Part shown: positions 1 to 64,000 of the stretch, one piece after another
Numbering within the stretch: the stretch's first letter is position 1
How the letters are laid out: each line of letters starts with the position of its first letter
Source of the DNA: an uncultured Planctomycetota bacterium
GTDB taxonomy: Bacteria; Planctomycetota; Brocadiia; JAADGH01; CAYPFP01
Length of the DNA: 64,000 nt
Assembly (NCBI GenBank): GCA_964409935.1
Contig: CAYPFP010000003.1
Span: forward strand, 64,230 to 128,229
Direction: 5' to 3'
The notes under the pieces: generated by a model
What the model was told of the DNA's origin: nothing
Databases searched by the model: none
The model's input: only the letters and a program-made list of their open reading frames with translations
Translations under genes and position numbers: made by a program

Positions 1-384
1 GGCCACCAGCACGCCCGCCAGCCACCGCACGCCTTTGGAGTAGCGCTTCTCGAAGAGTTCCGGCAGCGTCATGGCGCCGGAGGCCCGCAGCCGGTTGATG
101 ACGAACCCCGTCCGCCCCACGATCCACATGGCGCCGGCCATGCAGATGCCTGGCAGAGCTCCCGCGAAACCGTTCAGGTATCCCGCCTGCGCCGTGTACA
201 TCACCGTGACGATCCCCACCTCTGTCGCAGCCAACGAGGCGATGCCGAGGTAGACGTTCATCTCGCGCCCCGCGACCAGATAGTCTTCCACCTTGCCCAC
301 GTACCGCCGCATCCACAGCCCCGCCGCGAATGTCAGCACGAGGTACACGACGATGATGGCCCAGTCAAAGCCGGCGAAATGCAT
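1..384 (-). CDS. sodium:solute symporter (SSF) family transporter, N-terminal fragment (gene runs off window start)
   Basis: Minus-strand reading frame from ATG at 382-384 to window edge; translation MHFAGFDWAIIVVYLVLTFAAGLWMRRYVGKVEDYLVAGREMNVYLGIASLAATEVG... has TM helices and motifs typical of SSF/SLC5 N-termini; not in ORF track because it is partial. Confidence 0.5.
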   Translation of the reverse strand, partial: MHFAGFDWAIIVVYLVLTFAAGLWMRRYVGKVEDYLVAGREMNVYLGIASLAATEVGIVTVMYTAQAGYLNGFAGALPGICMAGAMWIVGRTGFVINRLRASGAMTLPELFEKRYSKGVRWLAGVLVA

Positions 385-432
385 GCGTTGCTCCTCAATC
401 GCTACCGTTCGGGACCGTCTCCGTTTTCGTCC

Positions 433-3153
433 TCACTGAGCAAGCAGTTCCACGCTGTCCACCCCGAACCACGGCCTGGCCCCGACGTGCCCTTCCTTGA
501 GCATGTTTTCGATGGTCAGCCGGTTCGTCCCCGTCTTGAGCGCGCCGGCCGGGATGTCGTACTCTTGCCGGCTGAGCTTTCCCTCCGGGAACGGCCCCTC
601 CCCCTCGAATACCGCCCGCCCGTTCAGCGATATCCGGATCGGCACCTGCGTCCCGCGCTCCACCGGGCACGACATCCCCACCACCGCCAGTCGCGCCTTC
701 GCGGGCACAACCCCCACGCGGAAGTAAGTCGTCATCATATGGTACGGATTTTCCCGCTGCGCGTAAATGTAGTTCCCCTTCGCGGACAAAGTTCGTCCTC
801 CGATCTTGATCCCCGCGTGATAGAGCACTTGTCCGCCGCCTGCGAACTCCGTTCCGAAGATGGTGAGGCTCTTGCCCGGTTCAAGCGTCCGGACCTTCGC
901 CGGGTCTTCCGCCTCAAGCTCCTGTTTCAGCCGCCGGTACGATCCGACGACCATGCTCGCGGCCAGCGCATTTCGGGCGCCGGCGTGCGACGACGCGTAC
1001 GACGCCGACTCCGTGTCCGCCTCCAGGACCTTCGCCAGCGCAGAGGCGTCTCGGTACGCCTCCCCCGCCTCGGCGAACTTTCCTTCCCGCTTTAACGTGA
1101 CCGTCCGGATGAGGCGGTCGTAGAAGTGGATGGTGTTCCACGCATACATCAATCCCTGCCGGTCCTCTTCCACGCGCGCCGCCTGGTCCGGTGTCAAGGC
1201 CTGCTTCGCGGCCTCCTCGATCAGGCCGCGCGCCCGGTCAACGTGCCGCACCATCTCGACGAAATCCGGCCCGTCGTCGGTTTCGGGATGAAACTCTTCG
1301 TAGCGCATGTGCTTGAACGGAAACAGCTTTGGCGCGTCTCGCTCCAACCCCTTCGCCAGCGAGCCTCGCATCAGGCGGCAGTTGGCCAGCGCCCGCTCCA
1401 ACCGCAGGTAACATTCCCGCATGGTCTCCTTCGCCGCTCCGTACCTGCCGGCCAGGTAGTCTGCGAAGAGCGCCTCCGCATCCAGTCCGGGCTTCCACAG
1501 CATCTTCGCCATCTGGTAGTTCGTCAGCGCGCGCGTTCCCCAGTTACGGGTGGTGCAGTGCATGTAGTGCATGTGCCGCGCGCCGGTCCGGTGGTAATGC
1601 GGGATGTCCGAGGACATGGTATGGCGGAACACGATCGGCAGGCACTTGAAGACGGAGACGTTGTAGTACTCGCCGATGAAGATCTGCCCCTGGTAATGCC
1701 GTTGAGGATCGGCGGCCCATCCGACGTACTGCTTGACATACCGCTGGTTGATTTCCGTGCACGTCGGATCGTCGAAGGTGTGAACGTAGCATCGCCCGAT
1801 GGGGAAGAACGTCGCGGTGCAGTTCTCGTAATCAAAATCCGCCGGCAGCGCGCGGGTCGGGGGCTCGATCACGTCGGCGTAGGCGAGGAAGGCGATCTGC
1901 ACGTTCCGGTGGAGCCGCTGCTCCTTCATGGCCTTCTTGATCTCGGCCCGCAGCCGGTGCACCAGCAGCAAGTTCCGGTCCGTCGGGGTTCCCAGCGCCT
2001 TGCAGTCTTCGCACTCGCACCACTTCCCGCCGTCGAGCGTCCAGAAATTGATGCTGTCGGCGTCCTGCCATTTGCCGTCAATCAGGCACTGCACGACGTT
2101 CTTCATCAACTCGCTGCACGCGTGGGGGTTCGACGTGCAGAAGTTGTCGCCGCCGTCGCCGTGGATGTTGAAGCTGCGCTTTCCGAGCCGCAGGCCGTAC
2201 CACTCCGGGTGCGCCTCGGAGTACTGGAGCTTTCCATCGCCGTTTGTGTCGCCGCGAAAATCGGCCGATATCGGATAGGGATCGTCCGGTCTGGCGGAAT
2301 CTCGCGGAAACTTCGGGTGCTTGTACGGGTATTCCGCACGGGGACTGAGAAACTCGTGCTGATGCAGATGCCCCCCGCACGTCAGCAACAGCCCCCGCTT
2401 CTTCAGGGCGGGGTGGTTCGACTGCGCGTCCGTCCAGAGGTTCATCTTGTTGCGGGCCATCCAGTCGAAGAAGTCCTCGTTGCCCCGATCCTCCCACGCC
2501 CAGAACCCGCGCGTGGAGAAGGCGGGCTGTTCCCGGACATTCATGTCCGGGATTTCCTCCAGCGCCCGCCGGGGCACATGCTCATTTGTCTTTCCAGGCC
2601 CGAACCAGCGCACCCCCAGCCGCTCCAGAAAATCGTACACGCCATACAACGTGCCGACGCGTTCTTCGCCGCCGATGAAGATCACGCGCCGCCCGGCGGC
2701 CGTTGCGCTCCTGATCACGAACCCCTCCCGCCCCAGGCCCTCGACTCCCGGCGCCCCGCCCCACAACCGTTCCGCCGTGCGGTTGGATTTTGGACTGCCG
2801 ATGACGATTCGGACGGCCTCCCCCGGCGGCCCCGCTGCCGGGTCGTCGTCCGGCGTCGGCTCGTCGTCGGCGATCCGGATCTCCGCCCCCGTCATTCTGC
2901 TCAGGTACTCGCGCAGTTCCGTCGCCGCGAAGCACTCCGTGCACACCGTGTCGTCTCTGGTGTCCGCGTCGCTGGTACGACGCGCCGCGTCGCTGGTACG
3001 ACGCGCCGCGTCGCGCCAGTTGACGTTCGCCTCGTCCTGCGCCGCCGCCTCCGCCGAGGCATGCTTCCCCAAGTTCACCACAATCGTCGCGCCGCCCTCC
3101 GCCGTCGCGCAGAAAGCGGCAGCCAGAACGAGCGCGGCCCCGAATACCTTCAT
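433..3153 (-). CDS. secreted DUF4838-like putative glycoside hydrolase (GH20b-like N-domain + TIM-barrel-like core); carries in-frame REP-A tandem repeat (ARRTSDAARRTSDA)
   Basis: 906-aa ORF with signal peptide MKVFGAALVLAAAFCATAEG; GVYDFLERLGVRWF-type motif region; 10-nt gap to upstream gene; family assignment from memory of motifs only. Confidence 0.55.
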   Translation of the reverse strand: MKVFGAALVLAAAFCATAEGGATIVVNLGKHASAEAAAQDEANVNWRDAARRTSDAARRTSDADTRDDTVCTECFAATELREYLSRMTGAEIRIADDEPTPDDDPAAGPPGEAVRIVIGSPKSNRTAERLWGGAPGVEGLGREGFVIRSATAAGRRVIFIGGEERVGTLYGVYDFLERLGVRWFGPGKTNEHVPRRALEEIPDMNVREQPAFSTRGFWAWEDRGNEDFFDWMARNKMNLWTDAQSNHPALKKRGLLLTCGGHLHQHEFLSPRAEYPYKHPKFPRDSARPDDPYPISADFRGDTNGDGKLQYSEAHPEWYGLRLGKRSFNIHGDGGDNFCTSNPHACSELMKNVVQCLIDGKWQDADSINFWTLDGGKWCECEDCKALGTPTDRNLLLVHRLRAEIKKAMKEQRLHRNVQIAFLAYADVIEPPTRALPADFDYENCTATFFPIGRCYVHTFDDPTCTEINQRYVKQYVGWAADPQRHYQGQIFIGEYYNVSVFKCLPIVFRHTMSSDIPHYHRTGARHMHYMHCTTRNWGTRALTNYQMAKMLWKPGLDAEALFADYLAGRYGAAKETMRECYLRLERALANCRLMRGSLAKGLERDAPKLFPFKHMRYEEFHPETDDGPDFVEMVRHVDRARGLIEEAAKQALTPDQAARVEEDRQGLMYAWNTIHFYDRLIRTVTLKREGKFAEAGEAYRDASALAKVLEADTESASYASSHAGARNALAASMVVGSYRRLKQELEAEDPAKVRTLEPGKSLTIFGTEFAGGGQVLYHAGIKIGGRTLSAKGNYIYAQRENPYHMMTTYFRVGVVPAKARLAVVGMSCPVERGTQVPIRISLNGRAVFEGEGPFPEGKLSRQEYDIPAGALKTGTNRLTIENMLKEGHVGARPWFGVDSVELLAQ
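2966..3017. repeat. REP-A hairpin repeat GCGTCGCTGGTACGACGCGCC, 2 tandem copies + partial, in-frame in CDS
   Basis: Stem GCGTCG/CGACGC with loop CTGGTA; 21-nt unit = 7 codons (ARRTSDA). Confidence 0.85.
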
Positions 3154-3163
3154 CCCTTATCCC

Positions 3164-4861
3164 TCATTGCGCCTTCAGGTAGACGACTCCCGGCTTGATA
3201 AGCTCCGCCAGCGTCAACCCGCAGAAACCCGTCGCCGCCATGGAGAACTCGCCCCAGGGCAGGTCCGGCTCCACCATGACCCCGATGCGCCTGGCGAATT
3301 CGGGACGGCACAGGAACGCCTTGCATCGTTTCACCCCCTCGCGCACCTCGGCAGCTTCTGCCATGCTACGGTGATATTCGATGAGGACCAGCGGCATGGC
3401 CGCGGCCTTCGAGTTCGTCCACGGATGGGTCGGCGGCCACCACACGCCGTTCTCCCGCGCCTGCAAAAGCCCTTGCGAACCGAAAAGGTGCCGCTCGTAC
3501 ACGCGTCGCTGGTACGACGCGCCGCGCCGCGTCTTTCCCTTGAGCGCCTTGTCCTTCGACCAATGCCACGTCCACAGGATGGCTTCGTGGTAGTAGTAGA
3601 TGTCGCCGAAGTGTGTGACCTTCAGCGCGCGCGCTTCTTTCTTCTGGTGATGGTGATGGATGGGGCGGCCGTCCTCCTCCCAGTTGTCCAGCAGGAAGTT
3701 CGCCGCACGCTCTGCGACCCGCAGGTATCGTTCGTCCCCCGTGATGGCGTACAGGGCGCAAAAGCTCATGCCCTGCGTGCCTGTCGCCACGCTGTACGGC
3801 ACGGTCATGTCCTCGCCCTTCCAACGCCCGTTCGTGAATCCGCCCGACGGCAGTTGCCACCTTGACGCGTACTCGTTGGAGAACCGCCGAAGGGCGTCGC
3901 GATATCTCTTCTTGCGTTCTTCGTCCACGTACGGATGCGCAACGGCCAGACAGGTCGAGATCGAGCCGACATCCGCGCAGTTTGTCGTGCCGCTCATGGC
4001 CCGCTGGAGTTCCACGCCGCTTCGTTCCGAAACGGGCTTGTTGCGGAACGCGCTTTCCCACGCCCCGTTGGGAAGCTGTTCGCCGACGAGTTTGTCCAGG
4101 ACCGCCGTCACGGCCTCCAGGTATCGCTTGTCGCCGAAGATGTCGTAGCCCGCCAGCAGGGTCCGAATCGGATAGCTGCACCGGTACCACTCGCTGGAGT
4201 TGGCTTCGAAGAACCCCTGCCCGGTTTGGTGCGCGAGCAACCAGTCGCAGTACGCCTTTAACGTCCCTTTCGCGTCGGGTGCGGGACCGGCCTCCAGTTC
4301 CGCAACCGCCGGAACTGTGTTCGGCGGTGCGACTTCGGAGTACACGCTATGTTCTTTCTGTTGCTTCTGCCCGCGGACGACCATTGCCGTCACTGTGAAG
4401 TTCGGCGCGCCTTCCACCGGCGTGATCTCGATGCACAGTCTTTCGTCGGTCACTCGGGCCGTAAACGTCTTCGTGACGAACTCGCCCTTCCTCGTGATCA
4501 GCCTCTCGACGACGAGCCGTCCCTGCGCGTAGACATTGAAGGGGCCGTGTGGAAAATCCTTGTCGCCGAACGTGACCCCGATCTCGTACTCCCCGTTATC
4601 AAGCCCGGCGATGAATTCTCCGCGGTCCCCGTGCACCAGATCGCGATTGAGCATGTCCTTGCCGCCCCGGTCGCGATTCCCGAGGTTGATGCCCTTCCAC
4701 CGGAACCGGGGGTCGTGGCTTCTGGCCTCCACGGCAACGTATCCTTTGGCGCAGGTCTCCCTGGGGCCGAAATCTATCCTGAATACATCGGTCTGCATTT
4801 GCCCAAGTACGCTCCCACAAAACCAGCACGCAAGAAGAAACGCGAATTGTCTCATGTACAT
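3164..4861 (-). CDS. secreted protein with N-terminal beta-sandwich and (alpha/alpha)6-toroid domain (polysaccharide lyase/hydrolase-like, family unresolved)
   Basis: 565-aa ORF, signal peptide MRQFAFLLACWFCGSVLG; toroid-type repeats (GAWE, SGGFTNGRW, QGMSFCALYAITGDERYL); contains single REP-A copy in-frame (GASYQRRV). Confidence 0.5.
   Translation of the reverse strand: MYMRQFAFLLACWFCGSVLGQMQTDVFRIDFGPRETCAKGYVAVEARSHDPRFRWKGINLGNRDRGGKDMLNRDLVHGDRGEFIAGLDNGEYEIGVTFGDKDFPHGPFNVYAQGRLVVERLITRKGEFVTKTFTARVTDERLCIEITPVEGAPNFTVTAMVVRGQKQQKEHSVYSEVAPPNTVPAVAELEAGPAPDAKGTLKAYCDWLLAHQTGQGFFEANSSEWYRCSYPIRTLLAGYDIFGDKRYLEAVTAVLDKLVGEQLPNGAWESAFRNKPVSERSGVELQRAMSGTTNCADVGSISTCLAVAHPYVDEERKKRYRDALRRFSNEYASRWQLPSGGFTNGRWKGEDMTVPYSVATGTQGMSFCALYAITGDERYLRVAERAANFLLDNWEEDGRPIHHHHQKKEARALKVTHFGDIYYYHEAILWTWHWSKDKALKGKTRRGASYQRRVYERHLFGSQGLLQARENGVWWPPTHPWTNSKAAAMPLVLIEYHRSMAEAAEVREGVKRCKAFLCRPEFARRIGVMVEPDLPWGEFSMAATGFCGLTLAELIKPGVVYLKAQ
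3503..3523. repeat. REP-A, single copy, in-frame in CDS
   Basis: Exact 21-mer. Confidence 0.85.
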
Positions 4862-4862
4862 T

Positions 4863-5885
4863 TCACAGGACTTCCTTCAGCCATTTCATGGCCGGTTCTT
4901 GGGGAAGGTAGTGGCCGCCTTCGTGTTCGAAGAGCTGCAAGTATCGCTCGGCGCTGAAAGCGGCGTACGCCTGCCGTATGCCCGCCCCCATGCGCGCGCG
5001 ATCTTCCTCGAACAGCAGCGGGTCTTTTTTTCCCGACATAATCATCAGCGGCTTGGGCGCGATCAACGTAAAAACCTCGCCCACGTCGCCGTGCCGCAGC
5101 AGGCCGGGCAGGAACTGCAGGCCGCACGAGGTCAGCTTGAGCGACCGCTCGCGGAAACAGTTGAGGCATCCCGAACACACTGCCGCCCTCACGCGGCTGT
5201 CGAACACCGACAGCCACATGGACATCCGCCCGCCGGTGGAATTTCCCATTACCGCGATTCGTTTCGGGTCCACGTCTTCGCGCAAGGCGATGACGTCCAC
5301 CCCCGCCTCGCCGTCCGAGATCATCAGCGAGAGCAGCGGTATCCCGTACATCTGCCCTGCCACGAACTTCGAGTTGCACATGTCGTCGTTGAACCGGAAT
5401 CCTGCCTCTACCCGTTCGCCCCATCCCCACCAGTCGGGGCAGAGGGTCACGAAGCCGGCGCGCACGGCGCCCAGCCCGTAATCATCCGGCGGGTCGTCTC
5501 CCTTGGCGGACGGCACAATCCCCGCCACGGCGTCCTTGCCGCCGTGATGGTGTCCGTGGAGGGCGAGCACGCCGGGTCGTCTTTCGCCGCGTTTGAGGCC
5601 CTTGGGCTTTAGCACGTACGCGGTCACCGTCGCTCCGGGCACGGAGTCGTACGCGATGTGCTCGCGCACGTGATCTTCCACCTCTACGCAGTCCAGCACT
5701 CGGATGTTCAGCGGCGGCCTCGGAAGGGGTTGCCCGCGCAGTTCGAGCATCTTTTCGCGGAAGCTCTGTTGCCAGGCTCTCACGCTCTCCCGCGAACCGT
5801 CGCCGGCGTAGGTCATGTCCGGTTTGCGCAGGTCGCCGTACACCCGCAGGAATTCCCTGAATGACACTCGTTTGGGGTCTATCAT
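4863..5885 (-). CDS. alpha/beta hydrolase (acetyl-xylan esterase / dienelactone hydrolase-like)
   Basis: ORF 4863..6119 trimmed to ATG at 5883-5885 (MIDPKRVSFREFL); earlier part of ORF is low-complexity; GNSTGG nucleophile-elbow (GxSxG) and HGHHHGGKD region. Confidence 0.55.
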   Translation of the reverse strand: MIDPKRVSFREFLRVYGDLRKPDMTYAGDGSRESVRAWQQSFREKMLELRGQPLPRPPLNIRVLDCVEVEDHVREHIAYDSVPGATVTAYVLKPKGLKRGERRPGVLALHGHHHGGKDAVAGIVPSAKGDDPPDDYGLGAVRAGFVTLCPDWWGWGERVEAGFRFNDDMCNSKFVAGQMYGIPLLSLMISDGEAGVDVIALREDVDPKRIAVMGNSTGGRMSMWLSVFDSRVRAAVCSGCLNCFRERSLKLTSCGLQFLPGLLRHGDVGEVFTLIAPKPLMIMSGKKDPLLFEEDRARMGAGIRQAYAAFSAERYLQLFEHEGGHYLPQEPAMKWLKEVL

Positions 5886-5949
5886 TTCCCTCGTCCTCGC
5901 CCCGTCCCTGGCGCCGCCAGGAACGGGGCACGCCATTGTTCCAATCTGT

Positions 5950-8636
5950 TCACTGATGCAGCCGCTGCATCGAGCCGTCGCGGTGCTCCACCTCAACAAG
6001 CGTCGCGCCGTCCTTGATCGGCGGTTCGGCGCGGAGCGCGCCGACCGTCCGCCCGTCATCCGGGAAACGCAGCAGCCCGTAGAAGTCATGCCTGACGAGC
6101 TTCGTATACTCGTTCTCAACGCCCAGCTTGATCAGCGGGCTGTCCGGCCTGAGCCGGTAGTCTTCGCGATCAGGGTCAGAAAATCCCGGCGGCTGGTCGA
6201 GAGGCGTCGCGCCCTTGCCCTTGTCCGTGTAATTGCCCTCCACAAGGTCCTCGGCTCTTGCCCTCACGGCGGAACGGCAGCCCACCACAATGTTGTTGAG
6301 GTACGCCTGCCGGCGGTCCTTCAACGGGCACCAGCGGGTGCCGCGATTTGCCCGGCCCTCGCCCAGGTACAGGCCGTCGGCCCCCACGAGCTTCTGCCAG
6401 GCGGGCAGGGGATTCCAGCGTCCGTCAATAGTGTTGTTGACGGCCCAGTTGCGGGCGGAACTCCACGAGAGGATGGCCTCGCGGAACCACACAGGCCCGG
6501 GCCTCAGGTTAACGGATAGGTTGTTGGCGATCAGGTTAGGACCCGGCGACGCCTCGATGCCGACGCACAAGGCCCACGCGTTGCGGAAGAAGTTGCCCTC
6601 GATCCGGTTGGCGTAGTGCGACCAGTCGAGCCAGATGCCCGGCCCGCTCCCGCCGATGACGGTGTTGTAGCGGATGACGCAGCCCGTGAGGTGGAACAGT
6701 TTCATCCCTCCCGACTCCCAGAACGACGGATGGCCGGCCCAGTTGTTGTTGACCATCGTGTTGTGCTCGATGAAGACGCGGCTGCGTCCGGGTGCGGGGC
6801 CGTCCTGGTTTTCCGCCGTAAGTTTGTCCGAAGTCCCCGATCCGCTGATCCCCACATTGCCGGGGTTTACGATCCAGTTGTTGCGAATGATGATGGGCGC
6901 CGCCGTCTGGTCTTTGTGGCACCTGAACGAGATGCCGCCGACCTCGCTGTCGCGGACCAGGCAGCCCTCCAGCACTAGTCCCTCCCCGTTGAGCAACACC
7001 AGGGCGCGTTGCTGGAACTGCGCCCCGTGCCGAAGCTCGAAACCCATGACCTCGACGAAGTCGCCCTTGACGAGCACGATCTCGTTGCTCCGCGCCGAGA
7101 GGTCAAGCGGGTGGTCGTTCGGGTCGGCGTTGCCCGGCAGGCGGACGTACACGCCCAAGTCCTTCTCCGCCGGAAACGGCCCCAGCACGAGGTATTCCGA
7201 CACGTGAGGCTGCGGCCCCGCTGTCGTGGGCTTGGCGCGGTCGGGCGGCTCGCCCGCCGACGCGACCACGCCCTCCACGCCTTTCGGCACGCCGAACTTG
7301 AAACGCACTTTGTCCGGGCGTGTCGTTGTGTCGAACTCAAAGACGAGATGGTTCCAGCCTTCGCGCAGGGTGAAGTTGTCCCACGAGTCGGCGAAACCGT
7401 AGTTGCGGTACGGGTGCGGCAGGTCCAGTTGGAAGTCCCGTTCGGTGGAGTAGATGACCGACGGCAGTCGCGTGCCGTTGACCCACACGCGGTACTTGTT
7501 GACCTGCGCGTTCAGGCCCGCCCCGCACATCCGAGCGGCCCGGAATTCGCCGCCGACCAGCAGGCGCCCCGTGATCGGTTCTGGGAAGTCCGGGTGCCAT
7601 TCGATGTCTTTCTTCTTTTTCGGCTCGACCCAGACGTGCGTCGAGGTCCGGAAGACGGCGTTGGCGGACTCCGGACCATAAGCCGCGCCGAGGTCAAGGA
7701 AACCTTCGGCGTCGGCGCGCAGCAGACGCCACGTCTTGCCGAACTGCGTCTCGCCTTCCCGCGGCTTGGCCGCCCCGTCGAGCCGCAGATTGAGGAACTC
7801 GCGGGAGGCCCGGTTCAGGCAGTACTCGCCTTCCTTCAACTCCGAAGGCAGGCTGCGCTCGATGAGCGTGCGCCCGCCGACCGACATCGTCCCCAGGAGC
7901 TTTGTGAACAGATCCGCCCGGTACACGCCCGGCAGTCCCTCAACCGGCTTCCACGCGCCGGGGGGGAAGGTGTCGTTGCCGGTGATGGCGGGCATGGCGC
8001 CGTCCGCGCCTCGCACGCCCTCCAGTCGGATAGGTCTCGCCGCCGCGCCGCTCTTTTCGATCTTCACGGCCTCGCGGTAGACGCCGGCATGAACATGGAT
8101 GATGCTCCCCGCTTCGGCCCGGCTGATGGCCGCGCTGATCGTCTTCAACGGGGCGTCAGGCGTTCCGGGACCGCCGTCGTCGGCACGCGGATGTCCATTA
8201 TTGACGATGAGGGTTGGGTTGGGCGACAGATCGATGGGGGCAGGCCCGGTTGGCGGCGGCGGTTCGGGGCCGGATGGGCCCGCCGTCCGGATGTACCAGT
8301 TCCGGACTTCAGCGGCGGGCTTGCCGAAGATTGTGCGGCTGATCTCATCCGCCGTCTTGCCTTCTGTCTCGCCGTCGAGTCCGCGAATGCGATTCAGAGG
8401 GTAGTTGATGACCCACCAGCCGGGACGGCTGCAGGTCAATTTTTTCCCGTCGTACCTGACCTCCACCTCGGTTTCACCCAGAAGCAGGCGCTGTCCGCCT
8501 GATGTGATGACGGCGGGCGCCAGCGGCGGCATATCGGGGATGTTCCGTCCGGGCGGCGGCAGGGGCGCGGCCTTTTCCTGCCCTTCCGCGCTGAACATGG
8601 CCGCTAAAACAAGAAACGCTGCCAGTCTTTTCATCG
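5950..8636 (-). CDS. secreted right-handed parallel beta-helix repeat protein (pectate-lyase-like fold)
   Basis: ORF trimmed to signal-peptide start MKRLAAFLVLAAMFSAEG; repeated NN-rich beta-helix turns (IRNNWIVNPGNVGISGSG, HNTMVNNNWAG, IRYNTVIGGSGPG); overlaps upstream gene stop by 6 nt. Confidence 0.6.
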
Positions 8637-11306
8637 GCGCGCCTTGCCTTTCTGCGCCACCGTCAGCGTTCCGCCGCATCGGAGCAGAAGCGGGCTGGGG
8701 AACTTCAGCGTGTCGGCCTCCATCGAAAAGCGAACGGCTTCCCCGTTCGCCCGGACCGCTGCCCTTGCGCCCGGTTTCAAAGCCCCAAGCCGCAGCGTCG
8801 AGACCGCAAGAACCCCGTGAAGGACCGTAATCTCGACGCTGCCCCCTTTCTGTCTCAGTGTGCCCCAGCCGGTCCCCGTGGACCAGAAACAGCGGAAGTC
8901 ATCGCCTGCGATCCGTGGCGCGATGGTCAGCGCCTTGCGCGCGCCGTGATAGACGAAGCCCGACAGGGCCGGCAGCGCCGTCCAGCTTGCCATGGCCCTG
9001 GCGTAGTGGTGGCCGCATTCGGCCTCGTCCCACGGGCTGCGGCGCTCGCCGTCGTACCGCGCTCGGATCGCCGCAATCACCTCCAGCCCCTGCTCGATCA
9101 GCCCCTCATAGATCATGTGTACCGCCGCCTGGTACTCGAAGCCCGTCATCACCTCCGAGAAGTACGGAAACGGGACCTCCGGACGATTCCCTTTCGGCCA
9201 AGTGCAGATGAGCAGCGCCGACTCGTCGTTGAGGGCGTATGTGCGCATCGTGTTCCAATGGTCGTACATCCCCCGCTTGAAGTTGTGCTTGAAGAGCGAC
9301 TCCAGCGCCTTGCGCACCTTGTTTCGGTTCAGAACGTAGCCCAGTCCGAGCGCATGCGCCATGTACTGCCCCAGCAACTGGTCCACGAGACACCCGTTGC
9401 CGACCTGGAACTCGGGCCGGCCCGGATCGCCCGTTCCCATCCCGACCGTCAGCCCCGCGAGCGGTTTCTCGCCCGGCGGCAGTCCCTGTATCTTCTGGAT
9501 GTAGTACTCGCCGTTCCAGAGGTTCGCGTCAATCCAGCGGCTTCCCTTCTCGAAGAGGCCGCGACAGCGTTGCGCAAAGGCGGCTTCGCCCATTGCCTTC
9601 GCCATCTCCTCCATCGCTCGCAGCGCGCCGAGGTACATGGCGCCCATCATGGGGTTAGGCCCGAAGAACTCCACGTCGTAGGTGTTGTGTTGGCAGCCTT
9701 CCATCACGCCGTCCTGGTCGGCGTCCCACGAGCCGGCCAGCCACGCGAACTCCATCGTCTTGCGGGCCTTGGGCCACAGGACGCGCAAAAATTCGTCTTC
9801 GCCGGAAAGCTGCCATTCCCGGTACAGGCGCATGATCGTGCCCATCTGTCCGTCGGCGGCCGCCATGTTGGACGGCGGCGCCTCCCGCAGCGGCAGGCGC
9901 GTTCGGAAGCTCATGAGTCCGTCCTCGCGCGTGCTCGGACCGAACTCGACGCATCGCATCGCCCGCGCCAGCGTCGGGAACAGAAAGCCCGAGGCGTGTT
10001 CGTAGTTCCACACGTGCGTGCACGATCCGTAACAGCACCCGGTCTTGTCGTGGCAGCCTTCGAAGCCGTAGAAGTTGCCGTCGGCGGTGCGGAAACATGT
10101 TTGCGAACGCAGGGTGGACAGATTGTTGAGCGCGGCCTCTTTCACCGCTTGCGGCAGGCTGCTTTCGCAGAACGCCCGGGCGAACTTGAGCGTCTCGGCT
10201 TCCAGGTCCGCAAGCTGCGCGCCGACCTCGCGCGCCGCGGCCCAGGCGTCTCCGAATCTCGTCGCGTAATGATTGCCGACGCGTCCGGCGTTCTCCTTGT
10301 TTCCGGTGTCCCAGCCGCACACCTGGGCGGTGCGGTTCGGGAAGTGCCAGCTCAGCAGGAACGTTATGGTTTTCTCGCTGCGCGGCGGGATCGTGCACGC
10401 CGCCGCCAGCGAGGCGTGTTGCGAGGTCTTGTCGTCCGCCGCTGGAGGGCCGGGATCACTGAGCTTTCCGTCCGCCGAAAAATCGTCCCAGAACGCGAGG
10501 ATGTCGTTGTTCCATCTCTTCCGCGCCCATCGCGCGCGGAAGCTGACGGTGTCGTGAGTCGTCGCGATGGCTAGCGTCCCGTACTGCGGCGAGTCCGGCG
10601 CGACAAAATCCGATCTCAAGAGCATCCCCCGGAGGCCCTTCGCTTGGACGAACTCATTGCGGTTGCCCTGCGCCGCGCCGTCCTTGCCGTCGAAACCGAT
10701 GAAGTTCTCCAGGCTCCCGCACACCGAGGCCCTCAGCGGGCGGCTGGTCCGGTTCTTCAGCACATAGCGCAGCACGGCAACCGGCAGGCCGGAGCGCTCG
10801 GCATCGTGCGGGATGAGCGGGTTCCACGCCCCCAGTCGCACGGAGACGGGCACGTCCGGATCCGAAAGCTCGACCTGCGCCAGCGGGTACGCCGCGTGGA
10901 AAACACACTCGCGGAATCGCGGCAGACCGGCGTCCGGCCCTGCTCCGGTACTGCCGTCATACGGCGGTGTCAGGACGCCTTCGAGCACGCGCGTCACCGG
11001 CGGCTTTGCGCCGTCGCGCACCCACAAAGCGAAGAACGAATGGGCCGGTTTGTATCCCTTCGAGGCGCGGTTGACGATCTCCCAATCAATCAACTGTCCT
11101 CGTCCGCCCAGCGAGACCGTGCCGGTCCCGATCCCGCCCAGCGGAAACGCTATCCTTTGAAGCTTTCGCTCGCGATAGGTTGTCAGGATGGGCCATCGCG
11201 GACGCGGCGCGTCGTACCAGCGACGCGGCGCATCGTACCAGCGACGCGAGGCCTGCGTTGCGCGCGCTGCGCGGCCTTTCCTGCTCGATCTGCGACTGCC
11301 GGTCAT
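8631..11306 (-). CDS. GH116-family glycoside hydrolase (glucosylceramidase/beta-glucosidase-like); N-terminus carries tandem REP-A (RRWYDAPRRWYDAP)
   Basis: ORF trimmed to ATG 11304-11306 preceded by GGAGGAG SD; N-domain motif RIAFPLGGIGTGTVSLGGRGQLIDWEIVN typical of GH116; 891 aa. Confidence 0.6.
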   Translation of the reverse strand: MTGSRRSSRKGRAARATQASRRWYDAPRRWYDAPRPRWPILTTYRERKLQRIAFPLGGIGTGTVSLGGRGQLIDWEIVNRASKGYKPAHSFFALWVRDGAKPPVTRVLEGVLTPPYDGSTGAGPDAGLPRFRECVFHAAYPLAQVELSDPDVPVSVRLGAWNPLIPHDAERSGLPVAVLRYVLKNRTSRPLRASVCGSLENFIGFDGKDGAAQGNRNEFVQAKGLRGMLLRSDFVAPDSPQYGTLAIATTHDTVSFRARWARKRWNNDILAFWDDFSADGKLSDPGPPAADDKTSQHASLAAACTIPPRSEKTITFLLSWHFPNRTAQVCGWDTGNKENAGRVGNHYATRFGDAWAAAREVGAQLADLEAETLKFARAFCESSLPQAVKEAALNNLSTLRSQTCFRTADGNFYGFEGCHDKTGCCYGSCTHVWNYEHASGFLFPTLARAMRCVEFGPSTREDGLMSFRTRLPLREAPPSNMAAADGQMGTIMRLYREWQLSGEDEFLRVLWPKARKTMEFAWLAGSWDADQDGVMEGCQHNTYDVEFFGPNPMMGAMYLGALRAMEEMAKAMGEAAFAQRCRGLFEKGSRWIDANLWNGEYYIQKIQGLPPGEKPLAGLTVGMGTGDPGRPEFQVGNGCLVDQLLGQYMAHALGLGYVLNRNKVRKALESLFKHNFKRGMYDHWNTMRTYALNDESALLICTWPKGNRPEVPFPYFSEVMTGFEYQAAVHMIYEGLIEQGLEVIAAIRARYDGERRSPWDEAECGHHYARAMASWTALPALSGFVYHGARKALTIAPRIAGDDFRCFWSTGTGWGTLRQKGGSVEITVLHGVLAVSTLRLGALKPGARAAVRANGEAVRFSMEADTLKFPSPLLLRCGGTLTVAQKGKARR
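11206..11247. repeat. REP-A (reverse orientation), 2 tandem copies (second with 1 mismatch), in-frame in GH116 gene
   Basis: GGCGCGTCGTACCAGCGACGC x2, encodes RRWYDAPRRWYDAP. Confidence 0.85.
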
Positions 11307-11326
11307 CGTTCGTCTCCTCCGTCCGA

Positions 11327-12808
11327 TTACTGGGTCACGACCTTCGGTCCGCCCTGTGCGGCGGTGACATAGTCGGCCAGCGTCTGCATATGGGAGATGA
11401 ACGTTTGCGAGTACATGAGATTGAGCTTGACCTTCTCGTCCACCTCGTAACCCACTCGCCCTTCTTTGTCGCGTACCTGCTCGCGTTTGGGTTCCGCCTT
11501 CACCCATCGTCCCTGGTCATCCAGGGTCTTGAGAATCTCTTCGACTCTTGAGGTCAGGGCTGCGGCCCGCTCCGCGCGCTCTGCCGGCGTGGGCTTGCGG
11601 TCGCGCTGTTCCAGGAACCGCTGCCGTCCGTTCTTTCGTATCTCCTCGTAACGGGCGCGATACCTGCTGACGCCGTAGTTGCCCTTGAAGCTGTAATGAA
11701 CCGGCAGGTCGTCGTCTGTGTACACGAGCTGGTACGTCTTCGTAAAATAGAGCGGCTTGTTGGTGCCCGGCTCGTAGAACCTGGCCCACACGCCGGCTTC
11801 CTCGGTGCCGCCGATGCGCGAACGCTTGAACCAGTCGAGGGCCTTCCCTGCCGCGTCCAGGTAGCGCTGGTCGCCGAACTCGATATACATCTCCAGCAGA
11901 AGCCGCACATTGCCGACGGACTCCCCGCCCGTGACCGCCGGCGGCTCGAACCGGCGCGCCCAGGCGGGTTTGAGGTTCTCGTCGTACTGCTGCGCCCACG
12001 CCGCCTGCGGCTCCGGCAGTTGCGAGCGCAGGTAGAACTCAAGACACTTCTTGACGCTCTCGATGTATTCGGGTTTCCCGTACTGTTTGTACGCCTTCAG
12101 CATGGTCTGGACGCAGTCGGTCATGGTGTTGTCGTTATAGGTGGGGTACGCGCCGTATCCTTTGGGCGGCGGATAGCGCTGAGGCCAGGCGCCGTCCCAT
12201 AAACTTCCCTTGTACTGCGCGTCGAGGAAGCACTTCATCGCGCGTTGCACGGCCGCGTCTACCTCCGCGTCGTCCGCGTGTCTGTCCAGTTCCATTAGAA
12301 GGCAGGTGGCGCTTTGCGTATTGTTATCGTCGAAAGTCGCTGTGTTGCGCAGGGACGCCGCCCCCGGCGCGTCCGTTTTCAGGTGATGGTAGAGGTTCCG
12401 GTTCCGCTTCGGGTCGAACTCGATGCTGTAATCCCACCCCCCGCAGGCGAGCTGCCCCCAGGCCAGACACCGCCCCGCCGCCAAGGCCGCGTCCAGGCAC
12501 GCCTTCTCGCCGGTCGCTTCGTAGGCCCGCAGGAAGGCCATGCCCACCGAAGGCGTTCCCGGCGGCTGGACCCAGTTGGTCGTCAGGGGCAGGTCCTGGC
12601 TTTCGCCCCTCCGGTGGCTCAGCAGGTCGGTGCTGTAGACCCAGACGTAGCCGCCGTGGGAGGCGACCTTGCCGGCCCAGAACTCTCCGGCCTTTCGCAT
12701 GGCCTCGCGCGCGCGGTCAAGGAGCGTATTCTCGGCCGCATTACACGCCATGCCTGCCCCCAGAACCGCCGCCGCAAGAACGAAAATACAGATGCCTCGC
12801 ACCCGCAT
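11327..12808 (-). CDS. secreted (alpha/alpha)-toroid polysaccharide-lyase-like protein (possibly PL10-like; unresolved)
   Basis: ORF trimmed to ATG 12806-12808 (MRVRGICIFVLAAAVLGAGMA signal peptide) with AAAGGAGTG SD; 20-nt gap to next gene; first gene of a 12.8-kb same-strand array. Confidence 0.5.
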   Translation of the reverse strand: MRVRGICIFVLAAAVLGAGMACNAAENTLLDRAREAMRKAGEFWAGKVASHGGYVWVYSTDLLSHRRGESQDLPLTTNWVQPPGTPSVGMAFLRAYEATGEKACLDAALAAGRCLAWGQLACGGWDYSIEFDPKRNRNLYHHLKTDAPGAASLRNTATFDDNNTQSATCLLMELDRHADDAEVDAAVQRAMKCFLDAQYKGSLWDGAWPQRYPPPKGYGAYPTYNDNTMTDCVQTMLKAYKQYGKPEYIESVKKCLEFYLRSQLPEPQAAWAQQYDENLKPAWARRFEPPAVTGGESVGNVRLLLEMYIEFGDQRYLDAAGKALDWFKRSRIGGTEEAGVWARFYEPGTNKPLYFTKTYQLVYTDDDLPVHYSFKGNYGVSRYRARYEEIRKNGRQRFLEQRDRKPTPAERAERAAALTSRVEEILKTLDDQGRWVKAEPKREQVRDKEGRVGYEVDEKVKLNLMYSQTFISHMQTLADYVTAAQGGPKVVTQ

Positions 12809-13094
12809 GTTCACTCCTTTCAGATGGTCTGCGCCCCATCTTTCAGATGGGGCGCGCCCGCCAATCCGTCGGGCGGGCCTCATCGGCCGAAGAGCCGCGT
12901 TTCTGCGTGCCGGTTTTTCGCCACTGATTGTCCCCAATTAGCCCGCTTTGTCCATAGGAATTTTCCCAAGAGTGAGGCGCGCCGGCGTCGTTGCCCCCTT
13001 GCGCGCCCTGGAGCGAATTCGCTTGCTTTCCCCAACCGTCCGTCGGGATAATTCCCGCGACGGCGCCTGCCCTTCCGACACAAGGAGCAACGCA

Positions 13095-14165
13095 ATGAGA
13101 AAGACCGGTGACGTGATCATCCTGAGAAAACCGAAGCGCCAGCTTGCGTTTGTGGGCGCGGCGCGTCGTTCCAGCGACGCGGCGAGGCGCACAGGCGGCG
13201 AGATTCTCGTCGTCTTCCGCGAAGGCGCGGGCCACGTGGACCCCGAAGGCCGAATCCTCCTCATGCGGTCCGACGACGACGGGCGCTCCTGGTCTGGACC
13301 GCACGTCGTGGCCGACACCGACCTGGACGACCGCGACCCTTCCATCAAGGCCCTGCCCGACGGGCGTGTAGTCGTGAATTATTTTAGTTCGAAGTGTACT
13401 GCGCCCTGGGACGAGGAACACATCCGGCGCTGGATCGGGCCGGAGGGTTACGAGTTGGGCAAGCGGAACTGGTCAGCCGAGGTGGCACGCATCGGGCTGC
13501 GCTTCTCGCAGGACGGCGGACAAACGTGGGGCGATGAGGTCCGCATCGAGCGAAAGGGCGTTGCCGTCTCGGCCTCCGTGTGCGCGCTGCGCGACGGCAG
13601 TCTTCTGCTTCCGATCTATGGCCGCTTGAACACCCCAAACTACGCCGCCTATCTCATGCGTTCCACCGACGGCGGGAAGTCCTGGGGCGAACTCGAACTC
13701 ATCGCGTCGGATCCTGCCGGCGCCATGCCTTTCTCCGAACCCACCCTGCTGGCGTTGCCCGACGGCCGCCTGATCTGCCAACTGCGCACCACGGGCGCCA
13801 AGACAGACGCCGGCGCCATCTGGCAGACCGAGTCCTCCGACGGCGGCCGCTCGTGGACGCCGCCGCGCAAGCTGCCCCTTTGGGGATACCGCCAGAGTCT
13901 CGCCCTGCTCTCGAATGGGGATGTGCTCTCGGTGTACGGCTATCGCCGGTATCCGATGGGGGTGCGCGGCGCGGTCAGCCGCGACGGGGGCCGCTCGTGG
14001 GATCCGGCCGCCGAGTTGCCGATCCGTTGGGACGGCCTGCATCACGACCTGGGTTATCCGGCAGCCGTGCCCCTGGAAGACGGCCGCGCCTTTGTCGCCT
14101 ACTACATCAACACGACCGGAGACCCTTTCTCCTACATCTGCGGCAGTTGGTTGGCGCCCTCCTGA
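13095..14165 (+). CDS. BNR/Asp-box repeat (sialidase-like, GH33-like) protein, no signal peptide; contains variant REP-A copy
   Basis: ATG 13095 preceded by AGGAG SD (7-nt spacer); five S-x-D-G-G-x-(T/S)-W boxes (SDDDGRSW, SQDGGQTW, STDGGKSW, SSDGGRSW, SRDGGRSW). Confidence 0.65.
   Translation: MRKTGDVIILRKPKRQLAFVGAARRSSDAARRTGGEILVVFREGAGHVDPEGRILLMRSDDDGRSWSGPHVVADTDLDDRDPSIKALPDGRVVVNYFSSKCTAPWDEEHIRRWIGPEGYELGKRNWSAEVARIGLRFSQDGGQTWGDEVRIERKGVAVSASVCALRDGSLLLPIYGRLNTPNYAAYLMRSTDGGKSWGELELIASDPAGAMPFSEPTLLALPDGRLICQLRTTGAKTDAGAIWQTESSDGGRSWTPPRKLPLWGYRQSLALLSNGDVLSVYGYRRYPMGVRGAVSRDGGRSWDPAAELPIRWDGLHHDLGYPAAVPLEDGRAFVAYYINTTGDPFSYICGSWLAPS
13159..13179. repeat. REP-A variant (GTTCC for GTACC), in-frame in BNR gene
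   Basis: 20/21 match. Confidence 0.7.
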
Positions 14166-14186
14166 GCGCGCGGCCGACGCGGCAGA

Positions 14187-15041
14187 TCACGCCCCCTCAA
14201 CGCCCGCCATAAACTTCCTGGTGTTCTCGTAGGACATCTTGAGTTCTTTCTGGGGTTCCGGTTCGCGGTTGGGGGGACAGTCGGAAATCTCCACCATGAC
14301 CGGCCGTGTATACCCGATCTGCCGCAGCGCGGCGAACACCGACTTCCAGTTGATCAGGCCCATCCCGGGCGGCAGATGGTCGTCGCGCCGGCCCAGATTA
14401 TCCTGAAGGTGTGTGGTCCACAGTTTCTTCCCCATCCGTATGATGGCCTCGGCGGGCGAGATGCCGTACAGTTGCGCGTGGCCGGTGTCAATGCAGAAAC
14501 CGGCGTTCTTGTGCCCGCACACGCGCACAAGCTCAAGGATGAACTCCAAGTCCTCCCACGCCCCGCAGTTCTCGACGGCGACGGAGGCCCCGATGTTGGC
14601 CACCCGCTCGCACAACGGGCGCAAGACACTCAGGTTGCCGGTCATTCGCCGAGCATGGGCCGCCGCGCCCTCGTGGCTGAGCATGTGCCCCCCCGGATGA
14701 ATGACGATGACCTTCACGTTCAGCACATGACACTTCTCCAGGATCGGCGACAACGCCCCGAGCGACCGTTCGGATTCGGACTGGTCCGCCGCCAGATTCA
14801 CCCACGAATGGGCCGACCACGCCTCCAGCTTTGCCTCATCGGTCACGTTGCGCAGTTGCTCTGCTTCGGTCGTCGTCAGGTACTCGATGTGGGAAAACTC
14901 GACGTGCGTGAAACCGGCTTCGGCGAGGTCGCGCACCGCCTGGCATTGCATCTCCAGCGTGAACTGTTTTTCCACGCTCATCAAACGGCCCTTGGGATAC
15001 AGGGTGTTGCAGCCGATTGGATTGTCCATCGGTCCCGTCAT
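14187..15041 (-). CDS. sugar phosphate isomerase/epimerase (xylose-isomerase-like TIM barrel)
   Basis: ORF trimmed to ATG 15039-15041 with GAGAGGAG SD; motifs HIEY, VIVIHPGGH, CIDTGHAQLYG typical of the family. Confidence 0.6.
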   Translation of the reverse strand: MTGPMDNPIGCNTLYPKGRLMSVEKQFTLEMQCQAVRDLAEAGFTHVEFSHIEYLTTTEAEQLRNVTDEAKLEAWSAHSWVNLAADQSESERSLGALSPILEKCHVLNVKVIVIHPGGHMLSHEGAAAHARRMTGNLSVLRPLCERVANIGASVAVENCGAWEDLEFILELVRVCGHKNAGFCIDTGHAQLYGISPAEAIIRMGKKLWTTHLQDNLGRRDDHLPPGMGLINWKSVFAALRQIGYTRPVMVEISDCPPNREPEPQKELKMSYENTRKFMAGVEGA

Positions 15042-15054
15042 GCAAGATCTCCTC

Positions 15055-16686
15055 TCAAGGCGCGTAGCTCGCGCCCTCAATGTAACAATCGCCGCCTTTG
15101 TCGTTATAGTAGTACGCGGTGAACACGCGTCCGTTCCGCAACTGTATGCTGTAGGGATACCCCAGGTCAAAATGCCCGCCTTCGTGGCGGAAAACGATCT
15201 CCCGCTTCAAGTCGTAGGAGCGGCCACCGTCGGAACTCAGGCTGGCGCGGACTCCGCCAGGTTCCCGGCGGTAACCATATGATAGCAGGATGCGTCCGTC
15301 GGACAACCGGCAAAGTTGCTGCGGGAATCCCCACACCGGCAATCTCTTCGGCCAACTCCAGGTTTTCCCGCCATCCTTCGAGTAGGACTGGCGGACATAC
15401 CCGTCGGAATCCACGCGCATCGTGCATACGCCTGCCCCGCCGGGCAACAGGATCAGGTTGGGTTCGTCCCAGTATTCCCATGTCAGCGGCTTGCCATAGG
15501 GCTTGCAGTAGCTGACATCTGAATAGCGCGACCACGTGAGGCCCAGGTCTTCCGTGCGGTGAATCTCCACGAAACAGCTTTCGTCGCGGATTCTCGCGCC
15601 GACCCAATAGAGGGCGTCGTCGGGTCCGATCACCGGCCCGTGCGGGCTGAACACGGGGGCCTTGCGCCGCTCCGACCACGTTCTTCCGCCGTCCTTCGAG
15701 ATCATAAGCCAGCTTCCCGAGTACTTGCCCCATCCTTCCTTTTCCATGAGCGCGGTCTCGGCGGCGTACTTCTCGCGCAAGGGCGCTTCGCCGCGCCAAC
15801 TGTCCCACGTGTTGAAGCTGACCACCGTGGTTCCGTCCTTGAGGCACAGGATCGCCGGGTCGCGCTCGTCGGAGGGCGTGTCATAGATCACCTCGCGCGG
15901 CGACCATGCCCTGCCGCCGTCGGTGGAACGCGACATGACGATGCGCCCGCGCGGACAGACGTGCCCGTCTCCCTCGCGGCACACGACAAGAAGGTCTCCG
16001 TCGAGCAACTCGGCCACGCCCGGAAAGGCGAAGTGGCGGCCCTCCTCCTTCATGATCGCGACCCGCCTCTCCGGGATTCGGTGGACGGCCTGGGTGCGCA
16101 CATACGGCACGAATCGGATATACTGGAGGTAGAACGGCTTGCCGAGAGCGCGCACGACGATCTGTTCGGCGCTCCCGTCGGGGCGCGTCATTGGTGCGCG
16201 GACCTTCCAGTGGAACTCGAAGTCGAAGTGGCGGTTCCGGGTCGCGGCAGGCGCGGTGATGACGGTGAATTCTTCTTCGCTCGACAACCGGATGCCCAGC
16301 GTCATGCCGGGATCCACCGCGCGAAGACCGAGGTGAATGTCGCACGGTCCCTTGATGCCGGGGTCAAGCGCGAGATCCGGCGGCGCGCCCACGGCGTTCA
16401 GGAGCCGCTGCGTCCAGCCGGGGTGGCGGACGTGCCAGTAACTCTTCGGCGCCTCCTTCGCGCGGGACGACTCGCCGGTCTCCTCATGCGTGACGATGAG
16501 ACTGTCGGCGGGCTGTCCCTTCTCGAAGTTGCGCCAGACAACCGGCTGGCCCAGGTCCTCGCTCTCGATAACCTCGTCTCTCAACCCGCTCTCGCTGCCC
16601 ATAGCCTTCGCACCCAGAAGAAAAAAGATGCACCCAATCCTGGCGAAGGCCTCAAACCTCCGCCGGCTTCTCTGGTCTGAACCCAT
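15055..16686 (-). CDS. secreted BNR/Asp-box repeat sialidase-like protein (paralog of 13095..14165)
   Basis: Long ORF 15055..17376 overlaps the next gene; trimmed to ATG 16684-16686 with GAGAGGA SD, N-terminus MGSDQRSRRRFEAFARIGCIFFLLGAKAMG signal-like; Asp-boxes SRSTDGGRAWS, SKDGGRTWS, SKDGGKTWS, SSDGGRSYD. Confidence 0.6.
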   Translation of the reverse strand: MGSDQRSRRRFEAFARIGCIFFLLGAKAMGSESGLRDEVIESEDLGQPVVWRNFEKGQPADSLIVTHEETGESSRAKEAPKSYWHVRHPGWTQRLLNAVGAPPDLALDPGIKGPCDIHLGLRAVDPGMTLGIRLSSEEEFTVITAPAATRNRHFDFEFHWKVRAPMTRPDGSAEQIVVRALGKPFYLQYIRFVPYVRTQAVHRIPERRVAIMKEEGRHFAFPGVAELLDGDLLVVCREGDGHVCPRGRIVMSRSTDGGRAWSPREVIYDTPSDERDPAILCLKDGTTVVSFNTWDSWRGEAPLREKYAAETALMEKEGWGKYSGSWLMISKDGGRTWSERRKAPVFSPHGPVIGPDDALYWVGARIRDESCFVEIHRTEDLGLTWSRYSDVSYCKPYGKPLTWEYWDEPNLILLPGGAGVCTMRVDSDGYVRQSYSKDGGKTWSWPKRLPVWGFPQQLCRLSDGRILLSYGYRREPGGVRASLSSDGGRSYDLKREIVFRHEGGHFDLGYPYSIQLRNGRVFTAYYYNDKGGDCYIEGASYAP

Positions 16687-16772
16687 AGTCGTCCTCTCTT
16701 TCGCTCGATCCGAAGCCTGACACCGCCCGCGACGCCCGACCGTCGCCAGGCCCTGCATCCCCTCCGTGCTCC

Positions 16773-17846
16773 CTAGCGGCATTGCCCATGCTTCTTGACC
16801 AGTTCCACGGCGTGACAGTAGTTTTGGAAGCTCACCGTGGGAGGCACGCTGTGGTCGGAGTGGAAGATGTAACCGCCGCCCTGTTTGGCCGCCTCGACCT
16901 TGCTGATCACCTCCTCCTCCACGTCCTTGCGGGTGCCGCTGAGCTTGCGGATGTCTATGTTCCCGAACAGCGTGATCTTGCCGGCGTACATCTTTTTCAG
17001 TTCGCGAACGTCCTGCCCGCACTTGGCCTCCAGGGGCTGGATGGCGTCGAACCCGGCCTCGATGAACTTGGGGATCAGCACGTCTATCTTGCCGCACGAA
17101 TGACAGATGAACTGCCGGCCCCGCTCGTGCTGGTAGTCGGCCAGCTTCTTGTGCGCCGGGAAGATGAGCCGGTCGTAGAGTCTGGGCGAAAAAAGCGTGG
17201 CGTTCCGGTAGCCCAGGTCGGCGGGCATGAACACCCCGTCGTAGTAGACGCCCTGCTCGTCGAGCAGCCTGTACAGCCCGATCGTGAGATCGGCGTATGT
17301 CATCATGACGCGCGCCACAAAATCGGGATCGTCCATCATGAGCGTCCATATCTGCGCCTGGCCGAAAACGGGCCACGCCAGTTCATACGGGTCGGCGTGT
17401 CCGAGCGCCACGAAGCGCCCCGTGGCGACGCACCGGTCGGCGGAGTCCTTGATGTCTTTGGGCAGCCGCTCCGGCTTTGCTACCAGCCGCGCGCAGTGCT
17501 CGTCCCATTCCTTCTGCCCTTTGATGACGTGGTCTATCCAGTGCGGCGTGAAGCCCGACTTCTTCGTGAAATGCTTGCGCGTAACGCCGTTGGCGTCCCG
17601 AAAAATCTTGTGGTCTGCGGTCTCCTCGATTGTCTGCGTCGGCAGTTGCAGGCTCAGGTCGAAGCCCCCGAAACTGGCGATGTCCATGCTGAAGTAATCG
17701 GTCACCGACATCTTCTCCGGCAATCCCTCCTTGCGCCAGCGGTCAACGGTCTCGCCCCACGGGCTTTCGTGCATCCCCACGCGGTCCGGCGCCCCGCCGC
17801 TCAGCGTCACCCGAATGCGCTCCCGCGACGTCATCTTGTCTGACAC
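16773..17846 (-). CDS. uroporphyrinogen decarboxylase (URO-D) family protein (MtaA/CmuA-like methyltransferase fold)
   Basis: ORF trimmed to GTG 17844-17846 nine nt downstream of AGGAG (alternative ATG at 17832-17834); ~360 aa with URO-D-like core; function not resolvable from sequence. Confidence 0.5.
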   Translation of the reverse strand: MSDKMTSRERIRVTLSGGAPDRVGMHESPWGETVDRWRKEGLPEKMSVTDYFSMDIASFGGFDLSLQLPTQTIEETADHKIFRDANGVTRKHFTKKSGFTPHWIDHVIKGQKEWDEHCARLVAKPERLPKDIKDSADRCVATGRFVALGHADPYELAWPVFGQAQIWTLMMDDPDFVARVMMTYADLTIGLYRLLDEQGVYYDGVFMPADLGYRNATLFSPRLYDRLIFPAHKKLADYQHERGRQFICHSCGKIDVLIPKFIEAGFDAIQPLEAKCGQDVRELKKMYAGKITLFGNIDIRKLSGTRKDVEEEVISKVEAAKQGGGYIFHSDHSVPPTVSFQNYCHAVELVKKHGQCR

Positions 17847-17952
17847 TGTCGTTTTCTCCTTCCGCGCCGCGACCGGCGCGATTGAACCATCATATGATGA
17901 CGACAAGGCGTCCCCTCGTCAACACAAATGCCGCCCCCGCCGCCCGAAAATC

Positions 17953-17983
17953 TTGTGTACAATCGCGTCCCAACGGGTATAAT
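17953..17983 (+). promoter_or_regulatory. candidate sigma70-type promoter (TTGTGT/GTGTAC -35, perfect TATAAT -10 at 17978-17983) upstream of Rrf2 gene
   Basis: Perfect TATAAT hexamer 17 nt downstream of GTGTAC; intergenic divergent region. Confidence 0.3.
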
Positions 17984-18070
17984 TTCGACGGTTTAGGTCT
18001 GGAATAGCCAAGGCCGACTCCGGCGCTCGGCGCGCGCCGCGACTCGCGCCGCGGCGGAAAAAAAAAGTCT

Positions 18071-18103
18071 TGACATCCGGCTCAATATAGACTATTGTGG
18101 TCC
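18071..18103 (+). promoter_or_regulatory. candidate sigma70-type promoter TTGACA-N17-TATTGT preceded by A9 tract (UP-like)
   Basis: TTGACA at 18071-18076, TATTGT 17 nt downstream, AAAAAAAAA immediately upstream; 35 nt before Rrf2 start with GGAGGGAGG SD. Confidence 0.4.
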
Positions 18104-18137
18104 AGATGTAGTTTACCCAGGAGGGAGGCTGGACGCC

Positions 18138-18569
18138 ATGGAACTTATTCGCCAGGACACCGACTACGCGATGCGGGCCATGACCTGCATGGGGCGAACG
18201 GCCGACGGCGGCAAGTCGGAAGACTCGTCCCGCGTGACCGCCGAAAGCCTTAGCGAGTCGCAACAGATCCCGCTGAGCTTCTGTCACAAGATCCTGCGCA
18301 AACTTGTCAGCGCCCGGCTTGCGGTCAGCCGTCCCGGACGGGCGGGCGGCTTCCGCCTTGCGCGCCGGCCCGCCAACATACGTCTCTTGGACATCGTGCA
18401 GGCGATCCAAGGCCCCGTCGCCGTCAGCACTTGTATGATGGACCTGGATGCGTGCCCGCGTCAGGCCGGCTGCCCGGTCTCCCGCAAGTGGCGCGCCCTC
18501 CAGAAGGGCATCTTTGAGTTCCTCAAGACGACGACGCTTGCCGACGTGGTGAAAGGCGAGAAGAAATGA
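18138..18569 (+). CDS. Rrf2-family Fe-S transcriptional regulator (NsrR-like, heads an hcp/flavodiiron operon)
   Basis: MELIRQDTDYAMRAM Rrf2 HTH N-terminus; three-Cys cluster site CMMDLDACPRQAGC; SD GGAGGGAGG; stop overlaps next gene start (ATGA). Confidence 0.75.
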   Translation: MELIRQDTDYAMRAMTCMGRTADGGKSEDSSRVTAESLSESQQIPLSFCHKILRKLVSARLAVSRPGRAGGFRLARRPANIRLLDIVQAIQGPVAVSTCMMDLDACPRQAGCPVSRKWRALQKGIFEFLKTTTLADVVKGEKK

Positions 18570-19444
18570 AGACGACGCCCGACATTACGGGCCGGCCGGG
18601 GATTACCTGGGAACCTGAGGCCGTTGAACTGATTAATCGTGTCCCCTTCTTCGTGCGGCCTCTGGCCCGGCGGAAGGTCGCCGACTACGCCCGCGCACGA
18701 GGCGAGAGCCGGATCACCGTTGCCCTCGTCAACGCCGCCCGAGCGCAGTTCGTCAAGGACTCTGAGCCGGCGGCTCAGAAGCCTTCGGAAGACCCCGCCG
18801 ATTTCTGGCGGCTGGAGGTCTGCCGCGGGGAGGAGGCCGGTTGTCCGTTCGCCATCACTTCCCTGAAAGAGCTTCGCAATGCCCTGGAGAAGATCCTTGC
18901 TGCATCGGAGTGGGGCGCGTTCCTGGAGCGAACCGTCACAGGGCCGATCCTGCATCATCACTGCCTGAGGGTTGCGGCATGCGCGTGCCCCAATGCGTGT
19001 TCACAACCGCAGATCAAGGACATCGGGCTCATCGCGGCCCTGCGGCCGACGGCGGTCTCGCAGGCCTGTACGGGCTGCGGCCGGTGCGTCGAGGCCTGCC
19101 GGGAAGGCGCCGTGGAAGTCCGTCAGAATCGCGCCGTTCTGCATCCGGAGCGCTGCGTGGCGTGCGGTCTGTGTGTCCGCCACTGTCCGGCCAAAGCGCT
19201 TGAGACGGACGGGCTGCGCCTCAGATTTCTAGTGGGCGGCAAGCTCGGCCGACACCCCCGCTTTGCCTCGGAACTGGCACCCCATTTGCACATGGAATGC
19301 ACCGCTCCCGCCGTGGAGTCCGTCGTGGCCTTCATCAAGGCCCGGCTGCGCCCCGGCGAGCGCGTCGGCGACATGGTGGAACGCCTGGGAAAAGATGAGA
19401 TCGCGGCGCACGTCCGAACAAAACTTTGCGCCGTCGGCGCATGA
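18566..19444 (+). CDS. Fe-S protein: PCP-reductase-like N-domain + 2x[4Fe-4S] ferredoxin + nitrite/sulfite-reductase ferredoxin-like half-domain (putative electron donor for Hcp/FDP)
   Basis: VPFFVRPLARRKVADYARARGESRITVAL resembles PF08369-type domain (from memory); ferredoxin motifs CTGCGRCVEAC and CVACGLCVRHCP; translationally coupled to Rrf2 gene. Confidence 0.5.
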   Translation: MKTTPDITGRPGITWEPEAVELINRVPFFVRPLARRKVADYARARGESRITVALVNAARAQFVKDSEPAAQKPSEDPADFWRLEVCRGEEAGCPFAITSLKELRNALEKILAASEWGAFLERTVTGPILHHHCLRVAACACPNACSQPQIKDIGLIAALRPTAVSQACTGCGRCVEACREGAVEVRQNRAVLHPERCVACGLCVRHCPAKALETDGLRLRFLVGGKLGRHPRFASELAPHLHMECTAPAVESVVAFIKARLRPGERVGDMVERLGKDEIAAHVRTKLCAVGA

Positions 19445-19457
19445 AACGGAGGAACGG

Positions 19458-20648
19458 ATGAACATCGAACTGGCCAAGGGCGTGTACTGGGTCGGCGTCG
19501 TGGACTGGGAACTGCGGCACTTCCACGGCCACGAACTTTCCACCCATCGCGGAAGCGCGTACAATTCCTATCTTATCGTTGACAAGGAGGTCGTGCTGGT
19601 GGACACGGTCTGGGGGCCGTTTCAGGACCAGCTCATCGAGAACATCCGGGAGATCATTGACCCGGCGAAGATCACGATCGTCGTCGCCAACCATTCCGAG
19701 GTGGATCACTCCGGCGCGCTGCCGGCCGTGATGCGCCTGGCCCCCAATGCCTCCGTGGTCGTCTCCAAGAACGGCATGGAAAGCGTCCCCGGCCATTTCC
19801 ACCAGCCCTGGAAGTTCCGGGCCGTCAAGACAGGCGACCGCATCCCCCTCGGCCAAAACGAGTTGATCTTCGTCGAGGCCCCGATGCTCCACTGGCCTGA
19901 CAGCATGTTCACGTATCTGACCGGCCACAACATCCTGATGCCCAACGACGCCTTCGGCCAACACTATGCGACGGCGTACCGATTCAACGACCAGGTCAAC
20001 CAGGAGGAACTCTACGAGGAGGCCGTCAAGTATTACGCCAACATCGTTGCGCCGTACAGCCGCCTGGTGACGAAGAAGATTGAGGAGGTTCTGGCGCTGA
20101 ACCTTCCCATCTCCATGATCGCGCCGAGCCACGGCGTTATCTGGCGCAAAGACCCCGTCCAGATCGTGAAGAAGTACCTTGAGTACGCCGCCCAGAAGCC
20201 GCAGCCGACCGCCGTCGTCGTCTACGACACGATGTGGAACGGCACGCGGCGCATGGCCGAGGCCCTCAGCGAGGGCCTGGCCGAGCGGGGCGTGGACCAC
20301 AAGGTCTTCCACATGGCCGTGTCCGACCGCAACGACGTGCTCACGGAGATATTCAAGGCCAGGGCGGTCGTGTTGGGGTCGCCCACGCTGAACAACGGTC
20401 TTCTGCCGAGCATCATGCCCCTCATCGAGGAGTTGCGCGGGCTGAAGTTCCAGAACAAGATCGGCGCCGCCTTCGGTTCTTACGGATGGAGCGGCGAAAG
20501 CGTTCAGATCATTGAGGAGCACCTCGGCAAGGCCAAGATACCGATCGTCCGCCCCGGCGTGAAGTGCAAGTGGCAGCCGACCGCCGACGACCTGGCCGCG
20601 TGCCGCCAGTTGGGCCGCGACGTGGCCGCCGCGGTGAAAACCGGTTGA
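19458..20648 (+). CDS. flavodiiron protein (FprA/NorV-type NO/O2 reductase lacking rubredoxin domain)
   Basis: ATG 19458 with GGAGGA SD; MNIELAKGVYWVGVVDWELRHFHG..., metallo-beta-lactamase-like diiron domain (HSEVDHSGAL) + flavodoxin-like domain (GSPTLNNG, SYGWSG); close to E. coli NorV core. Confidence 0.8.
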   Translation: MNIELAKGVYWVGVVDWELRHFHGHELSTHRGSAYNSYLIVDKEVVLVDTVWGPFQDQLIENIREIIDPAKITIVVANHSEVDHSGALPAVMRLAPNASVVVSKNGMESVPGHFHQPWKFRAVKTGDRIPLGQNELIFVEAPMLHWPDSMFTYLTGHNILMPNDAFGQHYATAYRFNDQVNQEELYEEAVKYYANIVAPYSRLVTKKIEEVLALNLPISMIAPSHGVIWRKDPVQIVKKYLEYAAQKPQPTAVVVYDTMWNGTRRMAEALSEGLAERGVDHKVFHMAVSDRNDVLTEIFKARAVVLGSPTLNNGLLPSIMPLIEELRGLKFQNKIGAAFGSYGWSGESVQIIEEHLGKAKIPIVRPGVKCKWQPTADDLAACRQLGRDVAAAVKTG

Positions 20649-20660
20649 CAAACGCATATG

Positions 20661-20694
20661 GGGCGCGTCGGAGACGCGCCCCTTTTGTCGCGCA
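20661..20694 (+). terminator. intrinsic terminator GGGGCGCGTC-ggag-ACGCGCCCC-TTTT after flavodiiron gene
   Basis: Perfect 9-10 bp GC stem, 4-nt loop, T-tract; 13 nt after stop. Confidence 0.6.
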
Positions 20695-20736
20695 TATTAT
20701 GGAGTGGTTAAGTCTATATTATTTGGAGGACGAGGC

Positions 20737-22029
20737 ATGAGCATGTTTTGTTATCAGTGCGAGCAGACGGCGAAAGGGACGGGTTGCACACACGTCGGCG
20801 TATGCGGCAAGAACGAGGACATCAACAGCCTGCAGGACACGTTGATCTTCGGACTCAAGGGCATGGCCGCCTACGCCTACCACGCCCGCCAACTCGGCGT
20901 TCACGACGAACAGGTGGACGCCTTCATGGAGGAGGCCCTTTTCACCACCCTCACCAACGTGAACTTCAACCTCAACGACCACGTCAAGATGGTCCTGCGC
21001 TGCGGCGAGATGAACCTGCGCGCCATGGAGATGCTCGACAAGGCCCACACGGACCGCTTCGGCCTGCCCACCCCCGTGCAGGTGACCACGGGCACCCGCG
21101 CCGGCAAGGGCATCCTCGTCACCGGCCACGACCTGCTCGACCTCCACGAGCTTCTCAAGCAGACCGAGGGCGCGGGCGTCAACGTCTACACCCACGGCGA
21201 GATGCTGCCCGCTCACGCCTATCCCGCGCTCAGGAAGTTCAAACACCTGGCCGGCAACTACGGCGGCCCCTGGCAGAAACAGAAAGAGGAGTTTGCGGCC
21301 TTCCCCGGCGCCGTCCTGGCCACGACCAACTGCATCCTGCTCCCCACCGACGCCTACAAGGATCGCCTCTTTACGTGCAGCGTCACCGGCGTCCCCGGCG
21401 CGACCCACATCGAGGGCCGCAATTTCAAGCCCCTCATTGACAAGGCCTTGTCGTTGCCGGCGCTACCCGACCGTCAGGGCAAACCGCTGCTGACCGGCTT
21501 CCACCACACCGCCGTCCTCGCGGTGGCCGACAAGGTCATCGCCGCGGTGAAGGCCGGCAAGATCCGCCACTTCTTCCTCATCGGCGGTTGCGACGGCGCT
21601 CGTCCAGGCCGCAACTACTACACCGAGTTCGCCTCCCAAGTCCCCAAGGACTGCGTCATCCTGACGCTGGCCTGCGGCAAGTACCGGTTCAACGAAATGG
21701 ACTTCGGGGCGATTGACGGCATCCCCCGCCTGCTGGACATCGGGCAGTGCAACAACGCCTACTCCGCCGTGCAGGTGGCCGTGGCGCTCTCGAAGGTGTT
21801 CCAGTGCGGCGTGAACGACCTGCCCCTCTCGCTCGTGCTGTCCTGGTTCGAGCAGAAGGCCGTGGCGATCCTGCTGTCGCTCCTGCATCTGGGGATCAAG
21901 AACATCCGCGTCGGTCCCACGCCGCCGGCCTTCATCACCCCCAACGTGCTCAAGGTCCTGCAGGACAACTTCGACCTGAAACTCATCTCAACGCCCCAAC
22001 AGGACCTGGCCGCCATTCTGAAAAAGTAG
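20737..22029 (+). CDS. hcp: hybrid cluster protein (hydroxylamine reductase), short class (~430 aa)
   Basis: ATG 20737 with GGAGGA SD; hallmark N-terminus MSMFCYQCEQTAKGTGCTHVGVCGK; AT-rich region with ATATTAT direct repeat upstream. Confidence 0.85.
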   Translation: MSMFCYQCEQTAKGTGCTHVGVCGKNEDINSLQDTLIFGLKGMAAYAYHARQLGVHDEQVDAFMEEALFTTLTNVNFNLNDHVKMVLRCGEMNLRAMEMLDKAHTDRFGLPTPVQVTTGTRAGKGILVTGHDLLDLHELLKQTEGAGVNVYTHGEMLPAHAYPALRKFKHLAGNYGGPWQKQKEEFAAFPGAVLATTNCILLPTDAYKDRLFTCSVTGVPGATHIEGRNFKPLIDKALSLPALPDRQGKPLLTGFHHTAVLAVADKVIAAVKAGKIRHFFLIGGCDGARPGRNYYTEFASQVPKDCVILTLACGKYRFNEMDFGAIDGIPRLLDIGQCNNAYSAVQVAVALSKVFQCGVNDLPLSLVLSWFEQKAVAILLSLLHLGIKNIRVGPTPPAFITPNVLKVLQDNFDLKLISTPQQDLAAILKK

Positions 22030-22042
22030 CAGGAAACAAGAA

Positions 22043-22085
22043 GGGGACGCATCTCTCCCCGGAACAGGGAGTTGCGTCCCCTTTT
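22043..22085. terminator. bidirectional intrinsic terminator between convergent hcp and FGE-like genes
   Basis: GGGGACGC-atCTCCCcggaacaGGGAGtt-GCGTCCCC followed by TTTT on plus strand and T-rich run on minus strand. Confidence 0.55.
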
Positions 22086-22121
22086 GCCTTCGACGGCCCA
22101 GGCGGCAACGGCCACCAGCCG

Positions 22122-22967
22122 CTACGGATCCATCGCGCACCTGAACCCCAGATCCTCCGCCTTGTAGTCCAACGGCGCCTGCATGTCGAAATGGACCAGG
22201 GCGTTGATCCGGCCGACCGATTTGTAGCTGCCGCCCTTGATGATTACGAGCGTCGCCGCCTCTCCCGCGACGCCGGCGTCCGTCGTGAACTCCCAGACGT
22301 TGCCGGCCATATCCAGGAGGCCGTAGGGGCTGGCGCCCTGGGGGAACGTGCCGACCGTCATGGCGTAGTCGCCGTCCGACTCGCCGGTGTTGCACTTCTT
22401 CGAATCGAAATCCTGCCCCCACGGATAGAGCCGGTAGTCGTCCCCGCGCGCGGCCCGCTCCCACTCGATGACGGTGGGCAGACGGACCCCCGCCCATTCG
22501 CAGTAGGCGCGAGCATCCGCCTGAGTCAGGTTGACGACGGGGCGTTCCGCGCCGCCCGCCGGGTAGTTGCCTCCTGCCCATCCTTCCGGCGCCGCATGCC
22601 CGGCGGCGTCAACGAACTTCTTATACTCCCGGTTCGTGACCTCCTTGGTATCCATGTAAAACGCGGGCACAACGACCTGGCCGAAGACCTTGGCCGTGAG
22701 GGTGGCAAGGTTCCTGGCCGGGGGCAGATTGAGCTGGCCGAGCAGATGCACCATGTCCGACCGTCTTGCCCCGATGTAGACCTTGCCCGCCGGGATGAAC
22801 ACCATCCCCCGGCTCGCCGCCTTCGCTTGCGCCGGAGAAGGCCCGCGCGTCTGCGGTTCCGCGGCCCGCAGTGGGCCGACGAAAAAGGCCAGCGCGCAAC
22901 ACGCAGCGACCGCCAGTGACGCCTTCTGTCTCATGTCTCGATCATCCCGTCCCACGGCCAATAGCAT
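22122..22967 (-). CDS. formylglycine-generating enzyme (FGE/SUMF1) family protein, secreted
   Basis: FGE-sulfatase domain motifs (RGGSYKS-like KGGSYKSVG, MAGNVWEFT); start ATG overlaps upstream stop as TGATG (alternative start M at 22934 before signal peptide ASLAVAACCALAFFVG). Confidence 0.65.
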   Translation of the reverse strand: MLLAVGRDDRDMRQKASLAVAACCALAFFVGPLRAAEPQTRGPSPAQAKAASRGMVFIPAGKVYIGARRSDMVHLLGQLNLPPARNLATLTAKVFGQVVVPAFYMDTKEVTNREYKKFVDAAGHAAPEGWAGGNYPAGGAERPVVNLTQADARAYCEWAGVRLPTVIEWERAARGDDYRLYPWGQDFDSKKCNTGESDGDYAMTVGTFPQGASPYGLLDMAGNVWEFTTDAGVAGEAATLVIIKGGSYKSVGRINALVHFDMQAPLDYKAEDLGFRCAMDP

Positions 22968-23821
22968 CACCGCTGAATAGTTCCGCCTTCGCCACCGCCT
23001 CCCCCGAAGACGGGATTAAGTCCTTCCGCCAAGGGCTCCCAGTTGCAGTCGTACTTCTTGGCGCGGGCGACCTCCCGCGCCTTTCTATACGTGTCGAAAC
23101 CGCTCGGCCGGACCACGAAGAAGATGAATGTATCGGCAGGTTTCTTCTCTCGAAGCATTTTGGCGAACTCGGAGCCTGGCGTGACCATTGACCCCGCGTC
23201 AGTGTACTCCCATACAACATAGATGCCGGCGCCCATCCGGAACGCTGATTTCACAGTCCCCACACGGTCCTTCTCGCAGAGCACGGGCCAGCCCCCCTTT
23301 TTCGTCGCCGTCGCCACGGGGGCGTTGAATTTGATCTCCACCTCCGCTTTCTTGACCGGCTCTATCTGGGCCATCTTGCGCTGGAGGTCCTCGGCCTCGG
23401 AGGTCAGCTCGGCGACCTCGCCCTCTGTCTGGGCCTTGCGCGCCGCCAGGTTCTGCGCCTCGCTTTGAAGTTTGGATACGGCGGCCTTGCCCTCCTCGAA
23501 TTTCCACTGGGCCTCCGCCGCCTTCTTCCTTTCCAGCGCAAGCTGCTGCTCGGCCGTGGCCGCGTCTCTTTCCGTCTGCGCCTGCTCCGCCTGCACTCGC
23601 CCCGTGTGCGCCTGAACCTCCCTGAGGCGGCGCCCAAGCTCCTCGGACTTCGCCTCGATCTCCTTCGTTTCCGCCACTACCCGCTCGCACTCCAGGAGAC
23701 CGCTGTTGTTGAGCAGCACCATCAACAGCACGAACACCAGCGCGCCGATCGTGTTGGCCAGAATGTCAAGGAAGGAGAAGTTGAAGATGCTGACTTCTTT
23801 CCTTCGACCGCCCAAGCTCAT
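22967..23821 (-). CDS. ExbD/TolR-like single-pass membrane protein with ~130-aa coiled coil and novel C-terminal domain
   Basis: N-terminus RKEVSIFNFSFLDILANTIGALVFVLLMVLL resembles ExbD TM signature; long EAQ-rich coiled coil; C-terminal domain FFVVRPSGFDTYRKAREVARAKKYDCNWEPL paralogous to next gene; GGAAGG SD. Confidence 0.5.
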   Translation of the reverse strand: MSLGGRRKEVSIFNFSFLDILANTIGALVFVLLMVLLNNSGLLECERVVAETKEIEAKSEELGRRLREVQAHTGRVQAEQAQTERDAATAEQQLALERKKAAEAQWKFEEGKAAVSKLQSEAQNLAARKAQTEGEVAELTSEAEDLQRKMAQIEPVKKAEVEIKFNAPVATATKKGGWPVLCEKDRVGTVKSAFRMGAGIYVVWEYTDAGSMVTPGSEFAKMLREKKPADTFIFFVVRPSGFDTYRKAREVARAKKYDCNWEPLAEGLNPVFGGGGGEGGTIQR

Positions 23822-23843
23822 ACACGCGCCTTCCGAGCCTCGC

Positions 23844-24638
23844 TCACTTGAAACTGATCTCCCAATCCGCGTTCACCGGCTCCCATCCCATCGTGACCTG
23901 AAGCGCCTTCGCCAGTTCGCGGGCCTTCTCGAAGGCATCGAGGCCGTCCGGGCGAACCAGGAAAACGACATATTCCTTCGTCCGTGAATTCTTGATTCGA
24001 ACCAGCATCTGGCGGAAAGCGGACTCCTGCGTGGCGAGGGACTTCTGCGGCGTCTCTTCCTTGGTCCGCTTGCCGGGGGAACCGTGGTTGATGACGCCGC
24101 TGGCCGCGCACTCGACGACGTTCGGGATCAGCTTTTTCTCCTCGAAATCCATCTTTAATATCTTCCCGCTGGATTCGTCCTTTCCGCGTTGCGACAGTTG
24201 CCCTTTGAGGACTTCTACCCTCCCCGCCGCCTTGTCCTTCTCCTCCTGCTGTTGCGCCTGCTCGGTTTCCAGCTTCTCGATACCGGCACGCGCCTGGGCC
24301 GTCTGTTCCTGCTGCTCCTTGATTTGCGCTTCCGCTCTTTGGGTCTGATCTCGGGCGCTCTGAACCAGCTCGGCGGCGGGGTTTTTCCGCTTCGTGTCGG
24401 CCAGGTTCTTCTCGGCCTGGGCCGCCTCTCCGGAGGCCTTCTCGACGGCGGTCTCCACACTGCTTTTGCGCGCTTTGGCCTCCTCAAACGCCTGTTTCGC
24501 CTGGAGCAGCCCCCGCGTGTCCGCCGTCGTGCACACCACCATGACCACGATGAAGATCAACGCCCCGACGGTGCACGCAAGAATGTCGAGGAAGGAGAAG
24601 CTGAATATCTCTATCTCGCGCGATCGTCGTCCGGCCAT
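23844..24638 (-). CDS. ExbD/TolR-like coiled-coil membrane protein (paralog of 22967..23821)
   Basis: N-terminus SREIEIFSFSFLDILACTVGALIFIVVMVV; coiled coil; C-terminal FLVRPDGLDAFEKARELAKALQVTMGWEPV; GAGGAG SD. Confidence 0.5.
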   Translation of the reverse strand: MAGRRSREIEIFSFSFLDILACTVGALIFIVVMVVCTTADTRGLLQAKQAFEEAKARKSSVETAVEKASGEAAQAEKNLADTKRKNPAAELVQSARDQTQRAEAQIKEQQEQTAQARAGIEKLETEQAQQQEEKDKAAGRVEVLKGQLSQRGKDESSGKILKMDFEEKKLIPNVVECAASGVINHGSPGKRTKEETPQKSLATQESAFRQMLVRIKNSRTKEYVVFLVRPDGLDAFEKARELAKALQVTMGWEPVNADWEISFK

Positions 24639-24710
24639 CTGTGCCGCTCCTCGGCCCGTTTCTCGGGGCCGATCGCTTGTTCATGCCGCGCCCCGCCGGG
24701 GGCGCCGTCC

Positions 24711-25631
24711 TTACGTGGCGGTCTTGTCCAGCTTCTCGGTCAACCGCTTCATGCCTTCCTCCTGAGCCGCGATAATCTTGTCAATCGCCTGGTTCATCCC
24801 GGCGTCGCCCGCCCCCGGCGCCTGCTCAAGCACCTTGTTGAGGAGGTTTTCGATGCAATAGTCCTTGATGTCTGCGAGCAGCCCCTCCTCCTGGCTCTGC
24901 AGGGCCGACATCGCGAACATCATGATCACGCTCATGACGAGGGACACCAGCGTGGTCTCGAAGGCGACGGCCAGGTTACGAGTCACGTCGTTCAGGGCCT
25001 CCTTCAGCTTGGCCATGTCGCCGGCGTGCTGCACCACCTGGTTGAAGTTGCCGATGGCCGCGCTGATCCCCACCACCGTCCCGATAAAGCCCAACACCGG
25101 CACGGCCCAGATGAAGACCTTGACGGTGGTGTAACTGCTGTCCACGCTCTCGGCGTCCAGCGCCGCCTGTTCGCTCAGGATGTCGTCCATCTTGGTCCCC
25201 GCGCCCACGGTCTTTCTCCGCATGAGCGCCCGCCAGATGCGGTTCACCAGCATCAGCGACTTCTGGCGCCCGTCGAGCTTGTTGATCCTTCGGATGATCT
25301 CCTGCGCCTTCTCCGAAGTGATGTACTCGCTGTGCTCGACGGGGAGCAGGCTCAGTCCGAAGGCCGTCCGCTGCTCCCGCACCTTGAATAGTTTCAGGCC
25401 CAGGATGGCCAGCCCCCAGAAGGCCAGGTACATCACCTCATAGGGTATCCACCCCCGCTGGCAGAAGAGGTTGTACATGTAGCCGTCCCATGCCGTCCTG
25501 AACAGAAGCAGCGGGATCAGCACGTAGAAGAGCACCGTGGCCGCCAGCCCCAATCCCGCCGCCAGCAGCAGGTTGACCGACGTTCCCGTGCGTTGGACGG
25601 AAACCTCGTCCTTTTGTTCTTTTGTTTCCAT
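24711..25631 (-). CDS. MotA/TolQ/ExbB-family proton channel protein
   Basis: Three TM helices plus motifs VPVLGFIGTVVGISAAIGNF and AVAFETTLVSLVMSVIMMF typical of ExbB/TolQ; GGAGGAAG SD. Confidence 0.65.
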   Translation of the reverse strand: METKEQKDEVSVQRTGTSVNLLLAAGLGLAATVLFYVLIPLLLFRTAWDGYMYNLFCQRGWIPYEVMYLAFWGLAILGLKLFKVREQRTAFGLSLLPVEHSEYITSEKAQEIIRRINKLDGRQKSLMLVNRIWRALMRRKTVGAGTKMDDILSEQAALDAESVDSSYTTVKVFIWAVPVLGFIGTVVGISAAIGNFNQVVQHAGDMAKLKEALNDVTRNLAVAFETTLVSLVMSVIMMFAMSALQSQEEGLLADIKDYCIENLLNKVLEQAPGAGDAGMNQAIDKIIAAQEEGMKRLTEKLDKTAT

Positions 25632-25667
25632 GATCGTGCTTCCTCCAGACCATCAACATTCGGCGCG

Positions 25668-28600
25668 TCAGTCGGATGAGTAGACCGCCACGTCGTCAAA
25701 GGCAACCTGGATCGGGGCATCGCACACGAAAAAGCCCACCGCCCCCTCCGAGAACGATTTGTCCGTCAGCGTCGCCACCTCGTAGTTGTTGATCATGAAC
25801 TTCATGGCGGGGCCGTAACAGACGACCTCGAGCGTGTTCTCCTGCCGCAGACCTCTGCGGAGATGTTTGGTCGCGGTCTCTTTGACAAGCTCGAACACAA
25901 CGCCGCCCTTCGTGCCGAATATCTTGCACGCCCCGGCTGAAGAGATGAGGAAGTAGTAGGCGCTCAAGGTCTGGCGCGTGGCCCGGAAGCATAGTCCGTA
26001 ATAGCCCGCGCTCGACCCGCTTGTCTGTTGCGCGTCGGCGCGAAAGGCGAAATCCTTGAAGGTCTTGTCGGGATAGAAGGCCCAGTCCTGTCCTCGAACC
26101 ACTTCCACAATATACTTGCCGCTTCGGACTTCTACGCGCAGCAGATCGTCGTTTCGCTGGGTCCAACCGGCGGCGCGCCCGCTGAAATCTTCGCGCAGCG
26201 CGAGCGTTCGCGGCCTGGGGACGGACATCTTCTTGGAGGGCTGCTTCTCCGGGGCTGCCGGCGTCGTCGTCGCTGCCTTGGTGGTCTTCTCCGGCGCGGG
26301 GGTGGCGGGCGCAGGCGGGGCGGGCGCGGGCGGGGTTTCGGCCTTCTTCGGCTCCGGCTTCTCGGCCTCTGGCGGAGGCTGCTTCGCGGCGGGCGGCTTC
26401 AGGCTGTATACCGCCACGGCGTCCACGGCTATCTCCAGCGGCAGCTTGAAGGCCCAGAAGCCGATGTTCCCGCTATCGGAGGAGGCGTCCGAAATCTCCT
26501 TGATGAACACGCCGTTGACGTACAGCCGCAGACGATCGCCCTGACACCGCGCTTCGAGAACGTTGTAGACGTCCGGCCCCGTCTTGACGGCCGCCGACTT
26601 CGTTGTCTCGGCCAGCACCTTGGTCTCTCCGCCGAAGGCCTTGATCACCGCGTAGGTGCCGGCGACGTCCTCGCCTTCGGTGGCGATGAGGAAGCGGTAT
26701 CCTTCGCCCTCGGCATCTCCCCGGAGCAGCAGCCCGAAATAGGCCGCCTTCATGTCGCTCACGCACCGCACGCGCGCCAGCATCACGAAATCGTCGAACT
26801 CCTTCTGCGCCAGACCGCAATAGCCGGGCATCCGCTGCAGGATGTGGTACTCGCCTTCCTGGATCATGGCCTTCATCTCTTCGGTGTCCTGCAGGGGCCA
26901 CTCCGTCTTTCCCGAATCGAAGGTTTCGTCCAGCAGGGCCTCGCCGATCACCGCCCGGCTCTCGCCGGACATGCACTCGATCAGGGGAGGCTGCTTGCTC
27001 TGGGAGGGCTTGCTTTCCGCCCGCTCCCTGTCCGGCCTGGCGGCGGCCCTCGGGGGCGGCGCTTTCGGCGACGGTGGGGCTTTCTGCGTGGCTTCGCCGC
27101 GCGCCAGCGCGACCATGGTTTGCGCCTTGCGGACGTCGTCTTCTCCGGATGTCCAGCTCAACGCCTCCGTGTAAGCGGCCGCCGCCTTATCGAACTGCGC
27201 CTCTTTGCGGTATTCGTCCCCTGTGGATAGGAAATGCGAGTACGCCGTCTCGCTCAGGGAGGCCGCCCCTTCGCGCGCCAGGTGCACCAGGTCGTTCTCC
27301 CCGAATTCGGGCGCGACTTGCGCCGCCAGGTTGTAGAGGTTTCTGGCCTCCGCGAACTGCGCATGGGCAACCATCCGCCCGGCGTCCAGAATCCGGTTTC
27401 GCGTGAGTTTCTCGTATTGGGATATCTTCGCGACCCACTGGTCGGCGGTCTCGGCTTGTTTGGCGTCGCTGCGCGCCAGGGCGGCCATCGCGACCGCCTC
27501 TTGCAGCCGTCCCTGAGTCGCGAGTTTCTTGACCTCCGCCACGAGGTCGGCCGGCGCCGGCGCGGCCCCTTCGGTTCCCGTCTTTGGCTTTCCATGTCCC
27601 CGCGCTACGAAAAAGGCGGCAGCCGCCAGCGCCGCCACGACGACGACGGCGGCCACGGCAATGGGCATGATGCGCGCGGCGGGCTTCTCGACCTTGCGCG
27701 GGTAACGTTTCTGGAGGACGTCGGCGATGATCTGCCCGACGGCTTCATCCGCGAGGCCCGTGGACCTGGCCTGGATGCGCCAATCGGCGATCCGCGCCTC
27801 GCTCGGCCGCCCCGCCGCCAGGATAGCCTCTCCCATCTTCCGCACCAGGTCCGCCTTGATCTCTCTCAAGCGCCGGTCGTAATACGCCCTCTCTTGGCGG
27901 TCGCTCAGTTGCGACTGCGCGCGCCGCACCTCCGCGACCAGTTGAGCCGCAATCGGGCCGTGCTCGGGCGAGTCCGTAAAACGCTGCAGTCTTACCAGTT
28001 GCGCCTGCGCGGCAGACCTGACCTGCTCGCTCGATGCGCTGAATTCGGGCAGGTTCAGCAACTGGTAGAAATTGGGCGGGCGGTCGGCCGACACGACCCC
28101 GATCCAGTCCCGGTACACGTCGCGTAGCAACGGTCTTTCCACCGCCGGACTTGCCGCCCGCTGCGCCGGTTTGCCTTGCAGCCGGTCCAGGACGACCTGG
28201 AGTCTTGCCGCCACGTCCCTGGCGCTGGAGAAGCGACGTTCCGGCGACTTGTGCAGCATCCGCTCCAGTATCTCCACCACGTCGTCGGGCGTCGAGGGGG
28301 CGAAGTTCCGTATGGGCATGGGATGTTTTTCGACGTGCGCGCGCATGATCTCCAGCGCGTTGCGGCCCGTCACCGGCAGGCGTCCCGCCAGCATCTCGTA
28401 GTACATCACCCCCAGCGCGTAGATGTCCGAACTCGGCGTTACCACGCGCCCTTCGCACTGTTCCGGCGACATGTACAACGGCGTGCCCAGCGGCTCGCCC
28501 GTCATTGTGACCTTGCGCCCTTCCGGAAAGTCCGAAAGGTTCTTCGACAGGCCGAAATCAGCCACCTTCACCGTCCCGTCCTTCGCCAACAGCACGTTCG

Positions 28601-29018
28601 ACGGCTTGATGTCCCGATGCACGATCCTCTTCTCGTGCGCGAAGGCCAGCGCCAGCGCTATGTCGCGCACGATCCGCGTGGCCTCCGTCAACGGCATTCG
28701 TCCGCGCTTCTCCAGCGCTTCGGCCAGCGACGCACCCTCCACGAGCTGCATCTCGACGAAGGCGATCCCCTGATCTTCTCCGGCCCGGTAGACGGTGACG
28801 ATATTGGGGTGATCCAGTTGGGCGGCGTTCTGCGCCTCCCGCAGGAACCGCTCGGAGAACGTCGGGTGCAGTTCGACCAGTTGTTCGGGCAGCACCTTGA
28901 CGGCCACGGCCCGCTTCAAACGGACATTCATGGCCCGGTACACGACGCCCATCGCGCCCCGCCCCAGCAATGCTTCGATGAAACAGTCGCCTAGCTGTTT
29001 GCCGACCAGATCGCCCAC
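25668..29018 (-). CDS. Ser/Thr protein kinase with J-domain-like module, TM helix, TPR-like region and two C-terminal DUF1080/LamG-like domains
   Basis: GTG start with GAGAGGG SD; kinase motifs GRGAMGVVY, HRDIKPSNVLL, DFGLSK, GTPLYMSPEQ; TM IMPIAVAAVVVVAALAAAAFFVA; repeated C-terminal jellyroll ending ...VDAVAVYS / ...DDVAVYS. Confidence 0.8.
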   Translation of the reverse strand: MGDLVGKQLGDCFIEALLGRGAMGVVYRAMNVRLKRAVAVKVLPEQLVELHPTFSERFLREAQNAAQLDHPNIVTVYRAGEDQGIAFVEMQLVEGASLAEALEKRGRMPLTEATRIVRDIALALAFAHEKRIVHRDIKPSNVLLAKDGTVKVADFGLSKNLSDFPEGRKVTMTGEPLGTPLYMSPEQCEGRVVTPSSDIYALGVMYYEMLAGRLPVTGRNALEIMRAHVEKHPMPIRNFAPSTPDDVVEILERMLHKSPERRFSSARDVAARLQVVLDRLQGKPAQRAASPAVERPLLRDVYRDWIGVVSADRPPNFYQLLNLPEFSASSEQVRSAAQAQLVRLQRFTDSPEHGPIAAQLVAEVRRAQSQLSDRQERAYYDRRLREIKADLVRKMGEAILAAGRPSEARIADWRIQARSTGLADEAVGQIIADVLQKRYPRKVEKPAARIMPIAVAAVVVVAALAAAAFFVARGHGKPKTGTEGAAPAPADLVAEVKKLATQGRLQEAVAMAALARSDAKQAETADQWVAKISQYEKLTRNRILDAGRMVAHAQFAEARNLYNLAAQVAPEFGENDLVHLAREGAASLSETAYSHFLSTGDEYRKEAQFDKAAAAYTEALSWTSGEDDVRKAQTMVALARGEATQKAPPSPKAPPPRAAARPDRERAESKPSQSKQPPLIECMSGESRAVIGEALLDETFDSGKTEWPLQDTEEMKAMIQEGEYHILQRMPGYCGLAQKEFDDFVMLARVRCVSDMKAAYFGLLLRGDAEGEGYRFLIATEGEDVAGTYAVIKAFGGETKVLAETTKSAAVKTGPDVYNVLEARCQGDRLRLYVNGVFIKEISDASSDSGNIGFWAFKLPLEIAVDAVAVYSLKPPAAKQPPPEAEKPEPKKAETPPAPAPPAPATPAPEKTTKAATTTPAAPEKQPSKKMSVPRPRTLALREDFSGRAAGWTQRNDDLLRVEVRSGKYIVEVVRGQDWAFYPDKTFKDFAFRADAQQTSGSSAGYYGLCFRATRQTLSAYYFLISSAGACKIFGTKGGVVFELVKETATKHLRRGLRQENTLEVVCYGPAMKFMINNYEVATLTDKSFSEGAVGFFVCDAPIQVAFDDVAVYSSD

Positions 29019-29156
29019 CGTCGCGCCCTCTCAGACACTCCGCGCCTCTACGCCCGATTCGTCCGCCGGTCCGACCGCCTGATCCGGATGCGCCGCCGAG
29101 TCTTGCCCCTCGTTCCGGCTCGTATCGTAACAGGACCATGGGGCGTTCTCAAGCCT

Positions 29157-30518
29157 CTACGGCTTCACCGAATACACCACAAAATCGTCGAATGCCGCCT
29201 TCGTGCCCTTGCCTTGGACCAGCGTCCCCACACGCCCCTTCAGGAAGTTGGCGTCGGTTACGGTCGCGGCATGGATGAAAGTCCCATCTATGAAAAACCG
29301 AAGCGAGTCGCCTTTGCACAGGGCCTCAAGAACGTATTCCTTGCCCCGTGCACTGGCTTTTCCCGCCTTTGGGGCCTCGGCAAGCGTGGCTGTCGGCCCT
29401 TCCTTGCCCCAAAGTCGCACCTGCCCGCCCTTCTCGGTAATCACCAGTTGGTAGCCCCTCCACTCATAGCCTTTCACTCCGGAAGGCACCCTCAGCAACA
29501 TCCCGCATGACCGGGGCTTGCCGTCCGGATGCTCCAAACACGTCGTTCTGACCGAAACGACAAAGTCCTCGAAATTTCCCCAGGCGTCCCCAGGGAATCC
29601 CCCGATACACTCCACTATAAACCGTCCGCCCGCGATGGATCGTATGCCATGGTGTGTCCGGCGAATCTCTCCGTCGGCCATATGATTCCACCGCTCGACG
29701 TGCAAGGGAACACCCATCGCCTCCCGCAACTCCCGCGCCACAGGCTGGGGCAACGTGGATTTGTATGGCGGCAGGGCGTCCTTCTTCACGGAGAACACGA
29801 TCAAGTCGTCAAAGCGCGCCGTGAAGCTTTCCTTTCCAGCCGCCACACACGCAAATCGCCCCCGCACTGGTAGATCGGTCTGCACTTCCGCCGTTGCCGC
29901 GTCGCTGGTACGACGCGCCGCGTCGCTGGTACGACGCGCCGCGCCGTTGAGCCACCCCTTGACCCGGTCCCCCACGCATCTCCCTTCGACGATGTTCCTC
30001 TCCTCCATCCCGAATTTCATCAGGGCCGGCGAAAGCCTCTCATACACTCGATGCAGTCGCCGGTCCCCTCCGTGCAATTCCACCATCCTCCCAAAGCGAA
30101 GCGCCAGTTCAAGAGCGGCGTTTCCGTCCTCCCGGAACTTGACGGCGGCGGTCGCCGTGGGGTCCCCGGCGCCCGAAACGGCGACCTGGAAGATGAAGTC
30201 GTCGAACCACCGTTCGAGACGAGCCAGGGTGTAGGACCTCTCCCTCTCGTCCACCAGGAAATACGCGCCGTCCCGGATGAGGCAAGACGCAGGCCCCGTG
30301 GGAATGATGGGCCAGCCGTGCACGCCCCCCGGGGGGGCGTTATCATCGAATGGTTCGTACAGCAGCAGCTTGTCCGCCAGCTTCTGGTTTTCCGGCTGGA
30401 GACGCCGTCGCAGTTCCTCAACCTTCGGTCCGACCGCCGCCTGCGGCAACTCTCTCTCCTGCGCGACCGCCGGTCCGACCGCCGGTCCCTGCCCCCCCCG
30501 CAAGGCCAAGCCTCTCAT
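29157..30518 (-). CDS. protein with two DUF1080/LamG-like domains; start uncertain, probably C-terminal part of a frameshifted larger gene; carries tandem REP-A (ARRTSDAARRTSDA)
   Basis: Tool ORF 29157..30674 has junk N-terminus overlapping upstream ORF; first plausible ATG M53; domains end AFDDFVVYSVKP like kinase C-terminus; C8 homopolymer in overlap. Confidence 0.45.
   Translation of the reverse strand: MRGLALRGGQGPAVGPAVAQERELPQAAVGPKVEELRRRLQPENQKLADKLLLYEPFDDNAPPGGVHGWPIIPTGPASCLIRDGAYFLVDERERSYTLARLERWFDDFIFQVAVSGAGDPTATAAVKFREDGNAALELALRFGRMVELHGGDRRLHRVYERLSPALMKFGMEERNIVEGRCVGDRVKGWLNGAARRTSDAARRTSDAATAEVQTDLPVRGRFACVAAGKESFTARFDDLIVFSVKKDALPPYKSTLPQPVARELREAMGVPLHVERWNHMADGEIRRTHHGIRSIAGGRFIVECIGGFPGDAWGNFEDFVVSVRTTCLEHPDGKPRSCGMLLRVPSGVKGYEWRGYQLVITEKGGQVRLWGKEGPTATLAEAPKAGKASARGKEYVLEALCKGDSLRFFIDGTFIHAATVTDANFLKGRVGTLVQGKGTKAAFDDFVVYSVKP
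29889..29930. repeat. REP-A, 2 exact tandem copies, in-frame in DUF1080 gene
   Basis: Encodes ARRTSDAARRTSDA, same peptide as at 2966. Confidence 0.85.
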
Positions 30519-31647
30519 GTATGAGCGGCACGTTGAGCAGCAGAATCCTGAACTCGCCCCCTGCCCCGCTCCCCACATAGTAGACCAGCCTAGTCCCGTC
30601 AGGCGACCACGCATGATGGCCGCGCACCCCGCTGCCTTCCATCGTGAGCTGACGCTTCGCCGTCCCGGCCTCATCCATCAGCCAGATATTGTTCATGTGA
30701 TAGAACGAGATTATCCGTCCGTCCGGCGACCATGCCGGACACGCGCCCACATTGGCCTTCATGAGAACGGCGCAATCTCCGTCAATGCGCTGCACCTGGA
30801 TGCCTGAAGACTCCTGCGCCCAATACGCGACAACGGCCTCCCTGGGCGAAGCCGCCGGACAGGTTTCCGACCCGTTGGTATGAGTCAACTGCCTTGCATT
30901 CCTGCCGTCCAGATCCGCAACCCACAGGTCCCAACGCCCGCCCTTCCGACTCATATAGCAGATGCGCCCCCCGTCGCTCGTAAACGTCGGCCAAACGGCT
31001 GAATCGGGCACGCACGAGGACAGTTGACGCGTTTCAAGGTCCAATATCCGAATGGCCATGTCGTGCGACCATATGGCCGCCTTGTCGCCAAGGGGGGACA
31101 CGGCCGGCTTGCGCGCCCGCGGAGAATGCCACGGCGCAATGGCCTTCGTGGCCACGCTAAGAACCAGCGCCGTGTCCCCGTGGTACTCGGCTGCGCCGGG
31201 TCGCGGCTCAAGCTCCACCAGAATGCTATTCCCATCGCGAAACCAGGCAAGCCGCCCCACAAGCGTGTTAGGCGGGCAGGCCATGGGTATGCGCGTCAGC
31301 AAGCTGGCAAAGTCCATCTGGCCTGGCGGGGGCAGCGCCGTATCAGGAACCGGCGCAGGCGGAGGCGGGGCTTCCGGCGCAGGCGGCGGCGGGGCCGCTT
31401 CCGGCGCGGGCGGCGCCCGGACCAGCATCATCGTGCGCGCAATCGAAAGCTCCAGCAGCATCTCCACCGCCTGCTTCTGGTAGGCCCCGATCTGGTACTG
31501 CTTTACGATGCGCATCCGCTCTTTCGCCGCCCGCTCGATGACGTCGGGGTCCCCCTCGTCCTTCGCGATGCCCAGCAATTGATGCCCCGCCGGCGGCCTC
31601 GACGGCGCCTCAACCCCAAGCCATTCCCTGTAGAAATCCCTGCCCAT
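30418..31647 (-). CDS. J-domain-like N-terminal module + Pro-rich linker + PD40/TolB-like beta-propeller; last ~30 codons look like out-of-frame read-through
   Basis: MGRDFYREWLGVEAPSRPPAGHQLLGIAKDEGDPDVIERAAKERMRIVKQYQIGAYQKQAVEMLLELS; repeats WSPDGRIISFY, WSPDGTRLVYY; tail LGLAGGAGTGGRTGGRAGERVAAGGGRTEG; overlaps next ORF by >=100 nt. Confidence 0.5.
   Translation of the reverse strand: MGRDFYREWLGVEAPSRPPAGHQLLGIAKDEGDPDVIERAAKERMRIVKQYQIGAYQKQAVEMLLELSIARTMMLVRAPPAPEAAPPPPAPEAPPPPAPVPDTALPPPGQMDFASLLTRIPMACPPNTLVGRLAWFRDGNSILVELEPRPGAAEYHGDTALVLSVATKAIAPWHSPRARKPAVSPLGDKAAIWSHDMAIRILDLETRQLSSCVPDSAVWPTFTSDGGRICYMSRKGGRWDLWVADLDGRNARQLTHTNGSETCPAASPREAVVAYWAQESSGIQVQRIDGDCAVLMKANVGACPAWSPDGRIISFYHMNNIWLMDEAGTAKRQLTMEGSGVRGHHAWSPDGTRLVYYVGSGAGGEFRILLLNVPLIHERLGLAGGAGTGGRTGGRAGERVAAGGGRTEG
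31413..31545. repeat. ~133-nt near-identical segment (92-nt perfect core) shared with 34607..34739; encodes the J-like module
   Basis: Manual alignment of the two gene 5' regions. Confidence 0.8.
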
Positions 31648-31662
31648 GCTTCGCGCGACCCC

Positions 31663-33723
31663 CTATTGTTTCGCCGCAAAGACGGCGATCTCCATGAACA
31701 TTGCAGCCACATTCGTTCCCGGAGGAGCCAGCAACCTAAGCCCGATCTTCTGCCTGGACGGACTGGACACCTTGCCCCTCCAGAGAAGGTCTCCGTCCTG
31801 CCAGACCTCAACATTCTCACCGATTGCGCAAATCTGAGCCTTTCTAAACCCGGAGACCCACCCCATGCCCTTGAAGGTTAGAGTACCGGTATTCAGCTTT
31901 CTCTCAGTGAAGCTCGATTTCTGGTCTCCCAGGCGAATGTCTACATCGTGGTCGTTGCTCCCGGCGAACATCCATCGCACCACAATGTCCGCATCCGCCT
32001 GGGGAACAGGTGCTGCCAAACGAACCGCAAAAGCCAAGATGAAGTCCGTGCATTCGCCTGTAAAGTTCGCTTCGAGGGTGCTCTGTCCCGTGGAGCGTGA
32101 GCGGAGGATGACAGGTGAAGAGGTGGAAGTTCCCGGCGCAGTACTGCCCCCTTCCACCTTCCACATCCCCGAGCCGCTGCCTGCCATAAGCCCGTCATAG
32201 GCTATGAGGTCGCCCGCTCGGCGCAGGTTCTCAGCGGAAAGCAGGCGCCGCGCACGCCCCAATTGGCCCGCCTGCAATGTCGGGCTGGGCGTCGTCCCGG
32301 CAGGCGCGCCGGTTCCTGTTCGTGTCGCCGACGCCGGCGGGGGGCCAAACGGTAGTTTGAAGGCCGTCCCCAGCGCGATGGAGCGAACCTCGTGGCTCGA
32401 GTCCGTCGCGCCGATTCGCTGCAACTTCTCTCTGGCCGCCTCTTGCCGGAAGCCGGCCAGGGCATGGCATATCGCCGCCCTGACCTCCGGCAGCAGCTCT
32501 GTGTCCACGCAGGTGAGCAGCGCATCCATCGCCGCCTGTGTACCGTGTTCGCCCAGCGACAGGGCGGCCCGCGCTCGAACGCGCCATTCCTTGTCCGACT
32601 TCATGGACTTCGCCAACGCCGCCGTTGCGGCGCGGGCCTCGTGTTCCCGCAGGAAGGCCGCGGCCAGGTATCGTTTCACATCGGACACGTTCGATTCGAG
32701 GATCGAGCACAAGGCCGAAGGGTCCCCCTGCGCGTGCTCCATCCCATACCGTCCCGCCGCCCAGATCCGCACCTTGTCAAAGCCGGCCTCCATCTTCTCC
32801 GGCGCCGGTTCCCGATCCAGGAACAAGACGCAAACGCCAAGACGCCGCACAAACATCTTCTTGTCGGAGCCGGTCGCGCCGAACGGCGAGACCAAGAGGC
32901 AACGCCGGTCGGTCTCTTCCAGCGCCGCTTTCCTTCCCTCCCAGTATGTGCGGAATGCCTGTAACGCCTCGCTGCGTGGCGTTGTCATCGAGACAGGAAA
33001 TTGCAGGTTCCGGGCCACCTGCCAGCACATGCATGGCAAGCCCTTCTCCGGACCTTGCGATCCGCTTCGAGGGGGACGCGAGGTCGCGTAGCCAAGCAGG
33101 ACATCAACAGCCTCCACCCTCGCCACACCCTCGAGTGCGCGCTCCGCCCAATATGACCACACACCCCTTGCGGGATTCGTGGCGTCAAGCGACACGACGA
33201 GAATCTCAAACGACGGCTCGTCCCCCAGGGCCGCAAGCGCCCCAAGTTCCACTGCCGCGAGGTACGAGCGGACCCAGTGTTCTTCCTTGCGCAGGCTTTC
33301 GATCAACGCCTTCGCCGCCTCGCTCATCGCGGGGTAGGAGGTCTTGAACGTGACCGGAGGTATGGGGATGAACTCGCCGGGGAATTCCACGGCGGACATG
33401 GGGGGGAGCGTGGTGGGCGCCGCCGGCGCGGGCACAGTCGCCGGAACCGGCGCAGGCGGGGCCGCATCGGGAACCGGACCGGGCGGAGGAGGAGGCGGCG
33501 CTTCCGGCGCGGGCGTCGCCAGGGCGACCACCTTCCTGTGGAGTTCCTCCAGCAGTTCCCTGCCTGACGCCAGACACGCGCAGTCTTTGTAACGCTCGTC
33601 TACCGTCAACTGTCTCAGGGCCACGATGGCGCCGCTCAAGTCCGTCTGCGCCTGCCGGCGGCAGGCCTCGATCTTCTGCGCCCCCTCCGCCTCCAGAGCG
33701 TATCGCTCCCGCTCCTTGCGCAA
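31663..33723 (-). CDS. HEAT-repeat + C-terminal DUF1080/LamG-like domain protein; TTG start as called by ORF tool, more likely the C-terminal part of a frameshifted giant gene
   Basis: Start codon is TTG at the printed sequence; frame stays open a further 84 nt upstream; HEAT/PBS-lyase-like repeats (LPEVRAAICHALAGF, SHEVRSIALGTAF); jellyroll ending IGLRLLAPPGTNVAAMFMEIAVFA. Confidence 0.45.
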   Translation of the reverse strand: MRKERERYALEAEGAQKIEACRRQAQTDLSGAIVALRQLTVDERYKDCACLASGRELLEELHRKVVALATPAPEAPPPPPPGPVPDAAPPAPVPATVPAPAAPTTLPPMSAVEFPGEFIPIPPVTFKTSYPAMSEAAKALIESLRKEEHWVRSYLAAVELGALAALGDEPSFEILVVSLDATNPARGVWSYWAERALEGVARVEAVDVLLGYATSRPPRSGSQGPEKGLPCMCWQVARNLQFPVSMTTPRSEALQAFRTYWEGRKAALEETDRRCLLVSPFGATGSDKKMFVRRLGVCVLFLDREPAPEKMEAGFDKVRIWAAGRYGMEHAQGDPSALCSILESNVSDVKRYLAAAFLREHEARAATAALAKSMKSDKEWRVRARAALSLGEHGTQAAMDALLTCVDTELLPEVRAAICHALAGFRQEAAREKLQRIGATDSSHEVRSIALGTAFKLPFGPPPASATRTGTGAPAGTTPSPTLQAGQLGRARRLLSAENLRRAGDLIAYDGLMAGSGSGMWKVEGGSTAPGTSTSSPVILRSRSTGQSTLEANFTGECTDFILAFAVRLAAPVPQADADIVVRWMFAGSNDHDVDIRLGDQKSSFTERKLNTGTLTFKGMGWVSGFRKAQICAIGENVEVWQDGDLLWRGKVSSPSRQKIGLRLLAPPGTNVAAMFMEIAVFAAKQ

Positions 33724-35032
33724 TCGGGCCTCCCACCCCCCGACCCGCAGGTTTTGCGGGAATTCGTCCCACGCGCTCGGCGACGAACTCGCCGATACGC
33801 TGGCCGGTCATTGGAAAACCCATGGCGCGCAACTCCTCTACCCGCGCACAAGCCGGTGGACGCGCGCGGCCGGTCGCCAGCTCGTCGGCCCTTTTCTTCG
33901 TCTCCTCCAGTCGAGTCAACGCGGCGGCCTGCACCTCCACCTCGACGATCTTCCTCTTCCTCTGCGCCTCCTTCCCATACTTCGACTCCGGCGCGCAATC
34001 CAGCACGGCCTGGTAACGCCTCACTATCTCCGCGTACTCGCCCGGATTCCTGGAATGGTATTGCGCCGCCTCGGCGTGGAGGTCTTTCGCCTCGGCCAGC
34101 CGCTCGTATTCCCTCCTTGCGCGCGCCCCTCGCAAACCTGCCGCCGTCAGCGCCGGCAGTTCCGACAACTCCTCGGCGGCATCCCTGTATTGCTCGCGTT
34201 CGGCCAGCCGCTGCGCCCGGTCCAGCGCCGGCCAGACCTCCTGTTCCCGCCACCACTGCCCGAAACCCGCCGTCACCATCGTCATCAGGACGACGCCCGC
34301 TGCCACGATCGCCATGTCCCGGCGGCGGCGGTGCCCGCGTTTCCACACGGCGTTGTCCACGATCTTGCGCGCCAGTTCCCCATCAATGCCCATCCGCGCC
34401 GCATGAGCCAGCAGCCGTTCCGTCAAGGCCGACCGCACCCCGCCCTGCATCAGCAGGAAGTCGCAGATCTCGCCGAAGGCCGCGGCCGCCGCGCCTCTGC
34501 CCGCCGTTTCGGGCCTCGTCTCCGGCGCCGCCTCCATCATGACGATCTCTTCGGCTTGGACCGGCGCCGCCCGGGCCGCCCGCGCCGCCGCCTCCCGCGC
34601 CCGGACCAGCATCATCGTGCGCGCAATCGAAAGCTCCAGCAGCATCTCCACCGCCTGCTTCTGGTAGGCCCCGATCTGGTACTGCTTCACGATGCGCATC
34701 CGATCCTTCGTCGCCCGCTCGATGACGGCGACATCTGTTTCCTCCGGACGCACGCCGAGCAGTTCCTCATGCGAAGGGGGCCTCTTGCCGGGCGGGATTC
34801 CCAGCCACTGCGTGTAGAAATCTTCTTGTTGGGGCGCGCGAGGCTTAGGGGCTTCCGGTTTGGGGACCGTGTGGAGCGGCGAGGGGACGGTGAGATTCGC
34901 CGCGCAGCGCGGACACCGCGTTGTCCGGCCAACCACCTCTCTTATGGCCGTAAGCACATGCCCGCACCGAGGACACTTGAACTGGAACGTGTCGTTCATG
35001 GATGTCCGCCTGTCTCCAGGACAACGCGGCAC
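33206..35032 (-). CDS. Zn-ribbon + J-domain-like module + TM helix + TPR/coiled-coil protein; 3' ~170-215 codons are out-of-frame low-complexity read-through over the next gene
   Basis: FKCPRCGHVLTAIREVVGRTTRCPRCAANL zinc ribbon; J-like module identical over ~30 aa to 30418..31647 gene; TM MAIVAAGVVLMTMVTAGFGQWW; tail GRGVGGPIAQGAGAIRSGGGGG... is compositional junk; 517-nt out-of-frame overlap with next ORF. Confidence 0.45.
   Translation of the reverse strand: MPRCPGDRRTSMNDTFQFKCPRCGHVLTAIREVVGRTTRCPRCAANLTVPSPLHTVPKPEAPKPRAPQQEDFYTQWLGIPPGKRPPSHEELLGVRPEETDVAVIERATKDRMRIVKQYQIGAYQKQAVEMLLELSIARTMMLVRAREAAARAARAAPVQAEEIVMMEAAPETRPETAGRGAAAAAFGEICDFLLMQGGVRSALTERLLAHAARMGIDGELARKIVDNAVWKRGHRRRRDMAIVAAGVVLMTMVTAGFGQWWREQEVWPALDRAQRLAEREQYRDAAEELSELPALTAAGLRGARARREYERLAEAKDLHAEAAQYHSRNPGEYAEIVRRYQAVLDCAPESKYGKEAQRKRKIVEVEVQAAALTRLEETKKRADELATGRARPPACARVEELRAMGFPMTGQRIGEFVAERVGRIPAKPAGRGVGGPIAQGAGAIRSGGGGGAEDRGLPPAGADGLERRHRGPETVDGRRALQRLRVSGVRQGTAGGTPQEGGRPGDARAGSAASSSARSGSRCGPACAGSGDCARAGGAHHAPPHVRRGIPRRVHPHTSGHVQDLLPRDERGGEGVDRKPAQGRTLGPLVPRGSGTWGACGPGGRAVV
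34607..34739. repeat. partner of 31413..31545 duplicated segment
   Basis: Manual alignment. Confidence 0.8.
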
Positions 35033-35208
35033 GCACGTACAGTGATTGTATTATATTACGGGATTTGCACAGGCACAAGCGGACGTTTTCTTGAGGTGTG
35101 CGGCGGCAGATGTCCCCGTTCACGTAGTGCCAGGCACGCGCCAAGCGTCTGGCGCGAGCCAGGCACTATGTATGCGGCTGCCCCCCACGGATGCGGTCCC
35201 CAGACCGG

Positions 35209-36702
35209 CTATTCGAGAATAATCGTCGCTACAGCCTCCTGGGCCTCTTCGACCTCCCGTTCCGAAAGCCCGCTTTCGCGCACGATTTCGGTGGAGGCTA
35301 CCTTCCCCGTGGACAGCTCCCTGGCGCCGACGGCGAACCGGCCGTCCGCCGTATACTCATATGTGACCTCCACCAGCGCCCCCTTGGGCAGCCCGACCGA
35401 GAAGTCCGAAATGACGCATTCGCCTATCTTTATGCAGGCGCTGGGGTCGGGGGCCTCTCCTTCCAGAATGCCGATGCGTATCTCGCGCTCGCCCTCCCGT
35501 ATCGTGCGAAACATCTTGGTCACCGAACACGGCAGCGGCGAGTTCTTGCGAATCATGACGAGGTTCTTGTCGCGGTCTTTCTCGCGAACGATGATCCCCA
35601 AGCTGTGGGAGTTGACGTTGGTGACCTTCTTCTGGAACATGCCCCGGAGAATGGCCCCATGGATGGCCGCGCCATGCGCAACGATCTCGTCTACCGGCAG
35701 CGAGTTCACCGGCTCTTTCTTCGTCAGTTCGCGCAGCATCTGCGCCACCATGGGCATTCGGGTCGAGCCGCCCACCAGCAGCACCTTGTCCACGTCCTTC
35801 CACGTCAGGCTGGCGTCATCGAGCACCATCTCCGTCGAGAGCTTGGTGTGTCCGAGCAGGTGGGCCGTGATGCGCTCGAAAATCTCGCGGGTGACGTCCA
35901 CCGAGATGCGGTGACCGGCGTGCGAGCACGGGATGCGCACACGCGACCGCGTGCTCAGCGTCTTCTTGGCCTCCTCGACCTCGTTGTATAGCGCCTGGAA
36001 GGACTGCGCGTCGTCGCGGGGATCGGCTCCGCACTGGCGCAGGAAGGCGTCGGCGACGTAGTTGGCCAGGGCCATGTCCCAGTCCTTGCCTCCCAGCCTC
36101 ACATCGCCGCCCGTGGCCAGCATCCGGATGCTGTCCGGCTCGATGCGGATCAACGTGACGTCGAAGGTGCCTCCGCCCAGGTCGTAAACGAGCGCCGTCT
36201 GCGGCTCGTCGCCCTTGATCCCCATCCCGTACGCCAGCGCCGCCGCCGTAGGCTCGTTGATGATGTCTACCACATTCAAGCCGGCGATTCGCCCCGCGTC
36301 CTGGGTGGCCTTGCGGCGCGTGTCGTCGAAAAAGGCCGGCACCGTAATCACCACGTCCTGAAACGGGCCGACTTGCGCCTCGGCGTCTTGTTTCAGTTTC
36401 ATCAGGATGAACGCCGATAGCGTCTCGGGCGAGTACTCCTTGCCCCGGAACTGGAATCGGAAACTCGGATTCCCCATCTCGCGCTTGATGCACTGAACCA
36501 CGCGGTCCGGATCAACCAGGGCAACGCGTTTGGCCTCCCGCCCCACCACGATGGCCTCGTCCTCGAACAGAATCACCGACGGCGTCGCAAAGTCGCCCTC
36601 CCGGTTGCGGATCGTGACCGGCTTGCCGTACACGTCCACGTAGGCGATCTCCGAGAACGTCGTGCCGAGGTCTATGCCCAGAACCGTCCCGTTTGGCGGC
36701 AT
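35209..36702 (-). CDS. Hsp70-family ATPase (non-canonical, 497 aa: full NBD + truncated substrate-binding domain)
   Basis: GIDLGTTFSEIAY, DLGGGTFDVTLI, VLLVGGSTRMPMV Hsp70 phosphate/adenosine motifs; AAGGAGG SD; first gene after promoter. Confidence 0.75.
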   Translation of the reverse strand: MPPNGTVLGIDLGTTFSEIAYVDVYGKPVTIRNREGDFATPSVILFEDEAIVVGREAKRVALVDPDRVVQCIKREMGNPSFRFQFRGKEYSPETLSAFILMKLKQDAEAQVGPFQDVVITVPAFFDDTRRKATQDAGRIAGLNVVDIINEPTAAALAYGMGIKGDEPQTALVYDLGGGTFDVTLIRIEPDSIRMLATGGDVRLGGKDWDMALANYVADAFLRQCGADPRDDAQSFQALYNEVEEAKKTLSTRSRVRIPCSHAGHRISVDVTREIFERITAHLLGHTKLSTEMVLDDASLTWKDVDKVLLVGGSTRMPMVAQMLRELTKKEPVNSLPVDEIVAHGAAIHGAILRGMFQKKVTNVNSHSLGIIVREKDRDKNLVMIRKNSPLPCSVTKMFRTIREGEREIRIGILEGEAPDPSACIKIGECVISDFSVGLPKGALVEVTYEYTADGRFAVGARELSTGKVASTEIVRESGLSEREVEEAQEAVATIILE

Positions 36703-36762
36703 CGAACGACCCCTCCTTTACACCTCCCGTACATGCGCCGGATACCGGACTTGCTGGCCTTC

Positions 36763-36792
36763 ATTTAACTTTAATCCGGAGGGCGTGTCAAG
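36763..36792 (-). promoter_or_regulatory. near-consensus sigma70-type promoter TTGACA-N18-TTAAAT (minus strand) upstream of Hsp70-like gene, preceded by A-tract
   Basis: Minus-strand read GAAAAAACTTGACAcgccctccggattaaagTTAAAT; about 50 nt upstream of Hsp70 start. Confidence 0.45.
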
Positions 36793-36862
36793 TTTTTTCA
36801 CCAGACAGGCTAATGGGCTTGCATCGCCTCGCTAAGGGCATGGATGCGCCGCGACCTGGGCC

Positions 36863-37312
36863 TTATTCGCCGCACCGCAGCAGGCCGAATCCCGTGCGGG
36901 CGTCCTGTACCCGAACGGCCTGAAGGCCCGTGATCTCGATGAGGAGTATCTCCAGGATATGCCATGTGACGATGCCGGCGCGGATGCATCCGCTTCGGCT
37001 CTGGGTGCCCCGCCCGAACGCGGCGTGCATGTGCAGAATCGGTCTGCCTTTCTCGTCGGGGAAGATGGTGCCGACGGCGGTTACTTCGTGCACCCCCTGA
37101 AGCGCCGCAATCATCGGAACGGGCGGCAGTTTGCGCCCGTCCTCGGGTCCCACCACGAACTTGCTGCCGTCTTGCGCGCCGCCGACCATGACGGCAAGGC
37201 CCGATTGCACCTTCTTTTCGGCCGCGAACTTTTCCAGCGTCTCCGGCATGGGGTCGCCATGTTCGAGTCGAATGGCGAAGACCCGGCCCACGGCGCCTTC
37301 GGAATATTGCAT
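36863..37312 (-). CDS. DUF296 (PPC) domain protein
   Basis: ORF 36863..37480 trimmed to ATG 37310-37312 (upstream part runs through the tRNA); HMHAAFGRG...GCIRAGIVTWH motif region typical of DUF296. Confidence 0.5.
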   Translation of the reverse strand: MQYSEGAVGRVFAIRLEHGDPMPETLEKFAAEKKVQSGLAVMVGGAQDGSKFVVGPEDGRKLPPVPMIAALQGVHEVTAVGTIFPDEKGRPILHMHAAFGRGTQSRSGCIRAGIVTWHILEILLIEITGLQAVRVQDARTGFGLLRCGE

Positions 37313-37372
37313 GTCGCGGCACTCCAGCCCGGCGGACCGAGTCGGCCGGCCGGAATAAGCGTTGGGGCGAGA

Positions 37373-37449
37373 TGGCGCGCCCGCCGAGACTCGAACTCGG
37401 AACCAACGGGTTCGAAGCCCGCTACTCTGTCCAATTGAGCTACAGGCGC
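37373..37449 (-). tRNA. tRNA-Arg (anticodon TCG), 77 nt, CCA encoded
   Basis: Manual fold: acceptor GCGCCTG/CGGGCGC (7 bp, one G-U), D-arm GCTC-AATTGGACA-GAGT, anticodon arm GCGGG-CTTCGAA-CCCGT (U33, anticodon UCG, A37), variable TGGTT, T-arm CCGAG-TTCGAGT-CTCGG, discriminator G, CCA. Confidence 0.8.
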
Positions 37450-37557
37450 GCTGTTTTTTGCAACGCTCGTTAAACGGCATCCTCTGCCGCTTACGTCGTC
37501 CTTACTCTATCTTATCGTCCAGCGTCAAGTCAAGCGCATTGCCCGATCACTTTTGTG

Positions 37558-37586
37558 TTTACAGCGCCTTTGGTCATAGGTTATTA
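37558..37586 (+). promoter_or_regulatory. candidate sigma70-type promoter TTTACA-N17-TTATTA upstream of ABC exporter gene
   Basis: AT-rich divergent region between tRNA and ABC gene; hexamers spaced 17 nt. Confidence 0.35.
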
Positions 37587-37673
37587 AATAGTGGGAATGC
37601 CGTCTCTGGCGCGGTTGAAGACGGCAGCCCCTTTCTAGTCCCCTGAGCATTGCGTCCCTTTGGGCTTGGCCCC

Positions 37674-39491
37674 ATGCAGAAAAACGATTCTCTCCGCCAG
37701 CAGCTCAAAGGCACGCTGCATCTGGGGCGCGCGTTGGGTCTGGTGTGGCGGATCGCGCCGGGCTGGACGCTGGTCGGCAGCGCCCTGTTGTTCGTCCAGG
37801 GCCTGCTCCCCCTGGCGGCCCTGTACCTGATGAAGCTGATCGTGGACGCTGTGACCGGCGGTCTGGCGTCGCCGGACAAGTCGGGCGTCTTCCACCGGCT
37901 GGCGCTCCTTGTCGGTCTGGCGGGCGGTGTGGCGGCGCTCATTGCGCTGTGCCGCGCGCTTGCCGAGCTTATCACCGAAGCGCAGGGCATTGTGGTCGAG
38001 GACCACATCTCCGAAATTCTGCACGCCAAGTCCGTGGCCGCCGACCTGGCGTACTACGAGAATGCCGACTATTACGACGCCCTTCACCGCGCTCAGCAGC
38101 ACGCGGCCTTCCGCCCGTCGGGTATCGTGAACAGCCTCGTGCACATCGCGCAGAACGCCGTGGCGCTTGCGGCCGTCATCGGTCTGTTATTCACGCTTCA
38201 CTGGGTCGTGGCGGGAATCCTCTTTGTGGCGGTGGTCCCCGGGGTCCTGGCTCGTATCCGCTACTCCAACCGCATGTTCCGCTGGCACCGCCGCCGCACT
38301 TCCACCGACCGGCGCACGTCCTATATTCATACACTGCTCACTCACGGCGCCTATGCCAAGGAAGTGCGGCTCTTCGACCTGGGCAGGCTTTTCATCGAGT
38401 GGTTCCGCGACCTGCGCAAGCAGCTTCGGCGCGAGCGCCTGGGCATCACCGTGAGGCGGTCGGTGGCCGAGTTTCTCTGGCATCTGTGCGCAACCGCCAT
38501 CATATTTACCACCTATTTCTACATCGCCTACCGCGCCGTTCACGGCGCCATAACGTTGGGCGACATGGTCATGTACTTCGGCGCGTTCCAGACCGGTCTG
38601 GGTTACTTGCGTCAATTGCTCTTCAGCCTGGCCGGCCTGTACGAGGACAACCTGTTCCTCTCCAACTTCTACGAGTTTGTTGACCTCAAGCCTCGCATCG
38701 CCGAGCCGGCCGATCCCAAGCCCGTGCCTCGCCCCATGCAGCAGGGCTTTGTCTTCGACCATGTCGCCTTCCGCTATCCCGCCAGCGACAAGAAGGCCCT
38801 CGACGATGTCTGCCTGACCATCGGCCCCAACCAGGTCGTGGCGCTGGTGGGCGAGAACGGCAGCGGCAAGACCACGCTGGTCAAGCTCCTGTGCCGCCTC
38901 TACGACCCCGACAGCGGGAGCATAACGCTGGACGGGACCCCGCTTCGCGAGTTGGGCCTGGCGGACCTGCGCCGCCAACTTGGCGTGATCTTCCAGGACT
39001 ACATCCGTTACAATTTCACGGCCCGGCAGAACATCTGGCTCGGAAACATCGAGGTTGCCCCGCAGGACGCCAAGATAGTGGAATCGGCGCAACTGTCCGG
39101 CGCCGACCGCGTCATATCGAGATTGCCTCGCGGTTACGAAACCCCTCTGGGGCGTTGGCTTGATAACGGCCACGAGCTGAGCGCCGGCGAATGGCAGAAG
39201 CTGGCCCTGGCCCGCGCCTTCCTTCGCGATGCGCAGCTCATCGTGCTCGACGAGCCGGCCAGCTCCCTGGACGCCCGCACGGAGTACGAGGTCTACCAGA
39301 AATTCCGCGAACTGGCCAAAGGGCGGTCCGCGCTGCTCATCAGCCACCGCTTCTCGACCGTTCGCATGGCCGACTACATCTACGTCCTCGACGAAGGCCG
39401 CATCGTCGAACACGGCGCGCACGGCGACCTGATTCGCCTCGGCGGCAGGTACGCCCGCTTGTTCGAGATGCAGGCGCAGTACTATAAATGA
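37674..39491 (+). CDS. ABC transporter, fused permease/ATPase (MsbA-like exporter)
   Basis: Six-TM N-terminal half; Walker A GENGSGKTT; signature LSAGEWQKLALARAF; Walker B LIVLDEPAS; ATG 37674 chosen over TTG 37650. Confidence 0.75.
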   Translation: MQKNDSLRQQLKGTLHLGRALGLVWRIAPGWTLVGSALLFVQGLLPLAALYLMKLIVDAVTGGLASPDKSGVFHRLALLVGLAGGVAALIALCRALAELITEAQGIVVEDHISEILHAKSVAADLAYYENADYYDALHRAQQHAAFRPSGIVNSLVHIAQNAVALAAVIGLLFTLHWVVAGILFVAVVPGVLARIRYSNRMFRWHRRRTSTDRRTSYIHTLLTHGAYAKEVRLFDLGRLFIEWFRDLRKQLRRERLGITVRRSVAEFLWHLCATAIIFTTYFYIAYRAVHGAITLGDMVMYFGAFQTGLGYLRQLLFSLAGLYEDNLFLSNFYEFVDLKPRIAEPADPKPVPRPMQQGFVFDHVAFRYPASDKKALDDVCLTIGPNQVVALVGENGSGKTTLVKLLCRLYDPDSGSITLDGTPLRELGLADLRRQLGVIFQDYIRYNFTARQNIWLGNIEVAPQDAKIVESAQLSGADRVISRLPRGYETPLGRWLDNGHELSAGEWQKLALARAFLRDAQLIVLDEPASSLDARTEYEVYQKFRELAKGRSALLISHRFSTVRMADYIYVLDEGRIVEHGAHGDLIRLGGRYARLFEMQAQYYK

Positions 39492-39567
39492 CGCGCTCCC
39501 GGCCCGGCGCGTCTGTGTCTTGTACGTTCTTGGGGGACACTACGGATTGCGTGACTTGGTGACACAA

Positions 39568-40785
39568 ATGAGTCGGGAGTTCGAGTTGCTTCTCTGTTGC
39601 GCGCGCACCCGCATCGGCGCCGCAACCCGATCGCGCGCGCTCGGTCTCATCCGCCGGAAGCCCCGCTGGAGCGACTTCCTCAAGCTCGCCGACTGGCACG
39701 GCGTCAAGGCCCTTGTCTTCCATGGTCTGAAGGTCCTCGGACCTGACCGCATCCCGCTCGTTGTCTTCAATCAGTTGGCCGACGCCTTTCTCGAAAACCG
39801 GAAACGCAATGCCTACGTCGCCGGCGAACTGCTTCGGCTGCTGACGCGCCTGGGTACCGCCGGGATTCCGGCCATTCCCTACAAAGGTCCGGCGCTGGCG
39901 TCCCTGGTCTATGGCAAGCTCACTCTTCGGCAGTTCTCCGACCTCGACATCCTGGTGCGAAAGGGCGATGTCTTTCGCGCCGCTGAGATTCTTGCCGACT
40001 GCGGCTATGCGTCCAAGCTCAAGATGACCCCCTCGCAACTGTCCGCCTTCGTGGAGTACCACTACGACGCTCCTTTCTGGGGCGGACCCCAGGGCGGATT
40101 CGTGGAGCTTCAGTGGCGTGTCGCCCCCCGCTTCTTCGGCTTCAACTTCGACCCGTGGGAGCGGCTCGAAACCGTCTCTCTCTACGGAAAAACCGCCAGG
40201 GGCATCCCCGCCGAGGAACTGCTGCTGGTGCTGTGTTTTCATGGCTGTTGGCATCTGTGGGCGCGGTTGTCCATGATCTCAGACGTCGCGGAATTGCTCC
40301 GCTTCCATCCGAAGATGGATTGGGATCGTGTCGAAGGTCTGGCCGCACGATATGGAGGGCAACGGCTCCTGTGTCTCGGCCTGCATCTGGCGCACACGCT
40401 GCTGGAGGTCCCTGTCCCCGACAGAATCCTGACGCTGATTCGGCAGGACTCGCGAATCGGGCCTTTGGCACAGGAAGCCGCGCGATATCTCTCCGAAGCC
40501 GCAGCGCCCGGCCAGTGGCGTACGGCGCTCTTTCACATCCGCGCGCGCGAACGCCTCAGCGACAGAGTCCGCTATGCCCTGGACCTGGCGGTCACGCCGA
40601 CCGTCCTGGACTGGAGGTGGCTCCCTCTACCCGACTTGCTGTTGCCTTTGTACTATCTTGTCCGCCCTGCGCGGTTTGCGGTCCGGCTGACGGCGTCTCT
40701 TGGTTCGGCTGCGCTCTCGCGCCTTGTCCGCGCCCCCCACGTCGGGGCCGCCCCCGACGTCGGGGGCGCTCAGGAGTCATCATGA
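39568..40785 (+). CDS. nucleotidyltransferase-family protein (uncharacterised NTase, PF14907-like); C-terminus encoded by tandem REP-B (RAPHVGAAPDVGG)
   Basis: 405 aa from ATG 39568; family call from overall similarity memory only; 3' end overlaps next ORF start (ATGA). Confidence 0.45.
   Translation: MSREFELLLCCARTRIGAATRSRALGLIRRKPRWSDFLKLADWHGVKALVFHGLKVLGPDRIPLVVFNQLADAFLENRKRNAYVAGELLRLLTRLGTAGIPAIPYKGPALASLVYGKLTLRQFSDLDILVRKGDVFRAAEILADCGYASKLKMTPSQLSAFVEYHYDAPFWGGPQGGFVELQWRVAPRFFGFNFDPWERLETVSLYGKTARGIPAEELLLVLCFHGCWHLWARLSMISDVAELLRFHPKMDWDRVEGLAARYGGQRLLCLGLHLAHTLLEVPVPDRILTLIRQDSRIGPLAQEAARYLSEAAAPGQWRTALFHIRARERLSDRVRYALDLAVTPTVLDWRWLPLPDLLLPLYYLVRPARFAVRLTASLGSAALSRLVRAPHVGAAPDVGGAQESS
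40731..40769. repeat. REP-B iterated palindrome (core CCCGACGTCGGG), 2 tandem copies (first CACGTC variant), at 3' end of nucleotidyltransferase gene
   Basis: 18-nt period; contains GACGTC. Confidence 0.85.
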
Positions 40786-41213
40786 CGAACTCGGCCGTCT
40801 CTCATTCGCGCGCTTCGTCTGAATGGTACAGGAGGTCCCGCTGGGGCGTGCTCTGCCACTATCCGGCCGCGCCGCCGAGCGTCGAGGGAAAGAGCCTGCT
40901 GCCGGCCATGCGCGACCCCGGACAAAAAGTGCGCTACACCCTCTATTTCGCCTACACCGACAAGCACCGGGCCGTGAAAAATCGCCGCCACAAGCTTATC
41001 GAGTACGTCGTCAACGGCAAGCACTCCATGACGCAGTTGTTCGACTTGGCGGAGGACCCCTGGGAACTTCGCAACTTGGCGGCAGACCCCGCCCATGCTC
41101 AAACGAGGGACCTCCTGCGGGCCGAGATGGCCCGCTATCGCGACGCCTGGGACGACGCCGCTTCCCCCTGGGGCGAGACGTTCTGGCGTGTCCTTCGGCC
41201 CCAATGCCCATAG
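40782..41213 (+). pseudogene. sulfatase C-terminal domain remnant (143 aa) with its own SD; N-terminal catalytic domain absent
   Basis: HKLIEYVVNGKHSMTQLFDLAEDPWELRNLAADPAH is the classic arylsulfatase C-terminal motif block; AGGAG 5 nt upstream of ATG; sits immediately after a tandem REP-B. Confidence 0.5.
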
Positions 41214-41224
41214 GAGAACCTGCG

Positions 41225-44143
41225 ATGCCGAAATGCCTCGGCCTCTTGCTCTGCGTCGTGATCGCCGGCTGTGCGGCGCGGCCCTCGCTGTGGGTGGATA
41301 TGGGTCAGCCCAACGCCGAACACGGCCTCGCGGTTCCGTCTGCCGGCGACGGCATGAACGCGCCGGATACCATCGCCGGCCGGCCGTGCCGCCACATCGT
41401 CGGCACCAAGTCCCTCTACCTCTATATCCAGGCCGACGAGGCGTCTGTGCCGCCCGGCAACCACGACGCCTACCTCGCCGTCGAATACTTCGACCGCGCG
41501 CCCGGCGTCGCCAGGGTCGAGTACGACGCGGCCCCGGAGCGCAAGGAACTGAACAGTTGGTACACGACCGCCCCGGACGTCATCGTCATGGTGGGCAGCG
41601 GGCAGTGGCGCCGCGCCGTCGTGCATCTGCCCAATGCCCGCTTCGGCAAGGGCCAAAACCATCGCTCCGACCTGCGCCTGTGCAGCCCCGACATCGCCGT
41701 GGGCCGAATCGAGATCCACTTCTCCAAGCCCGCCGACTACGCCGGCGGCGGCCTTGACCCCGCCCTCGTCGAGAAGGTGCGCGCGCAGATCGGCAAGGGA
41801 ATGGAACTGACCTTCGGGGCCGGCACGGGGGACGTCGGCCTCGGTCTTGCGCAACTGCTTCGCGCCCTGGGCGCCACCAGCGTGGAATCCTACGTCACCT
41901 GGCAGACCGTCGAGGACGGCGGGCAGGGCCGTTGGGACTGGAGCCGCTGGGACCGGCAGATGGACCTCCTCCAGCAGGCGGGCCTCAAGTGGGTGCCCCT
42001 CGTCATTACGGGTCCGGGCTACGCCACGCCGAAGTGGTTCCGGGAATCCGACCGCTCGGTCCCTTACGTCTGTCTGGAGCACGGGCAGCCGTCAAAGATT
42101 CAATCTCTCTGGAACCCGAAGTGGCGCGCCTGGGTGGAGAGATTCCTGCGCGCTTTTGCCGAACGCTACCGCAGTCGCGGGGTGCTCGAATCGGTCATGA
42201 TCGGCATCACGGGAACCTACGGCGAGTCCCTGTACCCCTCCGGACCCGAAACCGGCTGGACGTACAAGATCCCCGGTCCCTTCCACAATCATCTTGGCTG
42301 GTGGGCGGGCGACGCCTTTGCGGTCGCGGACTTCCGCAGGTATTTGCAGAAACGTTACGCCGACGTGGCGGCCCTCAATCGGGCCTGGAACGCCAATGTC
42401 TCCTCTCTTGACGCCGTGACGCCCTTCCTGCCCGACGAGGCCGTTTCGCCCCTCGCCCGACGTTGGGCGCTCGCCCGACGTCGGGCGCGCGCCCGCCTCG
42501 ATCTGGTCAACTGGTACACACAGGCCATGACCGACTGGTCGGTCTTCTGGGTTGCCTCGCTGCGCAAACACCTGCCCGACACGGCCTTCTACCTCAGCGT
42601 CGGCGGCGCGGGCGAGCCGGTCCTGGGCGCGGACTTCTCCGCCATCGCCAAGGCCATCGCCCCTTACGCCGCCGGCATTCGCATCACCAACGAGGCCAGC
42701 GACTACGCTGTCAACTTCACCATCACGCGCGAGGTCGCCACGGCGTGCCGCGCCTTCGGCACGTGTATCGGCAACGCGCCCGACGTCGGGCGCGAACCCG
42801 CCGGCGGCGTCACCCCCGACGGCAACGTGGCGCGTCTCTACAACGCCACGGCCTCCGGCGCGCGACAGCTCTTCTGCTACACCAACAACGTCCTGCAGAA
42901 CGCCGAGGCCATCGCAAGCTTCCGGCAATACGCCCCTTTCCTGGAGCGCCGCTTGCCGCGCGTTCACGCGGCCGTCTACCTGCCCAAGACCGCCTGGGCG
43001 CTGGAACCCGACTCCAGGCAGCGGCTCTTCGCCATCGCGAAACTTCTGCGCGACCGCGCCGACCTGGAGTTCATTGACCGAACGACGCTCGGCGCACCGG
43101 CTTTGCGCGACGTGCGCGTAATGGCCATGGCGGAAGCGCCTTGGGCCGAGGCCGCCGAGATACAGGCCCTGCGCGACTGGGTCGCCGGAGGCGGCGTCCT
43201 GCTGGCGCCCATCCACCCTGATCGCCCCCTGCTCCGCACGCCGGAAGGCAGCCTGGCCGAACGCGACGCCCTCTTTGCCTCTCCGCCCGCCGACGCGCAG
43301 CCCCTGCGCATGACCCTGGACGGCAAGCCGCCGCGACGCTTCAGCCTGCAAATCGGCAAGGACCCCGATGCCGACTTCCTCTTCGGCGACTGGCACAGCC
43401 AGGAAAAAGGCGGCGAGTTCCCGGACCCGCCCGAAGCCACAAAGCGCTGGGGCGGCGCGCGGGCGGGCATTTACCTCCCCTGCGACCCCGCCTCCGACGC
43501 GACACTGTCGCTCCTGGCGTACCTCCACCCCAACTCCCTCCCCGCCGTCGGGCGCTCGCCCAACGTTGGGCGCTCGCCCGACGTTGGGCGCGTCGTCGTC
43601 AACGGCGTGCAGGTGGGAACCGTGGACAAGCCGGGACCGCACAGGTATTCGTTCGCCGTTCCCCGCGCCGTCCTTCAGGGGCGGCCGGTCGCGGAAATGA
43701 CCCTGGAGATAACCACCTTCAAGCCGCAGAACTTCGGCGTGAAGGATTCGCGCGACCTGGGGCTGGGTGTCTGCCTGGTGGAACTCAGCGCCAGGGGGGC
43801 CGAAAACGAGCCGCCCGCCCTTCCCGCACTGCGACCGGAGTTGGACTGGGAATGCCTCTTGCGCGACTGCGTGCGCCGGATCGGCAATGGCGTTACGCTG
43901 GCCGTCCCGTGCCGAACCGCCTACGAGCTGTCTGAGGTGGTCGTGCAGACCCTCGTCCATCCGGAGCGATTCACGCCGGGCGCCAAGGGCATCGTACTGC
44001 CCTCTCCCGCGCGCGACGGCGTTTTTGCGACCCAGTTCGACAAGGGCGTGCTCTTCTACAATGCCAACGCCGAGCCGAAGAGCGCCGACGGCGTAACGGT
44101 GCCTGCTCGCGGCATCGCCTGGAAGGCCGGCGAACGACCATGA
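41225..44143 (+). CDS. lipoprotein, putative glycoside hydrolase with GH42-like TIM barrel; contains three REP-B insertions
   Basis: ATG 41225 with AGGAGAA SD; lipobox VIAGC; SYVTWQTVEDGGQGRWDWSRWDRQMDLLQQAGLKWVPLVITG resembles GH42-type catalytic barrel; 972 aa. Confidence 0.5.
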   Translation: MPKCLGLLLCVVIAGCAARPSLWVDMGQPNAEHGLAVPSAGDGMNAPDTIAGRPCRHIVGTKSLYLYIQADEASVPPGNHDAYLAVEYFDRAPGVARVEYDAAPERKELNSWYTTAPDVIVMVGSGQWRRAVVHLPNARFGKGQNHRSDLRLCSPDIAVGRIEIHFSKPADYAGGGLDPALVEKVRAQIGKGMELTFGAGTGDVGLGLAQLLRALGATSVESYVTWQTVEDGGQGRWDWSRWDRQMDLLQQAGLKWVPLVITGPGYATPKWFRESDRSVPYVCLEHGQPSKIQSLWNPKWRAWVERFLRAFAERYRSRGVLESVMIGITGTYGESLYPSGPETGWTYKIPGPFHNHLGWWAGDAFAVADFRRYLQKRYADVAALNRAWNANVSSLDAVTPFLPDEAVSPLARRWALARRRARARLDLVNWYTQAMTDWSVFWVASLRKHLPDTAFYLSVGGAGEPVLGADFSAIAKAIAPYAAGIRITNEASDYAVNFTITREVATACRAFGTCIGNAPDVGREPAGGVTPDGNVARLYNATASGARQLFCYTNNVLQNAEAIASFRQYAPFLERRLPRVHAAVYLPKTAWALEPDSRQRLFAIAKLLRDRADLEFIDRTTLGAPALRDVRVMAMAEAPWAEAAEIQALRDWVAGGGVLLAPIHPDRPLLRTPEGSLAERDALFASPPADAQPLRMTLDGKPPRRFSLQIGKDPDADFLFGDWHSQEKGGEFPDPPEATKRWGGARAGIYLPCDPASDATLSLLAYLHPNSLPAVGRSPNVGRSPDVGRVVVNGVQVGTVDKPGPHRYSFAVPRAVLQGRPVAEMTLEITTFKPQNFGVKDSRDLGLGVCLVELSARGAENEPPALPALRPELDWECLLRDCVRRIGNGVTLAVPCRTAYELSEVVVQTLVHPERFTPGAKGIVLPSPARDGVFATQFDKGVLFYNANAEPKSADGVTVPARGIAWKAGERP
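42453..42488. repeat. REP-B, 2 tandem 18-mers (GACGTTGGG and GACGTCGGG variants)
   Basis: In-frame in GH42-like gene. Confidence 0.85.
42776..42793. repeat. REP-B, single 18-mer GCGCCCGACGTCGGGCGC
   Basis: Perfect 18-nt palindrome. Confidence 0.85.
43543..43592. repeat. REP-B, ~2.7 tandem copies (CAACGTTGGG / GACGTTGGG variants)
   Basis: Encodes GRSPNVGRSPDVGR. Confidence 0.85.
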
Positions 44144-44637
44144 GGAACATCTGGACGCTTGTACATTTTTTCAGAACCCAGGCGCTGTCCGACCCCGCCT
44201 GCGCGGGATTGGCCCCGCCCTTGCGCGAGGCGCTGGGCTTCCGCCATGTCCTCAGGAATCTGCCCATCGGCGTTCCGCCCGACGGCTTGGCGGACGCGGC
44301 GGCGGAATCGCTGGCGGGCGATTTTGGCTGGGCGTGTCTGAGCGGCGGAGAACGCGCCCGTTTGGAGGAAGCCGTCAAGCGCTGGGAGAAGTCCCGTCCC
44401 GCGCCGACCTCGCCGCCCCCGCCAACCCCCGCTGCGCTCCTCCGCGACCGTTTCCATTGCTTCGGCGGATACACAACCGCTCACACATGCGCCGATTACG
44501 AGCGCGTGATAACGGAGGGTCTCAGTGGGATTCTGCAACAGATAGAGCGCCGCCGGCCGGCGTCGGGGGCACCCCCGACGTCGGGCGCCGACACGACGCA
44601 ACCGTTTCGCCGACCGGAAGTTGGAGAGGACCAATGA
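44140..44637 (+). CDS. hypothetical protein (165 aa); carries REP-B and the 27-nt repeat
   Basis: ATGA overlap with upstream stop and 4-nt overlap with downstream start; no recognisable domain; could be non-coding spacer. Confidence 0.3.
   Translation: MRNIWTLVHFFRTQALSDPACAGLAPPLREALGFRHVLRNLPIGVPPDGLADAAAESLAGDFGWACLSGGERARLEEAVKRWEKSRPAPTSPPPPTPAALLRDRFHCFGGYTTAHTCADYERVITEGLSGILQQIERRRPASGAPPTSGADTTQPFRRPEVGEDQ
44274..44300. repeat. 27-nt exact repeat TCCGCCCGACGGCTTGGCGGACGCGGC (copy 1)
   Basis: Identical to 48735..48761; contains CCGCC...GGCGG inverted repeat. Confidence 0.85.
44557..44588. repeat. REP-B, 1.7 copies
   Basis: In hypothetical ORF. Confidence 0.8.
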
Positions 44638-47069
44638 GCCAACAAGCGATTTCCGCCCGCCAAGCAGTCGGACGGGCCAGGCCGGTCTGGCTGAGCGGCC
44701 GCGAGCGCGAGATGAACGTGCACGCGGGCTTCGTCTGCAGATTCCCGGTCCGGCAGGCGAAAAGCCTCCGCTTCGTCCTCACCGGCTCGACGTTCTACCG
44801 CGTCTTCCTGAACGGGAAGTTTGTCCACTACGGCCCGGCGCGCGGCCCCCACGGCTACGTTCGCATTGATGTGTGCGACCTGACGCCGCACGTGTCCCCG
44901 CCAGACGGACGGGCGGGCGGCGTCGAGGGGGTTATCGCCGTTGAGGTGGCCGGTTATTATTGCAGCAGCTACTACACGATCCGAATCCCGTCGTTCCTGC
45001 AGGCCGAGGTCCTTCAGGACGGGCAGGCGATATGTGCAACGGGTCACGGCGATGCCTTCAGGGCCTTCCCGTTGAAGGGGCGGCTGCAGAAGGTCATGCG
45101 CTACTCGTTCCAGAGGCCCTTCTCCGAGGTGTACGCGCTGGACAACGCCGACCCTCAGGCCCGTTGGACCACGCATCCCGTGCCTGATGCGGAGACGCCG
45201 TCGGTCGTAAGCCCGAACGTGGACTATCTGCCGAGGGAGGTCCCGGCGCCCGCTTTCGACGTGGTCCTGCCGAAGGCCGTCCTCGAGACCGGCGCGGCGT
45301 GCAAGATCAGCCATCCGCCCGGCTTCAAACACGCCTCGCACAGGTTCATTGACGCCATTTCGGAAAACGTACATGGATATCCGCTGACCGACATCGTCCA
45401 GCGGCCTTTCGAGACGCTGCAGGATTACATATTCGCGCCCGGTTCACGCGGTCTGACCGCCGGGCCGCGCAGCGCCGCCGGAGACCTCGACCTGACGCTC
45501 CACGAGGGCGAATACGTCCTTCTGGACATGGGCCTCAACAACAACGGCTTCATCCAGTCCGTCCTCACCGCGCACGAAGACAGCGAGGCGCTTGTATTCT
45601 TCGACGAGAAGCTCATTGACGGTCGCATCCAGCCCAGAAGCTGGTCGTCCGTGAACGTCGTGAAGTACGCGCTGAAGAGAAGCGCCGAGCCTTACGTGCT
45701 GGAGTCGTTCGAGACGTACGGCTACCGTTACATCCAGTACTTTGTGACCAAAGGCAAGGTCACGCTGCGCCGCGCGGCCCTGCGGGAGTATTCGTGCCCA
45801 GAATTCCGGAACACTTCGTTCCAGTGCGAGGATGAAAGGGTCGCCGCCGTGTTTGGGGCGGCGGTGGAGACCTACCGGCAGAACACGTTGGACGTCTTCA
45901 TGGACTGCCCGACGCGCGAACGGGCGGGCTGGCTGTGCGACAGCTACTTCACCGCGCAGTCGGCGCAGTATTTCTCCGGCAACGCCGTGGTCGAGAAGGT
46001 CATGCTGGAGAACTTTGTGCGGGCGAAGGGATTCCCCGGCCTGCCCGCGGGCATGCTGCCCATGTGCTATCCGGCCGACCACCCCAACGGCGTCTTCATT
46101 CCGCAATGGGCCATGTGGTACGTCGTCGAGCTGGAGGGCTACCTCAAGCGCGCCCCCGACGTCGGGGGCACGCCCGACGCCGACAGGGAGACCTTCCGAA
46201 AGGTCTGCCTCGACCTGATCGGGTTCCTGAACCGGTACCGCAACTCGGACGGACTGCTCGAACGCCTGCCAAGCTGGAACTTCGTGGAATGGTCCGACGC
46301 CAACAAGTGGGTCCAAGACGTAAACTATCCCACCAACATGCTTTACGCCAGGGTCCTCGATCTTGTCGGCGATTGGTTCGACCCCGCCCTCAAGGACCAG
46401 GCGAAGGCGATACGGGCGAAGGTCGTCGAACAGTCGTTCAACGGCAGACACTTCGCGGACAACGCCGTTCGACGCCCGGACGGACGCCTTGTCGTCACGG
46501 GCAACGCATCGGAGATATGCCAGTACTTTGCGTTCTTCTTCGGCACGGCCGAGCCGTCCGACAGCCGCTTCGCGCCGCTGGCCGACCTGGTCCTCAACAC
46601 CTTCGGCCCGGAACGAAAGGCGAAGGGCATCATGCCCGAGATCGCATACGCCAACGCCTTCATCGGCAACTATCTGAGAATGGAAATTCTGTTGCGCTGG
46701 CGCCGGTACGACCAGATTATCCGCGAGACCCTCGGCTACTTCCACAAGATGGCCGCGCTCACCGGCACGCTCTGGGAACACGACAGCATCACCGGCAGCC
46801 TGAACCACGGCTTCGCCTCCTATGCGGGCGTCGTGATTATCAAGTGCCTGCTGGGAATACAGGAGATTGACCTTGCGGCGCGCACGGTGACGCTCGACTT
46901 CGGCGACGCCAAGATCGCCGCCGCCGGCGAGGTCGGCACGCCCTTCGGCGCCATCGCGGTGAGGCGCGAGGTCAAAGACGGGAGGGTGCGCATCGAGTAC
47001 TCGGTCCCCAAACAATTCAACTCGCGGATCAGCCTGGCGGCCGATGATATCGCGCTGGTGGAAAGGTAA
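44634..47069 (+). CDS. alpha-L-rhamnosidase (GH78 family)
   Basis: ATG 44634 with GGAGAGGA SD; six-hairpin domain motif FMDCPTRERAGWLCDSYF (GH78 DCPxRER(L/A)GW(T/L)GD); GYRYIQYF; contains one REP-B (APDVGGTPDAD). Confidence 0.65.
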   Translation: MSQQAISARQAVGRARPVWLSGREREMNVHAGFVCRFPVRQAKSLRFVLTGSTFYRVFLNGKFVHYGPARGPHGYVRIDVCDLTPHVSPPDGRAGGVEGVIAVEVAGYYCSSYYTIRIPSFLQAEVLQDGQAICATGHGDAFRAFPLKGRLQKVMRYSFQRPFSEVYALDNADPQARWTTHPVPDAETPSVVSPNVDYLPREVPAPAFDVVLPKAVLETGAACKISHPPGFKHASHRFIDAISENVHGYPLTDIVQRPFETLQDYIFAPGSRGLTAGPRSAAGDLDLTLHEGEYVLLDMGLNNNGFIQSVLTAHEDSEALVFFDEKLIDGRIQPRSWSSVNVVKYALKRSAEPYVLESFETYGYRYIQYFVTKGKVTLRRAALREYSCPEFRNTSFQCEDERVAAVFGAAVETYRQNTLDVFMDCPTRERAGWLCDSYFTAQSAQYFSGNAVVEKVMLENFVRAKGFPGLPAGMLPMCYPADHPNGVFIPQWAMWYVVELEGYLKRAPDVGGTPDADRETFRKVCLDLIGFLNRYRNSDGLLERLPSWNFVEWSDANKWVQDVNYPTNMLYARVLDLVGDWFDPALKDQAKAIRAKVVEQSFNGRHFADNAVRRPDGRLVVTGNASEICQYFAFFFGTAEPSDSRFAPLADLVLNTFGPERKAKGIMPEIAYANAFIGNYLRMEILLRWRRYDQIIRETLGYFHKMAALTGTLWEHDSITGSLNHGFASYAGVVIIKCLLGIQEIDLAARTVTLDFGDAKIAAAGEVGTPFGAIAVRREVKDGRVRIEYSVPKQFNSRISLAADDIALVER
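46150..46184. repeat. REP-B, 1 copy + half-site, in GH78 gene
   Basis: GCGCCCCCGACGTCGGGGGC. Confidence 0.85.
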
Positions 47070-47072
47070 CGG

Positions 47073-48029
47073 ATGTCGGTTGTTTCGTTGTGCGGAGTGA
47101 TTCTAATCTGCGCCATCTGGGGCGCGGGTTTTTCGTTCATGAAGGTCGGGCTGCGCTACCTGCCCCCCTTCCTGTACGTCGGCATACGGTTCCTCGTGAC
47201 GGCGGCGTGCGTGTGGCTTTACATGCGCCTGCTGCTCATCCCGTGGCGGGTGCCCAGGCGGGCCATCCTGCCCATGGCGATTCTGGTGGCCCTCTTCTTC
47301 ATACAGCAGGGCGCCATCTTTATCGGGCTGCTCTACACGACGGCGGGACGGATGGGCGTCATCCTCAACACCCAGCCCATCATCACGGCTATCCTGGCCC
47401 ATCGGTTCGTCGAGCACGACAGGCTCACGTGGGGAAAGACCGCGGGCCTGATCATGGCCATATCCGGCGTGTTCTTCGTCTTTCGCGAGTCCTTCTGCCA
47501 CTTCGACAACCGTATGCTCGTTGGCGACCTGCTGGCCCTGCTGGCCGCCTCCGGATGGGGGATACAGAACATCGTGACCAAGCACACGGTCCGGCACGTC
47601 CCGCCGCCGGCAATCACGGCGTGGCAGGCGGCAGTCTCCTGGGTCTTCTTCATTGCGGCCGGCGCGTTCCTCGATCCCGGTCCGATCCCGAAACAACCGC
47701 TCGACTTCGCCTTCTTCGGCGCCACCGCCTACACGATTTTCATCGCCACGGTCTTCGGGTTCGTCGGATGGGTGTACCTGTTCGAACACAACAACCCGAG
47801 CCGGATAACGTCTTTCTGTTTCGTCACGCCCATCGCGAGCGTCTTCTTCGGCTGGCTGATCCTCGGCGAGCCGATCAGCCGCGACATCATCGCGGCCACG
47901 GCCCTGGTGGGCGTCGGCATTTTTGCGGCCAATTTCCAGTTCCAGCCGCGTCCGCCAAGCCGTCCGGCGGACGCGCCGCGTCCGCGCCCGTCCGCCCCTG
48001 CGGAACGGACCGGCGCGCCCGCGTCATAG
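47073..48029 (+). CDS. DMT-superfamily (EamA-like) transporter
   Basis: 10 predicted TM helices, duplicated EamA halves; 3 nt after GH78 stop. Confidence 0.6.
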   Translation: MSVVSLCGVILICAIWGAGFSFMKVGLRYLPPFLYVGIRFLVTAACVWLYMRLLLIPWRVPRRAILPMAILVALFFIQQGAIFIGLLYTTAGRMGVILNTQPIITAILAHRFVEHDRLTWGKTAGLIMAISGVFFVFRESFCHFDNRMLVGDLLALLAASGWGIQNIVTKHTVRHVPPPAITAWQAAVSWVFFIAAGAFLDPGPIPKQPLDFAFFGATAYTIFIATVFGFVGWVYLFEHNNPSRITSFCFVTPIASVFFGWLILGEPISRDIIAATALVGVGIFAANFQFQPRPPSRPADAPRPRPSAPAERTGAPAS

Positions 48030-48059
48030 CGGCGACTGTTTTGCGAAGCGAGGTTTGAG

Positions 48060-48722
48060 GTGGAAAAACGACTGTACGGCGCGATCTTCGACATGGACGG
48101 CGTCCTCGTGGATTCCAGCGAAGCGCATTACGTGGCGTGGCACATGCTCGGCGAGGAGGTCGGCGTGCCCTTCGAGAGGAAGCTGTTCGACCATACGTTC
48201 GGCATGACCAATTTTCACATCATCCCCATGTGGCTCGGAGCGCGCGCCAAACAGGCCGACGTGGCCGCGCTCTCAGCCCACAAGGAGGACCTGTACCGCA
48301 AGGCGGCGCGCTCGGTCCTCAAGCCGCTGGACGGCGCGCCCGAACTGCTGAAGTCGCTTTCGGCGGCAGGTTTTCGCATGGCCGTCGGTTCGTCCGGTCC
48401 CCGCGCCAATGTGGACATGGTGCTGGAGATCCTCGGCGCAAGACACCATTTCAAGGCCATATCGTCGCTAGAGGACGTGACCGAGGGCAAACCCGACCCG
48501 CAGGTGTTCCTGGTGGCGGCGCGCCGACTGGGCCTGCCGCCCTCGCGTTGCGTCGTAGTGGAAGACGCGCCTCAAGGCGTACAGGCGGGCCTTGCAGCCG
48601 GGGCCAAGGTGCTGGCCGTCACCAGCACGCGCCAGGCCGACGCCCTGGCCGGCGCACACCTGATCGTCCGCTCCCTGCGCGAAGCCGACGCTTCCATACT
48701 CCAGGCGCTGGTGGACGGCTGA
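48060..48722 (+). CDS. HAD-superfamily hydrolase (beta-phosphoglucomutase-like)
   Basis: GTG start with GAGG SD; motif I FDMDGVLVDS, motif III K, motif IV VVEDAPQGVQAG. Confidence 0.65.
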   Translation: MEKRLYGAIFDMDGVLVDSSEAHYVAWHMLGEEVGVPFERKLFDHTFGMTNFHIIPMWLGARAKQADVAALSAHKEDLYRKAARSVLKPLDGAPELLKSLSAAGFRMAVGSSGPRANVDMVLEILGARHHFKAISSLEDVTEGKPDPQVFLVAARRLGLPPSRCVVVEDAPQGVQAGLAAGAKVLAVTSTRQADALAGAHLIVRSLREADASILQALVDG

Positions 48723-48734
48723 CGACGCGGCGCG

Positions 48735-48761
48735 TCCGCCCGACGGCTTGGCGGACGCGGC
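48735..48761. repeat. 27-nt exact repeat (copy 2), intergenic between convergent HAD and apbE genes
   Basis: Identical to 44274..44300. Confidence 0.85.
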
Positions 48762-48783
48762 CCCAGGACCGGGGCGCGGGGCT

Positions 48784-49701
48784 TCAGGTCATCCATGCGC
48801 CGAAGCGCTTGCTCTCGTACCCGCCAGGCCCCCGCCCCAGGAGCATCGCGCCCACATCGGGATGTCGTCTGCAGTACTCCTCCACTTCGGCCGCCGACAT
48901 CACCATGAAGGCCGTCGAGACAGCGTCGGATTCCGCGCCGGCGCGGGCCTTGGCCCAGGCGCCCAGACGCTGCGCCCCTGTCGAGACAGGGGCGACCTCG
49001 ACCGGGCGCCCTGTTCGCGGGTCAATGATATGCTTTCCGTGGAGCAGCAGCCCCGACCCGCTGAGGGCGCAGTCGCGCAGGCGCACGCCGCCGAGCGACT
49101 CGGCCTGCCGTTCGGGGTCGCGGATGGCGACCGGCCAGGAACCGATCGCCAGGGCCGTGCTCTGGCCGGAGTTCAGCAGCGCGTCCTCGATGCTCCAGTC
49201 GCGCAGCACAGCGGCCATCTGGTCGAGGGCGTACCCCTTGCCCACCGCGCCGAGGTCCACCTTCACGCCGTCGGCAAGGACGCCGACTGTGTGCTCCTTC
49301 GCGTCCGTGCGCAGCAGGCGCATGCCGGTGCGCGCCCTGGCCGCCGCAAGCTCTTCCTCCGAAGGAGCGCCCTGCGCCGCCTGCCAACACTCCAGCAATG
49401 CCCCGATGGCGACGTCGAAAGCGCCGTTGGTCTCGGCGTGGACCCTCATGGCCAACTGGATGCACTCGAACGCGGCGATGCCGACGCGGACCGATTCGCC
49501 CGCGCGCAGGCTGTTGATCTGCGCCACATCGCTGTACGCGACGAAGCGGCTGAGTTCCTTCTCCAGGCGCGCGAGTTCCCCGAAGGCCGCGCGCGCCGCC
49601 TGTTGCGCGTAATTCTCATCCGCGCCTCGAATCACGATCTCGAAGGCGGCGTTCATGGCCTCGCGCGAGAATCGGTGGAGCGGCGCTTCGTAAAGGGTCA
49701 T
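48784..49701 (-). CDS. apbE: FAD:protein FMN transferase (ApbE family)
   Basis: ORF trimmed to ATG 49699-49701, which overlaps the upstream GT39 stop (ATGA); motifs AMNAAFEIVI, DLGAVGKGYALD typical of ApbE. Confidence 0.65.
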   Translation of the reverse strand: MTLYEAPLHRFSREAMNAAFEIVIRGADENYAQQAARAAFGELARLEKELSRFVAYSDVAQINSLRAGESVRVGIAAFECIQLAMRVHAETNGAFDVAIGALLECWQAAQGAPSEEELAAARARTGMRLLRTDAKEHTVGVLADGVKVDLGAVGKGYALDQMAAVLRDWSIEDALLNSGQSTALAIGSWPVAIRDPERQAESLGGVRLRDCALSGSGLLLHGKHIIDPRTGRPVEVAPVSTGAQRLGAWAKARAGAESDAVSTAFMVMSAAEVEEYCRRHPDVGAMLLGRGPGGYESKRFGAWMT

Positions 49702-51431
49702 GGCGATTTGGCGGGCGAACGCCCGACGTCGGGGGCGCGCCCCTTCATGAAGGCGTCCCAAGCGTCGTTCCTGACGTAAAGCCAGAGGTGGACGTGGGGG
49801 CGCAGGCCGTAACAGCTCGTGCGATACGCGTCATGCAGTCTTGATTCCACTTCGGGCTGGATTCGGGCGGAGACGATGACTACGGCGGCGTCCTTCCCCA
49901 GGTCGTCGGGAACCTTGTTCCAGTAGCCGACCCGCGAGAACTCGCGCAGATACCACGGCAACGGCCAGTAGTCGTCGTCGTGAGCGATGACCTTGATGAG
50001 AATGTTGCGGCCTTCCGGCAAGGCCCGGGCAATCTCCTCGACCCGCGCCACAAGGTGAAGGACGTCTGTGACGGGGTGGGCGTACACGTACGGGTTGCGG
50101 TTGTCGGCATAGTAGATGAAGTTGGCGCGACAGGTCTGCTGGGCAAGATTGTAGAGACAGGCGACCAGGAAGAGTCCGGCGCAGACCTGCGTCGGCCGGT
50201 TGGGCATGGCCTTCAGAATCGCCGCCGCGCCGACGCCGGCCAGCAAGATCATCCCGTGCAGGAAACCCAACATGCACCAGGGGGTCTTGTAGGGGATGAG
50301 CGAGTAGGCCAGCGTCATGAGAAGGGTGTAGACGGCGATGAACCGCAGGAGGGGCGCATGGCCCTCCAAGCCGCTGCTTTTCGCGAAGATCACGACCAGG
50401 CCGGCAACCGCCAGCGCCAGGATGAGCGCCTCGCTCCACCACGGGCCGGGCGCGTATTTTACGTAAAAGAGCAACTTGAGATAGAAATACCACGGGTGGA
50501 GGTGCACTGTGTTTGAGCCGGCCTTGTCGAGATAGCCCGCATAGGCGCGAACGGAGTCCAGCACCCCGGCGGGATTCGTGAAAAAGGAGGAATACAGAAC
50601 GAACGACACCGCACAGGCCGCCGCCAAACCCGCGAGCAGGCCGACCCTGCCGGTCGGCGGGAGCGCGCCTCTCCAGGAAAAAGCGGCGCCCGCATTCCGC
50701 CGCTCTATCCGGCCCGACAACCACGTGACGGCCAAGGCCCCCAGCATGGCGGCGTAGGCGATGATGCACGTCTCCTTGGTGGCGTGCATGAGGCCGAGGG
50801 CTGCGCCGGCCACGACCGCCCACACGACGCGGCGGCTCCTGCCCCCGGGGCAGGCCTGAACGTAGCGCCAACCTGCCGCGATGGCGGCGAAGGTGAAGAA
50901 GACGAGGAGCATCTCCTGGATATAGAAGCGGCTGTAGAAGACCATCGCGGGAGAGAAGGCAGTCAGAAGGGCCGCGCAGACGGCCGCGCCGCGACCGAGG
51001 CCGTCGGCCATAAGCAACATCAACAGCACCACTCCGATGCCAAAGATAACAGGGACGATTCGAAAGGCCCGCTTATCGCACTCGAGCGGGTCGCCGTCGG
51101 ATGCCATCCGCACCGACAGCAACGAAAGGTAATAGAGGCTCGGACCGTGATACTCGACGGGGTCGTAGCGATAGACGCCGGTCTGAGCGAGGTCAAGGGT
51201 CTTGAAGGCCTGGACGGCCTCGTCGCCGTGCAAAGGGCGTTCGCCCAGGCGCGGCAAGCGCAGGGCCGCCGCGGCGGCAACCGCCGTCAGGATGAGAACG
51301 GCAAAAAGGAGTCGCCGAGCCAGGCTTTCCGGCGCGGGGGCCGCGGGGCGATACGACGCACCGAGATTATTCCCGTTGTGCGCGACAGGACCGTCGGAAA
51401 GACCGGGCGCGGTTGTGTGCTGGGCGCTCAA
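49698..51431 (-). CDS. GT39/ArnT-like (PMT-type, GT-C fold) glycosyltransferase; start uncertain; C-terminus carries REP-B (GRAPDVGRSP)
   Basis: ORF 49698..51668 has low-complexity N-terminus; protein must begin before TM1 RRLLFAVLILTAV and loop motif LHGDEAV; only in-frame candidate is TTG at 51429-51431; 12 TM helices. Confidence 0.5.
   Translation of the reverse strand: MSAQHTTAPGLSDGPVAHNGNNLGASYRPAAPAPESLARRLLFAVLILTAVAAAAALRLPRLGERPLHGDEAVQAFKTLDLAQTGVYRYDPVEYHGPSLYYLSLLSVRMASDGDPLECDKRAFRIVPVIFGIGVVLLMLLMADGLGRGAAVCAALLTAFSPAMVFYSRFYIQEMLLVFFTFAAIAAGWRYVQACPGGRSRRVVWAVVAGAALGLMHATKETCIIAYAAMLGALAVTWLSGRIERRNAGAAFSWRGALPPTGRVGLLAGLAAACAVSFVLYSSFFTNPAGVLDSVRAYAGYLDKAGSNTVHLHPWYFYLKLLFYVKYAPGPWWSEALILALAVAGLVVIFAKSSGLEGHAPLLRFIAVYTLLMTLAYSLIPYKTPWCMLGFLHGMILLAGVGAAAILKAMPNRPTQVCAGLFLVACLYNLAQQTCRANFIYYADNRNPYVYAHPVTDVLHLVARVEEIARALPEGRNILIKVIAHDDDYWPLPWYLREFSRVGYWNKVPDDLGKDAAVVIVSARIQPEVESRLHDAYRTSCYGLRPHVHLWLYVRNDAWDAFMKGRAPDVGRSPAKSP
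49719..49742. repeat. REP-B, 1 copy at GT39 3' end / 18 nt upstream of apbE start
   Basis: ACGCCCGACGTCGGGGGCGCGC. Confidence 0.85.
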
Positions 51432-51459
51432 TATCGCACAGATCTCAGTTAATGCCGGA

Positions 51460-52137
51460 TTATCTGGCAGGTTTGCCGTAGACTTCAAGCTCGATGTAAT
51501 GGTTCTGGTCGTTGCCGGTGTTGCCCTTGCTGTAGAAGCGAACGTAGCGGGTCTTGACGCCCTTGCAGTCAACCAGCTTGCCTTCGAAGGTCTCGAAGTA
51601 CTCGGGGTCCTTGCCGATGCCGAGGCCGGCGGAATTGTCCTGGTCGTTGTTGAAGAGGGTCTGGACATTGGTGATGAAGTCGGCGTCGTCGGCCGCCTGC
51701 ACGACCACGTCGTGGTAAACGCGCGGGTCCTGGTGGTAGTGCCAGATGACTACGGCGTAAATGCTGCACGGTTCCTGCAGGTCCACCTGCACGTACTGAA
51801 CGCCTTGCTTGAGTTCGACGAAGCTGCCGTCGGTGGCCTCCTTGTCGCCATCCACGATCATCTCGAGATCGCCGATGGTCGGCTGGGAGTCGCTGCTGGT
51901 GACGGGCTTTTTGGCGGCGACGTTGGTCGTGCCTTCCGGGGCCAGGAAGGGCGGACGGACCTTGCCCGAGGGTTTCTCGACCGTCGTGCCCGCCGGGACG
52001 TTCTTGGGCGTGCCGATGAAGACGGGGCGGGGGAGCTTGATCTCGATCGGCACGAGTTTTTCCTCGGCCTGCGCCCGCAGCCCTGCCGCCAGAACAATGG
52101 CGGAAACCAACGCGATGCCGGCTTTGCTCGTTCTCAT
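51460..52137 (-). CDS. secreted discoidin (F5/8 type C)-like domain protein
   Basis: Signal peptide MRTSKAGIALVSAIVLAAGLRAQA; GAAGGAGG SD; galactose-binding-like jellyroll segments; 225 aa. Confidence 0.5.
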   Translation of the reverse strand: MRTSKAGIALVSAIVLAAGLRAQAEEKLVPIEIKLPRPVFIGTPKNVPAGTTVEKPSGKVRPPFLAPEGTTNVAAKKPVTSSDSQPTIGDLEMIVDGDKEATDGSFVELKQGVQYVQVDLQEPCSIYAVVIWHYHQDPRVYHDVVVQAADDADFITNVQTLFNNDQDNSAGLGIGKDPEYFETFEGKLVDCKGVKTRYVRFYSKGNTGNDQNHYIELEVYGKPAR

Positions 52138-52140
52138 TGC

Positions 52141-52827
52141 CTAGTTACCTCCTTCAGTGTCCTTCCACCAGTCCGGATGATGGTGTCTTGCCCAATGGGA
52201 ACAGACGCGACCCGTAATCATGGCGCCCAACGTGCCCGGGTTGGCCAGGGCGCCCAGGTAGAGATGCCCTATCACGGCCAGGGCCAGCGCCAGCGCGCAG
52301 TAGCGATGGATGTCGAGCAGGGCCTGCTGCCCCGCCGCGTCGAAGAGCGGGACCATCCGCCCCGCGCCGGACAACCCCAGACCGACGGCCAGAAGGCCGA
52401 TGAGCCAGAAATATATCTTCTGTCCGGCGTTGAAGCGGCCCGCCGGCAAGTCGTCCTTTTTCCAGAGATAGCCGCCGAAATGCCTGAGCCACTCCAGGTC
52501 GCGGCGCTCGAAATGCCCGTCGGCGGACCAGATGAGTCCGATGATGGCGATCGTCGCGGCGAAGACGGGCGCCGCCGCGAAATGCGCCAGCCACAGCCAC
52601 CCGCGAAGGGGACCGCCGCAGACGAGGACCGCCCAAAACCCCGTGACCGCCAGCGTGAAGAGGCTGAGGATGGCCAGCAGGTGGACGCAACGCTCCCCCA
52701 GGCTGAAGCGGTGGATGTGGGGCGGCTCCGAGTGGCGCACGATGTGTCTCGACCGCAGCGCCACGTGGTACGCAATCAGACCGGCCGCCGTGCCCAGAAA
52801 GCCGGCCATGGCAATCCATCGGAACAT
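52141..52827 (-). CDS. b-type cytochrome membrane subunit (cytochrome b561 / formate-dehydrogenase-gamma-like, 4 TM, conserved His)
   Basis: ORF trimmed to ATG 52825-52827 with GGGAGG SD; His in TM helices (AYHVALRSRH, HLLAI, LAHF, IGHLY); 16 nt after multihaem gene. Confidence 0.55.
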   Translation of the reverse strand: MFRWIAMAGFLGTAAGLIAYHVALRSRHIVRHSEPPHIHRFSLGERCVHLLAILSLFTLAVTGFWAVLVCGGPLRGWLWLAHFAAAPVFAATIAIIGLIWSADGHFERRDLEWLRHFGGYLWKKDDLPAGRFNAGQKIYFWLIGLLAVGLGLSGAGRMVPLFDAAGQQALLDIHRYCALALALAVIGHLYLGALANPGTLGAMITGRVCSHWARHHHPDWWKDTEGGN

Positions 52828-52843
52828 CAGGCCTCCCAGCCTC

Positions 52844-54757
52844 CTAATCCAGTCGCCTCGGTTTTCTGACAAACACCCTTCGGAGGGCCGCGCCAAGGCC
52901 GTGCGTCACGAACGTCGCCAGCAGGAGCAGCACAAGGACGCCCGCAACGAGGTTGACCCACGCCCAAACTTTGCGATGGCGGACGGTGGCGTTCAAAGCC
53001 TCCACGTCGCTGAGATTGAAGCCCGCCAGTTCGTGCATGGGCCTGGCCGCAGGCGTTTCGAGCCGGGCCGGCCCCGTCGCCGCGACGTTTCCGAAGAAGA
53101 ACGGCTTCTTCGCCGCGTGGCAGTCCGAGCAGCCGCGCGCGCCGAGCGCCTTGCCGGCCGGGCGAACGTCGTGCGCCACCGGCCAGGCGTACGGGGCCGC
53201 CGCCGGATGTTCGGCGCCGGCCAGCTTGCCGTCGGCGGACTTGCGGTAAATTCTTCCCGCGCACACATAGACAAGCTCGCCGTCGCGCTTCTGACCCGAG
53301 AGGGCCTCGAAAATCTTCAGGACCTGGGCCTCCGCCAGGGGCTTCCAGTCGTCGGCCTTGCCCTCGCTACCGCCCAGCGCCTTGTGAGCCGCCTCGGCCA
53401 CGACGCCGTGGGCCAGCGGGGCAACGGCGTCGCCCTTCATGATACCCCAAAACGCGGGCCAAAGCACCCGGTGAGGCGCGATCTTGCCGTCGGGCAGCCT
53501 CAGGAACACAGGCTCGACGACGAAGGGCGGAACGTCCTCGCGGCGGTGCATGCTCTGAACACCCAGTTCGTGGGCGCGGGCCAGGCGAACGCTGTGGGGT
53601 TGTTCGGCGGGGCGCGCGCCGGAATGGCACGCGGTGCAGGCCAGCTTTTTCATGTGCTCCGGCGGAAAACCCGCGTGGACGGACCTGGGCGCGCCGAGCC
53701 TCCCTACGTCATGGCAGCCCTCGCACGTGAAGGGACGGGCGGACTTGCCGCCCTCGTCGCCGCGCGTCATGGCGTGGTTGAGACCGTTGCGGTGGCAGTC
53801 CGCGCAGGCGATACCCCGCGCAATATGAACGTCCTCATCGGTCTTCCATTCCACGCTATTTTTCATGCCGGCGAGGCGGGCGGAGTGGCAGAAATAACAG
53901 CGGTCGGAGGGCGGCTTGCGGGGGATGTCGAGGAAGACGCGGTCGTTGGCGTCGAACCGCTTGGCGTCGTAGATGACCTTGACGTTGGCGGCGGGGCGCT
54001 CGGCAGCGGCGGGGTCGGCGTCGGCCAGGATGTCGCCTCCGCCGGCGCCGGCGTCCTTGGCCGAACCGCGAACGACGGCCAGACCCTCGGCGGCAACGGG
54101 CGCCCATTTGAAGTTGAGAGCGGCGATCTGCTTGCCCCACTCCGCCTGATCGCGAGCGGCATCCCCGCTGTGACAGCTCATGCAGTCAATCTCAAGCCTG
54201 CCCGAGGTCTTCCACTTGGCCTGCGGGTCTTCAGGCTTCTGGGCGGACAGGTCGGCCAGGCCGCCGCCGGGCGTGTACGGGCCGAAGCGCAACGTGAACT
54301 GCCAGGGCGTGAGACCCGCCTCGGCAGGGCGCCGGGCGTTTGCCCAGGGACGGCTCGACAACGGCAATTGTGTGCCCGACGCGAGGTCCGTGAGGATCCA
54401 CGGCTCGCCGGGCCGGCCCGCGGGCGCGTGGGACTCATGGGCGTTGAAGTGCCAGCCCGACCGGACGCTCGCCAGATCGTGGCATTTTCCGCATGTCCCC
54501 TCCGGCGAGAAAACCCGCGCGTTCTCGCCCTTGGGCGAGATCACCTCGCCCTCCGCGTCGTAAAGCGAGAGGCGATGGACGTAGGCCGCTCGACTGTCCG
54601 TTCGCGCCCCCGACGTCGGGGGCGCCCCCGACGTCGGGGGCGGCGTCTGCGGGGCCTTGCCTTCGGCCCCGCCCGAAGCGGCCGGCGGCACAACACAAAC
54701 GACCCACGCCAGGAAGCCCAGCGCGGCCAGACAGCGTCGGGTGATGTGGCGAGCCAT
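52844..54757 (-). CDS. heptahaem c-type cytochrome with C-terminal membrane anchor; N-terminal region has tandem REP-B (PPPTSGAPPTSGA)
   Basis: ORF trimmed to ATG 54755-54757 with AAGGTG SD; signal peptide; seven CxxCH (CGKCH, CMSCH, CYFCH, CADCH, CEGCH, CTACH, CSDCH); TM VWAWVNLVAGVLVLLLLATFV. Confidence 0.75.
   Translation of the reverse strand: MARHITRRCLAALGFLAWVVCVVPPAASGGAEGKAPQTPPPTSGAPPTSGARTDSRAAYVHRLSLYDAEGEVISPKGENARVFSPEGTCGKCHDLASVRSGWHFNAHESHAPAGRPGEPWILTDLASGTQLPLSSRPWANARRPAEAGLTPWQFTLRFGPYTPGGGLADLSAQKPEDPQAKWKTSGRLEIDCMSCHSGDAARDQAEWGKQIAALNFKWAPVAAEGLAVVRGSAKDAGAGGGDILADADPAAAERPAANVKVIYDAKRFDANDRVFLDIPRKPPSDRCYFCHSARLAGMKNSVEWKTDEDVHIARGIACADCHRNGLNHAMTRGDEGGKSARPFTCEGCHDVGRLGAPRSVHAGFPPEHMKKLACTACHSGARPAEQPHSVRLARAHELGVQSMHRREDVPPFVVEPVFLRLPDGKIAPHRVLWPAFWGIMKGDAVAPLAHGVVAEAAHKALGGSEGKADDWKPLAEAQVLKIFEALSGQKRDGELVYVCAGRIYRKSADGKLAGAEHPAAAPYAWPVAHDVRPAGKALGARGCSDCHAAKKPFFFGNVAATGPARLETPAARPMHELAGFNLSDVEALNATVRHRKVWAWVNLVAGVLVLLLLATFVTHGLGAALRRVFVRKPRRLD
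54604..54641. repeat. REP-B, 2 exact tandem copies in multihaem cytochrome gene
   Basis: GCCCCCGACGTCGGGGGC x2. Confidence 0.9.
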
Positions 54758-54762
54758 TTTTC

Positions 54763-56106
54763 TTACACCTTGAAATCTTCGGGCTTGAAGACAAGACTGC
54801 GTCCTTCGGCCACGGCCTCGTTCACGCGCAGGACCGTCACAGCGGTCTCGTAGGCCTTGTCGGCCGGACACGTGAGCGGCGTGCCGTTGCGGACGGCGTC
54901 GAAGAAGTTCTCCAGGTGCGGCTGATGGATGGGCTTTTGGAGGTCGGCGGCCATCTTGAGCGACTGCGCGTCCTTCTTGCCGTCGGCGCGGCGCGTCTCG
55001 CCGATCTTGAGTTCGATGGCGTCCTTGCCCATCTTGGAGACCTTGGCCGCGTCGTCCTCCCATTCGCGTTTCTTGGCGCGGACTTCGCGCATCATATAGC
55101 CGATGTTGGTGTCCTCGGAGATGACGAGGGTGCCCTCATCGCCCATGAAGGTCTCGTAGTAGCCGCCGAAGCTGGTGGCGTTGAGGACCTGGTAGAAGCC
55201 CCGCACCGTTCCGTCGGGAGAAGCGTACTGGTAGATGGCCATGACGTTGTCGTACCACTCGCGATCCTCGTAGTAATCCAGGCCGCCGCTGGCCGTGACC
55301 GACTGGGGCGGGCAGCCGACAAACCAGTTGAAGATGTCAATCTGGTGGGAGCCGAGGTCGGCGATGGCGCCGGCGGAAAACTTCTTGAACCAGCGCCAGT
55401 TGCGGAACTGCTGCATCGTCTCGTAGCCGTAGCGGGTCAGCGTCTCCTTGTCCATCTCGTATTTTTGCGGCCAGCCGAGGTCCTGGCTCTGGTCAATCGA
55501 GCGGTTCCACTGGCCGTAAACGTGCACGAGCTTTCCGCAGATCTTGTCCTTCTCGATGAGGCGTTTGCCGTGCCAGTAACGGGGATTGCTGCGGCGCTGG
55601 TGGCCGATCTGGAGGAGCTTTCCGGACTGGCGCGCGGCCAGGACCATCTGCTTTGCGCCTTCGAGGGTGTTGGCCATCTCCTTTTCGCAGTAGACGTGCT
55701 TGCCGGCCTTCAGACAGGCAAGAGTCTGCTCGGCGTGGACCCAATCGGGCGTGGCGATGAGGACGGCGTCCATCTCCTGCTCCTTCGCCAGCATCTCCTG
55801 ATAGTCGGCGTAGACGTTGACGGGCTGGTCGTATTTCTTGAGGATGTTGGCGGCGTAGGTCTGGCTGTAGGGCCAGACGTCGCAGACGGCACGGAACCGG
55901 ATGCCGGGTATCTTGAGGCAGGCCGCCAGAAGGACGCGCCCTTGGCTGCCCGCACCCACGAGGGCGACGTTGAGGTCCTGCACCTTCGGCGCGGCCTCCT
56001 GGCCGAACACCCCGCCTGCCAACAACACGCCCGCCCCGCCCACCGTAGCGGAACGGATAAAATCGCGGCGACTCAGTTCGGACTTCTCCAGCTCCTTCTC
56101 ACTCAT
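54763..56106 (-). CDS. Tat-exported Gfo/Idh/MocA-family oxidoreductase
   Basis: Tat motif SRRDFIRSATVGGAGVLLAGG; Rossmann VALVGAGSQG; 447 aa; 5 nt before cytochrome c gene. Confidence 0.7.
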   Translation of the reverse strand: MSEKELEKSELSRRDFIRSATVGGAGVLLAGGVFGQEAAPKVQDLNVALVGAGSQGRVLLAACLKIPGIRFRAVCDVWPYSQTYAANILKKYDQPVNVYADYQEMLAKEQEMDAVLIATPDWVHAEQTLACLKAGKHVYCEKEMANTLEGAKQMVLAARQSGKLLQIGHQRRSNPRYWHGKRLIEKDKICGKLVHVYGQWNRSIDQSQDLGWPQKYEMDKETLTRYGYETMQQFRNWRWFKKFSAGAIADLGSHQIDIFNWFVGCPPQSVTASGGLDYYEDREWYDNVMAIYQYASPDGTVRGFYQVLNATSFGGYYETFMGDEGTLVISEDTNIGYMMREVRAKKREWEDDAAKVSKMGKDAIELKIGETRRADGKKDAQSLKMAADLQKPIHQPHLENFFDAVRNGTPLTCPADKAYETAVTVLRVNEAVAEGRSLVFKPEDFKV

Positions 56107-56156
56107 AACATCCTGCCTTTCGCGGATTTCAAAAGCCCAACCATGAACACTTGATC

Positions 56157-59100
56157 TTACTTCGCTTTTTCAGGCTGAAGGGGGAAATTTACGCCGGCTG
56201 GCGGCTCGGCCTGGAACTTAAGGCCGTCAATGCGCTTGTCGTTCATATCGCGGAAACGGGCGCAGGCCGACCAATGGCCGCCTCCCTGGGTAATCTTCAT
56301 GAGGAGACAATTCCAGCCCTCCTGGAGCGTGGCGCGGACCGTGTCTTCGCCCGGCTTCGTGGGTCTGGCGACGTTGTTGGCGTGTATGAGTTGCCCGTTG
56401 AGCCAGACCTTCACGCCGTCGTCGCTGCCGATTTCGAGCAGAGCGTCCTGCTTTCTGGGCGCCTGGACATAGGTGCGCAGATAGCCAGCGCAGTTGCTGC
56501 CGCCCAACGCCCTGTCCATCTCGATAAGGCCGGGCTTGGGACCGGCCGGCATCGGCGCCCACTTGGCGTCGGCCGCGCGCCCGACGTCGGGCGAGGGCAG
56601 TTCGGGCGCGAACGCCTTGTCGAACAACTGTGAAGCGCCCATACCCGTCTCCGAGTACGGCCCGGAGACTTGCCAGACGGCGATGCAGTCGTCATAGGTG
56701 GCGCTCGCGCCGAGCACGCCCGCAAGCTGCTTCTTCAAGGCGGCGTCCTTGGTCTCGAGGATGACCCCCTTGAGGGCGAGCTTCGTCTCGGCGGGCCAGG
56801 CGGTCATCGTGGCGCGCGCGATCTGGGGAAGAATCTCGGCCGCCTGGGCGTTGGCGGATTCATCCTTCAGGTCGGCGATGGCGGCGTCGAGGGCCTTGGG
56901 ATCGCCCATGAGCAACACGCCCTGCGGAGAGGCGCCGTCGGCGGCGCCTGCCGCGGGGCAGGCGCGCACGCGCACACAGGCCGCCCACTGGCTGCCGCCC
57001 TGCGTCACCTTGAGCAGCAACGTATTCCATCCCTTCTTCAACGCCACCTCCACCTTGTCGGCGCCGGGCGAACAACTGCGGTTGACGTTCTGGCTGACCA
57101 CGACCTCTTTGTTGAACCAGGCCTTCAAGCCGTCGTCGCTGCCCATCTCCAGACGCGCCTTCTGGTCCTTGTCGGAGCGCACCCACGCCTGCAAGTAGGC
57201 CACGCGGTTGTTGCCCTTGATGTTATCCATCTTGTCCATCTCGATCTTCCACGCCTTGGAACGGTCGGCGCCACCGCTGACGGCCTGCCACTTCACGTTC
57301 TTGGCGTCGGCTTGTTCGGGGGGGAATTCCGTGTCGAAGAGCTTCTTTTCGTTCTTGCGGCCCTCGGAATACGGACCCGACAGCATCCATGCGGTAACGT
57401 AGTCGTCGTACTGGGCGATGCGCTCGAAAGCGGCCTTGATCTGCTTCTGAACCGCCTCGTCCTTGTAGGCGTCGGCGACGGCCTTGAGTTCGGCCTCGGC
57501 CTGCGCGCGATGCTGAAGGCTGACCGGCTCGGCGACCTTGACCAAGGCCAGGACGGTCTCGGCACGGAGGGCTTCGTCGGCCAGCAACGGCCTGAGCAGA
57601 TTGAAGGCGCCGGGGTCCTGCAACTGCGCCACACCCGCGATCACGAGCTTCTTCTCTTCAGGGCGCTGCGCCACGGAGAGGCCGTTTTCCAGCATCTTCA
57701 GCGTCTCTTCGGGAGCGCGATCGCAGGGCAGCCCCACCACGCGCACGTAGCCGCGCAAGGCAAGCACACGGTACTTCTGGTCCTGGGAACTCTTGGCCAG
57801 TTCCAGGAGCGCCGGGGCCGACGCCGCGTCGGGCCAGTCGCACAACGACCGCAGGGCGGCCTCGCTGACCTCCGCGTTCTCGTCCTTGAGACAGGAGAAG
57901 ACCTGGTCGAGCGCCTTCTGCCCGCCGACCATGCCCAACGTGCGAAGCAGCGAGCACTTCACCGGCGGCGTTGCGCCGGCGAAGGCAGCGATGACGGGCT
58001 TCGCCTGGTCCTCGCCCTCCACGCGCTCGCGCCCCGCGCGCTCGCGCCCCGCGCGCTCGCGCCCCGCGCGCAGGCACGTCGCCGCGACGGCCTTCTCGGC
58101 CTCCTTCTGATCCTTGTCCTTCGCCTTGACGAGGATGGCCACAAGAACGGGCAGTTCCTTCTCGTCGGCGAGGTTGGCCAGCGCCTTGAGCGCCTCGACA
58201 CGCACACCGACATCGGCGTCCTCGGCGGATTTCAGGAGCGTCGGCACGACCTTGTCGGACTTGCGGGCGGCCAGGGTCTTCACCAGCTCGATGCGACCGG
58301 CAGGGTCGGCCTCGGACAGGCCCTTGATGATGGCGTCAATCACCCCTTCGCCGGGGATACGCGCGAGCGCGGCGGCTGCCGCGAGTTGCTCGGCCTCCTT
58401 CGTCTTGACCAGGGCCGAGACGAGCGTCCGGCTGGCGGATTCGTCGGCGAGAAGGCCCATGCCCTCGTACGCGGCGATGCGCACGTCGGGAGCGGCATCC
58501 TGGGCGGCCTCCACCAGCGTGGGCACTACGCTCTTGTCGCCCCGGTTGGCCAGCACACGCAGCAACAGGGTCTTGATGTCGGGCGCGCGCCCGACGTCGG
58601 GCGCGGCGCCCTTGACCTGCGCGATGAGCGCCTGGGTCACGTCGTTGCCGGGCATGGTCTGCATGGACGTCATGGCCGAACCGCGAATCTTCATGTCCTT
58701 GTCGGCGAGGGCCTGCAGGAGGGTCGGAAGCTCGGAGATGCCGCCGGCATTGGCTATACCGGCCAAGGCGGCGCACTTCAAGTGCGCCTCGCCGTCGAGC
58801 AACTTCCGGTACATGGCAAGCGCGGACGCCTTATCGTTGTTCGTGCAGAGGGCGTCGGCCAGGACGAGGTAGGAATCGGCGGCGACGGTCCGAGCGCGAG
58901 CGGAACCCTTGGACATGGCCGCGACGATGAGGTCGGTGGAGGCCTTGTCGCCGAGGGCGGCCAGCCCCCTGACGGCGGCGGAGCGCACGGCGTCGTCGTC
59001 ATTGGCGGCGAACTTGGCAAAAACGTCGGCGTTGGCCTTGTCGGTGTGGTAGGCCAAGGCCTGGAGCAGAGCCGCCCGCCACGCGGGGTCCGCCGCCTTT

Positions 59101-59633
59101 TCGAGGGCCGCGCGAAGGGCGGCGGCGGCCTGCGGGGCGGGATTGCCTTCGAGCGCCCGCCTCGCGCAGTCGCGAATGATAGAGTCCTTGTCGTCCAGCA
59201 ACGCCGTAACGGCGGCCACGGCCTCGGCGCGGCCCACGCGTTCGAGTTGCAGAAGCAACCACGCCTTGGCCGGATTCGGCGTGTCGGCGGCGAGCCTGGC
59301 GGCAATGGCCTTGCAGACGGCGGCGCGCTCGGCCTCGGCGCCCGGACGGCCGGCGCGCCAGCAGATGGCCTGGAGGTCCTGCTGCGGCTGCTTCGCCTCG
59401 GCGGGGTCCTCGCTGCCCATCTTCGGGAGCAGGGCCTCGATCACTTTGGCGTAGGCCGCATCGAGCTGCGCAGGCGTACGCTCCTTGGCCTTCTCTTCGC
59501 CCTTGAGTTCCTTGATGAGCATCTCAAGCTCGGCGCCCGGCGCCGCAGCATCCTGCGCCGGCAGCGGCCTGTGAGCCATGCCCGACAGGACGGCGAGCAG
59601 CGAAGCCACAATGACGAAGTTCAGACGTTTCAT
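56157..59633 (-). CDS. secreted HEAT-repeat protein with two C-terminal LamG/concanavalin-like domains; carries two REP-B copies and a 3x15-nt VNTR (RERAGx3)
   Basis: ORF trimmed to ATG 59631-59633 (MKRLNFVIVASLLAVLSGMA) with AGAGGAAAGG SD; PBS-lyase-type HEAT repeats; C-terminal IGSDDGVKVWLNG-type jellyrolls. Confidence 0.6.
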   Translation of the reverse strand: MKRLNFVIVASLLAVLSGMAHRPLPAQDAAAPGAELEMLIKELKGEEKAKERTPAQLDAAYAKVIEALLPKMGSEDPAEAKQPQQDLQAICWRAGRPGAEAERAAVCKAIAARLAADTPNPAKAWLLLQLERVGRAEAVAAVTALLDDKDSIIRDCARRALEGNPAPQAAAALRAALEKAADPAWRAALLQALAYHTDKANADVFAKFAANDDDAVRSAAVRGLAALGDKASTDLIVAAMSKGSARARTVAADSYLVLADALCTNNDKASALAMYRKLLDGEAHLKCAALAGIANAGGISELPTLLQALADKDMKIRGSAMTSMQTMPGNDVTQALIAQVKGAAPDVGRAPDIKTLLLRVLANRGDKSVVPTLVEAAQDAAPDVRIAAYEGMGLLADESASRTLVSALVKTKEAEQLAAAAALARIPGEGVIDAIIKGLSEADPAGRIELVKTLAARKSDKVVPTLLKSAEDADVGVRVEALKALANLADEKELPVLVAILVKAKDKDQKEAEKAVAATCLRAGRERAGRERAGRERVEGEDQAKPVIAAFAGATPPVKCSLLRTLGMVGGQKALDQVFSCLKDENAEVSEAALRSLCDWPDAASAPALLELAKSSQDQKYRVLALRGYVRVVGLPCDRAPEETLKMLENGLSVAQRPEEKKLVIAGVAQLQDPGAFNLLRPLLADEALRAETVLALVKVAEPVSLQHRAQAEAELKAVADAYKDEAVQKQIKAAFERIAQYDDYVTAWMLSGPYSEGRKNEKKLFDTEFPPEQADAKNVKWQAVSGGADRSKAWKIEMDKMDNIKGNNRVAYLQAWVRSDKDQKARLEMGSDDGLKAWFNKEVVVSQNVNRSCSPGADKVEVALKKGWNTLLLKVTQGGSQWAACVRVRACPAAGAADGASPQGVLLMGDPKALDAAIADLKDESANAQAAEILPQIARATMTAWPAETKLALKGVILETKDAALKKQLAGVLGASATYDDCIAVWQVSGPYSETGMGASQLFDKAFAPELPSPDVGRAADAKWAPMPAGPKPGLIEMDRALGGSNCAGYLRTYVQAPRKQDALLEIGSDDGVKVWLNGQLIHANNVARPTKPGEDTVRATLQEGWNCLLMKITQGGGHWSACARFRDMNDKRIDGLKFQAEPPAGVNFPLQPEKAK
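56563..56592. repeat. REP-B, half-site + 1 copy in HEAT-repeat gene
   Basis: GCGCGCCCGACGTCGGGCG. Confidence 0.8.
58023..58067. repeat. perfect 3 x 15-nt tandem repeat CGCGCTCGCGCCCCG (in-frame VNTR, RERAG x3)
   Basis: Three exact copies inside HEAT-repeat gene. Confidence 0.85.
58575..58605. repeat. REP-B, half-site + 1 copy in HEAT-repeat gene
   Basis: GCGCCCGACGTCGGGCGCG. Confidence 0.8.
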
Positions 59634-59649
59634 GGAGCCTTTCCTCTTG

Positions 59650-60924
59650 TCACAGGGTCCACGGGGCGCGCTTGGGCCGGTCCAGCCAACGGTTGGCCTC
59701 GTCGTCACCGACAAACCTCTCATTCACGGGATCCCACCTCAACGGACGCTTGAGCCAGTAGGCGATGTTGCCCAAGTGGCAGATGATCACCGAACGGCAT
59801 CCGATCTCGACGTCGCAGATCGGTTTGCGGCGGGTCTTGACACAGTCCAGGAAGTCCGCCTTGTGGCCGGCGTTTCGGGGCAGATGCACGTCGTTGGGAC
59901 CGAGAGGCTCGGTCGCTACGGCTTCGGGAATCGCGGTGAGTTTTTCGCGACTGACCTCCACCTTGCCGTCGGCGCCCGTGAAAGTAACGCCGCTGGACTG
60001 ACCATGATACATAAGGACGCCGTTCTCGTACCTGTACGTCAGGAGCTTGACGTCCTTGGAGTCGGGAGGAATGATCTCGACCGGCCCCGTATGGTCGGTG
60101 TTCAGGCCCCACTGAGCGATGTCGAACATGTGGGCGCCGATGTCGGTCATGCTGCCGCCGGAGTAGTCGCGGAAAGGACGCCACGTAAAAGGATGCAGGC
60201 CGTCGTTGTAAGGCCGCCACGGGGCGGGGCCGAGCCACATATCCCAGTCCAGGCCGTCCGGGACCGATTGGGCGGGCAGGTAGCAGTCGCTCGACGGCCC
60301 GCCGCAGCCCACATGCACCGTGACCACCTTGCCGATGCGGCCGCTGCGGACGTACTCGCACGCCGTGCGGAACAAACCGCGAAACTCCGAGCGCTGCTGG
60401 CTGCCGGTCTGGAAGACGCGCCCGTACCGGCGCACGGCGTTGACCATCTGGCGCGCCTCGCGAATGGTCAGCGAGAGGGGCTTCTCGCAGTAGATGTCCT
60501 TGCCGGCCTTCGCCGCCAGGATACATTGGACGGCGTGCCAGTGGTCGGGCGTGCCGATACTCACGGCGTCAATGTCGGGGCGTTCGAGCAGTTCGCGGAA
60601 ATCGTTGTAGGCCTCGCAGCCCTTGAACGACGCGTTCTTGGAGACGTTCGCGTAGTAGTCGGCAACGACCTTGGCGGCGGAGTCGCGCATGGCGCGGTCC
60701 ACGTCGCAGACCGCGACCATCTGGACCTCCGGGTAGCCCATGAACGAACGCATGTTGCCGGCGCCCATGCCGCCCACGCCGATAGCGCCCATGACGATGC
60801 GGTTGCTCGGCGCGGGACGACCCTCGGCGCCCAAAGCAGCGGCGGAGATAATCGTCGGAGCGGCGACAAAGGCCGCCGCGCCTTTCAGGAACTCGCGCCG
60901 CGAAACAACCGTCTTCTTCCTCAT
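59650..60924 (-). CDS. Tat-exported Gfo/Idh/MocA-family oxidoreductase (tandem paralog 3 of 3)
   Basis: ATG 60922-60924 with GAGAAGG SD; Tat motif SRREFLKGAAAF; IVMGAIGVGGMGAGN; C-terminus DDEANRWLDRPKRAPWTL shared by paralogs. Confidence 0.65.
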   Translation of the reverse strand: MRKKTVVSRREFLKGAAAFVAAPTIISAAALGAEGRPAPSNRIVMGAIGVGGMGAGNMRSFMGYPEVQMVAVCDVDRAMRDSAAKVVADYYANVSKNASFKGCEAYNDFRELLERPDIDAVSIGTPDHWHAVQCILAAKAGKDIYCEKPLSLTIREARQMVNAVRRYGRVFQTGSQQRSEFRGLFRTACEYVRSGRIGKVVTVHVGCGGPSSDCYLPAQSVPDGLDWDMWLGPAPWRPYNDGLHPFTWRPFRDYSGGSMTDIGAHMFDIAQWGLNTDHTGPVEIIPPDSKDVKLLTYRYENGVLMYHGQSSGVTFTGADGKVEVSREKLTAIPEAVATEPLGPNDVHLPRNAGHKADFLDCVKTRRKPICDVEIGCRSVIICHLGNIAYWLKRPLRWDPVNERFVGDDEANRWLDRPKRAPWTL

Positions 60925-60942
60925 CGGCCTTCTCATCTTCGA

Positions 60943-62208
60943 TTACAACGACCACGGAGCGCGCCGAGGCCGGTCCAGCCAGCGGTTGGCCTCGTCGTCT
61001 CCGATAAACCGTTCCTTTACGGAGTCCCACTTCAGCGGCCGCCTGAGCCAGTAGGCGATATTGCCCAGATGGCAGACAGTCACGGAGCGGCATCCCGTCT
61101 CGACGTCACAGATGGGCCGTTTGCGCGTACGAATGGCCTGGAGCCAGTCGTCATGGTGATTTCGGCTCCTGTAAAGCTGAATCTCGCCCGGTCCGACAGG
61201 CTGCCGAAGTATGGCCTCCGGTTCGGCGCTCAGGTAATTGCGATTGACCTCAATGGCCCCTTCCGTGCCCGTGAAGAGGATTCCTTTTCCCTTGCCGGTA
61301 ACGCCGCCGTGATACACGCGCACGCCGTTGGCGTACGTGAAGGTCAAAAGCTTCACGTCCTTGCCGTCCGGAGGCGCGATCTCAACCGGCCCGCTCTCGT
61401 CCATGCCCATCGCCCACTGAACAATGTCGAAGTGGTGCGAACCCCAGTTCGTCATCTGGCCGCCGGAGTAGTCGCGGTACTCTCGCCACGAATAGGGGTG
61501 GATGCCCTTGTTGAAGGGGCGCCACGGGGCGGGACCGAGCCAAAGGTCCCAGTCGAGTCCGGCGGGCGCAGGCTGCGCCGGCAGATAGCAATCGCGCGAC
61601 GGCCCTCCGACATTCACGTTGGCGCTGACAAGTCTCCCGATGCGCCCGTTGCGGACCCACTCGCAGGCCGTGCGAAAGCCGCTCGAAGACCGCTGCTGGC
61701 TGCCCGTCTGAAAGACACGGCTGTGCCGGCGCACGACGTTCACCATCTCGCGCGCCTCGCGGATGGTGAGAGACATGGGTTTCTCGCAGTAGACGTCCTT
61801 TCCCGCCTTGACGGCGGCGATGCAGTTCAGCACGTGCCAGTGATCGGGCGTCGAGACGACGACGGCGTCAATGTCGGGACGCTCGACCAGGTCGCGGAAA
61901 TCGTTGTAGGCCTCGCAACCCCGATAGTCCTTCACGTGCCGCTCGGCGTAGCGCTCCTCGACGAACTCCTTTGCGGCCGTGCGCTTCCGGGCGTCCACGT
62001 CGCAGACGGCCAGCACGTGCACGTCGGTCCGGCCGAGAAAACTCTTCAAGTGGTTGCCGCCCATGCCGCCCACACCGATAAGGCCGAGTGTAATCCGGCC
62101 GCTCGGCGGCGGCACACCCGCCGCCCCCAGGGCCGAAGCAGGCACAAAGGCCGGCAACGCCAGCACCGACACCGCGTCCTTCAGAAAACCACGACGCGTC
62201 AACGTCAT
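60943..62208 (-). CDS. Tat-exported Gfo/Idh/MocA-family oxidoreductase (tandem paralog 2 of 3)
   Basis: ATG 62206-62208 with GAGGATGG SD; Tat motif TRRGFLKD; C-terminus DDEANRWLDRPRRAPWSL. Confidence 0.65.
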   Translation of the reverse strand: MTLTRRGFLKDAVSVLALPAFVPASALGAAGVPPPSGRITLGLIGVGGMGGNHLKSFLGRTDVHVLAVCDVDARKRTAAKEFVEERYAERHVKDYRGCEAYNDFRDLVERPDIDAVVVSTPDHWHVLNCIAAVKAGKDVYCEKPMSLTIREAREMVNVVRRHSRVFQTGSQQRSSSGFRTACEWVRNGRIGRLVSANVNVGGPSRDCYLPAQPAPAGLDWDLWLGPAPWRPFNKGIHPYSWREYRDYSGGQMTNWGSHHFDIVQWAMGMDESGPVEIAPPDGKDVKLLTFTYANGVRVYHGGVTGKGKGILFTGTEGAIEVNRNYLSAEPEAILRQPVGPGEIQLYRSRNHHDDWLQAIRTRKRPICDVETGCRSVTVCHLGNIAYWLRRPLKWDSVKERFIGDDEANRWLDRPRRAPWSL

Positions 62209-62256
62209 CCGCACCATCCTCAACGAGAAGACGACCGCACGGAGTCCGGCGGGATA

Positions 62257-63642
62257 TCAAAGCGACCACGGGGCGCGCCGAGGCCGGTCCAGCCAACGGT
62301 TCGCCTCGTCGTCGCCGACAAACTGTTCTTTCAGGGGGTCCCACTTCAGCGGCCGCTTGAGCCAGTATGCGATGTTGCCCAGATGACAGACCGTCACGGA
62401 ACGGTGACCGATCTCCACGTCGCAGATGGGCCGCTTGCGCGACTTCACGCACTCGATAAAATCGGCGTGGTGGCCCGGACTCTTGTACAGGTGGATTTCG
62501 CCGGGCCGAGTAGGTTCCTTCATGAGGCCTTCAGGCTCGGTGAAGAGCTTGCCGCGATTAACGCTGATCGTGCCTTCCGTGCCGGTGAACAAGACGCCGC
62601 CCGCCTTCCCCGTGTTGCCGCCGTGGCAAACGGGCACGCCGTTGGCGTACTTGAACGTCAGGAGCTTCACGTCCTTGCCGTCCGGGGGCGTGATGTCGAC
62701 CGGACCGCTGCCGTCCATGTCCAACCCCCATTGGGCGATGTCGAAATGATGAGCGCCCCAGTCGGTCATGCTCCCGCCGGAGTAGTCGCGGAAACTGCGC
62801 CAGGCGAAGGGGTGCAGGGCCTTGTTGTAAGGACGCCAGGGAGCAGGGCCGAGCCACATATCCCAGTCCAGACCTTCAGGGATCGGCTCGGCGGGCAGGT
62901 AGCAGTCGGCCGACGGCCCGCCCACGCTCACGTTCACGCTGACCAGGCGGCCGATACGACCGTTGCGGACCATCTCGCAGGCGAAACGAAACTCGCTCGA
63001 AGAACGCTGCTGGCTGCCGGTCTGAAAGACACGGTGATAGCGGCGAACGGCGTTGGCCAGTTCGCGGCCCTCGCGGATGGTGAGCGTAAGGGGCTTTTCG
63101 CAGTAGATGTCCTTGCCGGCCTTCGCCGCGGCAACACCGATGAGGGCGTGCCAATGATCGGGCGTGCCGATCATGACCGTATCAATGTCCTTGCGGTCGA
63201 GCAGGTCGCGGAAATCGTTGTAGGCCTCGCAGCCCTTGAAGGAGCCGGCGGCGGCGTCCTTGGCGTAACGGTCCTCGACCATCTTCCTGGCTTCATCGCG
63301 CATGGAGGCGTCCACGTCGCAGACGGCGACGACCTGCACTTCGGGCCGGCCCATAAACGCGCCCAGGTTCCCCCTGCCCATGCCCCCGACGCCGATGCCG
63401 CCCATGACGATGCGATCGCTCGGCGCAGGACGGCCGTCGGCGCCCAGAGCAGAGGCGGGAATGAATGCCGGAATCGGCACGGCAGCGGCCGCGGCGAGAG
63501 TGGCCGTCGAAGCAACTGCGGACCTCAGGAAGCCCCTCCGCGAGATGCGGCTTGCCCTGAACGCCCCCGACGTCGGGGGCGCGCCCAGCCCGCCAGACGG
63601 ATGGGCGGGCGGGGGCGAGATTCGTTCAGGGCTTGCGGACAT
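62257..63642 (-). CDS. Tat-exported Gfo/Idh/MocA-family oxidoreductase (tandem paralog 1 of 3); N-terminus has REP-B (GAPPTSGA)
   Basis: ATG 63640-63642 with AGAGAGG SD; Tat motif SRRGFLRSAVAS; C-terminus DDEANRWLDRPRRAPWSL. Confidence 0.65.
   Translation of the reverse strand: MSASPERISPPPAHPSGGLGAPPTSGAFRASRISRRGFLRSAVASTATLAAAAAVPIPAFIPASALGADGRPAPSDRIVMGGIGVGGMGRGNLGAFMGRPEVQVVAVCDVDASMRDEARKMVEDRYAKDAAAGSFKGCEAYNDFRDLLDRKDIDTVMIGTPDHWHALIGVAAAKAGKDIYCEKPLTLTIREGRELANAVRRYHRVFQTGSQQRSSSEFRFACEMVRNGRIGRLVSVNVSVGGPSADCYLPAEPIPEGLDWDMWLGPAPWRPYNKALHPFAWRSFRDYSGGSMTDWGAHHFDIAQWGLDMDGSGPVDITPPDGKDVKLLTFKYANGVPVCHGGNTGKAGGVLFTGTEGTISVNRGKLFTEPEGLMKEPTRPGEIHLYKSPGHHADFIECVKSRKRPICDVEIGHRSVTVCHLGNIAYWLKRPLKWDPLKEQFVGDDEANRWLDRPRRAPWSL
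63562..63584. repeat. REP-B, 1 copy in N-terminus of Gfo/Idh/MocA paralog
   Basis: CGCCCCCGACGTCGGGGGCGCGC. Confidence 0.85.
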
Positions 63643-63730
63643 GGTCTGACCTCTCTGTCTTCTCACGGTTTTCTGCCCGCCCGGCTATCCGCCACAGACG
63701 TGCAACGCCAACGTGATAAATTATGAGGGA

Positions 63731-63759
63731 ATTGTACTGATACGCGCCTTCATTTTCAA
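63731..63759 (-). promoter_or_regulatory. near-consensus sigma70-type promoter TTGAAA-N17-TACAAT (minus strand) driving the three Gfo/Idh/MocA paralogs
   Basis: Minus-strand read TTGAAAatgaaggcgcgtatcagTACAAT; ~80 nt upstream of first gene start. Confidence 0.5.
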
Positions 63760-63760
63760 C

Positions 63761-63779
63761 GAAAACCCCGCCTGGGGCG
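63761..63779 (-). terminator. short intrinsic terminator-like hairpin CCCCaggcGGGG + UUUUC after the partial DUF1080 gene
   Basis: 2 nt after stop at 63781-63783; 4-5 bp GC stem only, hence low confidence. Confidence 0.25.
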
Positions 63780-63780
63780 C

Positions 63781-64000
63781 CTACGGCTGCCGGTCCAATT
63801 CCTTCACGCGGATGTTGCGAAACTCCACGTGAGCGCCGTGCCCCATGAAGCCAATGAAGCCCTTGTCGCGTTTCAGGCCGGGATGCTCCTTCTTGTCCAG
63901 AGGTTCGATCTTGGAGATATCGGCGTCCACGATGACAACGCCGTTGAGGGTGACGGTAATGAGCGGCCCGACGGCTTTGATCTCCTCCGAGTTCCACTCG
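63781..64000 (-). CDS. DUF1080 (3-keto-disaccharide hydrolase-like / LamG-type) domain protein, C-terminal fragment (gene runs off window end)
   Basis: Minus-strand frame ...[72 protein letters not shown] with hallmark DUF1080 ending G-H-G[13 protein letters not shown]; stop TAG at 63781-63783. Confidence 0.65.

Follow-up and report, generated by a model that had tools for sequence, protein, structure and literature searches.

How does a perfect, GC-rich palindrome of 18 nt come to lie again and again inside unrelated genes of one short chromosomal region? The question is raised by the window analyzed here, a 64-kb stretch of DNA from an uncultured Planctomycetota bacterium, in which the 12-mer CCCGACGTCGGG gives 11 exact matches where 0.03 would be expected. 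In 100 dinucleotide shuffles (mean 0.03) that count was never reached, and with up to one mismatch there were 15 matches against 0.88 expected, in agreement with an earlier note on this DNA that had judged the iteration to be far above chance. When all window positions were scored against the 18-mer, real units reached 14-18 of 18 matches and lay in register, while the background stayed at or below 14/18; two further, degenerate units in the exact 18-nt register were recognized at 43559 and 44556. The family, here called REP-B, comprises 17 units at 11 loci (at least 16 copies had first been counted), all within 40732-63580. Nothing in positions 1-40 kb scored above 14, so that the zero copies noticed there also stand.

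The unit is a perfect palindrome, GCSCCCGAC-GTCGGGSGC, which can be written X-X' with X = GCSCCCGAC, and which occurs singly or in head-to-tail arrays of two or three. It had been described as a palindrome of 12-18 nt in tandem pairs; the arrays were confirmed, at exactly 18 nt and at five loci (40732, 42453, 43538, 44553 and 54606), but the true unit is 18 nt, the palindrome reaches 20-22 nt at some loci, and 43538 holds three units. The other six of the 11 loci carry a single unit. Two main subtypes were distinguished, the G/T-type (G/T)CGCCCGACGTCGGGCGC and the C-type GCCCCCGACGTCGGGGGC. Conservation across the 11 loci stops at the palindrome, the flanks sharing nothing in common, and CGTC is found within the paired core only. 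As single-stranded DNA each unit has the potential to form a hairpin of -8 to -9 kcal/mol, with a 7-bp stem and a 4-nt loop (z ~ -3), and the tandem pair at 54606 creates a 38-nt perfect palindrome (54605-54642) with a predicted DNA hairpin of -28 kcal/mol (z = -5.3). A second repeat family, REP-A, with a 21-nt unit, is present within the first 30 kb of the window.

The repeat is not an assembly artefact, since an independently assembled Logan contig (L001), which corresponds to window positions 54615-58051 with 2 SNPs, carries the same copies. Rfam matched only a tRNA over the window, a search of 5.8 billion proteins with the REP-B hexapeptide gave two unrelated matches, one of them from quite different DNA, and only 1 + 3 unrelated tandem matches emerged from 596 Gb of genomes and the JGI metagenomes. 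REP-B is a real, unusually small, gene-dwelling relative of the known bacterial palindromic repeats, its size being slightly under the usual REP range of 20-40 bp. Seven genes hold ten of the loci and the eleventh is intergenic (Table 1), which makes fewer hosts than the at least nine coding sequences originally proposed. The first host labels were essentially right by Pfam, except that the protein called GH42-like fits GH14 better than GH42.

Table 1. REP-B loci in the window, with abutting half-sites, insert sizes relative to orthologs and positions in AlphaFold (AF2) models.
Locus	Units	Host (coordinates, strand)	Reading and placement	Abutting 9-mer (matches to half-unit)	Insert vs orthologs	Position in model
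40732..40767	two tandem, GCCCCCCACGTCGGGGCC + GCCCCCGACGTCGGGGGC	NTP_transf_5 gene (39520-40785, +)	APHVGAAPDVGG; last 18 codons, after the Pfam domain, which ends at aa 295 of 421			
42453..42488	two tandem, TCGCCCGACGTTGGGCGC + TCGCCCGACGTCGGGCGC	GH14/GH42-like lipoprotein gene (41255-44143, +)	Arg-rich frame, LARRWALARRRA	42489-42497, GCGCCCGCC, 8/9; ancestral, inside conserved RARLD codons	exact 12 aa (36 nt), 11 orthologs	aa 400-411, disordered-segment edge/helix start, pLDDT 46-61
42776..42793	single canonical G-type, GCGCCCGACGTCGGGCGC	GH14/GH42-like lipoprotein gene	APDVGR; between ...GN and conserved EPAG		exact 6 aa, 11 orthologs	aa 508-513, inside pLDDT<50 loop aa 505-516
43538..43591	three tandem, GTT variant as at 42453	GH14/GH42-like lipoprotein gene	LPAVGR SPNVGR SPDVGR		net 12 aa	aa 762-779, overlapping pLDDT<50 loop aa 765-775, between two strands
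44553..44588	two tandem, one degenerate	intergenic	46-81 nt upstream of GH78-like start codon 44634			
46152..46169	single canonical C-type, GCCCCCGACGTCGGGGGC	GH78-like gene (44634-47069, +)	APDVGG	46170-46178, ACGCCCGAC, 8/9; ancestral, S/T-A-D-A-D in orthologs	exact 6 aa, 9 orthologs	aa 507-512, between helices 490-506 and 518-533, partly in pLDDT<50 segment 509-515
49719..49736	single	PMT/GT39-like gene (49698-51668, -)	APDVGR; last 12 codons; 18-35 nt upstream of ApbE start 49701	49710-49718, 7/9		
54606..54641	two perfect C-type	multihaem cytochrome c gene (52844-54760, -)	PPTSGAPPTSGA; linker after signal peptide			
56577..56594	single; also in contig L001	HEAT-repeat protein gene (56157-59633/59723, -)	SPDVGR	56568-56576, GCGGCCGAC in gene orientation, 8/9	~5-6 aa (~15-18 nt), 6 orthologs; P-D/E already at site in orthologs	
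58587..58604	single canonical G-type	HEAT-repeat protein gene	APDVGR	58578-58586, GCGCCCGAC (APD), perfect 9/9; locus X-X'-X	exact 6 aa, 6 orthologs (AAPDVGRAPDIK vs AAPEI------K)	
63563..63580	single canonical C-type	third Gfo/Idh/MocA paralog (62257-63666, -)	PPTSGA; N-terminal extension upstream of twin-arginine motif	63581-63589, GCGCCCAGC, 7/9		

The origin of the copies was read from alignments of each host with 6-11 orthologs of 37-62 % identity, the closest available relatives being 55-62 % identical. The copies are true insertions, as had first been supposed: every internal one is missing from all orthologs of its host, and at five of the six internal loci the added stretch measures exactly 18 or 36 nt (+18, +18, +18, +36, +36), that at the sixth, 56577, being less exact. 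Judged from these alignments, the new copies are shown to be whole, pre-formed units of 18 nt, or of 36 nt for two. In the contigs of the relatives (24.5 kb in total, 55-62 % protein identity) no 12-mer was over-represented. The loop, linker and terminal positions suggested by the earlier note also held, since in AF2 models of moderate quality (mean pLDDT 75-77) all four mapped loci fell in low-confidence loops. At the termini, no ATG, GTG or TTG occurs between the 63563 unit and the RRGFL motif, and the GH78-like start codon that leaves the 44553 array in intergenic DNA is backed by ortholog N-termini. REP-B copies persist where six or twelve extra residues do no harm, that is, in surface loops, signal-peptide or linker regions and C-terminal tails.

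REP-B is read in three frames, its codons are identical at every copy and one locus is intergenic, which together mark it as a DNA-level element. Coding loci (10/11) follow the coding density of 0.949, with no coding bias, and our results show that REP-B is pasted into chromosomal DNA regardless of coding status. The unit spans six codons, is stop-free in all frames and has G/C-ending codons in two of the three, and because its six codons are free of stops the insertion of a whole unit never breaks the reading frame; the selection for frame preservation that had been invoked is therefore unneeded, insertion by insertion. The PDVG reading applies at seven or eight of the 10-11 loci, PPTSGA or ARRRA at three. 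This frame use (7-8 : 1 : 2) resembles the distribution by phase of half-site-like sequence (58/14/28 %; P = 0.33 under that model), so that the bias fits half-site availability given codon usage, and selection on the peptide as its cause is neither needed nor supported.

At the junctions of the 11 loci of this single 64-kb window, the 9-mer abutting the unit matched the half-unit at 7/9 positions or more in 6/22 flanks against 0.19 expected (background 0.0085 per position, P = 2.5e-8), and at 8/9 or more in 4/22 (P = 4e-9). Orthologs conserve the residues for which these half-site flanks code (APE-I/L-K, RARLD and S/T-ADAD), the ortholog DNA at the 58587 site being GCGCCCGAG, and this conservation implies that the half-site pre-dated the insertion. 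The inserted unit is of a canonical subtype and does not mirror its local flank; that at 46152 is GCCCCCGAC-GTCGGGGGC beside ACGCCCGAC. Nor are the flanks target-site duplications, because the units are perfect but the flanks show 2-3 mismatches to them over 9 positions. A strong half-site was found at neither flank in 5/11 loci (40732, 42776, where the match was only 6/9, 43538, 44553 and 54606). Overall, the junctions show that REP-B copies tend to insert directly beside pre-existing half-unit-like sequence, giving X-X'-X~.

The 11 loci span 22.9 kb (P = 2.5e-4 for a span of 22.9 kb or less under uniform placement), equivalent to ~480 loci per Mb in 40.7-63.6 kb with zero in the adjoining 40 kb. 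Half-site-like sequences, by contrast, number ~1000 and are spread across the whole window. The identical 18-mer TCGCCCGACGTTGGGCGC with the GTT variant was found at 42453 and 43574, in one gene, and all the G/T-type loci are in two genes. The donors thus appear to be nearby REP-B copies, even though the clustering could have another cause than local copying.

We give about even odds (roughly 0.5) to the reading that REP-B is a young, lineage-restricted miniature palindromic repeat, copy-pasted locally beside microhomology, probably via template switching or slippage. Template switching at palindromes is an established mutational route in bacteria (PMC7202029, PMC6357072). During replication or repair, a nascent strand whose end resembles X would pair with an existing REP-B copy, copy X'-X in one or more units, and use that microhomology again to rejoin its original template. 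At X-X'-X loci the direct X repeats, spaced 18 nt apart, would then allow units to be added or removed by ordinary slippage, with the GC-rich hairpin assisting; such a step would yield the arrays of 2-3 units and permit precise loss. Under this scheme a dedicated host function of REP-B need not be assumed. The mechanism is inferred from junction anatomy at 11 loci of one 64-kb window; intermediates, polymorphisms or donor-acceptor pairs were not seen directly.

Among the other explanations, the one that comes nearest is a minimal REP/REPIN-like hairpin that is excised and pasted as single-stranded DNA, either by a tyrosine transposase of the RAYT/IS200-IS605 type or by some other enzyme specific for hairpins, whose gene would lie in another part of the genome and which would prefer CCCGAC-like targets. 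REP-B is indeed a short, GC-rich, hairpin-forming palindrome, the half-site flanks would equally fit such a preference, REP families occur in the PVC superphylum, with intragenic in-frame REPs in Opitutus terrae, Rickettsia conorii and Thauera (PMC3733652), and several families may share one genome, REP-A and REP-B being a case in point. However, REP-B lacks a loop and a conserved unpaired GTAG/CGTC tag, its conservation ending at the palindrome, its copies are not extragenic, and its exact head-to-tail arrays at unit length differ from the inverted dimers with spacers that REPs favor (PMC3733652). Furthermore, Pfam revealed no transposase or RAYT among the ~40 genes of the window, and the flank similarity is imperfect and extends over 5-9 nt instead of a fixed target of 4-5 nt. 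We consider this enzyme-driven account possible but rather unlikely. Lower still in probability is a DNA site that selection or molecular drive keeps abundant, an idea put forward for HIP1, USS/DUS, parS or matS. The palindrome would then be bound or recognized by a methyltransferase or restriction-modification system (through its GACGTC core), by a protein of the nucleoid or of segregation, or by the DNA uptake machinery. The perfect 18-bp dyad symmetry typical of dimeric protein sites, the regional clustering at ~one locus per 2 kb and the very good conservation between copies would suit such a site. Against it stand the origin by insertion of whole, often tandem units and not by substitution, the lack of any copy in the neighboring 40 kb, which holds ordinary chromosomal genes, the absence from relatives at 55-62 % protein identity and the few, unrelated database matches of the tandem form. 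Regarding restriction-modification, raised from the start on account of the GACGTC core, we obtained no evidence: the window has no cognate gene, neither methyltransferase nor endonuclease, and its 32 GACGTC sites, ~21 of them outside REP-B units, compare with a Markov expectation of 37.6, so that GACGTC is neither avoided nor enriched outside REP-B.

A repeat selected as a peptide, with (A/S)PDVG(R/G) acting as a linker, processing or modification motif, could draw on the prevalence of the PDVG reading, but it is very improbable and already close to refuted: besides the three loci in other frames, the intergenic locus, the identical codons and the frame bias predicted by half-site availability, the host proteins, functionally unrelated, are variously cytoplasmic, membrane-bound or exported, and no protein family carries the repeat. 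As for chance, composition or an assembly or sequencing artefact, a GC-rich genome (64-68 %) with strong codon bias could in principle favor such words; nevertheless, the shuffles, the independent contig, the existence of mutated units and the position of the inserts in frame and in structural loops make this reading negligible.

Returning to local copying by template switching, we tentatively raise the possibility, clearly less probable than the reading for REP-B itself, that REP-B and the 21-nt REP-A represent a class of transposase-free selfish micro-elements compatible with coding sequence, namely stop-free, perfect palindromes of a multiple of three nt that would multiply in cis, beside half-site-like sequence, through template switching primed by microhomology, and expand or be excised by slippage. 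If true, such elements would colonize genes rather than intergenic DNA and seed new six-residue loops in proteins.

Compared with known systems, HIP1-type palindromes occur at hundreds to thousands of sites per Mb genome-wide, and like them REP-B is a short, perfect, hugely over-represented palindrome found in all frames and in non-coding DNA, hence a DNA-level feature. The initial HIP1-type reading does not hold, since whole 18-nt units, often in tandem, were inserted, are regionally clustered and are missing from all relatives (the closest compared being 55-62 % identical), in contrast to in-place sites with a link to an orphan methyltransferase. HIP1 itself, an 8-mer, is distributed genome-wide and keeps its sites at the same places in different genomes (PMC5861425), and in one published model biased mutation plus mismatch repair is the origin of HIP sequences (PMC4390886).

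The initial analogy with the palindromic elements of Rickettsia was more apt, as REP-B also inserts in frame into unrelated ORFs, at structurally tolerant loop positions, and is missing from orthologs. RPE-1 measures ~100-150 bp and encodes tens of residues (a 30-50 aa segment), whereas REP-B adds only 6-12 residues and is distinguished by tandem arrays, local clustering and half-site microhomology at the junctions; homology to the RPE families was not found either, the tRNA being the sole Rfam match in the window. The Rickettsia elements are in-frame palindromic DNA carried by numerous unrelated ORFs, which keep their function (Ogata et al. 2000, as cited in PMC3733652). REPs and REPINs are GTAG/CGTC-tagged palindromes mobilized by RAYTs, with intragenic examples in Opitutus terrae, Thauera and Stenotrophomonas (Di Nocera et al. 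2013, PMC3733652; Bertels & Rainey 2011, PMC3116915). REP-B shares with the intragenic REPs the short, GC-rich, multi-copy hairpins, the coexistence of families in a genome and the in-frame copies in genes of known proteins, often N- or C-terminal, single or grouped. Unlike REPs, it is 18 bp long, loopless and untagged, has no RAYT gene in the 64-kb window, is repeated head-to-tail at exactly one unit length and not as inverted dimers (orientation being undefined for a perfect palindrome), and is coding in proportion to coding density, REPs being mainly extragenic and often just 3' of ORFs.

PARCELs reportedly have ~100-nt units that build up extended repeat domains in surface proteins and are transferred horizontally; in contrast, the 6-codon REP-B unit is scattered over housekeeping-type genes. 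These palindromic amphipathic repeat coding elements (Roeske et al. 2010, PMC2996958) are, like REP-B, palindromic repeat DNA translated inside genes. REP-B resembles the uptake sequences USS/DUS in being a dense, short motif in genes, enriched in tolerant frames and at poorly conserved protein positions. Those of Haemophilus and Neisseria are oriented and non-palindromic and accumulate genome-wide by substitution and recombination, whereas REP-B is palindromic and arises by unit insertion. Finally, its head-to-tail 3n units of variable copy number, with slippage likely, recall ordinary in-frame tandem repeats; unlike these locally derived repeats, one and the same 18-mer is present at 11 loci, in seven unrelated genes and an intergenic site, six of them with a single unit.

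REP-B is a real, lineage-restricted family of 18-bp perfect palindromes that lies almost wholly within genes, as in-frame loop insertions. The 12-mer CCCGACGTCGGG occurs in 11 exact copies in the window, against a mean of 0.03 in dinucleotide-preserving shuffles, none of 100 of which reached 11; when one mismatch was allowed, 15 matches were found against 0.88 expected. The view of the earlier note that this palindrome is far above chance was therefore borne out. Reading the flanks led us to define the true unit as an 18-nt perfect palindrome composed of the half-unit GCSCCCGAC (X) and its mirror half GTCGGGSGC (X'). In an 18-mer scan of the window true units scored 14-18/18 and were in register, the background reaching at most 14/18, and nothing comparable was detected in the first 40 kb, in agreement with the absence of copies noticed there before. 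In total 17 units are present at 11 loci, all within 40732-63580, including two degenerate units (43559 and 44556) in exact 18-nt register; were the 11 loci uniformly placed, so narrow a range would have P = 2.5e-4. Five of the 11 loci carry two or three units arranged head to tail, and the pair at 54605-54642 forms a 38-nt perfect palindrome. The hairpin potential amounts to -8 to -9 kcal/mol per unit and -28 kcal/mol per pair, and Rfam showed no RNA family at the repeats.

The same copies are contained in L001, an independently assembled Logan contig of 3.4 kb that corresponds to window positions 54615-58051 with 2 SNPs, which implies that the repeats are real sequence. One end of L001 lies within a REP-B tandem palindrome and the other within another tandem repeat, a short-read contig end falling at the 36-38-nt perfect palindromes of this family.

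The genes of the region, defined by third-position GC content and Pfam, encode NTP_transf_5, a GH14/GH42-like lipoprotein, a GH78-like protein (Bac_rhamnosid6H), EamA, HAD, ApbE, PMT (GT39), an F5/8-type C domain protein, cytochrome b561, a multihaem cytochrome c, four Gfo/Idh/MocA paralogs and a HEAT-repeat protein; the homologs that carry names belong to Planctomycetota MAGs. The gene labels given from the sequence alone were right, host count apart: the at least nine coding sequences claimed were an over-count, as ten loci fall in seven genes and one is intergenic. Given a coding fraction of 0.949 for the region, 10 genic loci out of 11 is what random placement predicts.

Location of the REP-B and REP-A repeats in the window and length added at internal REP-B loci
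Family	Position	Placement	Orthologs aligned (identity)	Length relative to orthologs
REP-B	40732	C-terminal tail		
REP-B	42453	GH14-like gene, internal	11 (49-62 %)	exactly +12 aa
REP-B	42776	GH14-like gene, internal	11 (49-62 %)	exactly +6 aa
REP-B	43538	GH14-like gene, internal	11 (49-62 %)	net +12 aa
REP-B	44553	intergenic, upstream of GH78-like start codon (start supported by ortholog N-termini)		
REP-B	46152	GH78-like gene, internal	9 (39-60 %)	exactly +6 aa
REP-B	49719	C-terminal tail		
REP-B	54606	near N-terminus, after signal peptide		
REP-B	56577	HEAT gene, internal	6 (37-60 %)	about +5-6 aa
REP-B	58587	HEAT gene, internal	6 (37-60 %)	exactly +6 aa (AAPDVGRAPDIK vs AAPEI------K)
REP-B	63563	near N-terminus, before twin-arginine motif		
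REP-A	2962-3003			
REP-A	3499-3519			
REP-A	11210-11251			
REP-A	13164-13184			
REP-A	29895-29936			
REP-A	47970	remnant		
REP-A	48723	remnant		

Each host protein with an internal locus was aligned with its orthologs. In five of the six internal loci the added length is a whole number of 18-nt units (one or two), and the insert was found in none of the 6 HEAT, 11 GH14-like or 9 GH78-like orthologs; the 6-aa insertions proposed earlier are present in the window and absent from every ortholog. AlphaFold2 models built from the host alignments (mean pLDDT 76.6 and 75.4) placed the inserts in low-confidence loops between secondary-structure elements, with one at the boundary of a disordered segment and a helix. 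The linker position suspected from the sequence was in this way recovered, and the models show the surviving copies at positions predicted to be structurally tolerant.

The repeat reads PDVG at 7-8 loci, PTSG at 2 and RRR at 1, is untranslated once, and has identical codons in every copy, and we conclude that REP-B acts at the DNA rather than the peptide level. A search of 5.8 billion proteins with a synthetic PDVG(R/G) repeat gave only two matches, both unrelated; the coding DNA of one of them, the protein P0097, is quite different, being of CCAGATGTGGGTGGAGCA type and lying on AT-richer contigs. Matches of at least 7/9 to the half-unit in the genes of the window are distributed 58 %, 14 % and 28 % over phases 0, 1 and 2, a skew due to the fact that GCS-CCC-GAC is preferred-codon Ala-Pro-Asp. 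The observed frame use of 7-8 : 1 : 2 fits this distribution, and peptide selection is unneeded for the frame bias. Selection for frame preservation, which the earlier note had deduced, is likewise superfluous: the unit is 18 nt long and stop-free in all frames, and insertion of a whole unit never breaks the reading frame.

The junctions are informative as to how the units arrived. When the 9 nt abutting each array were scored against the half-unit (background 0.0085 per position), 6 of the 22 flanks matched at 7/9 or better, with 0.19 expected (P = 2.5e-8), and 4 at 8/9 or better (P = 4e-9), so that many loci read X-X'-X~, where X~ is the half-site-like flank. This flank codes for residues conserved in the orthologs, A-P-E-(I/L)-K at 58587, R-A-R-L-D at 42453 and S/T-A-D-A-D at 46152, which implies that it is ancestral; at 42776 a 6/9 flank falls in an invariant E-P-A-G, and the closest ortholog DNA at the 58587 site is GCGCCCGAG. 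Decay of tandem units was for this reason ruled out as the source of the partial matches that follow single units. Target-site duplication was also eliminated: the units are perfect, but flank and unit disagree at 2-3 of 9 positions. Nor can de novo formation of the palindrome from a local half-site (X to X-X'-X) be the general rule, as the inserted unit is of canonical subtype, and the units at 46152, 56577 and 42453 are not mirrors of their local flanks; at 46152 the canonical unit GCCCCCGAC-GTCGGGGGC adjoins the flank ACGCCCGAC. This anatomy argues for a pre-formed unit that would have been pasted beside microhomology. Near the 42453 array, TRF reported a period of 27 nt in 1.9 copies at 42413-42462, and the codons for LPDE (CTGCCCGACGAG), ancestral and situated 24 nt upstream of the array, constitute a second half-site-like sequence.

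The comparisons show that whole 18-nt units were inserted, often beside an ancestral half-site and regardless of coding status. Such insertion might proceed by a template switch, primed by microhomology, onto an existing copy and then back to the original template, and slippage between direct X repeats spaced by 18 nt could then account for gain and loss of tandem units, the hairpin potential possibly being of help. Bacteria offer well-documented cases of template switching at palindromes (PMC7202029, PMC6357072), and REP-B spread is possibly enzyme-free. The main rival is a hairpin-specific RAYT-type transposase, not seen in the window, that would move REP-B. The intragenic REPs known from Opitutus terrae, Rickettsia and Thauera (PMC3733652) lend it plausibility; against it, REP-B carries no GTAG/CGTC tag and no loop, is not extragenic and forms exact head-to-tail arrays, and no transposase is found among the genes of the window. 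Intragenic REPs and the Rickettsia RPEs are nonetheless nearest in kind to REP-B, which departs from REP/REPIN in the defining traits of tag, location and dimer form.

A selected DNA site, such as HIP1, USS, parS or a methyltransferase site (candidate targets GACGTC and CGACGTCG), fits poorly, since the REP-B sites arose through insertion and are found neither in the adjoining 40 kb of chromosome nor in relatives. GACGTC is not avoided in the window either, which disfavors the AatII-type restriction-modification link raised before. HIP1 sites keep their positions from one genome to another (PMC5861425), and a published model of their origin attributes them to biased mutation (PMC4390886), whereas REP-B shows no in-place sites without length change; of the analogues suggested in the earlier note, the likeness to Rickettsia RPEs stands and that to HIP1 does not.

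About 1000 half-site-like sequences are spread across the whole window, yet REP-B occupies no more than 23 kb of it. A GTT variant is common to three units of the GH14-like gene, 42453 and 43574 carry one and the same 18-mer, and all five G/T-type loci are confined to two genes; variants common to nearby loci provide evidence for what was probably local copying. The idea that the clustering stems from a tRNA-bounded genomic island was rejected: a tRNA is present, but the genes of the REP-B region are ordinary Planctomycetota ones, and the HEAT and Gfo/Idh/MocA order is common to relatives. Elsewhere, the tandem pattern gave one match in 185,579 species genomes and three near-identical JGI metagenome contigs, all coincidences with unrelated flanks (a PTSG-rich linker; YPDVGHFPDVGQ), and IMG/VR viral contigs held the 18-mer only as four singletons. 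The contigs of the nearest relatives found (6.0, 5.5 and 13 kb; 55-62 % protein identity; 56-66 % GC) lack REP-B and any 12-mer present at least 3 times. Absence from these contigs, together with only unrelated matches elsewhere, implies that the family, as sampled here, is lineage-restricted, and the near-identity of its copies suggests that it is young.

What is new in REP-B, in one 64-kb window, is a minimal unit compatible with coding, a tandem structure built of exact units and the half-site rule at the junctions, the last of which points to possibly enzyme-free spread. If this rule held genome-wide, it would offer a testable transposase-free route for short-palindrome multiplication and a natural source of small protein loop insertions. 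Annotation pipelines and repeat finders tuned to extragenic REPs or long MITEs would miss such elements.

Other features of the region deserve mention. Two non-coding spacers of ~470-490 nt, unusually long in a region otherwise 95 % coding, lie upstream of the GH14-like lipoprotein (40786-41254) and GH78-like (44144-44633) genes, the second holding a REP-B pair; the mechanically listed ORF 40823-44143 has an implausible 144-aa N-terminal extension ahead of the lipoprotein signal peptide. The GH14-like loop at about 43538-43591 seems to have tolerated insertions repeatedly: the ortholog P0103 (57 % identity) has an unrelated 12-aa insertion (KTLSPSSPRPQA...) at about columns 818-832 of the GH14-like alignment (A2), in the loop holding three REP-B units. 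The Gfo/Idh/MocA oxidoreductase paralogs (54763-56106, 59650-60936, 60943-62223 and 62257-63666; three in tandem) have twin-arginine-type N-termini, and their order with the HEAT gene is kept in the relatives L014 and L015. A tRNA gene at 37376-37449 on the minus strand (Rfam, 66 bits) precedes the first REP-B copy by ~3 kb and stands near the boundary at which the REP-B-free part of the window gives way to the REP-B-rich part. It overlaps ORF 36863-37501, the longest one called mechanically, so that the start of this PCC-domain gene must be downstream of the tRNA.

A third in-frame tandem repeat, CTCGCGCCCCGCGCG (15 nt x 4.1, 58011-58071), encodes (GRERA)n in the HEAT-repeat protein and, compared with every ortholog of the HEAT alignment (A1), is an insertion; L001 ends within its DNA. 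The second iterated family, REP-A, has a 21-nt unit, CGCCGCGTCGCTGGTACGACG, with 7-bp inverted arms (CGCGTCG/CGACGCG) and a 6-nt loop. Its territory is 3-30 kb, the region without REP-B, where it occurs within ORFs as singles or tandem pairs of 3n length, reading AARRTSD or RRWYDAP in GH67N/DUF4838, GH116, BNR and other genes. Like those of REP-B, its arrays finish with an extra half unit.

Follow-up and report, generated by a model that had tools for sequence, protein, structure and literature searches.

How might an exported sugar dehydrogenase pass on the electrons of a bound nicotinamide cofactor? A 64,000-nucleotide stretch of DNA from an uncultured Planctomycetota bacterium (the window) raises this question. 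A gene for a Tat-exported Gfo/Idh/MocA dehydrogenase (GfoA) is followed there by genes for a heptahaem cytochrome c (cytC) and a membrane cytochrome b (cytB). A preliminary description took these three genes to be an operon encoding a periplasmic substrate-to-quinone chain. Their coordinates, the spacers of 5 nt (GfoA-cytC) and 16 nt (cytC-cytB), and the individual Shine-Dalgarno-like strings (GGAGG/AGGA) ahead of all three starts were confirmed (Table 1). The trio is real, but the unit is larger. It occupies the middle of an array of ten genes, all on one strand (63666-48784), which also encodes three further Tat-Gfo enzymes, a HEAT-repeat protein, a discoidin-like protein, a PMT/Agl23-like membrane glycosyltransferase, and ApbE. 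The HEAT gene and the additional Tat-Gfo genes lie 5′ of GfoA, separated by short gaps. Discoidin and ApbE genes had been placed immediately downstream; the former does adjoin cytB, but the PMT-like gene separates it from ApbE. The preliminary description had overlooked that the discoidin protein, the PMT-like glycosyltransferase, and a signal-less ApbE also belong to the conserved unit. The window is best explained as encoding a periplasmic, membrane-attached oxidoreductase system.

Table 1. Features of the array, in 5′ to 3′ order of the coding strand
Feature	Coordinates	Strand	Start and length	Basis
Promoter-like site TTGAAA-17-TACAAT (putative)	63731..63759	(-)		Consensus match only; 5′ of the array's first gene
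GfoB3, Tat-signal Gfo/Idh/MocA oxidoreductase, PF19051 C2 type	62257..63666	(-)	Start uncertain; SRRGFLRS	ORF; GfoB1 paralogue
GfoB2, Tat-signal Gfo/Idh/MocA oxidoreductase	60943..62223	(-)	TRRGFLKD	ORF; tblastn matches in related loci
GfoB1, Tat-signal Gfo/Idh/MocA oxidoreductase	59650..60936	(-)		Pfam PF01408, PF19051, TAT_signal
Secreted HEAT-repeat protein	56157..59633	(-)	Likely M31, MKRLNFVIVASLL	HEAT_2 4e-44; two C-terminal beta-sandwich domains, weak PA14 match (E 0.002)
GfoA, Tat-exported Gfo/Idh/MocA dehydrogenase paired with cytochromes	54763..56106	(-)	ATG (stop TAA); 447 aa; SELSRRDFIRSA	Pfam, AlphaFold model, motif conservation, synteny
cytC, heptahaem c-type cytochrome	52844..54757	(-)	ATG; 637 aa	N-terminal signal, C-terminal membrane anchor, seven CxxCH
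cytB, FdnI/HydC-type membrane cytochrome b	52141..52827	(-)	ATG; 228 aa	PF01292, TIGR01583, His conservation, adjacency to or fusion with cytC
disc, secreted discoidin/F5-8 type C-like protein	51460..52137	(-)	3 nt past cytB	PF22633 28.6 bits; family conservation
PMT/Agl23-like GT-C membrane glycosyltransferase	about 49698..51431	(-)	Probably TTG at 51431	TIGR03663 226 bits (cut-off 126); PMT + PMT_2
ApbE-family FAD:protein FMN transferase	48784..49701	(-)	ATG, overlapping the PMT-like stop codon (ATGA)	PF02424 162.7 bits; catalytic motifs conserved

Pfam finds a TAT_signal and both the N- and C-terminal GFO_IDH_MocA domains in GfoA, as had been proposed for the first gene. Its AlphaFold model (pLDDT 86.4) matches sugar dehydrogenases in fold comparison, at 17-21% identity. 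The check for a functional Tat signal and cofactor site gave no refutation: the Tat motif (R13, R14, F16), GxGxxG, D76, E141-K142, and D250/H254 show little or no variation across 60 orthologues. Conservation is unusually high, with about 60% identity across phyla. GfoA missed the 750-bit cut-off of the NCBIfam equivalog NF058561 (BT_2158-type) with a score of 89.9. So did GfoB1 (179.6), the N-terminal half of which is akin to BT_2158-type glycoside 3-dehydrogenases.

The claim of a cytochrome with seven CxxCH motifs and a C-terminal anchor also stands. cytC has hydrophobic helices at residues 9-27 and 599-617 and exactly seven CxxCH motifs, all of which are invariant in 90 homologues, as are eight further histidines. 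A beta-rich non-haem domain occupies residues about 410-530. The structure model has a pLDDT of 86.9, and neither fold nor profile searches of the PDB found a relative. The family comprises 547 clusters at E<=1e-30. Exactly seven CxxCH motifs are present in 136 of 150 family representatives, and 40 of the 150 are fused to cytB.

cytB scores 67.9 bits against PF01292 (cut-off 30.1) and 96 bits against TIGR01583, which is under the cut-off of 115.85. It was thought to be a dihaem cytochrome with four transmembrane helices. We count five hydrophobic segments, and the dihaem assignment fits the window protein but not most orthologues. All four canonical histidines are present in the window (H49, H82, H174, and H188), whereas family-wide conservation is limited to H82 and H174. 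In the fusions the cytC anchor runs into TM1 of cytB, which sets an FdnI-like orientation. H82 and H174 then face the periplasm and H49 and H188 the cytoplasm, so that the conserved pair belongs to the periplasmic-side haem. Most orthologues lack ligands for the cytoplasmic-side haem.

A Pro-rich N-terminal stretch is kept in the disc family. The PMT-like protein has about 11 TM helices, a conserved HxDEA in its first loop, and a C-terminal domain that topology prediction places in the periplasm. ApbE is fused to it in about 12 loci; no signal peptide was found in the window ApbE or in 21 separate orthologues. A search for flavinylation sites in neighbouring proteins had been suggested, and it found no canonical ApbE motif in the cluster's proteins or in any long ORF of the window.

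We compared gene order at 80 loci, which come from about eight phyla (Planctomycetota, Sumerlaeota, KSB1, Calditrichota, Omnitrophota, Kiritimatiellota, Verrucomicrobiota, and Acidobacteriota). In 59 of the 69 loci with room for it, GfoA is the gene immediately 5′ of cytC, and cytB is directly downstream of cytC, or fused to it, in 67 of 72. Sampling from the Gfo side gave a similar picture, with 8/10 GfoA orthologues adjoining cytC and one solitary (L082). The trio thus co-occurs in related and distant genomes, and this check gave no refutation either. Because gene order is conserved across phyla, the coupling of dehydrogenase and cytochrome genes is far beyond chance. GfoB3 orthologues lie 5′ of the cluster in 39/69 loci and the HEAT protein is present in 31/69; elsewhere its orthologues have an N-terminal ThuA domain (ThuA+HEAT in L035). 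Neighbours at other loci include ThuA, a xylose-isomerase-like TIM barrel with DUF1080 (3-keto-disaccharide hydrolase), and sugar transporters, and at one locus (L086) menaquinone synthesis genes follow the cluster. Many organisms that carry the cluster are anaerobic fermenters; we list this observation, and the solitary orthologue L082, against the explanation favoured below.

The cytochromes can be replaced. In other PVC genomes, the dehydrogenase/discoidin/PMT/ApbE core is accompanied by an NQR/RNF-like flavin module in their place. Two loci (L083 and L089) show this arrangement, with an NqrC-like FMN protein fused to the disc domain; such FMN_bind::disc fusions make up 36 of the best 120 clusters. 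This variant includes a cytoplasmic, NADH-binding NqrF-like Fer2-FAD-NAD subunit, for which an outward flow of electrons is proposed in comparable systems (PMC8238504). The swap of modules on the same core reinforces the view that the exported dehydrogenase is coupled to a membrane electron conduit. Together with synteny and motif conservation, it makes functional coupling well supported at the level of sequence.

What does the system do? Most likely, cytC and cytB drain electrons from GfoA into the membrane. We give a probability of about 0.55 to GfoA being a periplasmic glycoside/sugar dehydrogenase whose bound NAD is re-oxidized via haems into the quinone pool. GfoA would enclose a non-exchangeable NAD+ as it folds in the cytoplasm, be exported by Tat, and oxidize a secondary alcohol group of its sugar or glycoside substrate in the periplasm. 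This reaction would most likely be one step of a 3-keto-glycoside route, in which the neighbouring Tat-Gfo enzymes and, elsewhere, the ThuA, DUF1080, and TIM-barrel genes may also take part. Since the NADH could not leave the enzyme, it would be re-oxidized by the membrane-anchored cytC, presumably with conversion of hydride to single electrons, and cytC would reduce the periplasmic-side haem of cytB. In the window organism, which keeps the second haem, electrons would cross the membrane and reduce menaquinone on the cytoplasmic side. The outcome would be an electron sink for periplasmic sugar oxidation, possibly with some proton-motive force. The discoidin-like protein may be a conserved partner or adaptor of GfoA, and the PMT-like protein and ApbE may be maturation factors. 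Oxidation is the downhill direction, because the potentials of sugar alcohol/ketone couples are well below that of menaquinone (about -74 mV). Of the substrate-to-quinone chain first proposed, then, the coupling of dehydrogenase and conduit stands, and we infer the direction and the quinone.

Several points count against this explanation. NAD(P)H can donate only hydride, and haems accept single electrons; known NAD(P)H:cytochrome reductases employ flavin, yet no protein of the cluster and no long ORF of the window has a canonical ApbE motif. Known systems use PF01292 cytochromes for electron flow in either direction. The NqrF-like subunit, given outward flow elsewhere, and the loss of cytoplasmic-side haem ligands in most cytB orthologues also weigh against it.

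It is possible, though we consider it unlikely, that electrons flow the other way. Quinol (via cytB and cytC) or cytoplasmic NADH (via the NQR-like variant) would reduce GfoA-bound NAD, and GfoA would be a periplasmic reductase, for example returning 3-keto-sugars or enone intermediates to sugars. The NqrF-like subunit fits this direction, and partial NQR/RNF systems have been proposed to use cytosolic NAD(P)H for extracytosolic acceptors (PMC8238504). The final step of the 3-keto-glycoside route is also a reduction. Modules of a multihaem cytochrome and a membrane subunit (NrfBCD, CymA, and NapC) usually oxidize quinol. However, transfer from menaquinol to NAD+ (-320 mV) is strongly uphill, and most cytB orthologues lack the second haem needed for transfer driven by proton-motive force. 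Furthermore, the reducing step of the described pathway uses NADH from the oxidizing step and therefore requires no external reductant.

Somewhat less probable still is a role in envelope-glycan or glycoprotein modification rather than catabolism. A GT2, the PMT-like GT-C protein, and discoidin would build or bind a periplasmic glycoconjugate, GfoA would oxidize one of its sugars (e.g., to a keto- or amino-sugar), and the cytochromes or NQR-like module would merely dump the electrons. Consistent with this role, disc, the PMT-like protein, and ApbE form a set that remains with Gfo whichever conduit is present, and about 30 loci have a polyprenyl-phosphate-sugar-synthase-like GT2 beside the cluster. 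The high identity of GfoA across phyla also suits a housekeeping substrate more than a variable nutrient. However, the GT2 is absent from the window, there is no conserved aminotransferase or other biosynthetic partner, and most loci have catabolic neighbours (DUF1080, TIM-barrel isomerases, ThuA, sugar transporters, and glycoside hydrolases).

That the cytochromes belong to another pathway (e.g., extracellular or metal electron transfer) and are merely co-located with sugar genes is very improbable: cytC has weak Pfam similarity to MtrC/MtrF and c3/c7 modules and lacks an adjacent Gfo at a few loci (L020, L048, and L066), but adjacency is 86-93% in about eight phyla, with tight spacers, the flavin conduit takes the cytochrome module's position, and cytC is immediately preceded by a Tat-signal B-type Gfo at L011 (itself preceded by a ThuA-DUF1080 fusion) and by a ThuA-DUF1080 fusion at L020.

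Known systems resemble parts of the cluster. GFOR of Zymomonas mobilis (PMC8121099) and the Caulobacter aldose-aldose oxidoreductase share the Gfo/Idh/MocA fold with GfoA. As we infer for GfoA, they oxidize sugars in the periplasm and are exported by Tat already folded, with a nicotinamide cofactor that does not dissociate. However, GFOR regenerates its cofactor at the expense of a second sugar, which it reduces, and no redox protein partners it, whereas GfoA is obligately linked to a cytochrome or flavin conduit. GfoA also differs by its low identity, a 60-residue insertion, and D76, an Asp typical of NAD and not NADP. The periplasmic BT2158/AL3 glycoside 3-dehydrogenases and the BT2156-2159 3-keto-glycoside pathway resemble our system in that Tat-signal Gfo enzymes occur with DUF1080 and TIM-barrel isomerase genes, and the re-oxidation of bound NAD is an open problem common to both. 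The Alistipes cluster is also adjoined by GT2 and GT39 genes. However, no cytochrome or NQR-like partner is present in the Bacteroides clusters, where 3-ketoglucose serves for recycling.

Flavoprotein-cytochrome c sugar dehydrogenases (FAD glucoside 3-dehydrogenase/LacABC and fructose dehydrogenase) send periplasmic sugar electrons through c-type haems to the respiratory chain (PMC8121099), as proposed here for GfoA. In them, a GMC-type FAD subunit is joined by a small Tat subunit and a cytochrome with 1-3 haems, whereas our cluster has a nicotinamide enzyme, a seven-haem cytochrome whose family is undescribed, and a cytochrome b dedicated to the system. The three-part architecture recalls formate dehydrogenase-N (FdnGHI): Tat exports the catalytic subunit to the periplasm, the wire subunit is anchored in the membrane by its C-terminus, and the PF01292 cytochrome b has four helices, of which TM1, TM2, and TM4 (x2) carry His. 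Here, however, the wire is of haems instead of Fe-S clusters, the catalytic subunit is no molybdoenzyme, and most cytB orthologues keep the periplasmic-side haem alone. The alternative version resembles Na+-NQR/RNF, with NqrB, C, D, E, and F-like subunits and ApbE. Interchange of cytochrome and flavin conduits on one enzyme is a pattern described for other enzymes by Meheust et al. 2021 (PMC8238504). The main text of that paper contains neither "Planctomycet" nor "discoidin", nor the NqrC::discoidin and PMT::ApbE fusions, and its "NQR/RNF-like" class is an NqrB-NqrF fusion, mainly of Actinobacteria and CPR.

Our literature search found no description of such a cluster, which is widely conserved and uncharacterised so far. 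If the favoured explanation is true, the cluster would be a candidate answer to how exported nicotinamide sugar dehydrogenases recycle their cofactor.

The preliminary description had set out three genes, encoding a Tat-exported Gfo/Idh/MocA dehydrogenase (GfoA), a cytochrome c with seven CxxCH motifs and a C-terminal anchor (cytC), and a cytochrome b (cytB), with 5- and 16-nt spacers and individual Shine-Dalgarno sequences. The coordinates and the minus strand held. The GfoA stop and cytC start are 5 bases apart, the cytC stop and cytB start are 16 bases apart, and GGAGG/AGGA-type ribosome-binding strings precede all three starts. Pfam/NCBIfam matches, the CxxCH count and hydropathy agreed with the composition. 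Downstream, a gene for a discoidin-like protein (disc) does directly follow cytB and ApbE is present, but an overlooked gene for a PMT/Agl23-like GT-C membrane protein (PMT-like) separates the two. On the 5' side of GfoA, spaced 6 to 50 bases apart, are a secreted HEAT-repeat gene and three genes for Tat-signal Gfo/Idh/MocA proteins of PF19051 type (B-type; GfoB1, GfoB2, and GfoB3). All ten genes belong to a single same-strand array (63666 to 48784) with a promoter-like site at its head and a convergent gene at its tail.

Features in the window, and examples from homologous loci (L) and proteins (P)
Feature	Position	Strand	Details
GfoA	ATG 56106 to TAA ending 54763	-	447 aa; GFO_IDH_MocA N- and C-terminal domains (Pfam/NCBIfam)
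cytC	54757 to 52844	-	637 aa; weak c3/c7-type matches (Pfam/NCBIfam)
cytB	52827 to 52141	-	228 aa; PF01292, 67.9 bits (cut-off 30.1)
disc	52137-51460	-	discoidin-like; start 3 bases past cytB stop
PMT-like	about 51431-49698	-	TIGR03663, 226 bits (cut-off 126)
ApbE	ATG at 49701, overlapping PMT-like stop (49698) as ATGA	-	PF02424, 162.7 bits
GH78-like alpha-L-rhamnosidase-domain protein	44334-47069	+	convergent with array end
Multi-spanning hydrophobic ORF	47073-48029	+	EamA-type-permease-like by eye; convergent with array end
HAD-superfamily hydrolase	48060-48722	+	convergent with array end
Hcp-signature ORF	20704-22029	+	ORF start MFCYQCEQTAKGTGC
CCCGACGTCGGG copies	40753, 42474, 42779, 44574, 46155, 49722, 54609, 54627, 56580, 58590, 63566		palindromic 12-mer
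PMT::ApbE fusions	L035:14821-17349; L007, L008, L028, L029, L031, L036, L038, L045, L051, L052, L067
NqrC::discoidin fusions	L083:14997-16241; L089:9001-10203; P0241, P0248, P0251, P0254-P0262, others
Futalosine-pathway menaquinone genes	L086:16731-18649		VitK2_biosynth and radical-SAM CofH_C-type
GT2 examples	L035:18116-18898 (-), L039:13626-14345 (-), L086:7881-8678, L087:8121-8855, L089:13578-14312

The GH78-like, EamA-like, and HAD genes beside the array are more sugar-related neighbors. Elsewhere in the window, the start of one ORF is a signature of hybrid-cluster protein (hydroxylamine reductase Hcp), which hints that the source organism may be anaerobic or microaerobic. ORF analysis and a Pfam scan found no molybdopterin or Fe-S subunit in the window cluster. 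The array proteins scanned, from GfoB1 through ApbE, included no GMC or FAD-binding protein. With no GMC flavoprotein catalytic subunit in that set, membership among the FAD-type glucoside 3-dehydrogenases (LacABC) was rejected. The idea that the HEAT protein has a DUF1080 domain or CxxCH was also unsupported; its C-terminal domains match PA14 weakly and nothing more.

A palindromic 12-mer, CCCGACGTCGGG, occurs 11 times against 0.03 expected, always within the right-hand third of the window. Around it extends a longer GC-rich palindrome, ~18-22 nt and tandem in places. Many copies are intragenic, with the in-frame translation APDVGRAPDVG or PTSGAPPTSGA. For example, there are two in the HEAT protein and others in the N-terminal linker of cytC, the GH78-like protein, the N terminus of GfoB3, and the C terminus of the PMT-like protein, right at the ApbE junction. 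The palindrome looks like a REP/MITE-like element tolerated within coding linkers.

GfoA scored above the cut-offs for PF01408 (72.4 bits), PF02894 (54.4 bits), and PF22725 (48 bits), and it matched many structures of the Gfo/Idh/MocA family by Foldseek (E of ~1e-23). Residues G51-x-G53-x-x-G56, D76, and G168-H-Q-R-R-S173 are invariant in 60 orthologues, as are C140-E141-K142-E143 (the E-K-P-type motif) and D250-L-G-S-H254 (DxGxH). D76 closes the second Rossmann strand, where an Asp is typical of NAD rather than NADP. The twin-arginine signal, SRRDFIRSA, scored 21.6 bits with TAT_signal, just under the Pfam cut-off of 22.7, and 18.4 bits with TIGR01409, above its cut-off of 16.7. Its R13, R14, and F16 are conserved in at least 90% of the 60-orthologue alignment. 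From this signal, the intact binding motifs, and a periplasm without free NAD, we infer non-dissociable NAD(P) in GfoA. An AlphaFold model (pLDDT 86.4) matched scyllo-inositol dehydrogenase, levoglucosan dehydrogenase, GFOR, GenD2, and glucuronide 3-dehydrogenase about equally, at 17-21% identity. These even matches indicate that GfoA is a genuine dehydrogenase of sugar-ring alcohols and lies outside the described subfamilies. Assignment to the BT_2158 glycoside 3-dehydrogenases (NF058561) failed, with 89.9 bits for GfoA and 179.6 bits for GfoB1 against an equivalog cut-off of 750, both over the N-terminal half only.

The CxxCH motif occurs exactly seven times in cytC, and no copy varies among 90 aligned homologues. 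Eight more His are likewise invariant, enough for bis-His ligation at every haem. A hydrophobic signal lies at the N terminus and a transmembrane helix at the C terminus. Several CxxCH, spare His, and predicted periplasmic export all mark cytC as a multihaem c-type cytochrome. An exhaustive search of 1.84 billion representatives returned 547 clusters at E<=1e-30; among the best 150 of these, the CxxCH count is exactly seven in 136, and a cytochrome b domain is fused on in 40. In the confident cytC model (pLDDT 86.9), residues from about 410 to 530 form a beta-rich domain that carries no haem. Against the PDB, Foldseek gave no match with E<0.001 and profile searches found no relative, the best being ~50 residues of NrfA at an E of 0.0016. 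Therefore, cytC belongs to an uncharacterized multihaem family. We rejected NrfB, DmsE/MtrA, MtrC/OmcA, ExtN, octahaem tetrathionate reductase, and NrfA as identities, since NCBIfam scores were at most 30 bits against cut-offs of 192-400. One family member (P0009, 1108 aa) has an apparent internal tandem duplication of the C-terminal two-thirds, making a much longer haem wire.

The window cytB has the PF01292/FdnI-HydC features, including four core transmembrane helices and the four canonical His (H49, H82, H174, and H188). The preliminary description had called it dihaem. This stands for the window protein and its nearest relatives, but H49 and H188 are absent from most orthologues, where only H82 (44/46) and H174 (46/46) are conserved. 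In fusions of the two cytochromes, a short loop connects the C-terminal anchor of cytC with core helix 1 of cytochrome b, which fixes an FdnI-like orientation. Given that orientation, H82 (early in TM2) and H174 (early in TM4) are predicted to bind a periplasmic-side haem, and H49 and H188 would bind a cytoplasmic-side haem. The second His pair therefore predicts transmembrane electron transfer in the window protein, as in formate dehydrogenase-N, and many relatives probably have none. The window cytB is not a formate dehydrogenase gamma subunit (TIGR01583, 96 bits against a cut-off of 115.85), and the cluster has no FdnG/FdnH-type partner.

Relatives of cytC are encoded in more than 580 representative species genomes. 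The family alignment was used to pull 80 loci from one-genome-per-species contigs, in which 581 stretches encode a relative. By bin label, the Planctomycetota sources were Phycisphaerae, Sedimentisphaerales, Pirellulales, Planctomycetales, and a Gimesia maris bin, and the others included Sumerlaeota/BRC1, KSB1, Calditrichota, Omnitrophota, Kiritimatiellota, Verrucomicrobiota, and Acidobacteriota. Naive longest-ORF calling gave antisense artifacts in high-GC loci, so adjacency was counted from tblastn and HMM searches, with loci that had enough room as denominators. A GfoA orthologue (45-74% identity) is directly upstream of cytC on the same strand in 59/69 loci, and 7 more of the 69 have another Gfo within 2.5 kb upstream. 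Cytochrome b is directly downstream or fused in 67/72. Within 10 kb of cytC are the discoidin protein (47/69), the PMT-like protein and ApbE (43/69 each), a B-type Gfo (39/69), and the HEAT protein (31/69). Sampling from the GfoA side gave the same picture: of 10 orthologues (59-100% identity), 8 adjoin cytC (in one case as part of a c-b fusion), another is solitary, and the last has a different neighbor. The trio thus recurs in related genomes, and its first gene keeps the Tat signal and cofactor motifs in 60 orthologues. Neither of these two tests, therefore, refutes the preliminary description.

In related loci, ThuA occurs as a fusion with HEAT repeats or with DUF1080 (3-keto-disaccharide hydrolase), and DUF1080 is also joined to a xylose-isomerase-like TIM barrel. 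Further Tat-Gfo enzymes, glycoside hydrolases, ABC transporters, and sugar permeases are encoded there as well. Such a gene repertoire is that of the 3-keto-glycoside pathway (BT2156-2159 and AL1-4; PMC8121099; bioRxiv 10.1101/2024.03.25.586180). Directly upstream of cytC there is a ThuA-DUF1080 fusion in L020 and, in L011, a Tat-signal B-type Gfo that is itself preceded by such a fusion. In another locus, menaquinone genes of the futalosine pathway are immediately past ApbE. A GT2 gene (~240-265 aa, polyprenyl-phosphate-sugar-synthase type) flanks the cluster divergently in ~30 loci and is absent from the window cluster; GT2 and GT39 genes also adjoin the Alistipes AL cluster (Nasseri et al., bioRxiv 10.1101/2024.03.25.586180).

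Two loci (L083 and L089) have a GfoA orthologue, 62% and 56% identical, followed by NQR/RNF-like genes. These encode two NqrD/E-type subunits, an NqrF-like Fer2-FAD-NAD protein, an NqrB/RnfD-type protein, and an NqrC/RnfG-type FMN-binding protein, with an RnfC-like protein in L083 alone. The discoidin, PMT-like, and ApbE genes come after this module, as does GT2 in L089. Thus, the GfoA, disc, PMT-like, and ApbE core occurs with two interchangeable membrane conduits, one haem-based and one of flavins and Fe-S centers. The NqrC-like protein has the canonical flavinylation site DAITGATMT and, ~25 residues on, a full discoidin domain of the disc family. Such fusions (~400 aa; site D[AG]I[TS]GA[ST]) make up 36 of the 120 best database clusters and occur in Kiritimatiellae, Lentisphaerae, and Planctomycetota. 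The family belongs to an NqrA-less NQR-like set beside a GfoA orthologue. Tandem double-discoidin proteins also exist (P0242-P0253, 426-725 aa). The conduit swap fits the "modular flavinylation/cytochrome usage" that Meheust et al. (PMC8238504) describe for other enzymes. Their survey dropped any ApbE or FMN-binding gene for which no signal peptide was predicted, and its main text makes no mention of a GfoA-type cluster.

The catalytic and Mg-binding motifs of ApbE (DLGxxGKGYA, HIIDPR, and DAxSTAFM) are conserved, and there was no signal peptide in the window protein or in 21 separately encoded orthologues. In ~12 loci, single ORFs of ~840 aa join the PMT-like protein to a C-terminal ApbE domain. 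The PMT-like protein has the TIGR03663 features, with RPxHxDEA as the conserved acidic motif of the first extracytoplasmic loop. Family-averaged hydropathy, a crude method, gave it eleven hydrophobic segments with the N terminus in and the C-terminal domain out, a topology consistent with the positive-inside rule. On this hydropathy prediction, the fused ApbE would be periplasmic. The suggested search for flavinylation motifs in neighboring proteins came back empty: D..[ST]G[AS][ST] was absent from the window cluster proteins and from every long window ORF. As degenerate sites, D..TGTQ of cytC was rejected because it is in only 126/265 family members, with the T-Q pair alone invariant, and DNSxGxG of disc because it bears no resemblance to the ApbE site.

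The sequence features, topology signals, synteny, fusions, and module swap that we saw directly point to a periplasmic sugar or glycoside dehydrogenase that passes electrons through haems to quinone, a reading to which we assign a probability of about 0.55. GfoA would be exported with bound NAD+ and would oxidize a hydroxyl of a sugar or glycoside, perhaps with disc as its partner or adaptor. The trapped NADH would be reoxidized by the heptahaem cytC, and electrons would then pass to the periplasmic-side haem b and on to menaquinone. In the window organism, this last step would run via the second haem and so would be electrogenic. Besides the bound cofactor, the substrate, the direction, and the quinone acceptor, we infer a conversion of hydride to single electrons, which is the main weak point because the cytochrome version is without an identified flavin.

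Electrons might instead flow in reverse, with the conduit feeding reductant to a periplasmic reductase; the NqrF-like subunit of the alternative module does bind NADH, but this direction is thermodynamically disfavored for quinol, and we consider it unlikely. Modification of an envelope glycoconjugate by the cluster would suit the presence of PMT-like, GT2, and discoidin genes and the degree to which GfoA is conserved, but the neighbors are catabolic, making this more doubtful still. Mere co-location of GfoA and the cytochromes is very unlikely because of the adjacency statistics and the fusions.

More speculatively, and less probably, the cluster could represent a new class of extracytosolic respiratory complex, in which the permanent nicotinamide of an exported enzyme is reoxidized via an unrecognized protein-bound two-electron/one-electron converter. 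One candidate converter is covalent FMN on a non-canonical site of disc or cytC, supplied by the PMT-tethered, signal-less ApbE. Another is an O-linked sugar on disc, put there by the PMT-like enzyme, whose alcohol/3-keto cycling would form a tethered hydride relay. GfoA would then be a hub serving a whole set of periplasmic Gfo-type glycoside dehydrogenases.

In working principle, the window system is like known periplasmic dehydrogenase-cytochrome-quinone chains and the FdnGHI redox loop. It differs from these in that its enzyme depends on nicotinamide and its cytochrome c is from a family not yet described. Literature searches, including ApbE, ThuA, Sedimentisphaera, and Planctomycetes angles, turned up neither a link between a Gfo/Idh/MocA enzyme and a multihaem cytochrome nor the NqrC::discoidin and PMT::ApbE fusions, and the Caldithrix genome paper does not mention a Gfo-cytochrome arrangement.

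Periplasmic Gfo/Idh/MocA enzymes are very abundant in glycan degraders of the PVC and FCB groups and among gut bacteria, and they underlie the recently described non-hydrolytic cleavage of glycosides by oxidation and elimination. How non-exchangeable NAD is reoxidized when such a pathway is not redox neutral is an acknowledged question, for which Nasseri et al. speculate about cytochromes (bioRxiv 10.1101/2024.03.25.586180). The cluster is a concrete candidate that makes the question directly testable, with a dedicated seven-haem cytochrome and cytochrome b or, elsewhere, an NQR-like flavin module. The proposal would give periplasmic 3-keto-glycoside enzymes an electron sink that does not depend on 3-keto-sugar co-substrates. 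A genome bin labeled as the cultivated species Gimesia maris (L057) carries the cytC family. If the proposal is true, it would reveal a new point at which electrons from sugars enter electron-transport chains, both anaerobic and aerobic, define a new multihaem cytochrome family, and widen the range of ApbE-dependent systems to include the PMT::ApbE and NqrC::discoidin fusions.
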